This document shows, piece after piece, positions 1 to 64,000 of a stretch of DNA of 64,000 nucleotides. The first letter of the stretch is position 1; the number at the start of each line of letters is the position of its first letter. The notes below the pieces were generated by a model. That model saw nothing but the letters and a program-made list of their open reading frames with translations, ran no database searches and was not told where the DNA came from. The position numbers and the translations under genes were made by a program. Source of the stretch: Haplodiscus bocki (lineage: Eukaryota). The DNA lies in assembly GCA_965655095.1 (NCBI GenBank), contig OZ296650.1, positions 38,130,001 through 38,194,000 of the forward strand, given 5' to 3'.

Positions 1-493
1 CATCAATTAGCGAATCAACAACCCAATCACGTGGAAACAACTCTTCGGCCATTTTCACAACCTCTGAAAGCAACTTTTCATCTGGGCTATCAATGGTCAG
101 TTTAGTTTTGTAGTAATTCGATGTAAAATTTGGATACGATCCAAGTTTTAAATCCCTTTCTTCGAAGTGTTTGAACATTTGGTTGATCTGATCTGCAATT
201 TGAAGTTCGGATTTTGTGAGGTATAAGAACTTGGAATATCTTGAAGGACAATGTTCAGGAGCGGCAATAGTTTTTACTGCATGAATGGATTTTTTAAATA
301 TTTCCGGTACTCCTGGTAAGACAAAAACGTTGTTGACCTTGACTACGGGGTATTTTCCGAGGTAAACGAGCTTTGAGGTAGTAGGGATAATGGCCAGACG
401 GTAATGCGATTCTGTCATGTGAGATTTTCCTCCAAAGTAGCTTTCCACTATCTTGGCAACTTCTTCATTTAGTTCAACGTCATCACCAAATGC
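1..493 (-). CDS. FLAD1: FAD synthase (FLAD1-like) next coding exon, running off the left edge of the window
   Basis: Not in the ORF track. After acceptor CCTTTTTGTTTAG (AG at 495-494) it reads open for 164 codons: AFGDDVELNEEVAKIVESYFGG...KYPVVKVNNVFVLPGVPEIF...LYLTKSELQIADQI...LKLGSYPNFTSNYYKTKLTIDSPDE. This parallels my recollection of animal FLAD1 (AFGDEL...FPLVSVRNVYLFPGIPE...[20 protein letters not shown]). The PAPS-reductase-like domain is expected beyond the window. Confidence 0.93.
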
Positions 494-1929
494 CTAAACA
501 AAAAGGTGAAGTTAGGGGTCAAATTACGATTACACCCAATTTAACCCAAAGTTGGAGTTTTAGTTCGCCTCATTTTGGGTAGAGCTCGGCTATCAATGGA
601 AACTGATAAAAACCGAGCAAGGAGTTCCTTTTCAAGTTTGGATAAAAAGGACTATAGATTGACACAGAGGCGAAGCGAAGGCTTCGCAACACATGCTGAC
701 CAGAAAAACCGAACTTCCAAAGACACGAATTTTGGAAAACGTTTGGAATACCGGAGACCCTGAAAGTTATTTGATATCACGACGACGGACGTAATTGATA
801 CTTTAGAATTACAACAGCAACTGTCAATCAAGCGTTTCTTCGAAAAAAAACTATAATAATAGGTGGCCCATGCAAAACAAGGATACAGGTTTTGAATTTG
901 CAGTGCTAAAAATTGCTGACATTTGTAAATATACTTTGGAAAGTTCTTGCCTTGCTTGTCAATCATCCAGAATTATGAAACTTGTTCAAAAAGTAAAATG
1001 AAAAGTGCAACACTTTGGTGAAATAAGTCAATACAACTTTCATTATCTGAAACTAAAATGGTGATGTCACTTTCACACTTCTGTAAGATCTGAGCTGTCA
1101 ATGATGATGATTGACAGGCAAGATGTCAGACTCGAAAGAAATTTTATCGCTTTGTCTAATAATATCAACTTTTTGGTCACGTGTAGAGAATACCCGAAGT
1201 ACCTGCCACACTGTCTTATACTCAAAAACTTGACCCGTTAATCATGCCCTTTTCAGTCGTGCCTTTTTACAGTCTAATGCTTAACAGACGCGCACATTTT
1301 AACGCGCAAAAACAACAAGTACCTGCCAAAAGTCTTGAAAAAGGTCATTTTTGACCGACCGTCTACAACAGACCCCTACCCTATGATGACGTCAGAGAAC
1401 TCAAGTTTTGAACGAGAATAAAACTCGTAACCCGTATTAGTACAATTTCTGAAATTTCATTTCAGCATGTGTAAAAAAAACTTAAATCAAGTACGGGCAG
1501 TACTTCGAACTACTGCTGGAAAAACTTAATCAGCAACTGATCGTTTCTTTTGTTTTCTCTTCAATAAGAACTCCGTCAATTTTCACGGAAACGAAGCAAA
1601 TCGAAATGTTTGTGGCAATTTGTGGGACGAAAATATAAATCCATTGAGTAGCTTCACAAAAAGCTTGTCGATCATGTATGGCCTCCTTGCGGCACAAGTG
1701 GGCAGGCACGAGATTTCTCAGTGCGGCAAACAATACACGACAGGGACGAGAGAAAGGGGGCAGGATCTGCAGGCAACTTCAGGGACAGCAATAATCTTAT
1801 CACGACGGCGTGGCAAAAGTCCAGCTATCTCGAGCACCTCAGCAACTGTACGGCAAGAGGATAGAAGATCGAGGAACGATGACTTCCCCGACTTGGGATC
1901 ATACTGACCGAGGAGCGAACAGTATGAGG

Positions 1930-2132
1930 GGTAACCCATAGATAGCAAAAAGCCCTCGAACATTATCGAAAAAAACAAAGGCCGAAAACACACAAAAAAT
2001 TAATGGAAAACACTTATACGGGAAATGGGTAAGAACTGGAAAGAATTACATGATACAGCTCAAGACCAAGACAAGTGGAAAATAATGACAGGCCAAACGC
2101 ATGGCCCACATAACCACTTGAGAACAACATAG
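1930..2132 (+). mobile_element. 3'-terminal fragment of an RTE-type non-LTR retrotransposon ORF
   Basis: Reads ...KGRKHTKN*WKT / LIREMGKNWKELHDTAQDQDKWKIMTG..., resembling the RTE C-terminal GRP..W.....W.EL...AQDR..WR signature. Boundaries approximate. Confidence 0.55.
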
Positions 2133-2399
2133 GCGCTAAAGTGCTTAGCGAAAGGCTTGCAAACATACTCAAGCACCTAAATATGTCACTAACCAGGCGT
2201 TCAAGAGGTACCAGAAAGCATGCGGCAATACCCGGAGAGATAAGAAATCCGTTGACACTCCGCCGAAAAAAGACAAAAACTTCGGCAAAAAAGAAGACGA
2301 ACTAATTCTTGCGTAGCTAAAGAACAATGCGTAGCTAGAAAACAGTTGGTTCTATAAACTGCAAAAATTACGTAATAAAGTTCAATTCTTCGCGTTCAA

Positions 2400-3290
2400 C
2401 GAACAATAGCTACACATGAGAACATTATTGCTCTTCATTTCAATGATACAAATTCTGTTCGATCCTTATTTTTGGAATTATTTCAAACAATTAATGAACA
2501 AAAAAGGGAAAATATTCTCTTGCGTGATAATTACGAGCAACTTGAAAACGCAACAGACGACATGGTGAAGAGAGTGACCAAATTGTAACGGTATTCTTCT
2601 TACATGTGCTCAACTTTTCATGCAGTTCGTCATAGTGGTGAGTACCCGGAACGTAAAATAGTGAAAATTATCAGGTCAGTACAAAATCCAATTGAACCCT
2701 ACGACATTGTTGCTTGCCCTTACTACCAGGTAACGGCAAAACTAAGCCCATTATCGTGAAATTTTTAAGCAACCATCAACACGATAATAACTGGCAACAA
2801 CAGAATTTATTCTTTGATCCACAAAACAGGGAAAAACTCATATCAAGGAAAGATTGACCGAAACTGATCGAGATCTTCACAAATATTGTAGGAAAAAAGG
2901 ATCTGGTAACAGCTACCCACAAAAATCAAGTACGTGTAAATATATCTAGAAATGATAAATGGTTACCTGTCGATACTCGGAAGGTAGCTGATCTCAATGC
3001 AAACTAACGGTATATTGACCAGCCATATCAATGACTGGGATATGGGACGCCCGCCCAGTATAACAACTAAAGATGAGAAAACACCATATAAAAGAAATCG
3101 TCCAGAAGCTTTCAATTCTCCAACCAATGAAGTACAAAACGAAGTATCGAACCAAAATTACAAGTCGGACAAGCTCTGCTCTCTTATTGAGAAACTGTTC
3201 AGGTTAATGGTTGAAAACAATCTCTGCCGTCTAAAAAATGTAAACGAGGATGAAGGCAAAAATGACATGCAATCCAAGCAGTAAGGGAAC
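2400..3290 (+). pseudogene. LINE ORF1 remnant (coiled coil + RRM-like region); the part upstream of 3123 is present only in copy 1
   Basis: Conceptual translation across stops/frameshifts: ...ENILLRDNYEQLENATDDMVKRVTKL*RYSS...IEPYDIVAC(x)PLPGNGKTKPIIVKFL...HIKERLTETDRDL..., typical of CR1/L2-group ORF1 (LExYS, DIxxCHxL, PIIVKF, IxExLT). Confidence 0.7.
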
Positions 3291-6223
3291 AAAACGAGTG
3301 GCAGAATCATGAGAAAAAAACACGCCAAAGTTAAGCTCAAAATATAAAAATTGTGCTAGGCTTGAAGATACAGTCCCTAGATTCGATCATACAGAATTAA
3401 TATTACCTCTTGAAACTCTCCTGAAAAAACCTGAAGCCATAATGCTAACTGAAACATGGCGTACTGAAAACGATCCATCAACAAAACTAGATATCAACGG
3501 TTATCAGCACATTAAATCAAACACAAGATAAGGTATGAAGCGAAAATCAGGTGGTGTAGCATTCTATTTTAAGGGAGGCATAGAGTACTACACAATAATA
3601 GAATTCGAGACAAACATTGAGTGCTCAATTTGTCGAGCGGTACTGGAAAATAAAGTCACAAAAAAGTTTCTGCGTAATCTAGAGACCTCACTAATTAAAA
3701 CTGAAATCAAATTTTTGTAAAAGTGGAACACTTACGGCATTTTCTGAATTCTTTGAATGAAGCCTGATTTTTGGTGAATTTACAAGAGACACTTTCAAAA
3801 ATGAAAACAACCATATAAGAGTATGATAACTTATTGGGGGCATGGTTTCGAAATGAAAAATTTCTTACCAAGAAGAGTAACCCCAACATCAAAGAAATGT
3901 ATTGATTATATGACTGCAACTGAAGAACACAGAATAGAAACTCTGGAAATAACCAAAAGTGACCATTCTGCCCTGACTGCTGAACTAACGTTCACGTTGA
4001 AAAGGTGCAAACTATTGCACCTGTTAAAAAACGCGATTCCTAAATAATCCTAAAGGAAAAAAGAATTAAACCTTTTAGCTGGAACAACAATTGGAAATTA
4101 TGATGACGTGAATGCTGATTCGTATATGGCTGCACTGTCGAAAACTATTATAAACTGTGTGGACAAATAAGCTCCGCAGAAATGTTTAGCATTTTCTGTG
4201 AAACACATACTGCAAGTTAGATAACCAATAAGATAAAGAATGCCATTGTAAGAGATTGCCTGTTTAAACAATGGATGGGAAACCCTGATGAAGCGAATAG
4301 ATTGTTAAATAAAGTCTCGTAATATTGTGACAACAATGATTCGATAAGAAAAAGAAGCGAATACAATTTTCGTAAGCTCCGCAAAAATCCAACCCCGAAA
4401 CAGATCTACGAAACATTAAAAAACTAACAACTCACAAAATGACGACTTGAAACAATTACCGGACCTTGAAAAACTTGACAATTTTTTTCGTATATGTAGG
4501 CCCAACAGTGGCGAACAAGATCAAAAGTTGGCCCAATGTATGGAAAATTGAAAAACTGCAGTTTTCAATGGTACTGCAACCAACAAGCGAACAAAAAAAT
4601 TGCAAAAATTCAGGTCAAATGAAAAACAAAAAAGTGCTGGCTACATTGGAATCTCAAACGAAATCCTAAAATATTGTTCCCTAATTGTCGAACAAAATCT
4701 TTCAAAAATCATTAACAAATGCATCTTAAGAAATATTCCCTGACTGCTTGAAAGAAACTAAAGTATTGCCGTTACATAGAAGAAGCGATAAAAATCAACC
4801 TGGTAATAACAGACGGATCGGTAAACTGAGTCCATTGAGTAATGTTTTCGAAAAAGTTCTTTTGAAGCGAATGATAAAGTCTTGCGACAAACATGAAATA
4901 ATTTCAAGCATCCAGTCCGATTTAAGACCTAAAGCATCTTGCATCCATAATTGCAACTGTAAGAGTATATCAGAATTGAAATTGACAACAAAATCAACAG
5001 GTCAAGCGTGCTTCATTGATCTTATTAAGGCTTTTGATACGATTAACTATAAGATCTCACCAAAAAAAAGTTAGAAGCTTACGGCTTCAGAGGTAAATTT
5101 ATGAAACTTTTCGAAAATTACCTCCAAAACCGATTACAATATATCAACATTATTGATAAGTCATCGATTGAAAAAGCTATTGAATGTGGTATACCTCAAG
5201 GGTCAGTATTCGGATCTTCTCTATTCCTTTAATACAAATATGATCTTAGTACTACTCGCTCTGAAAGCAAAGTAACGTTGTTGGTAGATGACACTACGGT
5301 TATCAATGCTGGTAAAAGAATCGACTCCGTAGTCGGCAAGGACATTAAAAAATGACCATGTGGTTTGGCAAAAGCAAATTGACTTTCAATGCTGATAAAT
5401 GTGAAGCCATTCACTTCGGTAGAAGCCGACCCGCAACTATAGTAATGAAATATCAATAACTGGATTACAAACCAACTTGCAAAAATGCTGGACTTCACAT
5501 TGATCAAATACCTAGCATTCAGAGATCACAAAGACCACGTTGTAAAAAACAACAACAAGTTTTGCGGTTTATTTATCATGTGCGATATTTGTATCCGAGA
5601 AAGTGACCATTTATGTTTTATAATTCGTTTGCAAAATCGATAATGACGTATGACATCGATAATGACGTATGGTCTACTTATTTACGGAAAATCAGCGAAT
5701 TCAAACTTAGCAAACATCGACAATGTTCAGAGACGAAGTCTTCGTGCTATATTCTTCAAAAATACTATTCAATGCAGCAAATGATGTTCCGAAACAAAAT
5801 TAACACGATGGATGAGTTGTTCATCTAGGAGGTTGTACATAAAGTTTTCGGAGAACTCAGATTAGAGTCGCCATTGATATTGTTGAATTTTGAAGAAAAA
5901 TTAATGTTTTAGTGAGAAACAAGGTGGAACTCGAAGGGCTCTTCCCGCCAATTATTGCGAGAACTATGAAGAAAAAATAGTTTTCGGCAAACTCTTTGAT
6001 GAAGCCTATAATTGGCTGAAAGAGTTAAACCTCACTTCTTCCCTAATAAAAAGGATGACTGTACGACAGTTAAAAAACACCAGAATCTAATCTTATGATT
6101 TAAACATGGTTGACATTGAGGATCTGTTTTGCTTATATTACCAGAAAATTCTATTTCTCGAGACAGTCTGATGTGCTTTTTTAATATTTTGATACTGAGC
6201 AATGTTTGGCTAATTTACTTCCA

Positions 6224-6265
6224 GGGGCGCAGGCATTAAGAGCAATTATGCTCACTTTGCGTCCT
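6224..6265 (+). other. LINE 3'-UTR stem-loop (repeated in all 13 units)
   Basis: GGGGCGCA pairs with TGCGTCCT (two G-U pairs) and encloses a GAGCA-ATTA-TGCTC hairpin, ~65 nt upstream of the CTATTT x2 tail. Confidence 0.6.
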
Positions 6266-6881
6266 AATTGGGTGTGATTTGATAAAATCTCCGAAAAGAT
6301 TGGTTATGTATCTATACCCCACCGGATTAACTATTTCTATTTCTTCTTGCTTCACTGACTAAATGACATTGGCAGAGCATACAAATAGCATGAGTAATGA
6401 TAACTGGGATAAAGTACGATTTTCCCTCTAAAAGCACCATGTTTTTCAGCCATTGCAGCCTGTTTTCCGAAGGCCAGAACTTTTTGACTGTCAAAAAGAA
6501 AAGTTCAGCAGGGCTAATAACAACCTCGGGCAAAATATTTACAATTAAAATAGTTCCAATGGACCAATAAGTGAGGTAAGTGTCCCAATGTTAATGAAAG
6601 CAGAGGCGATTCACGAAAAGGAGTGGCTTTAACGTTTTCGTAACTTTTCCGACGAGACAGTTTTCGCAATAAACAAACCCCTTACCTATGCTTATGCTTC
6701 ACATTGGCAAACATACCACAGCACTTGAAAAAAGTTAGAAGTGCCATCGGAAAAGATTCACTTTACTTCAGAGAAAAACAAAAGGGCGCGAGAAATTGAG
6801 TATACAAGAAAAAGGCGTATCACCAGTAGTGTCAAAAAACTTCGCGTTTTTATCAAATTCAGCAGAAGTATAGATTTGTAT

Positions 6882-9800
6882 ACAAATGAAGTACAAAACG
6901 AAGTATCGAACCAAAATTACAAGTTGGACAAGCTCTGCTCTCTTATTGAGAAACTGTTCACGTTAATGGTTGAGAACAATCTCCTCCGTCCAAAAATACG
7001 TAAATGAGGAGAACGCAAAAATGACTTATGCAATCCAAGCAGTGAAAGAACAAAACGAGTGGCAGAATCATGAGAAAAAAACATGCCAAAATTAAGCTCA
7101 AAATAAATATAGTGTGCTAGGCTTGAAAATACAGTCCTTGAGATTCGATCATACAGAATTATTATTGCCTCTTAAAACTCTCCTGAATAAACCTGAAGCC
7201 ATAATGGTAACTGAATCATGGCGTACTGAAAATGATCCAATAACAAAACTAGATATCAACGGTTATCAGCACATCAAATCAAACACAAGATAAGGTATGA
7301 AGCGAAGATCAGGTGGTGTAGCATTGTATTTTAAGGGAGGCATAGAGTACTACACAATAATAGAAATCGAGACAAACATTGAGTGCTCAATTTGTCGAGC
7401 GGTACTGGAAAATAAAGTCACAAAAAAGTTTCTGCGTAATCTAGAGACCTCAATAATTGAAACTGAATTCAAATTTTTGTAAAAGTGGAAAACTTACGGC
7501 ATTTTTTTGAGATCTTTGAATGAAGTCTGATTTTTGGTGAATTTAACAAAGACACTTTCAAAAATGAAAACAACCATATAAGAGTATGATAACTTATTGG
7601 GGGCATGGTTTCGAAATAAAAAATTTCTTACCACGAAGAGTAACCCCAACATAAAAGAAATGTATTGATTATATGACTGCAACTGAAGAACACAGAATAG
7701 AAACTCAGGAAATAACCAAAAGTGACCATTTTGCCCTGACTGCTGAACTTACGTTCACGTTGAAAAAGTGCAAACCAACTGCACCTGTTAAAAAACGCGA
7801 TTCCTAAATAATCCTAAAGGAAAAAAAGCATTAAACCTTTTAGCTGGAACAACAAATGGAAATTATGATGACGTGAATGCTGATTCGTATATGGCTGCAC
7901 TGTCGAAAACTATTATAAACTATTTGCACAAATAAGCTGCGGAGAAATGTTTAGCACTTTCTGTAAAACACATACTGCAAGTTGGATAACCAATAAAAGA
8001 AAGAATGCCATTGTAAGAGATTGCCTGTTTAAACAATGGATGGGAAACCCTGATGAAGCGAATAGATTGTTATATAAAGTCTCGTAATATTGTGACAACA
8101 ATGATTCGATAAGAAAAAGAAGCGAATACAATTTTCGTAAGCTCCGCAAAAATCCAACCCCGAAACTGATCTACGAAACATTAAAAAACTAACAACTCAC
8201 AAAATGACGACTTGAAACAATTACCGGACCTTGAAAAACTTGACAATTTTTTTCGTATATGTAGGCCCAACATTGGCTCACAAGATCAAAAGTTGGCCCA
8301 ATGTATGGCAAATTGAAAAACTGCAGTTTTCAATGCTACTGCAACCAACACGCGAACAAAAAAATTGCAAAAATTCAGGTCAAATGAAAAACAAAAAAGT
8401 GCTGGCTACATTGGAATCTCAAACGAAATCCTAAAATGCTGTTCCCCAATTGTCGAACGAAATCTTTCAAAAGTCATTAACAAATGCATCTTAGGAAATA
8501 TTCCCTGACTGCTTGAAAGAAACTAAAGTATTGCCGTTACATAGAAGAAGCGATAAAAATCAACCTGGTAATTACAGACGGATCGGTTAACTGAGTCCAT
8601 TGAGTAAAGTTTTCGAAAAAGTTCTTTTGAAGCGAATGATAAAGTCTTGCGACAAACATGAAATAATTTCAAGCATCCAGTCCGATTTCAGACCTAAAAC
8701 ATCTTGCATCCATAATTGCAACTGTAAGAGTATATCAGAATTGAAATTGACAACAAAATCAACAGGTCAAGCGTGCTTCATTGATCTTATTAAGGCATTT
8801 GATTCGATTAACTATAAGATCTCACCATAAAAAATTAGAAGCTTACGGCTTCAGAGGTAAATTTATGAAACTTTTCGAAAAATACCTCCAAAACCGATTA
8901 CAATATATCAACATTATTGATAAGTCATCGATTGAAAAAGCTATTGAATGTGGTATACCTCAAGGGTCAGTATTCGGATCTTTTCTATTACTTTAATACA
9001 TAAATGATCTTAGTACTACTCGCTCTGAAAGCAAAGTAACGTTGTTGGTAGATGACAATACGGTTATCAATGCTGGTAAAAGAATCGACTCCGTAGTCCG
9101 CAAGGACATTAAAAATGACCATGTGGTTTGGCAAGAACAAATTGACTTTCAATGCTGATAAATGTGAAGCCATTCACTTCGGTAGAAGCCGACCCGCAAC
9201 TATAGTAATGAAATATCAATAACTGGATTACAAACCAACTTGCAAATATGCTGGACTTCACATTGATCAAGGACCTAGCATTCAGAGATCACAAAGACCA
9301 CGTTGTAAAAAACAACAACAAGTTTTGCGGTTTATTTATCATGTGCGACATTTGTATCCCAGAAAGTGCCTATTTATGTTTTATAATTCGTTTGCAGAAT
9401 CGATAATGACGTATGAAATCGATAATGACGTATGGTCTACTTATTTACGGAAAATCAGCGAATTCAAACTTAGCAAACATCGATAATGTTCAGAGACGAA
9501 GTCTTCGTGCTATATTCTTAAAAAAAATACTATTCAATGCAGCAAATGATGTTCCGAACAAAATTAACATGATGGATGAGTTGTTCATCTAGGAGGTTGT
9601 ACATAAAGTTTTCGGAGAACTCAGATTAGAGTCGCCATTGATATTGTTGAATTTTGAAGAAAAATTAATGTTTTAGTGAGAAACAAGGTGGAACTCGAAG
9701 GGCTCTTCCCGCCAATTATTGCGAGAACTATGAAGAAAAAATAGTTTTCGGCAAACTCTTTGATGAAGCCTATAATTGGCTGAAAGAGTTAAACCTCACT

Positions 9801-10106
9801 TCTTCCCTAATAAAAAGGATGACTGTACGACAGTTAAAAAACACCAGAATCTAATCTTATGATTTAAACATGGTTGACATTGAGGATCTGTTTTGCTTAT
9901 ATTACCAGAAAATTCTATTTCTCGAGACAGTCTGATGTGCTTTTTTAGTATTTTGATACTGAGCAATGTTTGGCTAATTTAATTCCAGGGGCGCAGGCAT
10001 TAAGAGCAATTATGCTCACTTTGCGTCCTAATTGGGTGTGATTTGATAAAATCTCCGAAAAGATTGGTTATGTATCTATACCCCACCGGATTAACTATTT
10101 CTATTT
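6882..10106 (+). mobile_element. Array unit 2: 5'-truncated dead LINE (APE+RT)
   Basis: Near-identical to 3123-6342; followed by the shared 3' flank. Confidence 0.88.
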
Positions 10107-10646
10107 CTTGTTGCTTCACTGACTAGATGACATTGGCAGAGCATACAAATAGCATGAGTAATGATAACTGGGATAAAGTACGATTTTCCCTCTAAAAGTA
10201 CCATGTTTTTCAGCCATTGCAGCCTGTTTTCCGAAGGCCAGAACTTTTTGACTGTCAAAAAGAAACGTTCAGCAGGGCTAATAACAACCTCGGGCAAAAT
10301 ATTTACAATTAAAATAGTTCCAATGGACCAATAAGTGAGGTAAGTGTCCCAATGTCAATGAAAGCAGAGGCGATTCACGAAAAGGAGTGGTTTTAACGTT
10401 TTCGTAACTTTTCCGACGAGACAGTTTTCGCAATAAACACACCCCTTACCAATGCTTGTGCTTCACATTGGCAAACATACCACAGCACTTGAAAAAAGTT
10501 AGAAGTGCCAACGGAAAAGATTCACTTTACTTCAGAGAAGAACAAAAGGGCGAGAAAAATTGAGTATACCAGAGAAAGGCGTATCACCAGTAGTGTCAAA
10601 AAACTTCGCGTTTTTATCAAAATCAACAGGAAGTATAGATTTGTAT

Positions 10647-13600
10647 ACAAATGAAGTACAAAACGAAGTATCGTACCAAAATTACAAGTTGGACAAGCTC
10701 TGCTCTCTTATTGAGAAACTGTTCACGTTAATGGTTGAGAACAATCTCCGCCGTCCAAAAATACGTAAATGAGGAGAACGCAAAGATGACTTATGCAATC
10801 CAAGCAGTGAAAGAACAAAACGAGTGGCAGAATCATGAGAAAAAACATGCCAAAGTTAAGCTCAAAATAAATGTAGTGCGCTAGGCTTGAATATGCAGTC
10901 CTTGAGATTCGATCATACAGAATTATTATTGCCTCTTAAAATTCTCCTGAATAAACCTGAAGCCATAATGGTAACTGAATCATGGCGTACTGAAAATGAT
11001 CCAATAACAAAACTAGATATCAACGGTTATCAGCACATCAAATCAAACACAAGATAAGGTATGAAGCGAAGATCAGGTGGTGTAGCATTCTATTTTAAGG
11101 GAGGCATAAAGTACTACACAATAATAGAATTCGAGACAAACATTGAGTGCTCAATTTGTCGAGCGGTACTGGAAAATAAAGTCACAAAAAAGTTTCTGGA
11201 TAATCTAGAGACCTCACTAATTGAAACTGAAATCAAATTTTTGTAAAAGTGGAACACTTACGGCATTTTTTGAATTCGTTGAATGAAGCCTGATTTTTGG
11301 TGAATTTACAAGAGACACTTTCAAAAATGAAAAAAACCATATAAGAGTATGATAACTTATTGGGGGCATGGTTTCGAAATGAAAAATTTCTTACCAAGAA
11401 GAGTAACCAACATCAAAGAAATGTATTGATTCTATGACTGCAACTGAAGAACACAGAATAGAAACTCTGGAAATAACCAAAACTGACCATTTTGCCCTGA
11501 CTGCTGAACTAACGTTCACGTTGAAAAAGTGCAAACCAAGTGCACCTGTTAAAAAACGCGATTCCTAAATAATCCTAAAGGAAAAAAGAATTAAGCCTTT
11601 TAGCTGGAACAACAAATGGAAATTGACGTGAATGCTGATTCGTATATGGCTGCACTGTCGAAAACTATTATAAATTGTGTGGACAAATAAGCTCCGGAGA
11701 AATATTATCACTTTCTGTAAAACACATACTGCAAGTTGGATAACCAATAAAATAAAGAATGCCATTGTAAGAGATTGCCTGTTTAAACAATGGATGGGAA
11801 ACCCTGATGAAGCGAATAGATTGTTATATAAAGTCTCGTAATATTGTGACAACAATGATTCGATAAAAGAAGCGAATACAATTTTCGTAAGCTCCGCAAA
11901 AATCCAACCCCGAAACAGATCTACGAAACATTAAAAAACTAACAACTCACAAAATGACGACTTGAAACAATTACAGGACCTTGAAAAACTTGACAATTTT
12001 TTTCGTATATGTAGGCCCAACATTGGCGAACAAGATCAAAAGTTGGCCCAATGTATGGAAAATTGAAAAACTGCAGTTTTCAATGGTACTGTAACCAACA
12101 AGCCAACAAAAAAATTGCAAAATTTCAGGTCAAATGAAAAACAAAAAAGTGCTGGCTACATTGGAATCTCAAACGAAATCCTAAAATGTTGTTCCCCAAT
12201 TGTCGAACAAAATCTTTCAAAAGTCATTAACAAATGCATCTTAGGAAATATTCCCTGACTGCTTGAAAGAAACTAAAGTACTGCCGTTACATAGAAGAAG
12301 CGATAAAAATCAACCTGGTAATTACAGACGGATCGGTTAACTGAGTCCATTGAGTAAAGTTTTCGAAAAAGTTTTATTGAAGCGAATGATAAAGTCTTGC
12401 GACAAACATGAAATAATTTCAAGCATCCAGTCCGATTTCAGACCTAAAACATCTTGCATCCATAATTGCAACTGTAAGAGTATATCAGAATTGAAATTGA
12501 CAACAAAATCAACAGGTCAAGCATGCTTCATTGATCTTATTAAGGCATTTGATACGATTAACTATAAGATCTCACCAAAGAAAATTAGAAGCTTACGTCT
12601 TCAGAGGTAAATGAAACTTTTCGAAAATTACTTCCAAAACCGATTACAATATATCAACATTATTGATAAGTCATCGAGTGAAAAAGCTATTGAATGTGGT
12701 CTACCTCAAGGGTCAGTATTCGGATCTTTTCTATTCCTTTAATACATAAATGATCTTAGTACTACTCGCTCTGAAAGCAAAGTAACGTTGTTGGTAGATG
12801 ACACTACGGTTATCAATGCTGGTAAAAGAATCGACTCCGTAGTCGGCAAGGACATTAAAAAATGACCATGTGGTTTGGCAAAAGCAAATTGACTTTCAAT
12901 GCTGATAAATGTGAAGCCATTCACTTCGGTAGAAGCCGACCCGAAACTATAGTAATGAAATATCAATAACTGGATTACAAATCAACTTGCAAATATGCTG
13001 AACTTCACATTGATGAAATACCTAGCATTCAGAGACCACATAGACCACGTTGTAAAAAAACAACAAATTTTGCGGTTTATTTATCATGTGCGACATTTGT
13101 ATCCGAGAAAGTGCCTATTTATGTTTTATATTTCGTTTGCAGAATCGATAATGACGTATGAAATCGATAATGACGTATGGTCTACTTATTTACGGAAAAT
13201 CAGCGAATTCAAACTTAGCAAACATCGATAATGTTCAGAGACGAAGTCTTCGTGCTATACTCTTCAAAAAAAATACTATTCAATGCAGCAAATGATGTTC
13301 CGAAACAAAATTAACACGATGGATGAGTTGTTCATCTAGGAGGTTGTACATAAAGTTTTCGGAGAACTCAGATTAGAGTCGCCATTGATATTGTTGAATT
13401 TTGAAGAAAAATTAATGTTTTAGTGAGAAACAAGGTGGAACTCGAAGGGCTCTTCCCGCCAATTATTGCGAGAACTATGAAGAAAAAATAGTTTTCGGCA
13501 AACTCTTTGATGAAGCCTATAATTGGCTGAAAGAGTTAAACCTCACTTCTTCCCTAATAAAAAGGATGACTGTACGACAGTTAAAAAACACCAGAATCTA

Positions 13601-13853
13601 ATCTTATGATTTAAACATGGTTGACATTGAGGATCTGTTTTGCTTATATTACCAGAAAATTCTATTTCTCGAGACAGTCTGATGTGCTTTTACAATATTT
13701 TGATACTGAGCAATGTTTGGCTAATTTACTTCCAGGGGCGCAGGCATTAAGAGCAATTATGCTCACTTTGCGTCCTAATTGGGTGTGATTTGATAAAATC
13801 TCCGAAAAGATTGGTTATGTATCTATACCCCACCGGATTAACTATTTCTATTT
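10647..13853 (+). mobile_element. Array unit 3: 5'-truncated dead LINE
   Basis: Same motifs; short variant with several small deletions shared with unit 7. Confidence 0.88.
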
Positions 13854-14393
13854 CTTGTTGCTTCACTGACTAGATGACATTGGCAGAGCATACAAATAGC
13901 ATGAGTAATGATAACTGCGATAAAGTACGATTTTCCCTCTAAAAGTACCATGTTTTTCAGCCATTGCAGCCTGTTTTCCGAAGGCCAGAACTTTTTGACT
14001 GTCAAAAAGAAACGTTCAGCAGGGCTAATAACAACCTCGGGCAAAATATTTACAATTAAAATAGTTCCAATGGACCAATAAGTGAGGTAAGTGTCCCAAT
14101 GTTAATGAAAGCAGAGGCGATTCACGAAAAGGAGTGGTTTTAACGTTTTAGTAACTTTTCCGACGAGACAGTTTTCGCAATAAACACACCCCTTACCAAT
14201 GCTTGTGCTTCACATTGGCAAACATACCACAGCACTTGAAAAAAGTTAGAAGTGCCAACGGAAAAGATTCACTTTACTTCAGAGAAAAACAAAAGGGCGC
14301 GAAAAATTGAGTATACCAGAGAAAGGCGTATCACCAGTAGTGTCAAAAAACTTCGCGTTTTTATCAAATTCAACAGGAAGTATGGATTTGAAT

Positions 14394-17300
14394 ACCAATG
14401 AAGTACAAAACGAAGTATCGAACCAAAATTACAAGTTGGACAAGCTCTGCTCTCTTATTGAGAAACTGTTCACGTTAATGGTTGAGAACAATCTCCGCCG
14501 TCCAAAAATACGTAAATGAGGAGAACGCAAAAATGACTTATGCAATCCAAGCAGTGAAAGAACAAAACGAGTGGCAGAATCATGAGAAAAAAACATGCCA
14601 AAATTAAGCTCAAAATAAATATAGTGTGCTAGGCTTGAAAATACAGTCCTTGAGATTCGATCATACAGAATTATTATTGCCTCTTAAAACTCTCCTGAAT
14701 AAACCTGAAGCCATAATGGTAACTGAATCATGGCGTACTGAAAATGATCCAATAACAAAACTAGATATCAACAGTTATCAGCACATTAAATAAAACACAA
14801 GATAAGGTATGAAGCGAAGATCAGGTGGTGTAGCATTGTATTTTAAGGGAGGCATAGAGTACTACACAATAATAGAATTCGAGACAAACATTGAGCGCTC
14901 AATTTGTCGAGCGGTACTGGAAAATAAAGTCACAAAAAAGTTTCTGCGTAATCTAGAGACCTCAATAATTGAAACTGAATTCAAATTTTTGTAAAAGTGG
15001 AAAACTTACGGCATTTTTTGAGATCTTTGAATGAAGTCTGATTTTTGGTGAATTTAACAAAGACACTTTCAAAAATGAAAACAACCATATAAGAGTATGA
15101 TAACTTATTGGGGGCATGGTTTCGAAATAAAAAATTTCTTACCACGAAGAGTAACCCCAACATCAAAGAAATGTATTGATTATATGACTGCAACTGAAGA
15201 ACACAGAATAGAAACTCTGGAAATAACCAAAACTGACCATTTTGCCCTGACTGCTGAACTAACGTTCACGTTGAAAAAGTGCAAACCAACTGCACCTGTT
15301 AAAAAACGCGATTCCTAAATAATCCTAAAGGAAAAAAAGCATTAAACCTTTTAGCTGGAACAACAAATGGAAATTATGATGACGTGAATGCTGATTCGTA
15401 TATGGCTGCACTGTCGAAAACTATTATAAACTATTTGCACAAATAAGCTGCGGAGAAATGTTTAGCACTTTCTGTAAAACACATACTGCAAGTTGGATAA
15501 CCAATAAAAGAAAGAATGCCATTGTAAGAGATTGCCTGTTTAAACAATGGATGGGAAACCCTGATGAAGCGAATAGATTGTTATATAAAGTCTCGTAATA
15601 TTGTGACAACAATGATTCGATAAGAAAAAGAAGCGAATACAAATTTCGTAAGCTCCGCAAAAATCCAACCCCGAAACAGATCTACGAAACATTAAAAAAC
15701 CAACAACTCACAAAATGACGACTTGAAACAATTACCGGACCTTGAAAAACTTGACAATTTTTTTCGTATATGTAGGCCCAACATTGGCAAACAAGATCAA
15801 AAGTTGGTCCAATGTATGGAAAATTGAAAAACTGCAGTTTTCAATGGTACTGCAACCAACAAGCCAACAAAAAAATTGCAAAATTTCAGGTCAAATGAAA
15901 AACAAAAAAGTGCTGGCTACATTGGAATCTCAAACGAAATCCTAAAATGTTGTTGCCAATTGTCGAACAAAATCTTTCAAAAGTCATTAACAAATGCATC
16001 TTAGGAAATATTCCCTGACTGCTTGAAAGAAACAAAAGTATTGCCGTTACATAGAAGAAGCGATAAAAATCAACCTGGTAATTACAGACGGATCGGTTAA
16101 CTGAGTCCATTGAGTAAAGTTTTCCAAAAAGTTCTTTTGAAGCGAATGATAAAGTCTTGCGACAAACATGAAATAATTTCAAGCATCCAGTCCGATTTCA
16201 GACCTAAAACATCTTGCATCCATAATTGCAACTGTAAGAGTATATCAGAATTGAAATTGACAACAAAATCAACAGGTCAAGCGTGCTTCATTGATCTTAT
16301 TAAGGCATTTGATACGATTAACTATAAGATCTCACCAAAGAAAATTAGAAGCTTACGTCTTCAGAGGTAAATTTATGAAACTTTTCGAAAATTACCTCCA
16401 AAACCGATAACAATATATCAACATTATTGATAAGTCATCGAGTGAAAAAGCTATTGAATGTGGTCTACCTCAAGGGTCAGTATTCGGATCTTTTCTATTC
16501 CTTTAATACATAAATGATCTTAGTACTACTCGCTCTGAAAGCAAAGTAACGTTGTTGGTAGATGACACTACGGTTATCAATGCTGGTAAAAGAATCGACT
16601 CCGTAGTCGGCAAGGACATTAAAAAATGACCATGTGGTTTGGCAAAAGCAAATTGACTTTCAATGCTGATAAATGTGAAGCCATTCACTTCTGTAGAAGC
16701 CGACCCGAAACTATAGTAATGAAATATCAATAACTGGATTACAAATCAACTTGCAAATATGCTGGACTTCACATTGATGAAATACCTAGCATTCAGAGAC
16801 CACATAGACCACGTTGTAAAAAAACAACAACTTTTGCGGTTTATTTATCATGTGCGACATTTGTATCCGAGAAAGTGCCTATTTATGTTTTATAATTCGT
16901 TTGCAGAATCGATAATGACGTATGAAATCGATAATGACGTATGGTCTACTTATTTACGGAAAATTAGCGAATTCAAACTTAGCAAACATCGATAATGTTC
17001 AGAGACGAAGTCTTCGTGCTATATTCTTCAAAAAAAATACTATTCAATGCAGCAAATGATGTTCCGAAACAAAATTAACACGATGGATGAGTTGTTCATC
17101 TAGGAGGTTGTACATAAAGTTTTCGGAGAACTCAGATTAGAGTCAGTCGCCATTGATATTGTTGAATTTTGAAGAAAAATTAATGTTTTAGTGAGAAACA
17201 AGGTGGAACTCGAAGGGCTCTTCCCGCTAATTATTGCGAGAACTATGAAGAAAAAATAGTTTTCGGCAAACTCTTTGATGAAGCCTATAATTGGCTGAAA

Positions 17301-17621
17301 GAGTTAAACCTCACTTCTTCCCTAATAAAAAGGATGACTGTACGACAGTTAAAAAACACCAGAATCTAATCTTATGATTTAAACATGGTTGACATTGAGG
17401 ATCTGTTTTGCTTATATTACCAGAAAATTCTATTTCTCGAGACAGTCTGATGTGCTTTTACAATATTTTGATACTGAGCAATGTTTGGCTAATTTACTTC
17501 CAGGGGCGCAGGCATTAAGAGCAATTATGCTCACTTTGCGTCCTAATTGGGTGTGATTTGATAAAATCTCCGAAAAGATTGGTTATGTATCTATACCCCA
17601 CCGGATTAACTATTTCTATTT
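14394..17621 (+). mobile_element. Array unit 4: 5'-truncated dead LINE
   Basis: Same motifs; AGTC 4-bp duplication (~17141) shared with unit 8. Confidence 0.88.
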
Positions 17622-18161
17622 CTTGTTGCTTCACTGACTAGATGACATTGGCAGAGCATACAAATAGCATGAGTAATGATAACTGGGATAAAGTACGATT
17701 TTCCCTCTAAAAGTACCATGTTTTTCAGCCATTGCAGCCTGTTTTCCGAAGGCCAGAACTTTTTGACTGTCAAAAAGAAACGTTCAGCAGGGCTAATAAC
17801 AACCTCGGGCAAAATATTTACAATTAAAATAGTTCCAATGGACCAATAAGTGAGGTAAGTGTCCCAATGTTAATGAAAGCAGAGGCGATTCACGAAAAGG
17901 AGTGGTTTTAACGTTTTCGTAACTTTTCCGACGAGACAGTTTTCGCAATAAACACACCCCTTACCAATGCTTGTGCTTCACATTGGCAAACATACCACAG
18001 CACTTGAAAAAAGTTAGAAGTGCCAACGGAAAAGATTCACTTTACTTCAGAGAAAAACAAAAGGGCGCGAAAAATTGAGTATACCAGAGAAAGGCGTATC
18101 ACCAGTAGTGTCAAAAAACTTCGCGTTTTTATCAAATTCAACAGGAAGTATGGATTTGAAT

Positions 18162-21100
18162 ACCAATGAAGTACAAAACGAAGTATCGAACCAAAATTAC
18201 AAGTTGGACAAGCTCTGCTCTCTTATTGAGAAACTGTTCACGTTAATGGTTGAGAACAATCTCCGCCGTCCAAAAATACGTAAACGAGGAGAACGCAAAA
18301 ATGACTTATGCAATCCAAGCAGTGAAAGAACAAAACGAGTGGCAGAATCATGAGAAAAAACATGCCAAAGTTAAGCTCAAAATAAATGTAGTGCGGTAGG
18401 CTTGAATATGCAGTCCTTGAGATTCGATCATACAGAATTAATAATGCCTCTTGAAACTCTCCTGAATAAACCTGAAGCCATAATGCTATCTGAAACATGC
18501 CGGACTGAAAATGATCCAATAACAAAACTAGATATCAACGGTTATCAGCACATTAAATCAAACACAAGATAAGGTATGAAGCGAAGATCAGGTGGTGTAG
18601 CATTCTATTTTAAGGGAGGCATAGAGTACTACACAATAATAGAAATCGAGACAAACATTGAGTGCTCAATTTGTCGAGCGGTACTGGAAAATAAAGTCAC
18701 AAAAAAGTTTCTGCGTAATCTAGAGACCTCAACATTTGAAACTGAATTCAAATTTTTGTAAAAGTGGAAAACTTACGGCATTTTTTGAATTCTTTGAATG
18801 AAGTCTGATTTTTGGCGAATTTACAAGAGACACTTTCAAAATTGAAAAAAACCATTTAAGAGTATGATAACTTATTGGGGCATGGTTTCGAAATGAAAAA
18901 TTTCTTACCAAGAAGAGTAACCCCAACATCAAAGAAATGTATTGATTATATGACTGCAACTGAAGAACACAGAATAGAAACTCTGGAAATAACCAAAACT
19001 GACCATTTTGCCCTGACTGCTGAACAAACGTTCACGTTGAAAAAGTGCAAACTAACTGCACCTGTTAAAAAACGCGATTCCTAAATAATCCTAAAGGAAA
19101 AAAGAATTAAACCTTTTAGCTGGAACAACAATTGGAAATTATGATGACGTGAATGCTGATTCGTATATGGCTGCACTGTCGAAAACTATTATAAACTGTG
19201 TGGACAAATAAGCTCCGGAGAAATGTTTAGCACTTTCTGTAAAACACATACTGCAAGTTGGATAACCAATAAAATAAAGAATGCCATTGTAAGAGATTGC
19301 CTGTTTAAGCAATGGATGGGAAACCCTGATGAAGCGAATAGATTGTTATATAAAGTCTCGTAATATTGTGACAACAATGATTCGATAAGAAAAAGAAGCG
19401 AATACAATTTTCGTAAGCTCCGCAAAAATCCAACCCCGAAACAGATCTACGAAACATTAAAAAACTAACAACTCACAAAATGACGACTTGAAACAATTAC
19501 CGGACCTTGAAAAACTTGACAATTTTTTTCGTATATGTAGGCCCAACATTGGCAAACAAGATCAAAAGTTGGCCCAATGTATGGAAAATTGAAAAACTGC
19601 AGTTTTCAATGGTACTGCAACCAACAAGCCAACAAAAAAAATGCAAAATTTCAGGTCAAATGAAAAACAAAATGTGCTGGCTACATTGGAATCTCAAACG
19701 AAATCCTAAAATGTTGTTCCCCAATTGTCGAACAAAATCTTTCAAAAGTCATTAACAAATGCATCTTAGGAAATATTCCCTGACTGCTTGAAAGAAACTA
19801 AAGTATTGCCGTTACATAGAAGAAGCGATAAAAATCAACCTGGTAATTACAGACGGATCGGTTAACTGAGTCCATTGAGTAAAGTTTTCCAAAAAGTTCT
19901 TTTGAAGCGAATGATAAAGTCTTGCGACAAACATGAAATAATTTCAAGCATCCAATCCGATTTCAGACCTAAAACATCTTGCATCCATAATTGCAACTGT
20001 AAGAGTATATCAGAATTGAAATTGACAACAAAATCAACAGGTCAAGCGTGCTTCATTGATCTTATTAGGGCATTTGATACGATTAACTATAAGATCTCAC
20101 CAAAAAAATTGGAAGCTTACGGCTTCAGATGTAAATTTATGAAACTTTTCGAAAATTACCTCCAAAACCGATTACAAAATATCAACATTATTGATAAGTC
20201 ATCGAGTGAAAAAGCTATTGAATGTGGTCTACCTCAAGGGTCAGTATTCGGATCTTTTCTATTCCTTTAATACATAAATGATCTTAGTACTACTCGCTCT
20301 GAAAGCAAAGTAACGTTGTTGGTAGATGACACTACGGTTATCAATGCTGGTAAAAGAATCGACTCCGTAGTCCGCAAGGACATTAAAAATGACCATGTGG
20401 TTTGGCAAGAACAAATTGACTTTCAATGCTGATAAATGTGAAGCCAATCACTTCGGTAGAAGCCGACCCGAAACTATAGTAATGAAATATCAATAACTGG
20501 ATTACAAATCAACTTGCAAATATGCTGGAATTCACATTGATGAAATACCTAGCATTCAGAGATCACAAAGACCACGTTGTAAAAAACAACAACAAGTTTT
20601 GCGGTTTATTTATCATGTGCGATATTTGTATCCGAGAAAGTGACCATTTATGTTTTATAATTCGTTTGCAAAATCGATAATGACGTATGACATCGATAAT
20701 GACGTATGGTCTACTTATTTACGGAAAATCAGCGAATTCAAACTTAGCAAACATCGACAATGTTCAGAGACGAAGTCTTCGTGCTATATTCTTCAAAAAT
20801 ACTATTCAATGCAGCAAATGATGTTCCGAACAAAATTAACATGATGGATGAGTTGTTCATCTAGGAGGTTGTACATAAAGTTTTCGGAGAACTCAGATTA
20901 GAGTCGCCATTGATATTGTTGAATTTTGAAGAAAAATTAATGTTTTAGTGAGAAACAAGGTGGAACTCGAAGGGCTCTTCCCGCCAATTATTGCGAGAAC
21001 TATGAAGAAAAAATAGTTTTCGGCAAACTCTTTGATGAAGCCTATAATTGGCTGAAAGAGTTAAACCTCACTTCTTCCCTAATAAAAAGGATGACTGTGC

Positions 21101-21378
21101 GACAGTTAAAAAACACCAGAATCTAATCTTATGATTTAAACATGGTTGACATTGAGGATCTGTTTTGCTTATATTACCAGCAAATTCTATTTCTCGACAC
21201 AGTCTGATGTGCTTTTTTAATATTTTGATACTGAGCAATGTTTGGCTAATTTACTTCCAGGGGCGCAGGCATTAAGAGCAATTATGCTCACTTTGCGTCC
21301 TAATTGGGTGTGATTTGATAAAATCTCCGAAAAGATTGGTTATGTATCTATACCCCACCGGATTAACTATTTCTATTT
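18162..21378 (+). mobile_element. Array unit 5: 5'-truncated dead LINE
   Basis: Same motifs; matches unit 9 over most of its length. Confidence 0.88.
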
Positions 21379-21918
21379 CTTGTTGCTTCACTGACTAGAT
21401 GACATTGGCAGAGCATACAAATAGCATGAGTAATGATAACTGCGATAAAGTACGATTTTCCCTCTAAAAGTACCATGTTTTTCAGCCATTGCAGCCTGTT
21501 TTCCGAAGGCCAGAACTTTTTGACTGTCAAAAAGAAACGTTCAGCAGGGCTAATAACAACCTCGGGCAAAATATTTACAATTAAAATAGTTCCAATGGAC
21601 CAATAAGTGAGGTAAGTGTCCCAATGTTAATGAAAGCAGAGGCGATTCACGAAAAGGAGTGGTTTTAACGTTTTCGTAACTTTTCCGACGAGACAGTTTT
21701 CGCAATAAACACACCCCTTACCAATGCTTGTGCTTCACATTGGCAAACATACCAGAGCACTTGAAAAAAGTTAGAAGTGCCAACGGAAAAGATTCACTTT
21801 ACTTCAGAGAAAAACAAAAGGGCGCGAAAAATTGAGTATACCAGAGAAAGGCGTATCACCAGTAGTGTCAAAAAACTTCGCGTTTTTATCAAATTCAACA
21901 GGAAGTATGGATTTGAAT

Positions 21919-24900
21919 ACCAATGAAGTACAAAACGAAGTATCGAACCAAAATTACAAGTTGGACAAGCTCTGCTCTCTTATTGAGAAACTGTTCACGT
22001 TAATGGTTGAGAACAATCTCCGCCGTCCAAAAATACGTAAATGAGGAGAACGCAAAAATGACTTATGCAATCCAAGCAGTGAAAGAACAAAACGAGTGCC
22101 AGAATCATGAGAAAAAACATGCCAAAGTTAAGCTCAAAATAAAGGTAGTGCGCTGGGCTTGAATATACAGTCCTTGAGATTCGATCATACAGAATTAATA
22201 ATGCCTCTTGAAACTCTCCTGAATAAACCTGAAGCCATAATGCTATCTGAAACAAGCCGTACTGAAAATGATCCAATAACAAAACTAGATATCAACGGTT
22301 ATCAGCACATTAAATCAAACACAAGATAAGGTATGAAGCGAAAATCAGGTGGTGTAGCACTCTATTTTAAGGGAGGCATAGAGTACTACACAATAATAGA
22401 ATTCGAGACAAACATTGAGTGCTCAATTTGTCGAGCGGTACTGGAAAATAAAGTCACAAAAAAGTTTCTGCGTAATCTAGAGACCTCAATAATTGAAACT
22501 GAATTCACATTTTTGTAAAAAAGGAAAACTTACGGCATTTTTTTAAATCTTTGAATGAAGCCTGATTTTTGGTGAATTTACAAGAGACACTTTCAAAAAT
22601 GAAAAAAAACCATATAAGAGTATGATAACTTATTGGGGGCATGGTTTCGAAATGAAAAATTTCTTACCAAGAAGAGTAACCCCAACATCAAAGAAATGTA
22701 TTGATTATATGACTGCAACTGAAGAACACAGAATAGAAACTCTGGAAATAACCAAAACTGACCATTTTGCCCTGACTGCTGAACAAACGTTCACGTTGAA
22801 AAAGTGCAAACTAACTGCACCTGTTAAAAAACGCGATTCCTAAATAATCCTAAAGGAAAAAAAGCATTAAACCTTTTAGCTGGAACAACAAATGGAAATT
22901 ATGATGACGTGAATGCTGATTCGTATATGGCTGCACTGTCGAAAACTATTATAAACTATTTGCACAAATAAGCTGCGGAGAAATGTTTAGCACTTTCTGT
23001 AAAACACATACTGCAAGTTGGATAACCAATAAAAGAAAGAATGCCATTGTAAGAGATTGCCTGTTTAAACAATGGATGGGAAACCCTGATGAAGCGAATA
23101 GATTGTTATATAAAGTCTCGTAATATTGTGACAACAATGATTCGATAAGAAAAAGAAGCGAATACAAATTTCGTAAGCTCCGCAAAAATCCAACCCCGAA
23201 ACAGATCTACGAAACATTAAAAAACCAACAACTCACAAAATGACGACTTGAAACAATTACCGGACCTTGAAAAACTTGACAATTTTTTTCGTATATGTAG
23301 GCCCAACATTGGCAAACAAGATCAAAAGTTGGTCCAATGTATGGAAAATTGAAAAACTGCAGTTTTCAATGGTACTGCAACCAACAAGCCAACAAAAAAA
23401 TTGCAAAATTTCAGGTCAAATGAAAAACAAAAAAGTGCTGGCTACATTGGAATCTCAAACGAAATCCTAAAATGTTGTTGCCAATTGTCGAACGAAATCT
23501 TTCAAAAGTCATTAACAAATGCATCTTAGGAAATATTCCCTGACTGCTTGAAAGAAACTAAAGTATTGCCGTTACATAGAAGAAGCGATAAAAATCAACC
23601 TGGTAATTACAGACGGATCGGTTAACTGAGTCCATTGAGTAAAGTTTTCGAAAAAGTTCTTTTGAAGCGAATGATAAAGTCTTGCGACAAACATGAAATA
23701 ATTTCAAGCATCCAGTCCGATTTCAGACCTAAAACATCTTGCATCCATAATTGCAACTGTAAGAGTATATCAGAATTGAAATTGACAACAAAATCAACAG
23801 GTCAAGCGTGCTTCATTGATCTTATTAAGGCATTTGATTCGATTAACTATAAGATCTCACCATAAAAAATTAGAAGCTTACGGCTTCAGAGGTAAATTTA
23901 TGAAACTTTTCGAAAAATACCTCCAAAACCGATTACAATATATCAACATTATTGATAAGTCATCGATTGAAAAAGCTATTGAATGTGGTATACCTCAAGG
24001 GTCAGTATTCGGATCTTTTCTATTACTTTAATACATAAATGATCTTAGTACTACTCGCTCTGAAAGCAAAGTAACGTTGTTGGTAGATGACAATACGGTT
24101 ATCAATGCTGGTAAAAGAATCGACTCCGTAGTCCGCAAGGACATTAAAAATGACCATGTGGTTTGGCAAGAACAAATTGACTTTCAATGCTGATAAATGT
24201 GAAGCCATTCACTTCGGTAGAAGCCGACCCGCAACTATAGTAATGAAATATCAATAACTGGATTACAAACCAACTTGCAAATATGCTGGACTTCACATTG
24301 ATCAAGGACCTAGCATTCAGAGATCACAAAGACCACGTTGTAAAAAACAACAACAAGTTTTGCGGTTTATTTATCATGTGCGACATTTGTATCCCAGAAA
24401 GTGCCTATTTATGTTTTATAATTCGTTTGCAGAATCGATAATGACGTATGAAATCGATAATGACGTATGGTCTACTTATTTACGGAAAATCAGCGAATTC
24501 AAACTTAGCAAACATCGATAATGTTCAGAGACGAAGTCTTCGTGCTATATTCTTAAAAAAAATACTATTCAATGCAGCAAATGATGTTCCGAACAAAATT
24601 AACATGATGGATGAGTTGTTCATCTAGGAGGTTGTACATAAAGTTTTCGGAGAACTCAGATTAGAGTCGCCATTGATATTGTTGAATTTTGAAGAAAAAT
24701 TAATGTTTTAGTGAGAAACAAGGTGGAACTCGAAGGGCTCTTCCCGCCAATTATTGCGAGAACTATGAAGAAAAAATAGTTTTCGGCAAACTCTTTGATG
24801 AAGCCTATAATTGGCTGAAAGAGTTAAACCTCACTTCTTCCCTAATAAAAAGGATGACTGTACGACAGTTAAAAAACACCAGAATCTAATCTTATGATTT

Positions 24901-25141
24901 AAACATGGTTGACATTGAGGATCTGTTTTGCTTATATTACCAGAAAATTCTATTTCTCGAGACAGTCTGATGTGCTTTTTTAGTATTTTGATACTGAGCA
25001 ATGTTTGGCTAATTTAATTCCAGGGGCGCAGGCATTAAGAGCAATTATGCTCACTTTGCGTCCTAATTGGGTGTGATTTGATAAAATCTCCGAAAAGATT
25101 GGTTATGTATCTATACCCCACCGGATTAACTATTTCTATTT
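21919..25141 (+). mobile_element. Array unit 6: 5'-truncated dead LINE (mosaic)
   Basis: 5' part like units 10/12, middle like units 4/8, 3' part like unit 2. Confidence 0.88.
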
Positions 25142-25681
25142 CTTGTTGCTTCACTGACTAGATGACATTGGCAGAGCATACAAATAGCATGAGTAATGAT
25201 AACTGGGATAAAGTACGATTTTCCCTCTAAAAGTACCATGTTTTTCAGCCATTGCAGCCTGTTTTCCGAAGGCCAGAACTTTTTGACTGTCAAAAAGAAA
25301 CGTTCAGCAGGGCTAATAACAACCTCGGGCAAAATATTTACAATTAAAATAGTTCCAATGGACCAATAAGTGAGGTAAGTGTCCCAATGTCAATGAAAGC
25401 AGAGGCGATTCACGAAAAGGAGTGGTTTTAACGTTTTCGTAACTTTTCCGACGAGACAGTTTTCGCAATAAACACACCCCTTACCAATGCTTGTGCTTCA
25501 CATTGGCAAACATACCACAGCACTTGAAAAAAGTTAGAAGTGCCAACGGAAAAGATTCACTTTACTTCAGAGAAGAACAAAAGGGCGAGAAAAATTGAGT
25601 ATACCAGAGAAAGGCGTATCACCAGTAGTGTCAAAAAACTTCGCGTTTTTATCAAAATCAACAGGAAGTATAGATTTGTAT

Positions 25682-28600
25682 ACAAATGAAGTACAAAACG
25701 AAGTATCGTACCAAAATTACAAGTTGGACAAGCTCTGCTCTCTTATTGAGAAACTGTTCACGTTAATGGTTGAGAACAATCTCCGCCGTCCAAAAATACG
25801 TAAATGAGGAGAACGCAAAGATGACTTATGCAATCCAAGCAGTGAAAGAACAAAACGAGTGGCAGAATCATGAGAAAAAACATGCCAAAGTTAAGCTCAA
25901 AATAAATGTAGTGCGCTAGGCTTGAATATGCAGTCCTTGAGATTCGATCATACAGAATTATTATTGCCTCTTAAAATTCTCCTGAATAAACCTGAAGCCA
26001 TAATGGTAACTGAATCATGGCGTACTGAAAATGATCCAATAACAAAACTAGATATCAACGGTTATCAGCACATCAAATCAAACACAAGATAAGGTATGAA
26101 GCGAAGATCAGGTGGTGTAGCATTCTATTTTAAGGGAGGCATAGAGTACTACACAATAATAGAATTCGAGACAAACATTGAGTGCTCAATTTGTCGAGCG
26201 GTACTGGAAAATAAAGTCACAAAAAAGTTTCTGGATAATCTAGAGACCTCACTAATTGAAACTGAAATCAAATTTTTGTAAAAGTGGAACACTTACGGCA
26301 TTTTTTGAATTCGTTGAATGAAGCCTGATTTTTGGTGAATTTACAAGAGACACTTTCAAAAATGAAAAAAACCATATAAGAGTATGATAACTTATTGGGG
26401 GCATGGTTTCGAAATGAAAAATTTCTTACCAAGAAGAGTAACCAACATCAAAGAAATGTATTGATTCTATGACTGCAACTGAAGAACACAGAATAGAAAC
26501 TCTGGAAATAACCAAAACTGACCATTTTGCCCTGACTGCTGAACTAACGTTCACGTTGAAAAAGTGCAAACCAAGTGCACCTGTTAAAAAACGCGATTCC
26601 TAAATAATCCTAAAGGAAAAAAGAATTAAGCCTTTTAGCTGGAACAACAAATGGAAATTGACGTGAATGCTGATTCGTATATGGCTGCACTGTCGAAAAC
26701 TATTATAAATTGTGTGGACAAATAAGCTCCGGAGAAATATTATCACTTTCTGTAAAACACATACTGCAAGTTGGATAACCAATAAAATAAAGAATGCCAT
26801 TGTAAGAGATTGCCTGTTTAAACAATGGATGGGAAACCCTGATGAAGCGAATAGATTGTTATATAAAGTCTCGTAATATTGTGACAACAATGATTCGATA
26901 AAAGAAGCGAATACAATTTTCGTAAGCTCCGCAAAAATCCAACCCCGAAACAGATCTACGAAACATTAAAAAACTAACAACTCACAAAATGACGACTTGA
27001 AACAATTACAGGACCTTGAAAAACTTGACAATTTTTTTCGTATATGTAGGCCCAACATTGGCGAACAAGATCAAAAGTTGGCCCAATGTATGGAAAATTG
27101 AAAAACTGCAGTTTTCAATGGTACTGTAACCAACAAGCCAACAAAAAAATTGCAAAATTTCAGGTCAAATGAAAAACAAAAAAGTGCTGGCTACATTGGA
27201 ATCTCAAACGAAATCCTAAAATGTTGTTCCCCAATTGTCGAACAAAATCTTTCAAAAGTCATTAACAAATGCATCTTAGGAAATATTCCCTGACTGCTTG
27301 AAAGAAACTAAAGTACTGCCGTTACATAGAAGAAGCGATAAAAATCAACCTGGTAATTACAGACGGATCGGTTAACTGAGTCCATTGAGTAAAGTTTTCG
27401 AAAAAGTTTTATTGAAGCGAATGATAAAGTCTTGCGACAAACATGAAATAATTTCAAGCATCCAGTCCGATTTCAGACCTAAAACATCTTGCATCCATAA
27501 TTGCAACTGTAAGAGTATATCAGAATTGAAATTGACAACAAAATCAACAGGTCAAGCATGCTTCATTGATCTTATTAAGGCATTTGATACGATTAACTAT
27601 AAGATCTCACCAAAGAAAATTAGAAGCTTACGTCTTCAGAGGTAAATGAAACTTTTCGAAAATTACTTCCAAAACCGATTACAATATATCAACATTATTG
27701 ATAAGTCATCGAGTGAAAAAGCTATTGAATGTGGTCTACCTCAAGGGTCAGTATTCGGATCTTTTCTATTCCTTTAATACATAAATGATCTTAGTACTAC
27801 TCGCTCTGAAAGCAAAGTAACGTTGTTGGTAGATGACACTACGGTTATCAATGCTGGTAAAAGAATCGACTCCGTAGTCGGCAAGGACATTAAAAAATGA
27901 CCATGTGGTTTGGCAAAAGCAAATTGACTTTCAATGCTGATAAATGTGAAGCCATTCACTTCGGTAGAAGCCGACCCGAAACTATAGTAATGAAATATCA
28001 ATAACTGGATTACAAATCAACTTGCAAATATGCTGAACTTCACATTGATGAAATACCTAGCATTCAGAGACCACATAGACCACGTTGTAAAAAAACAACA
28101 AATTTTGCGGTTTATTTATCATGTGCGACATTTGTATCCGAGAAAGTGCCTATTTATGTTTTATATTTCGTTTGCAGAATCGATAATGACGTATGAAATC
28201 GATAATGACGTATGGTCTACTTATTTACGGAAAATCAGCGAATTCAAACTTAGCAAACATCGATAATGTTCAGAGACGAAGTCTTCGTGCTATATTCTTA
28301 AAAAAAATACTATTCAATGCAGCAAATGATGTTCCGAACAAAATTAACATGATGGATGAGTTGTTCATCTAGGAGGTTGTACATAAAGTTTTCGGAGAAC
28401 TCAGATTAGAGTCGCCATTGATATTGTTGAATTTTGAAGAAAAATTAATGTTTTAGTGAGAAACAAGGTGGAACTCGAAGGGCTCTTCCCGCCAATTATT
28501 GCGAGAACTATGAAGAAAAAATAGTTTTCGGCAAACTCTTTGATGAAGCCTATAATTGGCTGAAAGAGTTAAACCTCACTTCTTCCCTAATAAAAAGGAT

Positions 28601-28886
28601 GACTGTACGACAGTTAAAAAACACCAGAATCTAATCTTATGATTTAAACATGGTTGACATTGAGGATCTGTTTTGCTTATATTACCAGAAAATTCTATTT
28701 CTCGAGACAGTCTGATGTGCTTTTACAATATTTTGATACTGAGCAATGTTTGGCTAATTTACTTCCAGGGGCGCAGGCATTAAGAGCAATTATGCTCACT
28801 TTGCGTCCTAATTGGGTGTGATTTGATAAAATCTCCGAAAAGATTGGTTATGTATCTATACCCCACCGGATTAACTATTTCTATTT
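25682..28886 (+). mobile_element. Array unit 7: 5'-truncated dead LINE
   Basis: Partner of unit 3 at +15,035. Confidence 0.88.
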
Positions 28887-29426
28887 CTTGTTGCTTCACT
28901 GACTAGATGACATTGGCAGAGCATACAAATAGCATGAGTAATGATAACTGCGATAAAGTACGATTTTCCCTCTAAAAGTACCATGTTTTTCAGCCATTGC
29001 AGCCTGTTTTCCGAAGGCCAGAACTTTTTGACTGTCAAAAAGAAACGTTCAGCAGGGCTAATAACAACCTCGGGCAAAATATTTACAATTAAAATAGTTC
29101 CAATGGACCAATAAGTGAGGTAAGTGTCCCAATGTTAATGAAAGCAGAGGCGATTCACGAAAAGGAGTGGTTTTAACGTTTTAGTAACTTTTCCGACGAG
29201 ACAGTTTTCGCAATAAACACACCCCTTACCAATGCTTGTGCTTCACATTGGCAAACATACCACAGCACTTGAAAAAAGTTAGAAGTGCCAACGGAAAAGA
29301 TTCACTTTACTTCAGAGAAAAACAAAAGGGCGCGAAAAATTGAGTATACCAGAGAAAGGCGTATCACCAGTAGTGTCAAAAAACTTCGCGTTTTTATCAA
29401 ATTCAACAGGAAGTATGGATTTGAAT

Positions 29427-32400
29427 ACCAATGAAGTACAAAACGAAGTATCGAACCAAAATTACAAGTTGGACAAGCTCTGCTCTCTTATTGAGAAACT
29501 GTTCACGTTAATGGTTGAGAACAATCTCCGCCGTCCAAAAATACGTAAATGAGGAGAACGCAAAAATGACTTATGCAATCCAAGCAGTGAAAGAACAAAA
29601 CGAGTGGCAGAATCATGAGAAAAAAACATGCCAAAATTAAGCTCAAAATAAATATAGTGTGCTAGGCTTGAAAATACAGTCCTTGAGATTCGATCATACA
29701 GAATTATTATTGCCTCTTAAAACTCTCCTGAATAAACCTGAAGCCATAATGGTAACTGAATCATGGCGTACTGAAAATGATCCAATAACAAAACTAGATA
29801 TCAACAGTTATCAGCACATTAAATAAAACACAAGATAAGGTATGAAGCGAAGATCAGGTGGTGTAGCATTGTATTTTAAGGGAGGCATAGAGTACTACAC
29901 AATAATAGAATTCGAGACAAACATTGAGCGCTCAATTTGTCGAGCGGTACTGGAAAATAAAGTCACAAAAAAGTTTCTGCGTAATCTAGAGACCTCAATA
30001 ATTGAAACTGAATTCAAATTTTTGTAAAAGTGGAAAACTTACGGCATTTTTTGAGATCTTTGAATGAAGTCTGATTTTTGGTGAATTTAACAAAGACACT
30101 TTCAAAAATGAAAACAACCATATAAGAGTATGATAACTTATTGGGGGCATGGTTTCGAAATAAAAAATTTCTTACCACGAAGAGTAACCCCAACATCAAA
30201 GAAATGTATTGATTATATGACTGCAACTGAAGAACACAGAATAGAAACTCTGGAAATAACCAAAACTGACCATTTTGCCCTGACTGCTGAACTAACGTTC
30301 ACGTTGAAAAAGTGCAAACCAACTGCACCTGTTAAAAAACGCGATTCCTAAATAATCCTAAAGGAAAAAAAGCATTAAACCTTTTAGCTGGAACAACAAA
30401 TGGAAATTATGATGACGTGAATGCTGATTCGTATATGGCTGCACTGTCGAAAACTATTATAAACTATTTGCACAAATAAGCTGCGGAGAAATGTTTAGCA
30501 CTTTCTGTAAAACACATACTGCAAGTTGGATAACCAATAAAAGAAAGAATGCCATTGTAAGAGATTGCCTGTTTAAACAATGGATGGGAAACCCTGATGA
30601 AGCGAATAGATTGTTATATAAAGTCTCGTAATATTGTGACAACAATGATTCGATAAGAAAAAGAAGCGAATACAAATTTCGTAAGCTCCGCAAAAATCCA
30701 ACCCCGAAACAGATCTACGAAACATTAAAAAACCAACAACTCACAAAATGACGACTTGAAACAATTACCGGACCTTGAAAAACTTGACAATTTTTTTCGT
30801 ATATGTAGGCCCAACATTGGCAAACAAGATCAAAAGTTGGTCCAATGTATGGAAAATTGAAAAACTGCAGTTTTCAATGGTACTGCAACCAACAAGCCAA
30901 CAAAAAAATTGCAAAATTTCAGGTCAAATGAAAAACAAAAAAGTGCTGGCTACATTGGAATCTCAAACGAAATCCTAAAATGTTGTTGCCAATTGTCGAA
31001 CAAAATCTTTCAAAAGTCATTAACAAATGCATCTTAGGAAATATTCCCTGACTGCTTGAAAGAAACAAAAGTATTGCCGTTACATAGAAGAAGCGATAAA
31101 AATCAACCTGGTAATTACAGACGGATCGGTTAACTGAGTCCATTGAGTAAAGTTTTCCAAAAAGTTCTTTTGAAGCGAATGATAAAGTCTTGCGACAAAC
31201 ATGAAATAATTTCAAGCATCCAGTCCGATTTCAGACCTAAAACATCTTGCATCCATAATTGCAACTGTAAGAGTATATCAGAATTGAAATTGACAACAAA
31301 ATCAACAGGTCAAGCGTGCTTCATTGATCTTATTAAGGCATTTGATACGATTAACTATAAGATCTCACCAAAGAAAATTAGAAGCTTACGTCTTCAGAGG
31401 TAAATTTATGAAACTTTTCGAAAATTACCTCCAAAACCGATAACAATATATCAACATTATTGATAAGTCATCGAGTGAAAAAGCTATTGAATGTGGTCTA
31501 CCTCAAGGGTCAGTATTCGGATCTTTTCTATTCCTTTAATACATAAATGATCTTAGTACTACTCGCTCTGAAAGCAAAGTAACGTTGTTGGTAGATGACA
31601 CTACGGTTATCAATGCTGGTAAAAGAATCGACTCCGTAGTCGGCAAGGACATTAAAAAATGACCATGTGGTTTGGCAAAAGCAAATTGACTTTCAATGCT
31701 GATAAATGTGAAGCCATTCACTTCTGTAGAAGCCGACCCGAAACTATAGTAATGAAATATCAATAACTGGATTACAAATCAACTTGCAAATATGCTGGAC
31801 TTCACATTGATGAAATACCTAGCATTCAGAGACCACATAGACCACGTTGTAAAAAAACAACAACTTTTGCGGTTTATTTATCATGTGCGACATTTGTATC
31901 CGAGAAAGTGCCTATTTATGTTTTATAATTCGTTTGCAGAATCGATAATGACGTATGAAATCGATAATGACGTATGGTCTACTTATTTACGGAAAATTAG
32001 CGAATTCAAACTTAGCAAACATCGATAATGTTCAGAGACGAAGTCTTCGTGCTATATTCTTCAAAAAAAATACTATTCAATGCAGCAAATGATGTTCCGA
32101 AACAAAATTAACACGATGGATGAGTTGTTCATCTAGGAGGTTGTACATAAAGTTTTCGGAGAACTCAGATTAGAGTCAGTCGCCATTGATATTGTTGAAT
32201 TTTGAAGAAAAATTAATGTTTTAGTGAGAAACAAGGTGGAACTCGAAGGGCTCTTCCCGCTAATTATTGCGAGAACTATGAAGAAAAAATAGTTTTCGGC
32301 AAACTCTTTGATGAAGCCTATAATTGGCTGAAAGAGTTAAACCTCACTTCTTCCCTAATAAAAAGGATGACTGTACGACAGTTAAAAAACACCAGAATCT

Positions 32401-32654
32401 AATCTTATGATTTAAACATGGTTGACATTGAGGATCTGTTTTGCTTATATTACCAGAAAATTCTATTTCTCGAGACAGTCTGATGTGCTTTTACAATATT
32501 TTGATACTGAGCAATGTTTGGCTAATTTACTTCCAGGGGCGCAGGCATTAAGAGCAATTATGCTCACTTTGCGTCCTAATTGGGTGTGATTTGATAAAAT
32601 CTCCGAAAAGATTGGTTATGTATCTATACCCCACCGGATTAACTATTTCTATTT
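29427..32654 (+). mobile_element. Array unit 8: 5'-truncated dead LINE
   Basis: Partner of unit 4 at +15,033. Confidence 0.88.
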
Positions 32655-33194
32655 CTTGTTGCTTCACTGACTAGATGACATTGGCAGAGCATACAAATAG
32701 CATGAGTAATGATAACTGGGATAAAGTACGATTTTCCCTCTAAAAGTACCATGTTTTTCAGCCATTGCAGCCTGTTTTCCGAAGGCCAGAACTTTTTGAC
32801 TGTCAAAAAGAAACGTTCAGCAGGGCTAATAACAACCTCGGGCAAAATATTTACAATTAAAATAGTTCCAATGGACCAATAAGTGAGGTAAGTGTCCCAA
32901 TGTTAATGAAAGCAGAGGCGATTCACGAAAAGGAGTGGTTTTAACGTTTTCGTAACTTTTCCGACGAGACAGTTTTCGCAATAAACACACCCCTTACCAA
33001 TGCTTGTGCTTCACATTGGCAAACATACCACAGCACTTGAAAAAAGTTAGAAGTGCCAACGGAAAAGATTCACTTTACTTCAGAGAAAAACAAAAGGGCG
33101 CGAAAAATTGAGTATACCAGAGAAAGGCGTATCACCAGTAGTGTCAAAAAACTTCGCGTTTTTATCAAATTCAACAGGAAGTATGGATTTGAAT

Positions 33195-36100
33195 ACCAAT
33201 GAAGTACAAAACGAAGTATCGAACCAAAATTACAAGTTGGACAAGCTCTGCTCTCTTATTGAGAAACTGTTCACGTTAATGGTTGAGAACAATCTCCGCC
33301 GTCCAAAAATACGTAAACGAGGAGAACGCAAAAATGACTTATGCAATCCAAGCAGTGAAAGAACAAAACGAGTGGCAGAATCATGAGAAAAAACATGCCA
33401 AAGTTAAGCTCAAAATAAATGTAGTGCGGTAGGCTTGAATATGCAGTCCTTGAGATTCGATCATACAGAATTAATAATGCCTCTTGAAACTCTCCTGAAT
33501 AAACCTGAAGCCATAATGCTATCTGAAACATGCCGGACTGAAAATGATCCAATAACAAAACTAGATATCAACGGTTATCAGCACATTAAATCAAACACAA
33601 GATAAGGTATGAAGCGAAGATCAGGTGGTGTAGCATTCTATTTTAAGGGAGGCATAGAGTACTACACAATAATAGAAATCGAGACAAACATTGAGTGCTC
33701 AATTTGTCGAGCGGTACTGGAAAATAAAGTCACAAAAAAGTTTCTGCGTAATCTAGAGACCTCAACATTTGAAACTGAATTCAAATTTTTGTAAAAGTGG
33801 AAAACTTACGGCATTTTTTGAATTCTTTGAATGAAGTCTGATTTTTGGCGAATTTACAAGAGACACTTTCAAAATTGAAAAAAACCATTTAAGAGTATGA
33901 TAACTTATTGGGGCATGGTTTCGAAATGAAAAATTTCTTACCAAGAAGAGTAACCCCAACATCAAAGAAATGTATTGATTATATGACTGCAACTGAAGAA
34001 CACAGAATAGAAACTCTGGAAATAACCAAAACTGACCATTTTGCCCTGACTGCTGAACAAACGTTCACGTTGAAAAAGTGCAAACTAACTGCACCTGTTA
34101 AAAAACGCGATTCCTAAATAATCCTAAAGGAAAAAAGAATTAAACCTTTTAGCTGGAACAACAATTGGAAATTATGATGACGTGAATGCTGATTCGTATA
34201 TGGCTGCACTGTCGAAAACTATTATAAACTGTGTGGACAAATAAGCTCCGGAGAAATGTTTAGCACTTTCTGTAAAACACATACTGCAAGTTGGATAACC
34301 AATAAAATAAAGAATGCCATTGTAAGAGATTGCCTGTTTAAGCAATGGATGGGAAACCCTGATGAAGCGAATAGATTGTTATATAAAGTCTCGTAATATT
34401 GTGACAACAATGATTCGATAAGAAAAAGAAGCGAATACAATTTTCGTAAGCTCCGCAAAAATCCAACCCCGAAACAGATCTACGAAACATTAAAAAACTA
34501 ACAACTCACAAAATGACGACTTGAAACAATTACCGGACCTTGAAAAACTTGACAATTTTTTTCGTATATGTAGGCCCAACATTGGCAAACAAGATCAAAA
34601 GTTGGCCCAATGTATGGAAAATTGAAAAACTGCAGTTTTCAATGGTACTGCAACCAACAAGCCAACAAAAAAAATGCAAAATTTCAGGTCAAATGAAAAA
34701 CAAAATGTGCTGGCTACATTGGAATCTCAAACGAAATCCTAAAATGTTGTTCCCCAATTGTCGAACAAAATCTTTCAAAAGTCATTAACAAATGCATCTT
34801 AGGAAATATTCCCTGACTGCTTGAAAGAAACTAAAGTATTGCCGTTACATAGAAGAAGCGATAAAAATCAACCTGGTAATTACAGACGGATCGGTTAACT
34901 GAGTCCATTGAGTAAAGTTTTCCAAAAAGTTCTTTTGAAGCGAATGATAAAGTCTTGCGACAAACATGAAATAATTTCAAGCATCCAATCCGATTTCAGA
35001 CCTAAAACATCTTGCATCCATAATTGCAACTGTAAGAGTATATCAGAATTGAAATTGACAACAAAATCAACAGGTCAAGCGTGCTTCATTGATCTTATTA
35101 GGGCATTTGATACGATTAACTATAAGATCTCACCAAAAAAATTGGAAGCTTACGGCTTCAGATGTAAATTTATGAAACTTTTCGAAAATTACCTCCAAAA
35201 CCGATTACAAAATATCAACATTATTGATAAGTCATCGAGTGAAAAAGCTATTGAATGTGGTCTACCTCAAGGGTCAGTATTCGGATCTTTTCTATTCCTT
35301 TAATACATAAATGATCTTAGTACTACTCGCTCTGAAAGCAAAGTAACGTTGTTGGTAGATGACACTACGGTTATCAATGCTGGTAAAAGAATCGACTCCG
35401 TAGTCCGCAAGGACATTAAAAATGACCATGTGGTTTGGCAAGAACAAATTGACTTTCAATGCTGATAAATGTGAAGCCAATCACTTCGGTAGAAGCCGAC
35501 CCGAAACTATAGTAATGAAATATCAATAACTGGATTACAAATCAACTTGCAAATATGCTGGAATTCACATTGATGAAATACCTAGCATTCAGAGACCACA
35601 TAGACCACGTTGTAAAAAAACAACAAATTTTGCGGTTTATTTATCATGTGCGACATTTGTATCCAAGAAAGTGCCTATTTATGTTTTATAAGTCGTTTGC
35701 AGAATCGATAATGACGTTTGAAATTGATAATGACGTATGGTCTACTCATTTACGGAAAATCAGCGAATTCAAACTTAGCAAACATCGACAAGGTTCAGAG
35801 ACGAAGTCTTCGTGCTATATTCTTCAAAAAAAATACTATTCAATGCAGCAAATGATGTTCCGAAACAAAATTAACACGATGGATGAGTTGTTCATCTAGG
35901 AGGTTGTACATAAAGTTTTCGGAGAACTCAGATTAGAGTCGCCATTGATATTGTTGAATTTTGAAGAAAAATTAATGTTTTAGTGAGAAACAAGGTGGAA
36001 TTCTAAGGGCTCTTCCCGCCAATTATTGCGAGAACTATGAAGAAAAAATAGTTTTCGGCAAACTCTTTGATGAAGCCTATAATTGGCTGAAAGAGTTAAA

Positions 36101-36413
36101 CCTCACTTCTTCCCTAATAAAAAGGATGACTGTGCGACAGTTAAAAAACACCAGAATCTAATCTTATGATTTAAACATGGTTGACATTGAGGATCTGTTT
36201 TGCTTATATTACCAGCAAATTCTATTTCTCGACACAGTCTGATGTGCTTTTTTAATATTTTGATACTGAGCAATGTTTGGCTAATTTACTTCCAGGGGCG
36301 CAGGCATTAAGAGCAATTATGCTCACTTTGCGTCCTAATTGGGTGTGATTTGATAAAATCTCCGAAAAGATTGGTTATGTATCTATACCCCACCGGATTA
36401 ACTATTTCTATTT
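33195..36413 (+). mobile_element. Array unit 9: 5'-truncated dead LINE
   Basis: Partner of unit 5 at +15,033; 3' part matches unit 11. Confidence 0.88.
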
Positions 36414-36953
36414 CTTGTTGCTTCACTGACTAGATGACATTGGCAGAGCATACAAATAGCATGAGTAATGATAACTGCGATAAAGTACGATTTTCCCTCT
36501 AAAAGTACCATGTTTTTCAGCCATTGCAGCCTGTTTTCCGAAGGCCAGAACTTTTTGACTGTCAAAAAGAAACGTTCAGCAGGGCTAATAACAACCTCGG
36601 GCAAAATATTTACAATTAAAATAGTTCCAATGGACCAATAAGTGAGGTAAGTGTCCCAATGTTAATGAAAGCAGAGGCGATTCACGAAAAGGAGTGGTTT
36701 TAACGTTTTCGTAACTTTTCCGACGAGACAGTTTTCGCAATAAACACACCCCTAACCAATGCTTGTGCTTCACATTGGCAAACATACCAGAGCACTTGAA
36801 AAAAGTTAGAAGTGCCAACGGAAAAGATTCACTTTACTTCAGAGAAAAACAAAAGGGCGCGAAAAATTGAGTATACCAGAGAAAGGCGTATCACCAGTAG
36901 TGTCAAAAAACTTCGCGTTTTTATCAAATTCAACAGGAAGTATGGATTTGAAT

Positions 36954-39900
36954 ACCAATGAAGTACAAAACGAAGTATCGAACCAAAATTACAAGTTGGA
37001 CAAGCTCTGCTCTCTTATTGAGAAACTGTTCACGTTAATGGTTGAGAACAATCTCCGCCGTCCAAAAATACGTAAATGAGGAGAACGCAAAAATGACTTA
37101 TGCAATCCAAGCAGTGAAAGAACAAAACGAGTGCCAGAATCATGAGAAAAAACATGCCAAAGTTAAGCTCAAAATAAAGGTAGTGCGCTGGGCTTGAATA
37201 TACAGTCCTTGAGATTCGATCATACAGAATTAATAATGCCTCTTGAAACTCTCCTGAATAAACCTGAAGCCATAATGCTATCTGAAACAAGCCGTACTGA
37301 AAATGATCCAATAACAAAACTAGATATCAACGGTTATCAGCACATTAAATCAAACACAAGATAAGGTATGAAGCGAAAATCAGGTGGTGTAGCACTCTAT
37401 TTTAAGGGAGGCATAGAGTACTACACAATAATAGAATTCGAGACAAACATTGAGTGCTCAATTTGTCGAGCGGTACTGGAAAATAAAGTCACAAAAAAGT
37501 TTCTGCGTAATCTAGAGACCTCAATAATTGAAACTGAATTCACATTTTTGTAAAAAAGGAAAACTTACGGCATTTTTTTAAATCTTTGAATGAAGCCTGA
37601 TTTTTGGTGAATTTACAAGAGACACTTTCAAAAATGAAAAAAAACCATATAAGAGTATGATAACTTATTGGGGGCATGGTTTCGAAATGAAAAATTTCTT
37701 ACCAAGAAGAGTAACCCCAACATCAAAGAAATGTATTGATTATATGACTGCAACTGAAGAACACAGAATAGAAACTCTGGAAATAACCAAAACTGACCAT
37801 TTTGCCCTGACTGCTGAACAAACGTTCACGTTGAAAAAGTGCAAACTAACTGCACCTGTTAAAAAACGCGATTCCTAAATAATCCTAAAGGAAAAAAAGC
37901 ATTAAACCTTTTAGCTGGAACAACAAATGGAAATTATGATGACGTGAATGCTGATTCGTATATGGCTGCACTGTCGAAAACTATTATAAACTATTTGCAC
38001 AAATAAGCTGCGGAGAAATGTTTAGCACTTTCTGTAAAACACATACTGCAAGTTGGATAACCAATAAAATAAAGAATGCCATTGTAAGAGATTGCCTGTT
38101 TAAACAATGGATGGGAAACCCTGATGAAGCGAATAGAATGTTATATAAAGTCTCGTAATATTGTGACAACAATGATTCGATAAGAAAAAGAAGCGAATAC
38201 AAGTTTCGTAAGCTCCGCAAAAATCCAACCCCGAAACAGATCTACGAAACATTAAAAAACTAACAACTCACAAAATGACGACTTGAAACAATTACCGGAC
38301 CTTGAAAAACTTGACAATTTTTTTCGTATATGTAGGCCCAACATTGGCGAACAAGATCAAAAGTTGGCCCAATGTATGGAAAATTTAAAAACTGCAGTTT
38401 TCAATGGTACTGTAACCAACAAGCCAACAAAAAAATTGCAAAATTTCAGGTCAAATGAAAAACAAAAAAGTGCTGGCTACATTGGAATCTCAAACGAAAT
38501 CCTAAAATGTTGTTCCCCAATTGTCGAACAAAATCTTTCAAAAGTCATTAACAAATGCATCTTAGGAAATATTCCCTGACTGCTTGAAAGAAACTAAAGT
38601 ATTGCCGTTACATAGAAGAAGCGATAAAAATCAACCTGGTAATTACAGACGGATCGGTTAACTGAGTCCATTGAGTAAAGTTTTCGAAAAAGTTCTTTTG
38701 AAGCGAATGATAAAGTCTTGCGACAAACATGAAATAATTTCAAGCATCCAGTCCGATTTCAGACCTAAAACATCTTGCATCCATAATTGCAACTGTAAGA
38801 GTATATCAGAATTGAAATTGACAACAAAATCAACAGGTCAAGCGTGCTTCATTGATCTTATTAAGGCATTTGATACGATTAACTATAAGATCTCACCAAA
38901 AAAATTGGAGGCTTACGGCTTCAGAGTTAAATTTATGAAACTTTTCGAAAACTACCTCCAAAACCGATTACAATATATCAACATTATTGATAAGTCATCG
39001 AGTGGAAAAGCTATTGAATGTGGTCTACCTCAAGGGTCAGTATTCGAATCTTTTCTATTCCTTTAATACATAAATGATCTTAGTACTACTCGCTCTGGAA
39101 GCAAAGTAACGTTGTTGGTAGATGACACTACGGTTATCAATGCTGGTAAAAGAATCGACTCCGTAGTCCGCAAGGACATTAAAAATGACCATGTGGTTTG
39201 GCAAGAACAAATTGACTTTCAATGCTGATGAATGTGAAGCCAATCACTTGGGTAGAAGCCGACCCGAAACTATAGTAATGAAATATCAATAACTGGATTA
39301 CAAATCAACTTGCAAATATGCTGGAATTCACATTGATGAAATACCTAGCATTCAGAGACCACATAGACCACGTTGTAAAAAAAAACAACAACTTTTGCGG
39401 TTTATTTATCATGTGCGATATTTGTATCCGAGAAAGTGACCATTTATGTTTTATATTTCGTTTGCAAAATCGATAATGACGTATGACATCGATAATGACG
39501 TATGGTCTACTTATTTACGGAAAATCAGCGAATTCAAACTTAGCAAACATCGACAATGTTCAGAGACGAAGTCTTCGTGCTATATTCTTCAAAAATACTA
39601 TTCAATGCAGCAAATGATGTTCCGAAACAAAATTAACACGATGGATGAGTTGTTCATCTAGGAGGTTGTACATAAAGTTTTCGGAGAACTCAGATTAGAG
39701 TCGCCATTGATATTGTTGAATTTTGAAGAAAAATTAATGTTTTAGTGAGAAACAAGGTGGAACTCTAAGGGCTCTTCCCGCCAATTATTGCGAGAACTAT
39801 GAAGAAAAAATAGTTTTCGGCAAACTCTTTGATGAAGCCTATAATTGGCTGAAAGAGTTAAACCTCACTTCTTCCCTAATAAAAAGGATGACTGTGCGAC

Positions 39901-40175
39901 AGTTAAAAAACGCCAGAATCTAATCTTATGATTTAAACATGGTTGACATTGAGGATCTGTTTTGCTTATATTACCAGAAAATTCTATTTCTCGAGACAGT
40001 CTGATGTGCTTTTTTAGTATTTTGATACTGAGCAATGTTTGGCTAATTTAATTCCAGGGGCGCAGGCAATAAGCGCAATTATGCTCACTTTGCGTCCTAA
40101 TTGGGTGTGATTTGATAAAATCTCCGAAAAGATTGGTTATGTATCTATACCCCACCGGATTAACTATTTCTACTT
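36954..40175 (+). mobile_element. Array unit 10: 5'-truncated dead LINE
   Basis: Partner of unit 12 at +7,517; 5' part also matches unit 6. Confidence 0.88.
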
Positions 40176-40714
40176 CTTGTTGCTTCACTGACTAGATGAC
40201 ATTGGCAGAGCATACAAATAGCATGAGTAATATAACTGGGATAAAGTACGATTTTCCCTCTAAAAGTACCATGTTTTTCAGCCATTGCAGCCTGTTTTCC
40301 GAAGGCCAGAACTTTTTGACTGTCAAAAAGAAACGTTCAGCAGGGCTAATAACAACCTCGGGCAAAATATTTACAATTAAAATAGTTCCAATGGACCAAT
40401 AAGTGAGGTAAGTGTCCCAATGTTAATGAAAGCAGAGGCGATTCACGAAAAGGAGTGGTTTTAACGTTTTCGTAATTTTTCCGACGAGACAGTTTTCGCA
40501 ATAAACACACCCCTTACCAATGCTTGTGCTTCACATTGGCAAACATACCACAGCACTTGAAAAAAGTTAGAAGTGCCAACGGAAAAGATTCACTTTACTT
40601 CAGAGAAGAACAAAAGGGCGAGAAAAATTGAGTATACCAGAGAAAGGCGTATCACCAGTAGTGTCAAAAAACTTCGCGTTTTTATCAAATTCAACAGGAA
40701 GTATGGATTTGAAT

Positions 40715-43700
40715 ACCAATGAAGTACAAAACGAAGTATCGAACCAAAATTACAACTTGGACAAGCTCTGCTCTCTTATTGAGAAACTGTTCAAGTTAAT
40801 GGTTGAGAACAATCTCCGCCGTCCAAAAATACGTAAATGAGGAGAACGCAAAAATGACTTATGCAATCCAAGCAGTGAAAGAACAAAACGAGTGGCAGAA
40901 TCATGAGAAAAAACATGCCAAAGTTGAGCTCAAAATAAATGTAGTGCGCTAGGCTTGAATATACAGTCCTTGAGATTCGATCATACAGAATTAATATTGC
41001 CTCTTGAAACTCTCCTGAATAAACCTGAAGCCATAATGCTATCTGAAACATGCCGTACTGAAAATGATCCAATAACAAAACTAGATATCAACGGTTATCA
41101 GCACATTAAATCAAACACAAGATAAGGTATGAAGCGAAAATCAGGTGGTGTAGCACTCTATTTTAAGGGAGGCATACTACACAATAATAGAATTCGAGAC
41201 AAACATTGAGTGCTCAATTTGTCGAGCGGTACTGGAAAATAAAGTCACAAAAAAGTTTCTGCGTAATCTAGAGACGTCAATAATTGAAACTGAATTCGAA
41301 GTTTTGTAAAAGTGGAAAACTTACGGCATTTTTTGAATTCTTTGAATGAAGTCCGATTTTTGGTGAATTTACCAGAGACACTTTCAAAAATGAAAAAAAC
41401 CATATAAGAGTATGATAACTTATTGGGGGCATGGTTTCGAAATGAAAAATTTCTTACCAAGAAGAGTAACCCCAACACCAAAGAAATGTATTGATTATAT
41501 GACTGCAACTGAAGAACACAGAATAGAAACTCTGGAAATAACCAAAACTGACCATTTTGCCCTGACTGCTGAACTAACGTTCACGTTGAAAAAGTGCAAA
41601 CTAACTGCACCTGTTAAAAAACGCGATTCCTAAATAATCCTAAAGGAAAAAAGAATTAAACCTTTTAGCTGGAACAACAATTGGAAATTATGATGACGTG
41701 AATGCTGATTCGTATATGGCTGCACTGTCGAAAACTATTAAAAAACTGTGTGGACAAATGAGCTCCGGAGAAATGTTTAGCACTTTCTGTAAAACACATA
41801 CTGCAAGTTGGATAACCAATAAAATAAAGAATGCCATTGTAAGAGATTGCCTGTTTAAACAATGGATGGGAAACCCTGATCAAGCGAAAAGATTGTTATA
41901 TAAAGTCTCGTAATATTGTGACAACAATGATTCGATAAGAAAAAGGAGCGAAAAGAATTTTCGTAAGCTCCGCAAAAATCCAACCCCGAAACAGATCTAC
42001 GAATTATTAAAAACTGACAACTCACAAAATGACGACTTGAAACAATTACCGGACCTTGAAAAACTTGAAGACTTTTTTAATATCTGTAGGCCCAACATTG
42101 GCAAACAAGATCAAAAGTTGGCCCAATGTATGACAAGTTGAAAAACTGCAGTTTTCAATGGTACTGCAACCAACAAACGAACAAAAAAATTGCAAAATTT
42201 CAGGTCAAATGAAAAACAAAAAAGTGTGGCTACATTGGAATCTCAAACGAAATCCTAAAATGTTGCTGCCAATTGTCGAACAAAATCTTTCAAAAGTCAT
42301 TAACAAATGCATCTTAAGAAATATTCCCTGACGGCTTGAAAGAAACTAAAGTATTGCCGTTACATAGAAGAAGCGATAAAAATCAACCTGGTAATTACAG
42401 ACGGATCGGTAAACTGAGTCCATTGAGTAATGTTTTCGAAAAAGTTCTTTTGAAGCGAATGATAAAGTCTTGCGACAAACATGAAATAATTTCAAGCATC
42501 CAGTCCGATTTCAGACCTAAAACATCTTGCATCCATAATTGCAACTGTAAGAGTATATCAGAATTGAAATTGACAACAAAATCAACAGGTCAAGCGTGCT
42601 TCATTGATCTTATTAAGGCATTTGATTCGATTAACTATAAGATCTCACCATAAAAAATTAGAAGCTTACGGCTTCAGAGGTAAATTTATGAAACTTTTCG
42701 AAAACTACCTCCAAAACCGATTACAATATATCAACATTATTGATAAGTCATCGAGTGAAAAAGCTATTGAATGTGGTCTACCTCAAGGGTCAGTATTCGG
42801 ATCTTTTCTATTCCTTTAATACATAAATGATCTTAGTACTACTCGCTCTGAAAGCAAAGTAACGTTGTTGGTAGATGACACTACGGTTATCAATGCTGGT
42901 AAAAGAATCGACTCCGTAGTCCGCAAGGACATTAAAAATGACCATGTGGTTTGGCAAGAACAAATTGACTTTCAATGCTGATAAATGTGAAGCCAATCAC
43001 TTCGGTAGAAGCCGACCCGAAACTATAGTAATGAAATATCAATAACTGGATTACAAATCAACTTGCAAATATGCTGGAATTCACATTGATGAAATACCTA
43101 GCATTCAGAGACCACATAGACCACGTTGTAGAAAAAACAACAACTTTTGCGGTTTATTTATCATGTGCGACATTTGTATCCAAGAAAGTGCCTATTTATG
43201 TTTTATAAGTCGTTTGCAGAATCGATAATGACGTTTGAAATTGATAATGACGTATGGTCTACTCATTTACGGAAAATCAGCGAATTCAAACTTAGCAAAC
43301 ATCGACAAGGTTCAGAGACGAAGTCTTCGTGCTATATTCTTCAAAAAAAATACTATTCAATGCAGCAAATGATGATCCGAAACAAAATTAACACGATGGA
43401 TGAGTTGTTCATCTAGGAGGTTGTACATAAAGTTTTCGGAGAACTCAGATTAGAGTCGCCATTGATATTGTTGAATTTTGAAGAAAAATTAATGTTTTAG
43501 TGAGAAACAAGGTGGAACTCTAAGGGCTCTTCCCGCCAATTATTGCGAGAACTATGAAGAAAAAATAGTTTTCGGCAAACTCTTTGATGAAGCCTATAAT
43601 TGGCTGAAAGAGTTAAACCTCACTTCTTCCCTAATAAAAAGGATGACTGTGCGACAGTTAAAAAACACCAGAATCTAATCTTATGATTTAAACATGGTTG

Positions 43701-43930
43701 ACATTGAGGATCTGTTTTGCTTATATTACCAGCAAATTCTATTTCTCGACACAGTCTGATGTGCTTTTTTAATATTTTGATACTGAGCAATGTTTGGCTA
43801 ATTTACTTCCAGGGGCGCAGGCATTAAGAGCAATTATGCTCACTTTGCGTCCTAATTGGGTGTGATTTGATAAAATCTCCGAAAAGATTGGTTATGTATC
43901 TATACCCCACCGGATTAACTATTTCTATTT
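40715..43930 (+). mobile_element. Array unit 11: 5'-truncated dead LINE
   Basis: GGCATACTAC 5-bp deletion shared with unit 13 (+7,516). Confidence 0.88.
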
Positions 43931-44470
43931 CTTGTTGCTTCACTGACTAGATGACATTGGCAGAGCATACAAATAGCATGAGTAATGATAACTGCGATAA
44001 AGTACGATTTTCCCTCTAAAAGTACAATGTTTTTCAGCCATTGCAGCCTGTTTTCCGAAGGCCAGAACTTTTTGACTGTCAAAAAGAAACGTTCAGCAGG
44101 GCTAATAACAACCTCGGGCAAAATATTTACAATTAAAATAGTTCCAATGGACCAATAAGTGAGGTAAGTGTCCCAATGTTAATGAAAGCAGAGGCGATTC
44201 ACGAAAAGGAGTGGTTTTAACGTTTTCGTAACTTTTCCGACGAGACAGTTTTCGCAATAAACACACCCCTTACCAATGCTTGTGCTTCACATTGGCAAAC
44301 ATACCAGAGCACTTGAAAAAAGTTAGAAGTGCCAACGGAAAAGATTCACTTTACTTCAGAGAAAAACAAAAGGGCGCGAAAAATTGAGTATACCAGAGAA
44401 AGGCGTATCACCAGTAGTGTCAAAAAACTTCGCGTTTTTATCAAATTCAACAGGAAGTATGGATTTGAAT

Positions 44471-47400
44471 ACCAATGAAGTACAAAACGAAGTATCGAAC
44501 CAAAATTACAAGTTGGACAAGCTCTGCTCTCTTATTGAGAAACTGTTCACGTTAATGGTTGAGAACAATCTCCGCCGTCCAAAAATACGTAAATGAGGAG
44601 AACGCAAAAATGACTTATGCAATCCAAGCAGTGAAAGAACAAAACGAGTGCCAGAATCATGAGAAAAAACATGCCAAAGTTAAGCTCAAAATAAAGGTAG
44701 TGCGCTGGGCTTGAATATACAGTCCTTGAGATTCGATCACACAGAATTAATAATGCCTCTTGAAACTCTCCTGAATAAACCTGAAGCCATAATGCTATCT
44801 GAAACAAGCCGTACTGAAAATGATCCAATAACAAAACTAGATATCAACGGTTATCAGCACATTAAATCAAACACAAGATAAGGTATGAAGCGAAAATCAG
44901 GTGGTGTAGCACTCTATTTTAAGGGAGGCATAGAGTACTACACAATAATAGAATTCGAGACAAACATTGAGTGCTCAATTTGTCGAGCGGTACTGGAAAA
45001 TAAAGTCACAAAAAAGTTTCTGCGTAATCTAGAGACCTCAATAATTGAAACTGAATTCACATTTTTGTAAAAAAGGAAAACTTACGGCATTTTTTTAAAT
45101 CTTTGAATGAAGCCTGATTTTTGGTGAATTTACAAGAGACACTTTCAAAAATGAAAAAAAACCATATAAGAGTATGATAACTTATTGGGGGCATGGTTTC
45201 GAAATGAAAAATTTCTTACCAAGAAGAGTAACCCCAACATCAAAGAAATGTATTGATTATATGACTGCAACTGAAGAACACAGAATAGAAACTCTGGAAA
45301 TAACCAAAACTGACCATTTTGCCCTGACTGCTGAACAAACGTTCACGTTGAAAAAGTGCAAACTAACTGCACCTGTTAAAAAACGCGATTCCTAAATAAT
45401 CCTAAAGGAAAAAAAGCATTAAACCTTTTAGCTGGAACAACAAATGGAAATTATGATGACGTGAATGCTGATTCGTATATGGCTGCACTGTCGAAAACTA
45501 TTATAAACTATTTGCACAAATAAGCTGCGGAGAAATGTTTAGCACTTTCTGTAAAACACATACTGCAAGTTGGATAACCAATAAAATAAAGAATGCCATT
45601 GTAAGAGATTGCCTGTTTAAACAATGGATGGGAAACCCTGATGAAGCGAATAGAATGTTATATAAAGTCTCGTAATATTGTGACAACAATGATTCGATAA
45701 GAAAAAGAAGCGAATACAAGTTTCGTAAGCTCCGCAAAAATCCAACCCCGAAACAGATCTACGAAACATTAAAAAACTAACAACTCACAAAATGACGACT
45801 TGAAACAATTACCGGACCTTGAAAAACTTGACAATTTTTTTCGTATATGTAGGCCCAACATTGGCGAACAAGATCAAAAGTTGGCCCAATGTATGGAAAA
45901 TTTAAAAACTGCAGTTTTCAATGGTACTGTAACCAACAAGCCAACAAAAAAATTGCAAAATTTCAGGTCAAATGAAAAACAAAAAAGTGCTGGCTACATT
46001 GGAATCTCAAACGAAATCCTAAAATGTTGTTCCCCAATTGTCGAACAAAATCTTTCAAAAGTCATTAACAAATGCATCTTAGGAAATATTCCCTGACTGC
46101 TTGAAAGAAACTAAAGTATTGCCGTTACATAGAAGAAGCGATAAAAATCAACCTGGTAATTACAGACGGATCGGTTAACTGAGTCCATTGAGTAAAGTTT
46201 TCGAAAAAGTTCTTTTGAAGCGAATGATAAAGTCTTGCGACAAACATGAAATAATTTCAAGCATCCAGTCCGATTTCAGACCTAAAACATCTTGCATCCA
46301 TAATTGCAACTGTAAGAGTATATCAGAATTGAAATTGACAACAAAATCAACAGGTCAAGCGTGCTTCATTGATCTTATTAAGGCATTTGATACGATTAAC
46401 TATAAGATCTCACCAAAAAAATTGGAAGCTTACGGCTTCAGAGTTAAATTTATGAAACTTTTCGAAAACTACCTCCAAAACCGATTACAATATATCAACA
46501 TTATTGATAAGTCATCGAGTGGAAAAGCTATTGAATGTGGTCTACCTCAAGGGTCAGTATTCGAATCTTTTCTATTCCTTTAATACATAAATGATCTTAG
46601 TACTACTCGCTCTGGAAGCAAAGTAACGTTGTTGGTAGATGACACTACGGTTATCAATGCTGGTAAAAGAATCGACTCCGTAGTCCGCAAGGACATTAAA
46701 AATGACCATGTGGTTTGGCAAGAACAAATTGACTTTCAATGCTGATGAATGTGAAGCCAATCACTTGGGTAGAAGCCGACCCGAAACTATAGTAATGAAA
46801 TATCAATAACTGGATTACAAATCAACTTGCAAATATGCTGGAATTCACATTGATGAAATACCTAGCATTCAGAGACCACATAGACCACGTTGTAAAAAAA
46901 ACAACAACTTTTGCGGTTTATTTATCATGTGCGATATTTGTATCCGAGAAAGTGACCATTTATGTTTTATATTTCGTTTGCAAAATCGATAATGACGTAT
47001 GACATCGATAATGACGTATGGTCTACTTATTTACGGAAAATCAGCGAATTCAAACTTAGCAAACATCGACAATGTTCAGAGACGAAGTCTTCGTGCTATA
47101 TTCTTCAAAAATACTATTCAATGCAGCAAATGATGTTCCGAAACAAAATTAACACGATGGATGAGTTGTTCATCTAGGAGGTTGTACATAAAGTTTTCGG
47201 AGAACTCAGATTAGAGTCGCCATTGATATTGTTGAATTTTGAAGAAAAATTAATGTTTTAGTGAGAAACAAGGTGGAACTCTAAGGGCTCTTCCCGCCAA
47301 TTATTGCGAGAACTATGAAGAAAAAATAGTTTTCGGCAAACTCTTTGATGAAGCCTATAATTGGCTGAAAGAGTTAAACCTCACTTCTTCCCTAATAAAA

Positions 47401-47691
47401 AGGATGACTGTGCGACAGTTAAAAAACACCAGAATCTAATCTTATGATTTAAACATGGTTGACATTGAGGATCTGTTTTGCTTATATTACCAGAAAATTC
47501 TATTTCTCGAGACAGTCTGATGTGCTTTTTTAGTATTTTGATACTGAGCAATGTTTGGCTAATTTAATTCCAGGGGCGCAGGCAATAAGCGCAATTATGC
47601 TCACTTTGCGTCCTAATTGGGTGTGATTTGATAAAATCTCCGAAAAGATTGGTTATGTATCTATACCCCACCGGATTAACTATTTCTACTT
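44471..47691 (+). mobile_element. Array unit 12: 5'-truncated dead LINE
   Basis: Near-identical to unit 10. Confidence 0.88.
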
Positions 47692-48230
47692 CTTGTTGCT
47701 TCACTGACTAGATGACATTGGCAGAGCATACAAATAGCATGAGTAATATAACTGGGATAAAGTACGATTTTCCCTCTAAAAGTACCATGTTTTTCAGCCA
47801 TTGCAGCCTGTTTTCCGAAGGCCAGAACTTTTTGACTGTCAAAAAGAAACGTTCAGCAGGGCTAATAACAACCTCGGGCAAAATATTTACAATTAAAATA
47901 GTTCCAATGGACCAATAAGTGAGGTAAGTGTCCCAATGTTAATGAAAGCAGAGGCGATTCACGAAAAGGAGTGGTTTTAACGTTTTCGTAACTTTTCCGA
48001 CGAGACAGTTTTCGCAATAAACACACCCCTTACCAATGCTTGTGCTTCACATTGGCAAACATACCACAGCACTTGAAAAAAGTTAGAAGTGCCAACGGAA
48101 AAGATTCACTTTACTTCAGAGAAGAACAAAAGGGCGAGAAAAATTGAGTATACCAGAGAAAGGCGTATCACCAGTAGTGTCAAAAAACTTCGCGTTTTTA
48201 TCAAATTCAACAGGAAGTATGGATTTGAAT

Positions 48231-51200
48231 ACCAATGAAGTACAAAACGAAGTATCGAACCAAAATTACAACTTGGACAAGCTCTGCTCTCTTATTGAGA
48301 AACTGTTCAAGTTAATGGTTGAGAACAATCTCCGCCGTCCAAAAATACGTAAATGAGGAGAACGCAAAAATGACTTATGCAATCCAAGCAGTGAAAGAAC
48401 AAAACGAGTGGCAGAATCATGAGAAAAAACATGCCAAAGTTGAGCTCAAAATAAATGTAGTGCGCTAGGCTTGAATATACAGTCCTTGAGATTCGATCAT
48501 ACACAATTAATATTGCCTCTTGAAACTCTCCTGAATAAACCTGAAGCCATAATGCTATCTGAAACATGCCGTACTGAAAATGATCCAATAACAAAACTAG
48601 ATATCAACGGTTATCAGCACATTAAATCAAACACAAGATAAGGTATGAAGCGAAAATCAGGTGGTGTAGCACTCTATTTTAAGGGAGGCATACTACACAA
48701 TAATAGAATTCGAGACAAACATTGAGTGCTCAATTTGTCGAGCGGTACTGGAAAATAAAGTCACAAAAAAGTTTCTGCGTAATCTAGAGACCTCAATAAT
48801 TGAAACTGAATTCGAAGTTTTGTAAAAGTGGAAAACTTACGGCATTTTTTGAATTCTTTGAATGAAGTCCGATTTTTGGTGAATTTACCAGAGACACTTT
48901 CAAAAATGAAAAAAACCATATAAGAGTATGATAACTTATTGGGGGCATGGTTTCGAAATGAAAAATTTCTTACCAAGAAGAGTAACCCCAACACCAAAGA
49001 AATGTATTGATTATATGACTGCAACTGAAGAACACAGAATAGAAACTCTGGAAATAACCAAAACTGACCATTTTGCCCTGACTGCTGAACTAACGTTCAC
49101 GTTGAAAAAGTGCAAACTAACTGCACCTGTTAAAAAACGCGATTCCTAAATAATCCTAAAGGAAAAAAGAATTAAACCTTTTAGCTGGAACAACAATTGG
49201 AAATTATGATGACGTGAATGCTGATTCGTATATGGCTGCACTGTCGAAAACTATTAAAAAACTGTGTGGACAAATGAGCTCCGGAGAAATGTTTAGCACT
49301 TTCTGTAAAACACATACTGCAAGTTGGATAACCAATAAAATAAAGAATGCCATTGTAAGAGATTGCCTGTTTAAACAATGGATGGGAAACCCTGATCAAG
49401 CGAAAAGATTGTTATATAAAGTCTCGTAATATTGTGACAACAATGATTCGATAAGAAAAAGGAGCGAAAAGAATTTTCGTAAGCTCCGCAAAAATCCAAC
49501 CCCGAAACAGATCTACGAATTATTAAAAACTGACAACTCACAAAATGACGACTTGAAACAATTACCGGACCTTGAAAAACTTGAAGACTTTTTTAATATC
49601 TGTAGGCCCAACATTGGCAAACAAGATCAAAAGTTGGCCCAATGTATGACAAGTTGAAAAACTGCAGTTTTCAATGGTACTGCAACCAACAAACGAACAA
49701 AAAAATTGCAAAATTTCAGGTCAAATGAAAAACAAAAAAGTGTGGCTACATTGGAATCTCAAACGAAATCCTAAAATGTTGTTGCCAATTGTCGAACAAA
49801 ATCTTTCAAAAGTCATTAACAAATGCATCTTAAGAAATATTCCCTGACGGCTTGAAAGAAACTAAAGTATTGCCGTTACATAGAAGAAGCGATAAAAATC
49901 AACCTGGTAATTACAGACGGATCGGTAAACTGAGTCCATTGAGTAATGTTTTCGAAAAAGTTCTTTTGAAGCGAATGATAAAGTCTTGCGACAAACATGA
50001 AATAATTTCAAGCATCCAGTCCGATTTCAGACCTAAAACATCTTGCATCCATAATTGCAACTGTAAGAGTATATCAGAATTGAAATTGACAACAAAATCA
50101 ACAGGTCAAGCGTGCTTCATTGATCTTATTAAGGCATTTGATACGATTAACTATAAGATCTCACCAAAAAAATTAGAAGCTTACGGCTTCAGAGGTAAAT
50201 TTATGAAAATTTTCGAAAAATACCTCCAAAACCGATTACAATATATCAACATTATTGATAAGTCATCGAGTGAAAAAGCTATTGAATGTGGTATACCTCA
50301 AGGGTCAGTATTCGGATCTTTTCTATTACTTTAATACATAAATGATCTTAGTACTACTCGCTCTGAAAGCAAAGTAACGTTGTTGGTAGATGACACTACG
50401 GTTATCAATGCTGGTAAAAGAATCGACTCCGTAGTCCGCAAGGACATTAAAAAATGACCATGTGGTTTGGCAAGAACAAATTGACTTTCAATGCTGATAA
50501 AAGTGAAGCCATTCACTTCGGTAGAAGCCGACCAGAAACTATAGTAATGAAATATCAATAACTGGATTACAAATCAACTTGCAAATATGCTGGACTTCAC
50601 ATTGATCAAATACCTAGCATTCAGAGACCACATAGACCACGTTGTAAAAAAAACAACAAGTTTTGCGGTTTATTTATCATGTGCGACATTTGTATCCGAG
50701 AAAGTGCCTATTTATGTTTTATAATTCGTTTGCAAAATCGATAATGACGTATGAAATCGATAATGACATATGGTCTACTTCTTTACGGCAAATCAGCGAA
50801 TTCAAACTTAGCAAACATCGACAATGTTCAGAGACGAAGTCTTCTTGCTATATTCTTCAAAAAAAATACTATTCAATGCAGCAAAAGATGTTCCGAAACA
50901 AAATTAACACGATGGATGAGTTGTTCATCTAGGAGGTTGTACATAAAGTTTTCGGAGAACTCAGATTAGAGTCGCCATTGATATTGTTGAATTTTGAAGA
51001 AAAATTAATGTTTTAGAGAGAAACAAGGTGGAACTCGAAGGGCTCTTCCCGCCAATTATTGCGAGAACTATGAAGAATAAAAAGTCTTTGGCAAACTCTT
51101 TGATGAAGCCTATAATTGGCTGAAAAAGTTAAACCTCACTTCTTCCCTAATGAGAACGATGACTGTACGAGAGTTTAGAAACACCTGAATCTAATCTTAT

Positions 51201-51446
51201 GAATTATACACGGTTGACATTGAGGGTCCGTTTTGCTTATATTACCAGAAAATTCTATTTCTCGAGACAGTCTGATGTGCTTTTTTAGTATTTTGATACT
51301 GAGCAATGTTTGGCTAATTTAATTCCAGGGGCGCAGGCATTGAGAGCAATTATGCTCACTTTGCGTCCTAATTGGGTGTGATTTGATAAAATCTCCGAAA
51401 AGATTGGTTATGTATCTATACCCCACCGGATTAACTATTTCTATTT
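48231..51446 (+). mobile_element. Array unit 13 (terminal): 5'-truncated dead LINE
   Basis: Carries the longest open RT fragment (49852-50334, 160 aa); 3' part has private variants and continues into unique sequence after 51963. Confidence 0.88.
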
Positions 51447-54400
51447 CTTGTTGCTTCACTGACTAGATGACATTGGCAGAGCATACAAATAGCATGAGTA
51501 ATGATAACTGGGATAAAGTACGATTTTCCCTCTAAAAGTACCATGTATTTCAGCGATTTCAGCCTGTTTTCCGAAGGCCAGAACATTTTGACTGTCAAAA
51601 AGAAACGTTCAGTAGGGCTAATAACAACCTCGGGCAAAATATTTACAATTAGAATAGTTCCAATGGACCAATAAGTGAGGTAAGTGTCCCAATGTTAATG
51701 AAAGCAGAGGCGATTCACGAAAAGGAGTGGTTTTAACGTTTTCGTAACTTTTCCGACCAGACAGTTTTCGCAATAAACACACCCCTTACCAATGTTTGTG
51801 CTTCACATTGGCAAACATACCACAGCACTTGAAAAGTTAGAAGTGCCAAGCGGAAAAGATTTACTTTACTTCAGAGAAAAACAAAGAGGCGCGAAAAAAT
51901 GAGTGTACCAGAGAAGGGCGTATCACCAAAATTGTCAAAAAACTTCGCGTTTATCAAATTCAAAAGGGAAAGTTGTTTTTATTGACCGAAGTTTTTTTCG
52001 CATTTCGAAAGATTCTTTCTCCACGAAAACGTTTCAGAAGTTGAACTTGGTCGAGCGTTCTCGAGCACTCTGGTTGGAGTTTCAGAGCTCTTCTGAAAAC
52101 TCCGGAAAAAATACAAAACTTTTCCAGAAATAAATGATGAAGAAAATACATAAATTAAAGAAAACAGGTGAGTTCGCGGAAAAGACTGGCTGGATGCTTG
52201 GATTATCTTACCTGCATTTATTTACCTTAAAGGCCGATGATGCAAAAATTGAAAACAATAGGCTTTTTCTCGAAATTCAAACTCTTTTCGTCTAAAAACC
52301 ACATAATGGATTTTATCATCAACAACTCAGTCGAAATTTTCTCTCCCTTGCAGAATGCTATTGGGCATTGATACACTTCTTTGGCTCCTTGGATCCGGAA
52401 AATGAGAGCAGAAATGCAGAAAAGTGCGATTAGTATAGACCTTTCTCAATTATCAAACAGACCTTTCGCCGAAAACTATCAGGTTGATTCCCTCCATCAA
52501 GTTGTCACTTAGCAGCTATCGACATGTAAAGACTTATTCGATAATTCTGTTTTTCTTCCTTGTTACTGAAAATTGACAGGCCGCGTAGTGCTTTCATAAT
52601 TATTATCGATTTCCAAACTTTTCTCGCCAGAATCACCAGCTTCATTTCTTCCGTCAAAATGTAACACAGCCGCTTTTTAGTTGTATAGGCTCATTTGATA
52701 AAACTGCTATTTTTTCTCTTTGCTCCAGGAAAGGAATGAGCCGAAGATGCCAAAAAATGCCAATAGTAATTTTGATCGACCTTCCAATCAAATTGAGTCT
52801 CCCATCAAAATCTCAAGCACCAACTACTTAATTGTACCGAGTTTTAGGAATTATATGACGAGTTTGGCTCCAGGCATCAAAGTCCTGAAAGGTGGAAAGT
52901 AAAACATTACTTCAGTATGTTTTTCCTTTCATGATCAATCATATACGTCTCACAAATCATCCTGCACATTTTTTATTCAAGATGTCGTCGACAGTTTTCC
53001 ACTTGTAGAGAAGGTTTCGATCAGAGAATCATCGAGTTTGCTACACAGAACCTCCGGCAACTGACTGGGAGTAAAAGCCACAATGTTCGAGTTGGTAGTG
53101 ATATCCCACGATATTCGAATTTCAAACCCAATATCCGCGTAAACTACCGAAGAGATTCCTTCCACAAAATTCTCAATCGTGAACACTCTAGTTGCGCAGA
53201 GAGAATCCAAAAAGATGTCAGAAAAAAACCTTCAATTCGTTTCAATTTCTCACGGTAATCGAAGAGACGTCTCAGAAACCACCGGATGGACGTTATGCAT
53301 CAAGAAGCCAATCGACAGCTATCAATTTTAAAAAATTATTCAGTGATGCGTATAACCCAGTTTGCTCCTTGGATATAAAACATGATTGGCCAAAACTGCA
53401 AAAAAAAGTTCCATTATAAGTGATTTGTGATTGAGTTTCAGCATTAAAATTCTCCGAAACTACGGACTGGATTGGTGACATTGACCACTCATGAGAAGAA
53501 TTTCCTGGCATTCGAAGCTCGAAAACTCCAAAAAACGAAAAAAATATGTTTTCATATTTCTCGACAATCAAACTCATAATTCTTTAAAATTATCGGCTTG
53601 ATCTCTTCTATTAAGTTGGCAATAGACAGCATTTGGTTTACGAAATGTCATTCAAAATTTGATTTTTGAGTTTTTCTGCTTGCGGTGTATTCATGACAGG
53701 CCGATAATTCCGAAAAGTGCCGCAAATTTGACTTTTCTATAGACTCATGAATATGCTTCTCCGAAACGATCGGCACCATTTCTTCCACGAAGGTGTCAGT
53801 CGACCATTTTCTCTTCATTGAAGCGCAATTTTTTGGTGCATCAACCCGGTCAAGATAACTAGACAGGCCGGAGTTTACCAAAAATTCTTTAGTATTTAAT
53901 TCTCTTAATTTTCAACCACATTTTCCTCTAAACTACGATGTTAGTTTTTCCATCAGAAGTCTCCTTTTACTAATAAATTTTGCAAGAGATATTCGGATGT
54001 TAAAGTAATCCATTTTGTTCCCCGGCATCGGAAAACTGCTGGGCGGATGTTGCCACACGTGTGATTAGCAATGATCGTTCTCTATTTTCGATGCCATGTA
54101 TCCCCGAGACTATCGGCCCGATTTCTTCGATCAAGATCCTTTCGCTAAATTTTAGTTGCAGAAGGGTAATATTTGTGTATACTTTTGATTTGGTTCCTTG
54201 TATCTAGAAAATAATTGACTAAAAAAGCCAAAAAACGTATTTAGTAAATAGTCCTCTGAATATTCCAAGTTTATTTTCCAAATTTATCGTATGGACCACT
54301 TCAATCAATGTCTCCGTCAACGGTCTTCAGATAATATTCTTTTCAATTCTTAGAAATGCATGGAAGACCTGGCTGGAAGAAAATGCAGGTATTGATGATT

Positions 54401-55573
54401 TTTCTCGGTTATCAAAATTATTTTCTGCAAAACTATATGTTGGGTTCGGTTGAACAAAGGCGTTATCGACAGTTGTTTGCAGAGGTTAATACTCCACCCG
54501 GTTCTTTCAATCTTGACGGGAAACTGATAGTCTCAAACTGGCAATTCTCGACACTGGCAAGCGTAAACTGCGATTAGATGTTCCGTTTTTCAAAATGGCA
54601 TTTTAGCGAAAGTGCAGCGATTTTGGTCAAAATTATTTGATGAATTTCCGATCTATCATTTCTGCCCCGCCGTAGACGTAAAATATCTTAGATCCGCAAA
54701 TTTTCAGTGCCAATTTCAAACCAATCGGTTGTATTTGGCAATATTCCAGTATTCAATATTGACAGAATTCAGCATTCAATCAGCTATTTCAATAAAACCT
54801 TCCGAATTGTTTTTATTCTCCATTTGCAATTCAATTTAAAATAAACTTTGGCAGGACTGTTCACGAATTCTGCCGCGAAAAACTGCGTGTCTAACTTGGT
54901 CAGCGAATGAAGTTTCCTTTATTTCTGGTTTCATTTTCATGATTTCCAGTTCAAGCTGCTACATTTTTTTCCGAAGACATTTCCATGGTTTGTGCAAAGT
55001 AAGAAACTTCCAAATCGAGTTCTTTCCAATTTTCGCAACGATTTGTTTGGCTTAGCTCGTCACTGCAGTTTCTTTTCTGGATTCTGCCGTCATTGCATGT
55101 AAAAAGGAGGTTATCACTCAATTCAGCTTGACTTCCAGGTGGCTTTCTTCGAATCAAATGATTTTTTGGTTATGTGAAAAATAGTTTGATAAAAAGTACA
55201 TTTAAATGCTTCGTTATTACCTCTGCTTTTACAACATTTGCACTTTATCAAAATCGTTCAAAAAATTCAGTTCGAGGGAGGATAGTAGGGACAAGCGGTT
55301 AATTTTTAACTCCTCGTGGAACGTCAAGGCACTTGCGGAGGGAGGAAAAAAGGACTTAGTTCTTCCGACACAATTTCCAAGCTGTTGGAGGGTTCACTTC
55401 TAGAAAATGGCCGTTTAACTAGTTTTCACCTATCATGGTAACTTTAACCAGACCAAATACGTATGATTTACTGATCTGCATCAAAATTTTGATAGTTGAC
55501 CAAAATTACTAGGTCGCACTTTTACACAGCACTGGAGGAGAGTGTTATCTTCAGGGAAAACTTTCAATCTAAC

Positions 55574-55834
55574 CTCGGCAACAGCTTCAAACGTGACATC
55601 ATCGGCAGTTGGTCCGATTCCTCCGGAAGTGACGACATAATCGAAGAGAGAAGAAAATGTAGAGACTTGTTCACGGATCTCTTTCAGGTCGTCACCCACA
55701 ACAGTGATACGCTTAGTCTCAAGACCCCACTCTGAAAACAATTTCACAGCCAAGTTTGAGTTGCTGTCAACGACACGTCCGTTCAAAATCTCATCCCCAA
55801 TGACAATCAACCCAACTGACAGCTGTCGTGACAT
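55574..55834 (-). CDS. FLAD1: FAD synthase (FLAD1-like) coding exon, N-terminal part of the molybdopterin-binding/CinA-like domain
   Basis: Translates MSRQLSVGLIVIGDEILNGRVVDSNS...VVGDD...VVTSGGIGPTADDVTFEAVAE, matching the GDEIL, DxNS and GGIGPTxDD motifs. Donor GAG|GTTAGA at 55574/55573. An acceptor-like TTCTTTTTAG lies 16 nt upstream of the ATG (exon would start at 55850), so the true 5' end is unresolved. Confidence 0.93.
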
Positions 55835-56349
55835 TCTCCGACGAACATCCCTAAAAAGAATTTATTAAAAAAAAGAATCACTCGAAAAAGCAGTACCGGA
55901 CGAATTCAGGGACTGGAAAATACTCAATATAGAGTGCATTAATTTAATTAAAATGCATTTTGTTAATGTTAGGGTATCAGCATTAGCATTTAATTAATGT
56001 TTCCGACCACTTAATGTGAACATAAATTTTAGGAATCTTGCCCAATTTTACCAGTTTTTAGTATGAAGTCAATAATGAATTTGTAAAGTATTCTATTTCA
56101 CGGATCATATTTTACTTGTTTTCGGTTTTCCTGATCTTTTTGGCCAACTTAACGGCATATTAATGCCGTCTCTAAAAATTTTGCTTTTTTAAAAACAAAT
56201 ATTGTGCTCCATTTATGAACTACTTCTCGCAAAATATCAACAATAAATGCAATCAATGCATTGTTATTGTCAGAAAAATTTCATCAATATAAAGTTCATG
56301 TTGAAGGTTTTCATTAACATTTAGTTAATCCATTACAGCATTAATAACG

Positions 56350-58170
56350 CAGTAGGTTGATCAAAGCATGTAGGTTGATTGCTCTTGACAAGACTCCTGG
56401 AATGAGACCGATCGGAGTTTCGACGAATCATCAACCGTGCAGCGCAAATTGTCATAAAAACGGCTTGAAGCTCCTAGGAGTGAATGTCGAGCTCTTTATC
56501 GGACAAAAATGTGGCATCCAGCATTCGATGCACCCATGAGGGAGCAATTCGAAGGAGCTGAAGCACAAGGTCTAACACTGAAACATGCACAGGACGCCTC
56601 AAGAGTCTCCAAACGAGAGCTCGTCCAGTTTACAGTTTAAACACTATGACAGTCGATCTTCAACGCGCAATGCAAATCCTATGCTGTCCCATCAAAACTT
56701 TTCATCGATAACAGCACAAGTATGGTAGCAAGAGGGGACAACACAAGAGACACACTGGCCACGGCAATCAATACTTCCGATCATCAGAATGGTTTTTCAG
56801 AAAAAAAACACGTAAAAGTGGTACGCTGATAACGGCAAGGCAGTCGTAAAGTTCTGCCATATCCGTAAACTAATTCAGCAGCTCACACGGCATGGTGCAG
56901 CTTTTGGTTGCGATCCAATCAAATGTTAACTAATCAAAAAGCCGGCGTGAAAAGAGAAAGCAATCAGTGCTTTCGCAGGTTTAGATGTGGAATTAGTCAT
57001 CCCGTTTATCATTTTTTTTATCAGTTCTTCAGGGTCACAGCAGAATCTCCTTCAAGAGAAAACTTCGCAGCACTCCAATTTCTTGGAAAAGTCAGGCAAA
57101 CATTCGAAAACAATTCCACCAGAACATCCACAAATTGATCACTAATGCTCTGCTGCACAAATTAAGTTTGTTATTGCGTAGAACGGTAGAAAAAGAAACA
57201 TCTCCGAACAAATAATCTCGAAAAAACTTATTCCTGATATGTTCAACTGTAACGACGACTATGATGGCCCACACCAAGGAACTTTTTTCCCAACCATTGT
57301 CGGAAGGAGGCCTCAACCTCTGCTTGGCATCCGATTGAATTCATGAATTCCCTCCCGATCCGTTAAGAGTACGTTTTTCTCGAATCGATGCCATCGAAGC
57401 AGAAAGTGAGAAAGAACAGTTACTGAAGAGCAGAAAAAATCAATTTTTGAAACTTAGCTAACGATACGGCAAAAAATTATCCACAGTTCGAACCCACGCA
57501 TAGCATAGAGCCGCTGAGAAGGGCTCGTTGAGCTGTTTGAACGCCCTTCTTTTGTGTATATATATAGTTTCATTCTCGCAAAATCCGAGTTGCGAGATGA
57601 AATAGCTCAGATACCGAAATGAGACCAAGATAACGTTGAAGTGCGCTTGCGATGAAAACTGCAAGGTAACCCATGCCCTCCATTACTAAGCGGTGTTTAC
57701 ATGCAAATCAAACACAATGAGATCCGAGACACCCTTGCAAAACTTCCGAAAGTTAGTTAGGAAGCTGAATCACTCTCATCTCCAGGCGTTGCAAAGCCAA
57801 TTTTTTCACAAGAAATCAGTCAGTACTGAAGATTACGCTAGGTTAGGTATTAAGGCAAAGAGAATATAGGGATCGCGATTTAATAAGACTTATTTTCATG
57901 CAAAAGTATTCAGTACTTTCGCAAAAAGTTGTCCGAACGAAATCAAGGGCTAATATGACTACCAAGAACAACGGAAGAAGCTCAAGTATGAAAAGAATCA
58001 GAACTGTGGAACTGAAGCTGCATCTCATTAGTCTTCATTTGTACAGGAGGACGGACAGCAAGCAACGAGAACGACGATTCTGATATAGTTGAAGAGACGA
58101 GGGACAACGCGTACTCCGACGCGACAGTGATCATCCGGACAATCGTCCGCTTTGCGCTGTATACGAGGAT
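56350..58170 (+). mobile_element. Heavily decayed CRE-like non-LTR retrotransposon (RT + restriction-like endonuclease type)
   Basis: Ordered motifs across frameshifts: ACRLIALDKTPGMRPIGV, RRII, GQKCGIQH, EGTTQ, WYADN (56819-56833), LFSQPLSEGGLNL, CACDENCKVTHAL, HNEIRDTLA, ARLGIKA. These match the RT, zinc-knuckle and RLE pattern of animal CRE-like elements. Confidence 0.8.
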
Positions 58171-59589
58171 TCAAGTCAAAAAAAGCCGTCTAGTATATTT
58201 ACATCCACAACTCTCAATGGGTGCCATTGTGGAGGAGGGAAGGCTCACATGTACAAAGATGGGGGCAAATTTTCCGGGCCCTGTTTTTGTTTTTGAGTAC
58301 CAAAAGACCGTGTTTGTACTCACATAACATCATCGGTTCATATCTCCATTCAGGGCGAAAACTTGCAGCATAATCTACTAGATTTGACGAAATATATGAT
58401 ATACGGATCTAAAAATCAAGGATATTATCATCAAGGATTATTTTCGTTTAATACGATATGGCTTTCAAGTGCTATTTCACAATTTTAATCTTTATACCAG
58501 ACTTCGTGTATATTTCGACACATTAATTTTACACCACGTTGAAGTTAGATATTTCTGCATTTGCTAATTAATCACTGCATTAGTACCATTAGTAATAACA
58601 GAATATTGGGACTTAGGTCAAATCAGAGGTTTGAGCCTCGGAGATTGAGCAGTACTTTGATTGGCAGTTTGAAGCTCAGTTTTCCATTTCTACAGTTTGT
58701 GCATTCGCAGAGCATTCTCGATAAGCAGGAGTTCCTCCATCATATTTCAATGTGAAGTAGAGTTACTGCAAAGTTAGTAGTTTCCTTTCGTGTTGTTTGT
58801 TGAAGAGCATGTCAGACTTGAAGTAACGATTACAGATATTAGCCAGCTGGCAGGCAAGCGTTCAAAAGTCGGAGCAGCATGTTTCTGAGTTAATAACTGT
58901 AGCTGCTTAAGTTCTTAGTGCACGGAATTCATGCCAAACAAACCAATGTCAGATATTGTCAAATAAGTTCACCAGCCGATGTCGATCTTCCCTGCTAGTA
59001 TTTTAGAGAAGAGTAGCAAGACGTGCAGTGAAACACCTCTCTTTCAGGTCTTGATTTATGTTTTACACTATTGGAGACAGCAGTTTATTGGCGAGCGGAC
59101 AACATTCTTGGATGTTAGATCTTCAATGTTAGAAGCCCAATCACTTCGAATAGAAGCAGGAGCGAAAATCAAGAAAAAGAGCAGAAGCATGTTTTCGGGT
59201 TTTAAGATTGATTAAACGCAAAAGTTGAATTGAAATGAAAAGAATGAGCTAGAAATGTCAACGAAAATATTTGCGAACGCTCGAAAGAGTCGAAAGTCGC
59301 TTGTTCAGCGTTGTTACGGAACAACTCGTTGTTGGAAGTTCATTGAGGTGAATATTTGAACAAACAAACCGTGACATTTAAACCGGATGGCCACATACTT
59401 GAAAAAGTCATGTTTAATTTAGAAAAATCCCACTCAAACGTTCGAAAAGAAAGACCAAGGGCCCATGGAATTTGGCCTTGAATTTGAAAGCATTTTCCGA
59501 ACGGTATGTGTAAATTATTGGAAGTAGTTGCATTCGTCAGCTTCTTTGATAAAAACTAAAAGGTGAATTCGAGTCTTTCAGCATCCAAA

Positions 59590-59745
59590 ATGAAAATTAT
59601 TGCAGTTCTAGTGGTGTTGCTCGTAGGTACAGTTGCAGCAGTTTCAGCATGCACAGAAAAGGAATGGCGGGGCATGTTACTTTATGTTGCAAAAATGGGA
59701 CGGCAATTACAACTAGAAAAAAAACAACTGGATTTGGGTGGATAA
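59590..59745 (+). other. Short ORF with signal-peptide-like N-terminus; small secreted peptide or pseudogene
   Basis: MKIIAVLVVLLVGTVAAVSA-CTEKEW...: basic N-terminus, hydrophobic core, V-S-A cleavage-like site. The frame continues past several stops with Cys residues. No family recognised. Confidence 0.3.
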
Positions 59746-62609
59746 AGTGATCTTAATTTGTAAGACTGTGGATATCAAGATGACATCAAAACAAATATCG
59801 ACCCTCAGTCTCCTGGCTGCAATTAGTGCAACACTGCTGTGTATCAGATGTCATCTCTATTACGCAGTCGCACACTGTTTTTACAGATTCGTCAGATACA
59901 TGTGGTAAAGAGAAAAAAGCGCGTAGAAAAGGACAGTGACAAACAAAGTAAACTGAAGAAGTGTTTTTTATGTCGTTGTCTTTGTAGGTTGGCTGAGACA
60001 ATTTCTGTTCTGTTTTTGCGAATTGTACTTCAGGTTTTGATTACTTGTAGTTGAAATGTTGCAAACAAAATCGCGAAATTGTCAAAGGTAGAATAAGGTA
60101 GCGAAAGTGGAATACTTACTAAAAAGAAAACTGAACGAAGCGAAAACAGAACAGCAGAAAGAAAAAAAAATAAGTGATCTGTATAGAGCAGGAAAGAAGT
60201 CCATAGAGTAAATGTCAGAGTATAGGACAGTGTTGGAATGAGAAAGTTAGTCAACATTTTTGAAAATGTTTTTCACTTTGTTTTTAAGTTTATAGAAGTG
60301 AACGAGTCCATGCAGGCCATGCGATTTCGGGACTTTGAAAATACTTGAGTTTTTTAAGGTGGCGAACTCAAACTATTTTGCTTGGCCAACGTAAAGGCGG
60401 AGAACTTCACCATCGTCCAACGTAATTGTAACATTTCCTTCTGGATCGTACTGAGTGCGTATGACACGATAGGTGACATCATCGTGATAAGTGAAAGTGG
60501 ATCGGAAAGGCAAGTTCGTCTAGCAAGTCAGATGTCGGGAAAAGATTTAAAATCCAGAGGAGAGAAATAGTTGAGGAGCAAAACGTGAGAGAAGTGATTA
60601 CAAACGGCGCCGGCAAAGTGGGGAAAGTTCAAATGTTCGAAAAGCGAAACATGTAAAAAAGCATAGTGTGGGCAAGGGGATCTTTAAATAGGAATTACTT
60701 GCCATATTCAAGAATGTAAGTTAAAGTGTAAAAGGTTACGACCGAAAAGGGGATCGCCGAAGCAACGGAAAGTGAATATGTGTTCTGCTTTCAGAGAGCG
60801 TGGAGCCGCTAATGTACTCAGCTATCAGAGAAATGGTCAAGCACCAAAGGATTGACATCCTGGTGAGTAAGCCCATCGAAAATCAAAAAAGATGGAGAGA
60901 ACGCATAAACTGTTTCGCCCTTAGAGAAGATGGGGAATTGACATGGAATGGTTATACAGTGCCACCACTGAGTTGGTGAGGAAAGTGCTACGGTCAGAGC
61001 ATGTCAGAAGAGGGACACGTCCGCGATGCTGCTACTCGGCGAAACTGTTTGTCAAATAAAGCTTTTGTGCTACCACCCTTCTTTGGCGGTCTGCAACGAG
61101 CCGTAAACTTGTGAGTAAAAAGTGAATCGTAGAAATGATTTAGAAGAAGGTTTTCAACTGAAGATATTTAGGTTTCTGCATGATTGTCCCCAATGTTTCT
61201 GGATATATCATGAGGGGAATCAGTAACAACAAGCGACAAGCGTAGCTGCAGAAAGAAGACGAAGTCGATGTAATAAATGGAACTAACAAATCCACTGTGT
61301 GAGAGACGATTACAGTGGAAGCTCGTCTGTGTGGCTAGCAGAGCCAGAAAAAGCCGGGTGCCGGGCCATCCTGGCGGAGGGAGGTGGCGAATTCTGGGTC
61401 TCCAGCATATTATATCAATTAACAGGAAAGAAAAGCGGTAAAAAGTAATTGTTTTTGTATTTCCGGTTTTTGAGATTGATTTTTTTGCTAATAGCAGTAG
61501 GAACTTGAGTCTAGACAAAAGAAAGATGCAGCCGCATTGAGGCGAAAAAAATTAGCAAAAAAAGAAGTGACGATGACTGACGAGTTTCAAAACTGGTCCG
61601 TGAAATGTTTCGGCTACGCAGCAAATGAATGGGAGTTAGAGGCTGCGACAAAATTACACGGGCTCATCAGTAAACCATGGGTGAAGCAATCGTCCATTAT
61701 TGTTATTAAAAATTGTTGTGTAAAGAAAAAGGGTAATGACGAGCTGATTTAATTTAGATGCTGGGGACAGCAGAGGTACTCGGTTTGTGACATCTTGGTC
61801 TATTGGCGGTACGCAAATGGCAAAGCCTGGATACGTTAACCAGTGCAGGAGAGGGGGCCATCAAGAAGAGCTGCGTTTCGCCTCTACGTAATACATTCAG
61901 GGAAGGCCCATTTTTTTCATTTTGAGCCGTTGGTGAAATGGCCGACTGAAAGGTTAAAGAAGTTGAATATAGATTGGTTGCTACTTGCGATAGGGTGTTG
62001 TTTTTTTCATGGTAAAATTCGACCAGGGCAGAAAATTGTGAAATTAATCACGCACATGGTGCATTTAGTTACGACTCCGAGTATGGGAATGATGATGGGC
62101 AGGCTGGGCCTAGTTCGAAAAGAGCCAAAGGTCGTTGACAATAATCAGAAGTATAAACTTCATCATCAATCATCATCAAATTTGGTGTTCCAAAAGGTAA
62201 AATAGAAATTTATGTACCACAGAACTCGTCATTTAGGCAGCTACGAGCAACAGGTTAGAGAAGGAGACTAGCAACTAGAAGTATGAATCTACGACGCAGC
62301 AGTGTAAAATGGAATTTCTAACTGTCTTAGACAATTTCAGAAAAAGACTGGTTGGGCGAGATGAAAAAAAATTTCTGTCTCAGATTGCCGCAGAAACGGT
62401 ATATTCTGATAGGAGAGGCTATTCTACGGCTCACAACCCAAGGGTAGAGTAACATGACTATTTGACCTTGAGATTTTTGTGCTATAGGTCAAACTCGGAT
62501 TCTGTGTTTTTTGGCCAAAGTAACCGAAGATTTTAGACGGTTCAGTCCAGTACGGCCGGTCAGAAAAGTTGTCCACTACAATAGTGGCATGATAGGCTAT
62601 CGGGCAGGG

Positions 62610-63040
62610 CGAAATTTTGTGATAGTAAAGTAAACCCGAAAAAACCTTGGATAAAATCGAAAAAACAGTCGGACAGTGTAACTGATCAAATCCGCAAGCA
62701 AGTTAAGGAATAGCTAACTCTTGCTTATTATGGCGCTTCAAGTGTTGCTTTAAAGCTTGGAGGCTCAATTCAAGAGTTTCGTAGGTTGGTCTGTGAAAAA
62801 ATCGTCGTTTTGTCACTAAATTATAAAGATATATATGATTGTCTTGATCAAAATATGCTATTAAAGAACCAGGTGGAAAAAGAGTTGAAGACAATTTTCG
62901 CATCTGCTGAAGTTCAGGGTAGCTACAGGCGAGCGCAGAAGCTAGCCCTTTACCTATAGCAAAATCAGAGGAGACGCAGTGTGCGATGCATGTCGTAGCT
63001 GTTAATATATTAGATTGTGAAATACAAAATTTAGGTTGTA
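62610..63040 (-). pseudogene. TARG1/OARD1-type (Poa1p-like) macrodomain with a nonsense codon
   Basis: CIAHCVSSDFAIGKGLA...YLYNLVTKRRFFHRPTYETLELSLQALKQHL....ELAIP*LACGFDQLHCPTVFSILSKVF follows the TARG1 pattern (LAHCISxD..MG.GIA, Y.LITK....KPTY..L..SL, L.MP.IGCGLD.L.W). TAA at 62705-62703 interrupts it. Confidence 0.85.
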
Positions 63041-64000
63041 CACTGGAGTCAATGACTGCATTGACGTCATTTTTACTCGACAATCTTTTCTTCAAATTTT
63101 TCCAGGAGTAGTGCTTTCGCACCCCCTTTTGGCGTTCGGAATACCCAGGTGGCGTTGACTGAGCCGAATGTTTAAAATGGGTATGTGTTGTGTACATTCG
63201 GGTCAGTTTGTGTTTCAGAACTACTTGGCAGAGTTCGTGTGCGTTGACACGAATCAATGAGTGCATCACGTTTCCGACTCCGGGTCAGCTGTTTCGATGG
63301 CGCAGCTGGCTCATGAAGGGGATACAACTCATTTTAGGCGGTATTTTGTTTTGGATGACTTTCTCATGATAAAACCGAGGTGGTAGTCTCGGTCGAAGAT
63401 CATAAGATTTTGGCAAATCTGTACTAGAAGATTGCGCCTGTTGGCTTTCAGGTGCAACAGTAGTACGAGAATTACGGAAGTAAACGGAAGTTCCACGCGT
63501 AGAATCACCTGAAATGTCGCTATCTGCATTGCGACTAAGACGAGTTGAGAAAACTCTTAGGTTGCCTTGATCAACAGGAGGCATGGACTCCGAAGATTGA
63601 GGTTGCAGAAGTGGTTCTTGCTCAAACTCAAATACATTAGAAATGTTTCTCGGGGAGTCACTCAAAGATTTGTTAGAACCAGCGCTGCTAATTGCATAGG
63701 AGCTTTGCGAACGTGAAAGAGGGCGCAGTGGAGATTGCCGGTCAGTAGGTATTGCCTCGGCTGGTAGTCTTTGCTCACCTGAATTCATGTAAGTAGGAGT
63801 GTCCCGTAACGTTCGAGTGTGTAATAAAGCAACATGAGTAAAAAAATCATCTGAGCTGTCAAAAAGTCGAAAATCCTGATTAGTAAGGTAAAGTCGCTCT
63901 AAAACTTGCGGCTCGGGTGCTTCAGCATCTGCGGTGTCAGGAGCCGCCAAAGCTGGGGCCGTGGCCACAGCAGGTAGAGGTATTGGAGCCGGTGCAGCTA
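62610..64000 (-). mobile_element. Probable LTR-retrotransposon (Gypsy-like) pol C-terminal tail: one long frame with two in-frame stops
   Basis: ORFs 63285-63968 and 62703-63269 are in the same frame, separated by one TGA plus 5 codons, and the frame stays open to the window edge. It is intronless, Pro/Ser-rich and contains SYDLRPR (YxLRPR motif common downstream of integrase). The integrase itself is not in the window. Confidence 0.5.

Follow-up and report, generated by a model that had tools for sequence, protein, structure and literature searches.

The first intron of the only FAD synthase gene in the genome of Haplodiscus bocki reaches 55 kb in the assembly analysed here because a dead LINE, together with 0.5 kb of the DNA next to it, has been copied head-to-tail 13 times. 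The window, that is, the whole stretch of 64,000 nucleotides under analysis, is free of any N, and its minus strand carries a single-copy FLAD1-type FAD synthase gene composed of four exons. The gene leaves the window at the left edge, where exon 2 continues for 71 more bases and exons 3 and 4 follow 1.5–2.5 kb past position 1 (Table 1). Taken as a whole, it is highly probable that this single FLAD1 gene received a LINE insertion, part of which was tandemly duplicated and then multiplied by unequal exchange.

Table 1. Features of the FLAD1 locus and of the array in its first intron (window positions, except for exons 3 and 4)
Feature	Position	Strand	Description
FLAD1 coding exon 1	55574..55834	-	ATG at 55834; 87 aa, C-terminal end FEAVAE; first half of MoCF_biosynth / molybdopterin-binding-like domain
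Coding exon 2, part in the window	1..493	-	opens AFGDD at 493; second half of MoCF domain and FLAD1_M
Exon 3 (PAPS_reduct)	G000:C3:38128273-38128484	-	
Exon 4 (PAPS_reduct)	G000:C3:38127479-38127889	-	
Intron 1	494..55573	-	55,080 bp, GT..AG, phase 0
Unique intron DNA, exon 2 to LINE	494..2320	.	no repeated 20-mers; no Rfam family; no notable ORF
Founder LINE copy	2321..6344	+	~4.0 kb, decayed, antisense to the gene
Tandem array	3123..51967	+	13.0 units, ~3.76 kb each; unit = LINE positions ~800-4020 plus ~540 bp flank
Non-LINE flank, first copy	6345..6886	+	present in every unit; absent from dispersed LINE copies
Near-identical 12.1-kb block, first copy	8446..20562	+	units 2-4 plus edges
Near-identical block, second copy	23481..35595	+	units 6-8
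Unique intron DNA, array to exon 1	51968..55573	.	

The identification of the gene as a FAD synthase, made in a preliminary description of this DNA, is borne out by its three domains, MoCF_biosynth, FLAD1_M and PAPS_reduct. Exon 1 matches the Pfam profile MoCF_biosynth (PF00994, E = 2.2e-22) over positions 2-80 of 144, and alignment with full-length homologues places the remainder of this domain in exon 2, which also matches FLAD1_M (PF24102, E = 2.9e-18) over positions 3-76 of 78. The PAPS_reduct profile (PF01507) is covered by exon 3 at positions 1-47 (E = 2.9e-6) and by exon 4 at positions 95-173 (E = 1.2e-15), and the protein atlas neighbours of the gene product are all PAPS_reduct. The best homologues from outside the clade share 35-45% identity with the exon 2 region. 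When joined, the four exons give 1,449 nt and 482 codons with zero internal stops, and every intron is bounded by GT..AG. Judging from homology, the product would be an FAD-making enzyme (FMN adenylyltransferase) and is likely to be essential, and the gene is expected to be expressed everywhere.

Intron 1 interrupts the N-terminal molybdopterin-binding-like domain, while the FAD-forming PAPS-reductase domain is located entirely downstream of it. On the minus strand, the intron begins with GT at 55573-55572 and ends with AG at 495-494, with a good pyrimidine tract. The join of FEAVAE to AFG is ungapped in the alignment with full-length homologues, and the position and phase of the intron are identical in three relatives, here called A, B and C. 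Exons 1 and 2 are each present once in the 1.5-Gb genome, which rules out that the two exons come from separate paralogues. The in-frame joining of the exons over 55,080 bp, as previously proposed, is thus what the single-copy exons, the ungapped alignment and the shared intron position all point to, and the gene would be transcribed through the array and spliced from 55574 to 493. Public sequencing runs over exons 2-4 and their flanks (four runs from one study) gave contigs that cover introns and exons alike, so that these runs represent genomic DNA. The joints listed in these DNA contigs fall inside repeats and are not of the GT..AG type, and none lies at an exon border. A search for protein homologues turned up no transcript-derived protein of the species.

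The repeated unit descends from a LINE that is also found elsewhere in the genome. Dispersed copies match 2321-6344 at 74-80% identity, and the unit alone has more than 45 dispersed matches of 72-83% identity, which share their 3' end at unit position ~3225. These copies show the shared 3' end and variable 5' truncation, and they cover only unit positions 1-3225 plus the 800 bp upstream of the left edge of the array. The latter segment, the 5' 800 bp of the LINE (2321-3122), is situated outside the array and occurs a single time here. A 79-aa fragment of the LINE matches RVT_1 (E = 8.3e-6), which is under the Pfam cut-off because the element has decayed, and tblastn against RVT_1-bearing ORFs of relatives gave E values of 1.6e-15 and 4.6e-10. 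In addition, an apurinic-type endonuclease might be represented by a weak match only (E = 0.22, no Pfam match), which is in the right place and order upstream of the reverse transcriptase and is accompanied by motifs seen by eye. No open frame of at least 150 aa was found in the nine dispersed LINE copies examined, and the frames are broken in all units of the array. A search of the window for Rfam families found none.

When one unit was compared with the window by BLAST, 12 full units and two complementary part-units were recovered over 3123-51967, amounting to 13.0 units in 48,845 bp. This agrees with the 13 units and 48.8 kb given before, and the array does account for the size of the intron as had been claimed, since it fills 88.7% of it; recalculation without 12 of the units again left an intron of ~9,970 bp, equivalent to a 5.5-fold enlargement. 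Individual units measure 3,750-3,765 bp and are 96.5-100% alike. Each consists of ~3,225 bp of LINE, corresponding to the 3' 3.2 kb of the decayed 4-kb element, and of ~529-540 bp of unique flank, so the earlier description of the unit as LINE-derived holds for the larger part and fails for the ~540 bp of non-LINE DNA. This flank (529 bp; 6352-6880 in the first unit) has 13 occurrences in the genome, all of them inside this array, and its last copy (51449-51967) is continuous with unique intron DNA; the junction region at the right edge of the array is too diverged for the breakpoint to be fixed to the base. Since the unit combines the 3' part of a LINE with a flank unique in the genome, the array originated at the DNA level, through tandem duplication and unequal exchange and not through retrotransposition.

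Higher-order structure is also present in the array. The blocks of units 2-4 and 6-8 differ over 12.1 kb by one mismatch and a 2-bp indel, and the identity between units 9/10 and units 11/12 is 99.7-99.8%. Unit 5 was considered as a clean two-parent crossover hybrid and rejected as such, because it is a mosaic in which most of the sequence resembles unit 9 and one patch resembles unit 1. With its head-to-tail kilobase units, its length of tens of kb and its higher-order blocks, such as unequal exchange leaves behind, the array shows features of macrosatellites or megasatellites.

The orthologous intron varies widely in size among the relatives. In relative A, the closest found, it is 1,365 bp long and has no array, while in relative B it measures 21 kb and includes a 1.6-kb duplication. 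In relative C, it is 31 kb long, 13 kb of it unseen, and houses an unrelated array of ~25 kb with a period of 1.43 kb. Moreover, kilobase-scale tandem duplications were found in 4/4 FLAD1 loci examined. Comparison of the introns of the four species by blastn gave no match, and the arrays of the relatives showed no similarity to five transposon ORFs.

Based on these observations, the following course of events may be proposed. Intron 1 would be an old, conserved phase-0 intron that took up one LINE insertion in antisense orientation to the gene. Subsequently, a segment of 3.76 kb reaching from inside the LINE to ~540 bp past its 3' end would have been tandemly duplicated, microhomology at the duplication junction being limited to a few bases at most. 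Misaligned units would then have allowed unequal exchange and raised the copy number, and the latest steps, a two-unit and a four-unit block duplication, may have led to the 13 units and 55-kb intron of the assembled chromosome, and in a second assembly to 9 units and an intron of 40 kb.

Successive head-to-tail insertions of the LINE into itself by retrotransposition, similar to telomeric or R1-type tandem elements, would fit units that are mostly LINE and all in the same orientation, and yet this origin was rejected and is almost certainly wrong. The same 529 bp appear in every unit and nowhere else in the genome, every unit starts at one internal LINE position (~800), the missing 5' 800 bp of the LINE are found once, upstream of the array, and no copy retains an open reading frame. 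The number of units is a different matter. The second assembly, also public and from the same species (contig ERZ26859043 ctg80512), contains both exons and 9.0 units in an intron of 40,049 bp; its exons are 15,031 bp closer together, a difference of exactly one four-unit block, and the 15.03-kb stretch equivalent to units 5-8 is missing from it. Near-perfect repeats such as the one of 12.1 kb are liable to be expanded or collapsed during assembly, and hence either number, 13 or 9, might stem from such an error and not from an allele. The four-unit block might be falsely duplicated, with 9 as the true number, or the second assembly might have collapsed, and no polymorphism would then exist. 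That units 2-4 and 6-8 are so alike, that unit 5 has no private letter and that the assemblies differ by exactly this block all favour an artefact, which we regard as unlikely while allowing it some real weight. On the other hand, false tandem duplication within a contig is unusual, and the units of ctg80512 have ~42 alignment columns with letters found in no unit of the window, which indicates another haplotype or individual and not a re-assembly of the same molecule; the unique flanks of the two assemblies differ at 1 site in ~15 kb. Furthermore, both assemblies have at least 7 clearly different unit variants, 2-3.5% apart, and the array is therefore real either way, with an intron of at least 40 kb. 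The array is probably copy-number-variable, as the preliminary description had suspected, and the 13 and 9 units of the two assemblies may reflect true allelic variation.

Another explanation concerns the gene itself, in which the two exons are not joined in the mature mRNA. Exon 1 would then be a stranded remnant, or the enzyme would be made from exons 2-4 or 3-4 by means of an internal promoter or trans-splicing, and the array need not be transcribed. The PAPS-reductase domain of the human enzyme makes FAD alone, and a natural isoform without the N-terminal domain has been reported (PMC3546728, PMC6017331); in addition, codon 26 of exon 2 is an in-frame ATG. Nevertheless, such a gene structure is very unlikely, as exon 1 is intact and opens with an ATG where the conserved domain begins, and is the sole copy of that half-domain in the genome with a dN/dS of 0.03 against relative A, as the splice sites of intron 1 are canonical with the good pyrimidine tract described above, and as relatives B and C keep an intact exon 1 across their 21-kb and 31-kb introns. 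Alternatively, the array might be kept for a function, such as producing anti-LINE small RNAs, acting as a chromatin or regulatory element, or delaying expression through a long first intron. The array that occupies most of the intron of relative C, the long intron 1 of relative B and the likeness among units would agree with this. However, the closest relative found manages with a 1.4-kb intron, the arrays of this species and relative C share no sequence, recent unequal exchange is expected to keep units alike, the reading frames of the LINE are destroyed, no Rfam family matches, and duplications at all four FLAD1 loci point to a general property of the genomes and not of this intron. A function is accordingly highly improbable, and the decay of the LINE together with the lack of an array in relative A suggests that the array is most likely a passenger without a function of its own.

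In two lineages, more than 80% of the same intron is independently filled by unrelated arrays, with units of 3.76 kb here and 1.43 kb in relative C. It could be supposed that FLAD1 intron 1 is repeatedly subject to tandem amplification of kilobase units within this animal clade, which we consider very improbable. If it were true beyond the general habit of tandem duplication in the clade, a locus-specific cause might be involved, for instance, a conflict of replication and transcription in an intron close to the promoter, or selection acting on the length of the first intron. More generally, the observations suggest that the introns and the genome of this lineage grow in part through tandem duplication on the kilobase scale. 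As the array resides in the only copy of an FAD-making gene, it provides a natural test of the repeat load that a constitutively needed gene tolerates in an intron. The array might affect transcription time or splicing of the gene, as suggested in the preliminary description.

The domain architecture of the gene is that of the eukaryotic two-domain FAD synthase FLAD1 (PMC3546728, PMC6941110, PMC4908180), with the molybdopterin-binding-like, FLAD1 middle and PAPS-reductase domains in identical order; the predicted protein has 482 aa. The term "intron gigantism", which the preliminary description applied to this intron, is reserved in the literature for introns that measure hundreds of kb up to Mb (PMC6508621, PMC11207136), and with 55,080 bp, or 40,049 bp in the second assembly, the intron falls short of that range. 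Among such cases are the Drosophila Y-linked fertility genes kl-3 and kl-5 (PMC6508621, PMC11207136), in which tandem repeats, and not dispersed insertions, likewise dominate the intron and the gene has to be transcribed through them. There, satellites with short units extend the introns to hundreds of kb or to Mb, and the genes are testis-specific and have a dedicated programme of expression, whereas here a unit of 3.76 kb builds up an intron of 55 kb (or 40 kb) and the gene is expected to be active everywhere.

The closer likeness is to human megasatellites and macrosatellites, including TE-patterned arrays, LTR arrays and DXZ4 (Warburton et al. 2008, PMC2588610; PMC3081327), whose units also lie in the kilobase range, whose arrays likewise reach tens of kb and contain higher-order blocks, and which are composed of transposon pieces and other DNA and grow by unequal crossing over; they vary in copy number, as the present array probably does. 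Human tandem arrays with units of more than 2 kb, several of them within gene introns, and TE-patterned megasatellites formed via unequal crossing over have already been described (PMC2588610), so the novelty implied for the present array is weak, and it reveals no new kind of element or mechanism. What is new is the 9-unit second assembly and the sizes of the orthologous intron in three relatives. Unlike the human arrays, the present one belongs to another animal lineage and another element, and its host is a single-copy core metabolic gene. It also differs in that the birth of a macrosatellite can be read from it, with the founder LINE, the 5' end that it left unamplified, the flank that was amplified, the two edges of the array and the most recent block duplications all still visible.

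The FAD synthase gene lies in a 1.5-Gb animal genome of 6,626 contigs, and 20 kb past window position 1 was fetched because the gene extends off the window. The exon 1 peptide matched Pfam MoCF_biosynth (profile positions 2-80 of 144, E 2.2e-22), and the exon 2 frame encodes the FLAD1 middle domain (E 2.9e-18). The remainder of exon 2, followed by exons 3 and 4, which carry the PAPS-reductase domain, was found past position 1. The four exons joined give 1,449 nt (482 codons and a stop) with GT..AG at all borders, and no internal stop was found in the joined reading frame. Introns 2 and 3 are 1,444 bp and 383 bp long, and intron 1, at 55,080 bp, occupies 94% of the 58.4-kb coding span. In addition, a pyrimidine run ending in AG is located 18-25 bases 5' of the start codon (55835-55860, minus strand); the gene may have a further, non-coding exon upstream and an intron within its 5' UTR. 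Further upstream on the minus strand are two adjoining open frames (188 and 227 aa; 62703-63968), around which GC content and GC skew climb.

Coordinates of FAD synthase features in the window and in loci fetched from relative A (L021) and relative C (L022-L024), each locus with its own numbering
Feature	Position	Strand	Remarks
FAD synthase exon 1	55834..55574	minus	reads MSRQ...TFEAVAE, 87 aa
FAD synthase exon 2	from 493 downward	minus	frame AFGDDVELNEE...
C array	L022:13938-20324 + L024:1-5610		ENA ERZ25071366 ctg21496l; also L023, second sample
A last-exon copies	L021:14751-15161 and 17763-18173		82% and 80% identical to window species' exon 4

The preliminary description had joined exon 1 to exon 2 in frame across the array, and this join is upheld by single-copy exons, the homologue alignment and the intron position in related species. 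In an alignment with six homologues, all but one full-length (491-518 aa), the end of exon 1 and the start of exon 2 fall in adjacent columns (...TFEAVAE|AFGE...) without a gap. A whole-genome search with each exon peptide gave a single match, which leaves no paralogue to provide the other half. Among relatives A, B and C, read from host contigs in public metagenome-style assemblies, exon 1 is 82%, 58% and 60% identical, respectively, and the intron sits at the identical codon boundary, in phase 0 and with GT..AG borders, in all three. Against relative A, exon 1 gave dN 0.096, a saturated dS (~3.1) and dN/dS 0.03; it has been retained as coding sequence. Since the only public runs containing the locus are genomic DNA contigs and transcript-derived protein of this species was not found in the protein library searched, we strongly infer, rather than observe, splicing of exon 1 to exon 2 across the array.

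The earlier observation of a 13-unit LINE-derived tandem array within the intron, together with its main reading, proved right. Repeated 20-mers spaced ~3,760 bp apart cover 3.1-51.9 kb, and a one-unit query returned 12 full copies and two complementary part-copies within 3123-51967, for a total of 13.0 units in 48,845 bp. The reading frames on the plus strand of the unit are broken and resemble reverse transcriptase (RVT_1 on a unit fragment, E 8e-6; tblastn against RVT_1-bearing ORFs of the relatives, up to E 1.6e-15), and the region upstream of it is endonuclease-like at a weaker match (E 0.22 only). Dispersed copies of the element (>45 genome matches, 72-83% identity) have many distinct 5' starts and a common 3' end at unit position ~3225, which is the usual LINE pattern; no intact element was found among nine genomic copies.

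The dispersed copies align to 2321-6344, that is, 800 bp upstream past the left edge of the array, and never cover the final ~540 bp of the unit, while the 529-bp flank part of the unit occurs 13 times in the genome, always within this array. As the copies overrun the left edge and the flank is confined to the array, head-to-tail retrotransposition of the LINE is excluded, and the array arose by LINE insertion followed by DNA-level tandem amplification. One 4-kb LINE inserted into intron 1 antisense to the FAD synthase gene; later, the stretch between LINE position ~800 and a point ~540 bp past the LINE 3' end was duplicated in tandem, and this LINE-plus-flank segment was amplified as DNA. The mechanism is ordinary amplification, at the DNA level, of a dead LINE and its flank. 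The duplication junction has microhomology of a few bases at most and, owing to divergence of the right-edge copy, its exact base position is not resolvable.

The units are 96.5-100% alike. Units 2-4 differ from units 6-8 by one mismatch and a 2-bp indel in 12.1 kb, and units 9/10 are 99.7-99.8% identical to units 11/12; the latest growth was therefore by duplication of a four-unit and of a two-unit block, the pattern that unequal exchange should leave. In a second assembly of the species, the exon 1 and exon 2 ORF products are both on ENA ERZ26859043 ctg80512 (97,314 bp), of which 60.9 kb was tiled from five overlapping loci without conflict. From the ATG to exon 2 codon 26, this contig measures 40,385 bp versus 55,416 bp in the window (difference 15,031 bp), and its array of 9.0 units corresponds to window units 1, 2/6, 3/7, 4/8, 9, 10, 11 and 12; what it lacks is one block of four units (units 5-8). 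Its units have ~42 alignment columns with letters found in no window unit, and in the unique flanks there is a single difference in ~15 kb; ctg80512 therefore comes from another haplotype or individual and is no re-assembly of the window molecule. The proposed copy-number polymorphism is thus supported by 13 versus 9 units, though not proven, as assemblers may collapse or expand a 12-kb near-perfect repeat; whichever count is right, the array exists and the intron measures 40 kb or more. Within the unit lies a small indel-prone spot (9398-9434 and equivalent sites): only 7 of 13 units carry the 19-bp motif AATCGATAATGACGTATGA twice, and unit 2 of the second assembly contains a 9-bp insertion at this spot.

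Intron 1 measures 1,365 bp without an array in A and 21,075 bp in B, where it contains transposon ORFs and a single tandem duplication of 1.61 kb. Endonuclease-bearing and RT-bearing ORFs in the B intron and upstream flank (L020:5457-6689, L020:12313-13455 and L019:3018-3758) belong to other LINE-like elements, and this intron grew mainly by dispersed insertions. In C, the 31,114-bp intron carries an array of 1,433-bp period, starting 3.6 kb into the intron and stopping 2.3 kb before exon 2, with shortened ~813-bp unit variants close to its end; it spans ~25.2 kb if continuous through the intervening 13 kb. The exon 2 equivalent of C is split by an extra intron of ~1.9 kb (L024:7921-10366; residues 1-68 match at 7921-8127 and residues 59-175 at 10013-10366), which is absent from the window species, A and B. 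No shared DNA was detected between the introns of the four species, and no transposon protein similarity was found in the B and C tandem units. In relative A, a tandem duplication of 3,012 bp carries an additional copy of the last FLAD1 exon (L021:14500-19000, ENA ERZ25074608 ctg181275). As kilobase-scale tandem duplications occur at all four FLAD1 loci, we read them as probably a trait of these genomes in general, not a property of intron 1.

The new facts are the 13-versus-9-unit difference between two assemblies, the widely varying orthologous intron size among relatives, and an independent array in the orthologous intron of C. The PAPS-reductase domain of the human enzyme makes FAD on its own, and there is a natural isoform devoid of the N-terminal domain (PMC3546728, PMC6017331); as the PAPS-reductase domain lies wholly downstream of the array here, the essential activity might not need transcription through it. 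A catalogue exists of human tandem arrays whose units exceed 2 kb, several of them within a gene intron, and human megasatellites show repeating patterns of transposon pieces, said to be expanded by unequal crossing over (PMC2588610). Most such human arrays lie in copy-number-variable regions (PMC2588610); DXZ4 is one example of a human macrosatellite (PMC3081327). The term "intron gigantism" used in the preliminary description is too strong for a 55-kb intron; in the literature it denotes introns from hundreds of kb up to Mb, such as the satellite-filled ones of Drosophila Y-linked genes (PMC6508621, PMC11207136).

Follow-up and report, generated by a model that had tools for sequence, protein, structure and literature searches.

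A macrosatellite of thirteen broken LINE units with their 3′ flank in a predicted FAD synthase intron of Haplodiscus bocki

Most satellites have lost the record of their own origin. Human megasatellites made of interspersed transposable elements (TEs), including 3.5-kb MaLR/MSTA and mer20-derived arrays (Warburton et al. 2008, PMC2588610), have, in the portion of that paper drawn on here, kilobase units, an old TE amplified after its insertion, higher-order blocks and unequal crossing-over; some lie wholly within introns, and the mer20 array keeps a full-length parent at its start. Retroelement sequence also sits within the tandem monomers of the chicken HinfI repeat (CR1 ORF2 plus 3′ UTR), a cetacean L1-derived satellite, Phodopus PROsat and potato Sobo, according to the available part of PMC9659126. 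Tandem TE dimers can arise via double insertion (McGurk and Barbash 2018, PMC5932611), and the accessible text of that study gives a two-stage model in which a small tandem forms and then expands by unequal exchange. Finally, satellites from 'transposon graveyards', in which decayed TE DNA is tandemised by DNA-level events, have been proposed for composite monomers in heterochromatin, as set out in excerpts of PMC12628747.

Here we describe an array of this general sort in a 64,000-nucleotide stretch of the H. bocki genome (the window, meaning the whole stretch of DNA analysed; assembly size 1.5 Gb). Like the mer20 array, it keeps its parent at the start. It differs from the human megasatellites, as that partial source presents them (PMC2588610), in that everything lies at one locus, where the unique flanks on both sides are assembled and there are one junction, 13 units and an outgroup from the family; these features make the order and relative timing of events measurable. 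In contrast to the satellites covered in the available part of PMC9659126, its unit comprises most of a LINE together with the flank of its own insertion site, the copies are few, and the 5′ end of the parent is still connected to them. The seed in the accessible text of PMC5932611 is a transposition that keeps the target site at the junction, whereas here a flank is joined to an internal point of a dead element through a filler and with no target site duplication (TSD). Compared with the excerpts of PMC12628747, what we describe involves a single element, inside a housekeeping gene's predicted intron. As TE-derived megasatellites, intronic ones included, are already known from the part of PMC2588610 cited above, the array is a clean textbook example and not a new kind of object. 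A literature search run without the organism name returned nothing on this locus, which does not in itself show that the locus is novel.

Our main reading, to which we give a probability of about 0.88, is that the window holds 13 copies of a broken LINE plus 520 bp of flank within a predicted FAD synthase intron, that these arose by non-homologous duplication of an already dead element followed by growth through unequal exchange and conversion, and that the array is probably functionless.

Array layout and predicted host gene

Self-BLAST of the window recovered one tandem array extending from 3123 to about 51964–51967, with 12 off-diagonals at multiples of about 3.76 kb and identities of 95.0–98.1%. 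The array contains 13 head-to-tail units of about 3.76 kb, 48.8 kb in all, which agrees with a preliminary description of this DNA that had placed a macrosatellite of that period at 3123–51963; with units above 2 kb repeated head to tail in one long array, it has the form of a TE-derived macrosatellite. Units start at 3123, 6882, 10647, 14394, 18162, 21919, 25682, 29427, 33195, 36954, 40715, 44471 and 48231, giving periods of 3745–3768 bp, and each runs from a point inside ORF1 of the LINE to its (ATTTCT)n tail, then through the flank and a 17-nt filler. The features of the locus are as follows.

1–493, minus strand: second exon predicted for FAD synthase (FLAD1), coding for the last part of the MoCF domain and for the middle domain
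494–55573, minus strand: predicted phase-0 GT-AG intron, 55,080 bp
2322–3122, plus strand: 5′ portion of the LINE that stayed outside the duplication, with its 5′ UTR and most of its ORF1 (broken), the left parent
3123–6344, plus strand: LINE part of unit 1 (last ~56 codons of ORF1, ORF2, 3′ UTR, (ATTTCT)n tail)
6345–6864, plus strand: 3′ flank of unit 1, 520 bp, known from this locus only
6865–6881, plus strand: 17-nt junction filler, variant copies of which occur at all 12 junctions
6882–48230, plus strand: units 2–12
48231–51964, plus strand: unit 13, which has no filler and continues into unique DNA
51965–52700, plus strand: unique right flank, the presumed parental continuation of the 520-bp flank
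55574–55834, minus strand: first coding exon predicted for FAD synthase, 87 codons, MoCF_biosynth

The LINE array is antisense to the predicted FAD synthase gene and, with splicing predicted from sequence, fills most of its first intron. Exon 1 (MoCF_biosynth, E 6.9e-23) ends at a GT donor and matches human FAD synthase (8RON) to residue 87, while exon 2, preceded by the acceptor tttag, carries a FLAD1_M match (E 2.9e-18) and aligns with residues 114–240 of 8RON (envelope from 89). The reading frame of exon 2 runs on to the left of the window, and the PAPS-reductase exons lie further left, outside it, so that the MoCF, middle and PAPS-reductase domains of FLAD1 follow one another in order and are contiguous across the predicted GT-AG intron. 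Exons 1 and 2 each have one match in the genome, pointing to a single-copy gene. The array accounts for 89% of the predicted intron, which would measure about 10 kb without the 12 extra units.

The LINE family and the age of the damage

The element is a 4.0-kb LINE from a dispersed and decayed family. ORF2 of unit 1 comprises an endonuclease and a reverse transcriptase interrupted by many stops and frameshifts; in Pfam, RVT_1 matched three ORF fragments of the window, two of them above the curated cut-off, while four of the nine window ORFs and one ORF1 candidate from a relative gave no match. By tblastn, unit 1 is collinear, over several frames, with an intact 980-aa protein elsewhere in the genome that carries Exo_endo_phos and RVT_1. 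An AP-type endonuclease followed by a reverse transcriptase in ORF2, and dispersed copies with a common 3′ end, a simple-repeat tail and some 5′ truncation, are the features of a LINE, and its tail and motifs recall the CR1/L2 group (Crack, Daphne, Kiri-like), a putative placement.

Genome DNA searches, in which the top candidates were scored and common words skipped, returned 18 other copies of the LINE 5′ part among the best 40 of 448 candidates for window positions 2000–3122, and 12 of these 18 start at window positions 2321–2335. A separate short repeat at about 2105–2247 accounts for 22 rows of the same 40. Twenty dispersed copies were fetched for comparison (73–84% identity, alignments up to 4.0 kb); alignment ended at 6341–6351, on the (ATTTCT)n tail, in 18 of them, and in none of the 20 did it continue into the 520-bp flank, though the query contained it. 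An ORF of at least 200 aa was absent from 19 of the 20. At both ends of the LINE, a TSD search gave a 7-nt match with unit 1 and 6 of 7 nt in the other 12 units, while the best matches of dispersed copies were of 5–8 nt and scattered.

A family majority was built from 18 hand-picked copies, the short 3′ fragments L062 and L063 having been dropped from the 20; it gave no single open ORF2, and four 1-bp frame ambiguities remained. Single copies lie 11–18% from this majority and the unduplicated 5′ part at 2322–3122 lies 9.8% from it. All 18 aligned copies pass position 3123 without a break, and since ORF1 of the majority extends from about 2406 to 3292 (with the ORF2 ATG at about 3309), the unit start is internal to ORF1. 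Both the dispersal of the LINE body and a unit that begins inside ORF1, with the LINE 5′ end found only to the left of copy 1, had been put forward in the preliminary description, and both are borne out.

Called against the family majority with four ambiguous zones left out, the lesion list holds 80 records, of which 25 (8 stops and 17 frameshifting indels) are common to 13/13 units, although some of these 25 may represent one event counted twice. Nineteen of the 25 are absent from all 18 dispersed copies, and the other six also occur in 1–4 of them. The disabling lesions that had been reported as common to all copies are thus present, but because homogenisation can spread later mutations through an array, they are insufficient by themselves to show that the element died before it was amplified. 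We therefore dated the first duplication at the left edge, which exchange reaches least. The first 400 bp of unit 1 offer 398 sites for this purpose; derived states are shared at 28 of them, confined to unit 1 at 16 and to the other units at 12, and the last class falls to 1–6 per bin deeper into unit 1. Two lesions within this edge, a frameshift in ORF1 (~3213) and a stop in ORF2 (~3332), are shared. On these 56 edge sites, about two-thirds of the divergence from the family is older than the first duplication, with about 7% accrued before it and 3–4% per lineage afterwards. As most of the divergence predates the duplication, the element was already dead, and the earlier claim to that effect stands on the edge test and not on the shared lesions alone, from which it had been drawn. 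Both the 25 shared lesions and the edge counts (28 vs 16/12) mark the TE sequence as older than its amplification.

Of the columns that could be compared, 3150 in all, 276 carry a derived state in every unit and 269 are polymorphic. Substitutions derived throughout are spread over codon positions as 77/69/83 and include 12 nonsense changes, as expected under neutral decay. Synonymous sites make up a slightly larger part of the shared changes than of the polymorphic ones (62/229 vs 49/228, p = 0.19), for which reason part of the 7% may be divergence of a master or source gene from the family majority.

The founding junction and the growth of the array

A query of window positions 6200–6881 matched at full length in the 13 units, and its 27 other matches all fall within the first 160 bp, which is LINE tail (best 40 of 50 candidates scored). 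For positions 6350–6900, 15/15 candidates were scored, comprising the 13 units at full length and two weak hits, 51 and 83 bp long. Across the genome, the junction pattern was matched 11 times, each time inside the array, and the 12th junction deviates from it; a few substitutions aside, a single junction type is present at all 12 internal boundaries. Flank and junction are accordingly specific to this locus, as the preliminary description had anticipated, the flank it put at about 520 bp measures exactly that (6345–6864), and dispersed LINE-plus-flank copies with TSDs, the finding that would have told against its account, were not encountered in the genome search. The described joint from LINE through flank to the next unit is likewise real, with the refinement that it is not flush: position 6865 leads to 3123 through the 17-nt filler, and this arrangement was found in contigs of 4/4 runs (two samples from one study, of which sample S2 may be the assembly's own source). 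The best match of the filler to eight neighbouring 40-nt stretches was about what is expected at random (p = 0.30), which speaks against a templated origin there, and no copy of it occurred outside the junctions in 94 kb.

At the right end, contigs bridging 51806–56500 or 51806–54653 with zero differences link unit 13 to unique DNA, and a right-flank query matched itself plus three weak sites (68–71%) away from the boundary. Unique sequence does follow copy 13, as had been described; we infer that, from 51965 onwards, it truly continues the parental sequence of the 520-bp flank. The 3′ half of unit 13 is among the most divergent stretches of the array.

Pairwise substitution counts start at 0, for units 4 and 8, and reach 173 for units 1 and 13; most units differ by 53–173. 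Two block duplicates are evident.

8445–38070, plus strand: very young 4-unit block duplicate, 8445–23035 vs ~23480–38070, offset ~15,035
35212–50142, plus strand: young 2-unit block duplicate, 35212–42626 vs 42728–50142, offset ~7,516

The 4-unit pair differs by 4 private substitutions outside two short conversion-like tracts that match other units, and the 2-unit pair by 15 differences, mostly private (about a dozen scattered). With block divergences of ~0.03% and ~0.2%, respectively, against ~11% for the element, six of the 13 units are very recent, and 7 units are left when both duplicates are subtracted. Strict odd/even alternation at 8 columns (unit positions 627 and 941–1052) is a relic of earlier 2-unit shifts. 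We considered and rejected a strong dimeric higher-order repeat, since the low differences at offsets 2 and 4 (21.5 and 18.1 per kb vs 26–48) come mostly from the two young blocks and strict alternation is confined to those 8 columns; a general preference for even-numbered shifts is likewise not supported, as one other LINE array of the genome shows a 2-unit shift but in another the closest pair is adjacent. The four-gamete test failed for 3512 of 17020 informative site pairs. Together, the nested blocks, conversion tracts and four-gamete failures point to turnover by unequal exchange and conversion, a mechanism read from the pattern, and not to a rolling-circle star.

These data make it unlikely that an extrachromosomal LINE-plus-flank circle was excised, copied by rolling circle and reinserted as a concatemer in one step, a mechanism given in Fig. 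1B of PMC5932611. A whole-number copy count and one junction type are compatible with such an event, but the distances of 0–173 substitutions are arranged in nested blocks and are not star-like, and at least 6 of the 13 units are accounted for by the two recent block duplications. An early burst of up to ~7 copies could have been overwritten by later recombination, and for the first duplication alone, a circle reinserted where it came from would leave a product no different from that of a tandem duplication. The preliminary description had offered either of the two as the seed; seeding at the DNA level is supported, either of the two routes would fit the first duplication, and a one-step rolling-circle origin of all 13 units is disfavoured.

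Under non-homologous duplication of a dead element, the starting point is what is seen today, a 4.0-kb endonuclease/reverse transcriptase LINE of a dispersed, decayed family, antisense in a predicted intron. This LINE would have decayed neutrally to ~7% from the family majority before an event of break repair or replication fused the flank's end, via the 17-nt filler, to a site 0.8 kb into the LINE, yielding two copies without terminal redundancy. The block structure suggests that out-of-register exchange then raised the number to ~7 copies and that 2-unit and 4-unit shifts brought it to 13 very recently, accompanied by short conversion tracts, while the outer edges would have evaded homogenisation and so retained the age of the first duplication. 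We infer a one-event origin for the array.

Alternatives, copy number and related arrays

Selection maintaining or having expanded the array, whether by tuning FAD synthase expression or as a chromatin element, is improbable. The array does sit in a housekeeping gene of which the genome has one copy, in what is predicted to be its first intron, and the antisense placement of the array leaves the gene strand with a single AATAAA per unit, compared with 6 for the LINE strand (counted in unit 5); antisense survival of intronic LINEs is, however, the ordinary expectation. The substitution spectrum moreover looks neutral, the unit has no conserved part, and three other LINE-containing arrays exist elsewhere in the genome.

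An array that is largely an assembly artefact, that is, an over-expanded or haplotype-concatenated repeat, would fit the identity of units 4 and 8, a young block of ~15 kb that is about the length of a long read, and the lack of any single contig spanning the array. Against this, the junction is found in both samples, the 2-unit block carries its scattered private substitutions and most units are well diverged. As a rough test, single-contig depths were set against simulated k-mer counts, summed depth tables not being used as copy number. The pooled S2 contigs gave k-mer depth ratios of 7.1/7.4/9.0 at three contigs, compared with simulated ratios of 7.9/8.6/10.0 for 13 copies, 6.4/7.3/8.5 for 11, 5.2/5.6/6.7 for 9 and 3.8/4.5/5.3 for 7. 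The depth fits 11–13 copies, is too high for 7 or 9 on both chromosomes and speaks against gross over-assembly, and its position between 11 and 13 may reflect a shorter second allele. In run X1, one contig was near expectation (8.8–11.3 vs 10.7) and two were below it (2.6 vs 8.2; 4.2 vs 9.4), possibly because these contigs follow minority paths. We thus regard an artefactual array as very unlikely.

A start truncated at the 5′ side and a short filler lacking a template are reminiscent of the 5′ junctions of LINEs. A retrotransposed seed, whether from a read-through transcript with a 3′-transduced flank or from a target hit by insertion a second time, could draw on that likeness and on the tail-to-internal non-LTR tandems that are common in Drosophila by the accessible text of PMC5932611, but it is scarcely credible here: no poly(A), LINE tail or TSD was seen between units or after unit 13 (the absence of poly(A) and TSD between units had been noted before), the junction lies 520 bp past the LINE tail, the element is broken already at the edge and its fetched relatives almost all lack a long ORF, and, as the match between unit 13 and the internal flank extends as far as the filler, a retrotransposed insertion would have had to land exactly at the end of its own transcript. 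The lack of tail, poly(A) and TSD at the junction equally led us to reject a double-insertion or 3′-transduction tandem, and a Helitron-driven array was rejected because flank and junction are not dispersed and the unit start is internal to the LINE.

When we scored the best 150 of 5042 reverse transcriptase matches, ranked by similarity and representing ~129 loci, three further regularly spaced groups proved to be tandem arrays with broken LINE sequence, of 5 x 1341 bp, ~6.2 x 2532 bp and ~2.2 x 9666 bp. The first of these includes a 2-unit block duplicate and a few bases of microhomology at its junction. Four arrays among ~129 loci do not give a genome-wide rate, because the sample was ranked by similarity. 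A bolder view is that dead LINEs routinely become kilobase satellites in this genome and that the present array is caught in mid-growth inside a housekeeping intron under constant transcription, even-numbered shifts having raised it from 7 copies to 13 within the most recent ~1% of the element's history, with transcription through the array driving exchange and with a length that varies between individuals and tunes FAD synthase. We consider this view doubtful; if true, it would offer a natural, datable test of satellite-birth models.

In conclusion, the intron setting, the filler, the dating at the edge and the block history add to what the preliminary description contained, and the array confirms known models of satellite origin while changing none of them. 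With a locus that retains its parent element, its single founding junction and the flanks on both sides, and with dispersed family copies as outgroup, the stages of the two-stage model become readable and roughly datable, from insertion and decay through a first duplication after about two-thirds of the elapsed divergence to recent growth by blocks. By these steps, the predicted intron of a needed gene would have been enlarged five-fold, from 10 to 55 kb, without new transposition.

The LINE at the head of the array

The 5' end of the LINE from which the array's units derive carries an imperfect short direct repeat of about 18 bp (window 2306-2345), and the 7 nt preceding this repeat match the bases directly 3' of the unit 1 tail, a correspondence that may represent a TSD. 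Within ORF2, all 13 units contain a 19-bp internal tandem duplication (window ~5634-5670 and the equivalent place in each unit); it falls in an ambiguous zone and was left out of the 25 shared lesions.

Other repeats and contig depth in the window

Three further stretches of the window have repeat or element-like character:

~660-1480, a dispersed repeat inside the predicted intron, with many loose contig ends and elevated contig depth
~2105-2247, a short dispersed repeat separate from the LINE, with very high contig depth
~56300-58200, + strand, reading frames that have decayed

The second of these accounts for 22 of the 41 rows among the matches listed when the genome was searched with window 2000-3122. 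By eye, these decayed frames look as if they may come from a non-LTR element of the type whose endonuclease is restriction-like. Around exon 1 of the predicted FAD synthase gene, the contig from run X1 stands at half depth over 54691-55996 (23 vs 48), which suggests a heterozygous stretch there in sample S1.

Further LINE-containing tandem arrays and a related family

Three other tandem arrays in the H. bocki assembly (G000), picked out by regular spacing among the best 150 of 5042 RT matches, contain broken LINE sequence:

G000:C2:137293399-137309118 (loci L079-L083), ~6.2 x 2532 bp, with a broken LINE 3' half
G000:C1:159748508-159755219 (L076-L078), 5 x 1341 bp, with a broken RT fragment
G000:C1:139254948-139275973 (L084-L087), a tandem duplicate of ~2.2 x 9666 bp, containing a broken LINE ORF2

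Identity is 94-97% in the 2532-bp array, with a terminal redundancy of 528 bp, and 99% in the 9666-bp duplicate, which has a 1.7-kb repeat at its bounds. The 1341-bp array, whose source is a LINE family other than that of the window array, has a few bases of microhomology at its junction; units 2 and 4 differ by 3 substitutions, as do units 3 and 5, and these pairs mark a duplicate of a two-unit block.

In a family related to the window array's LINE (~41% RT identity; example copy, L088:3126-6065), many of the copies among the matches listed still keep a reading frame open over 900-1000 aa, so this family is likely young, in contrast to that of the array.
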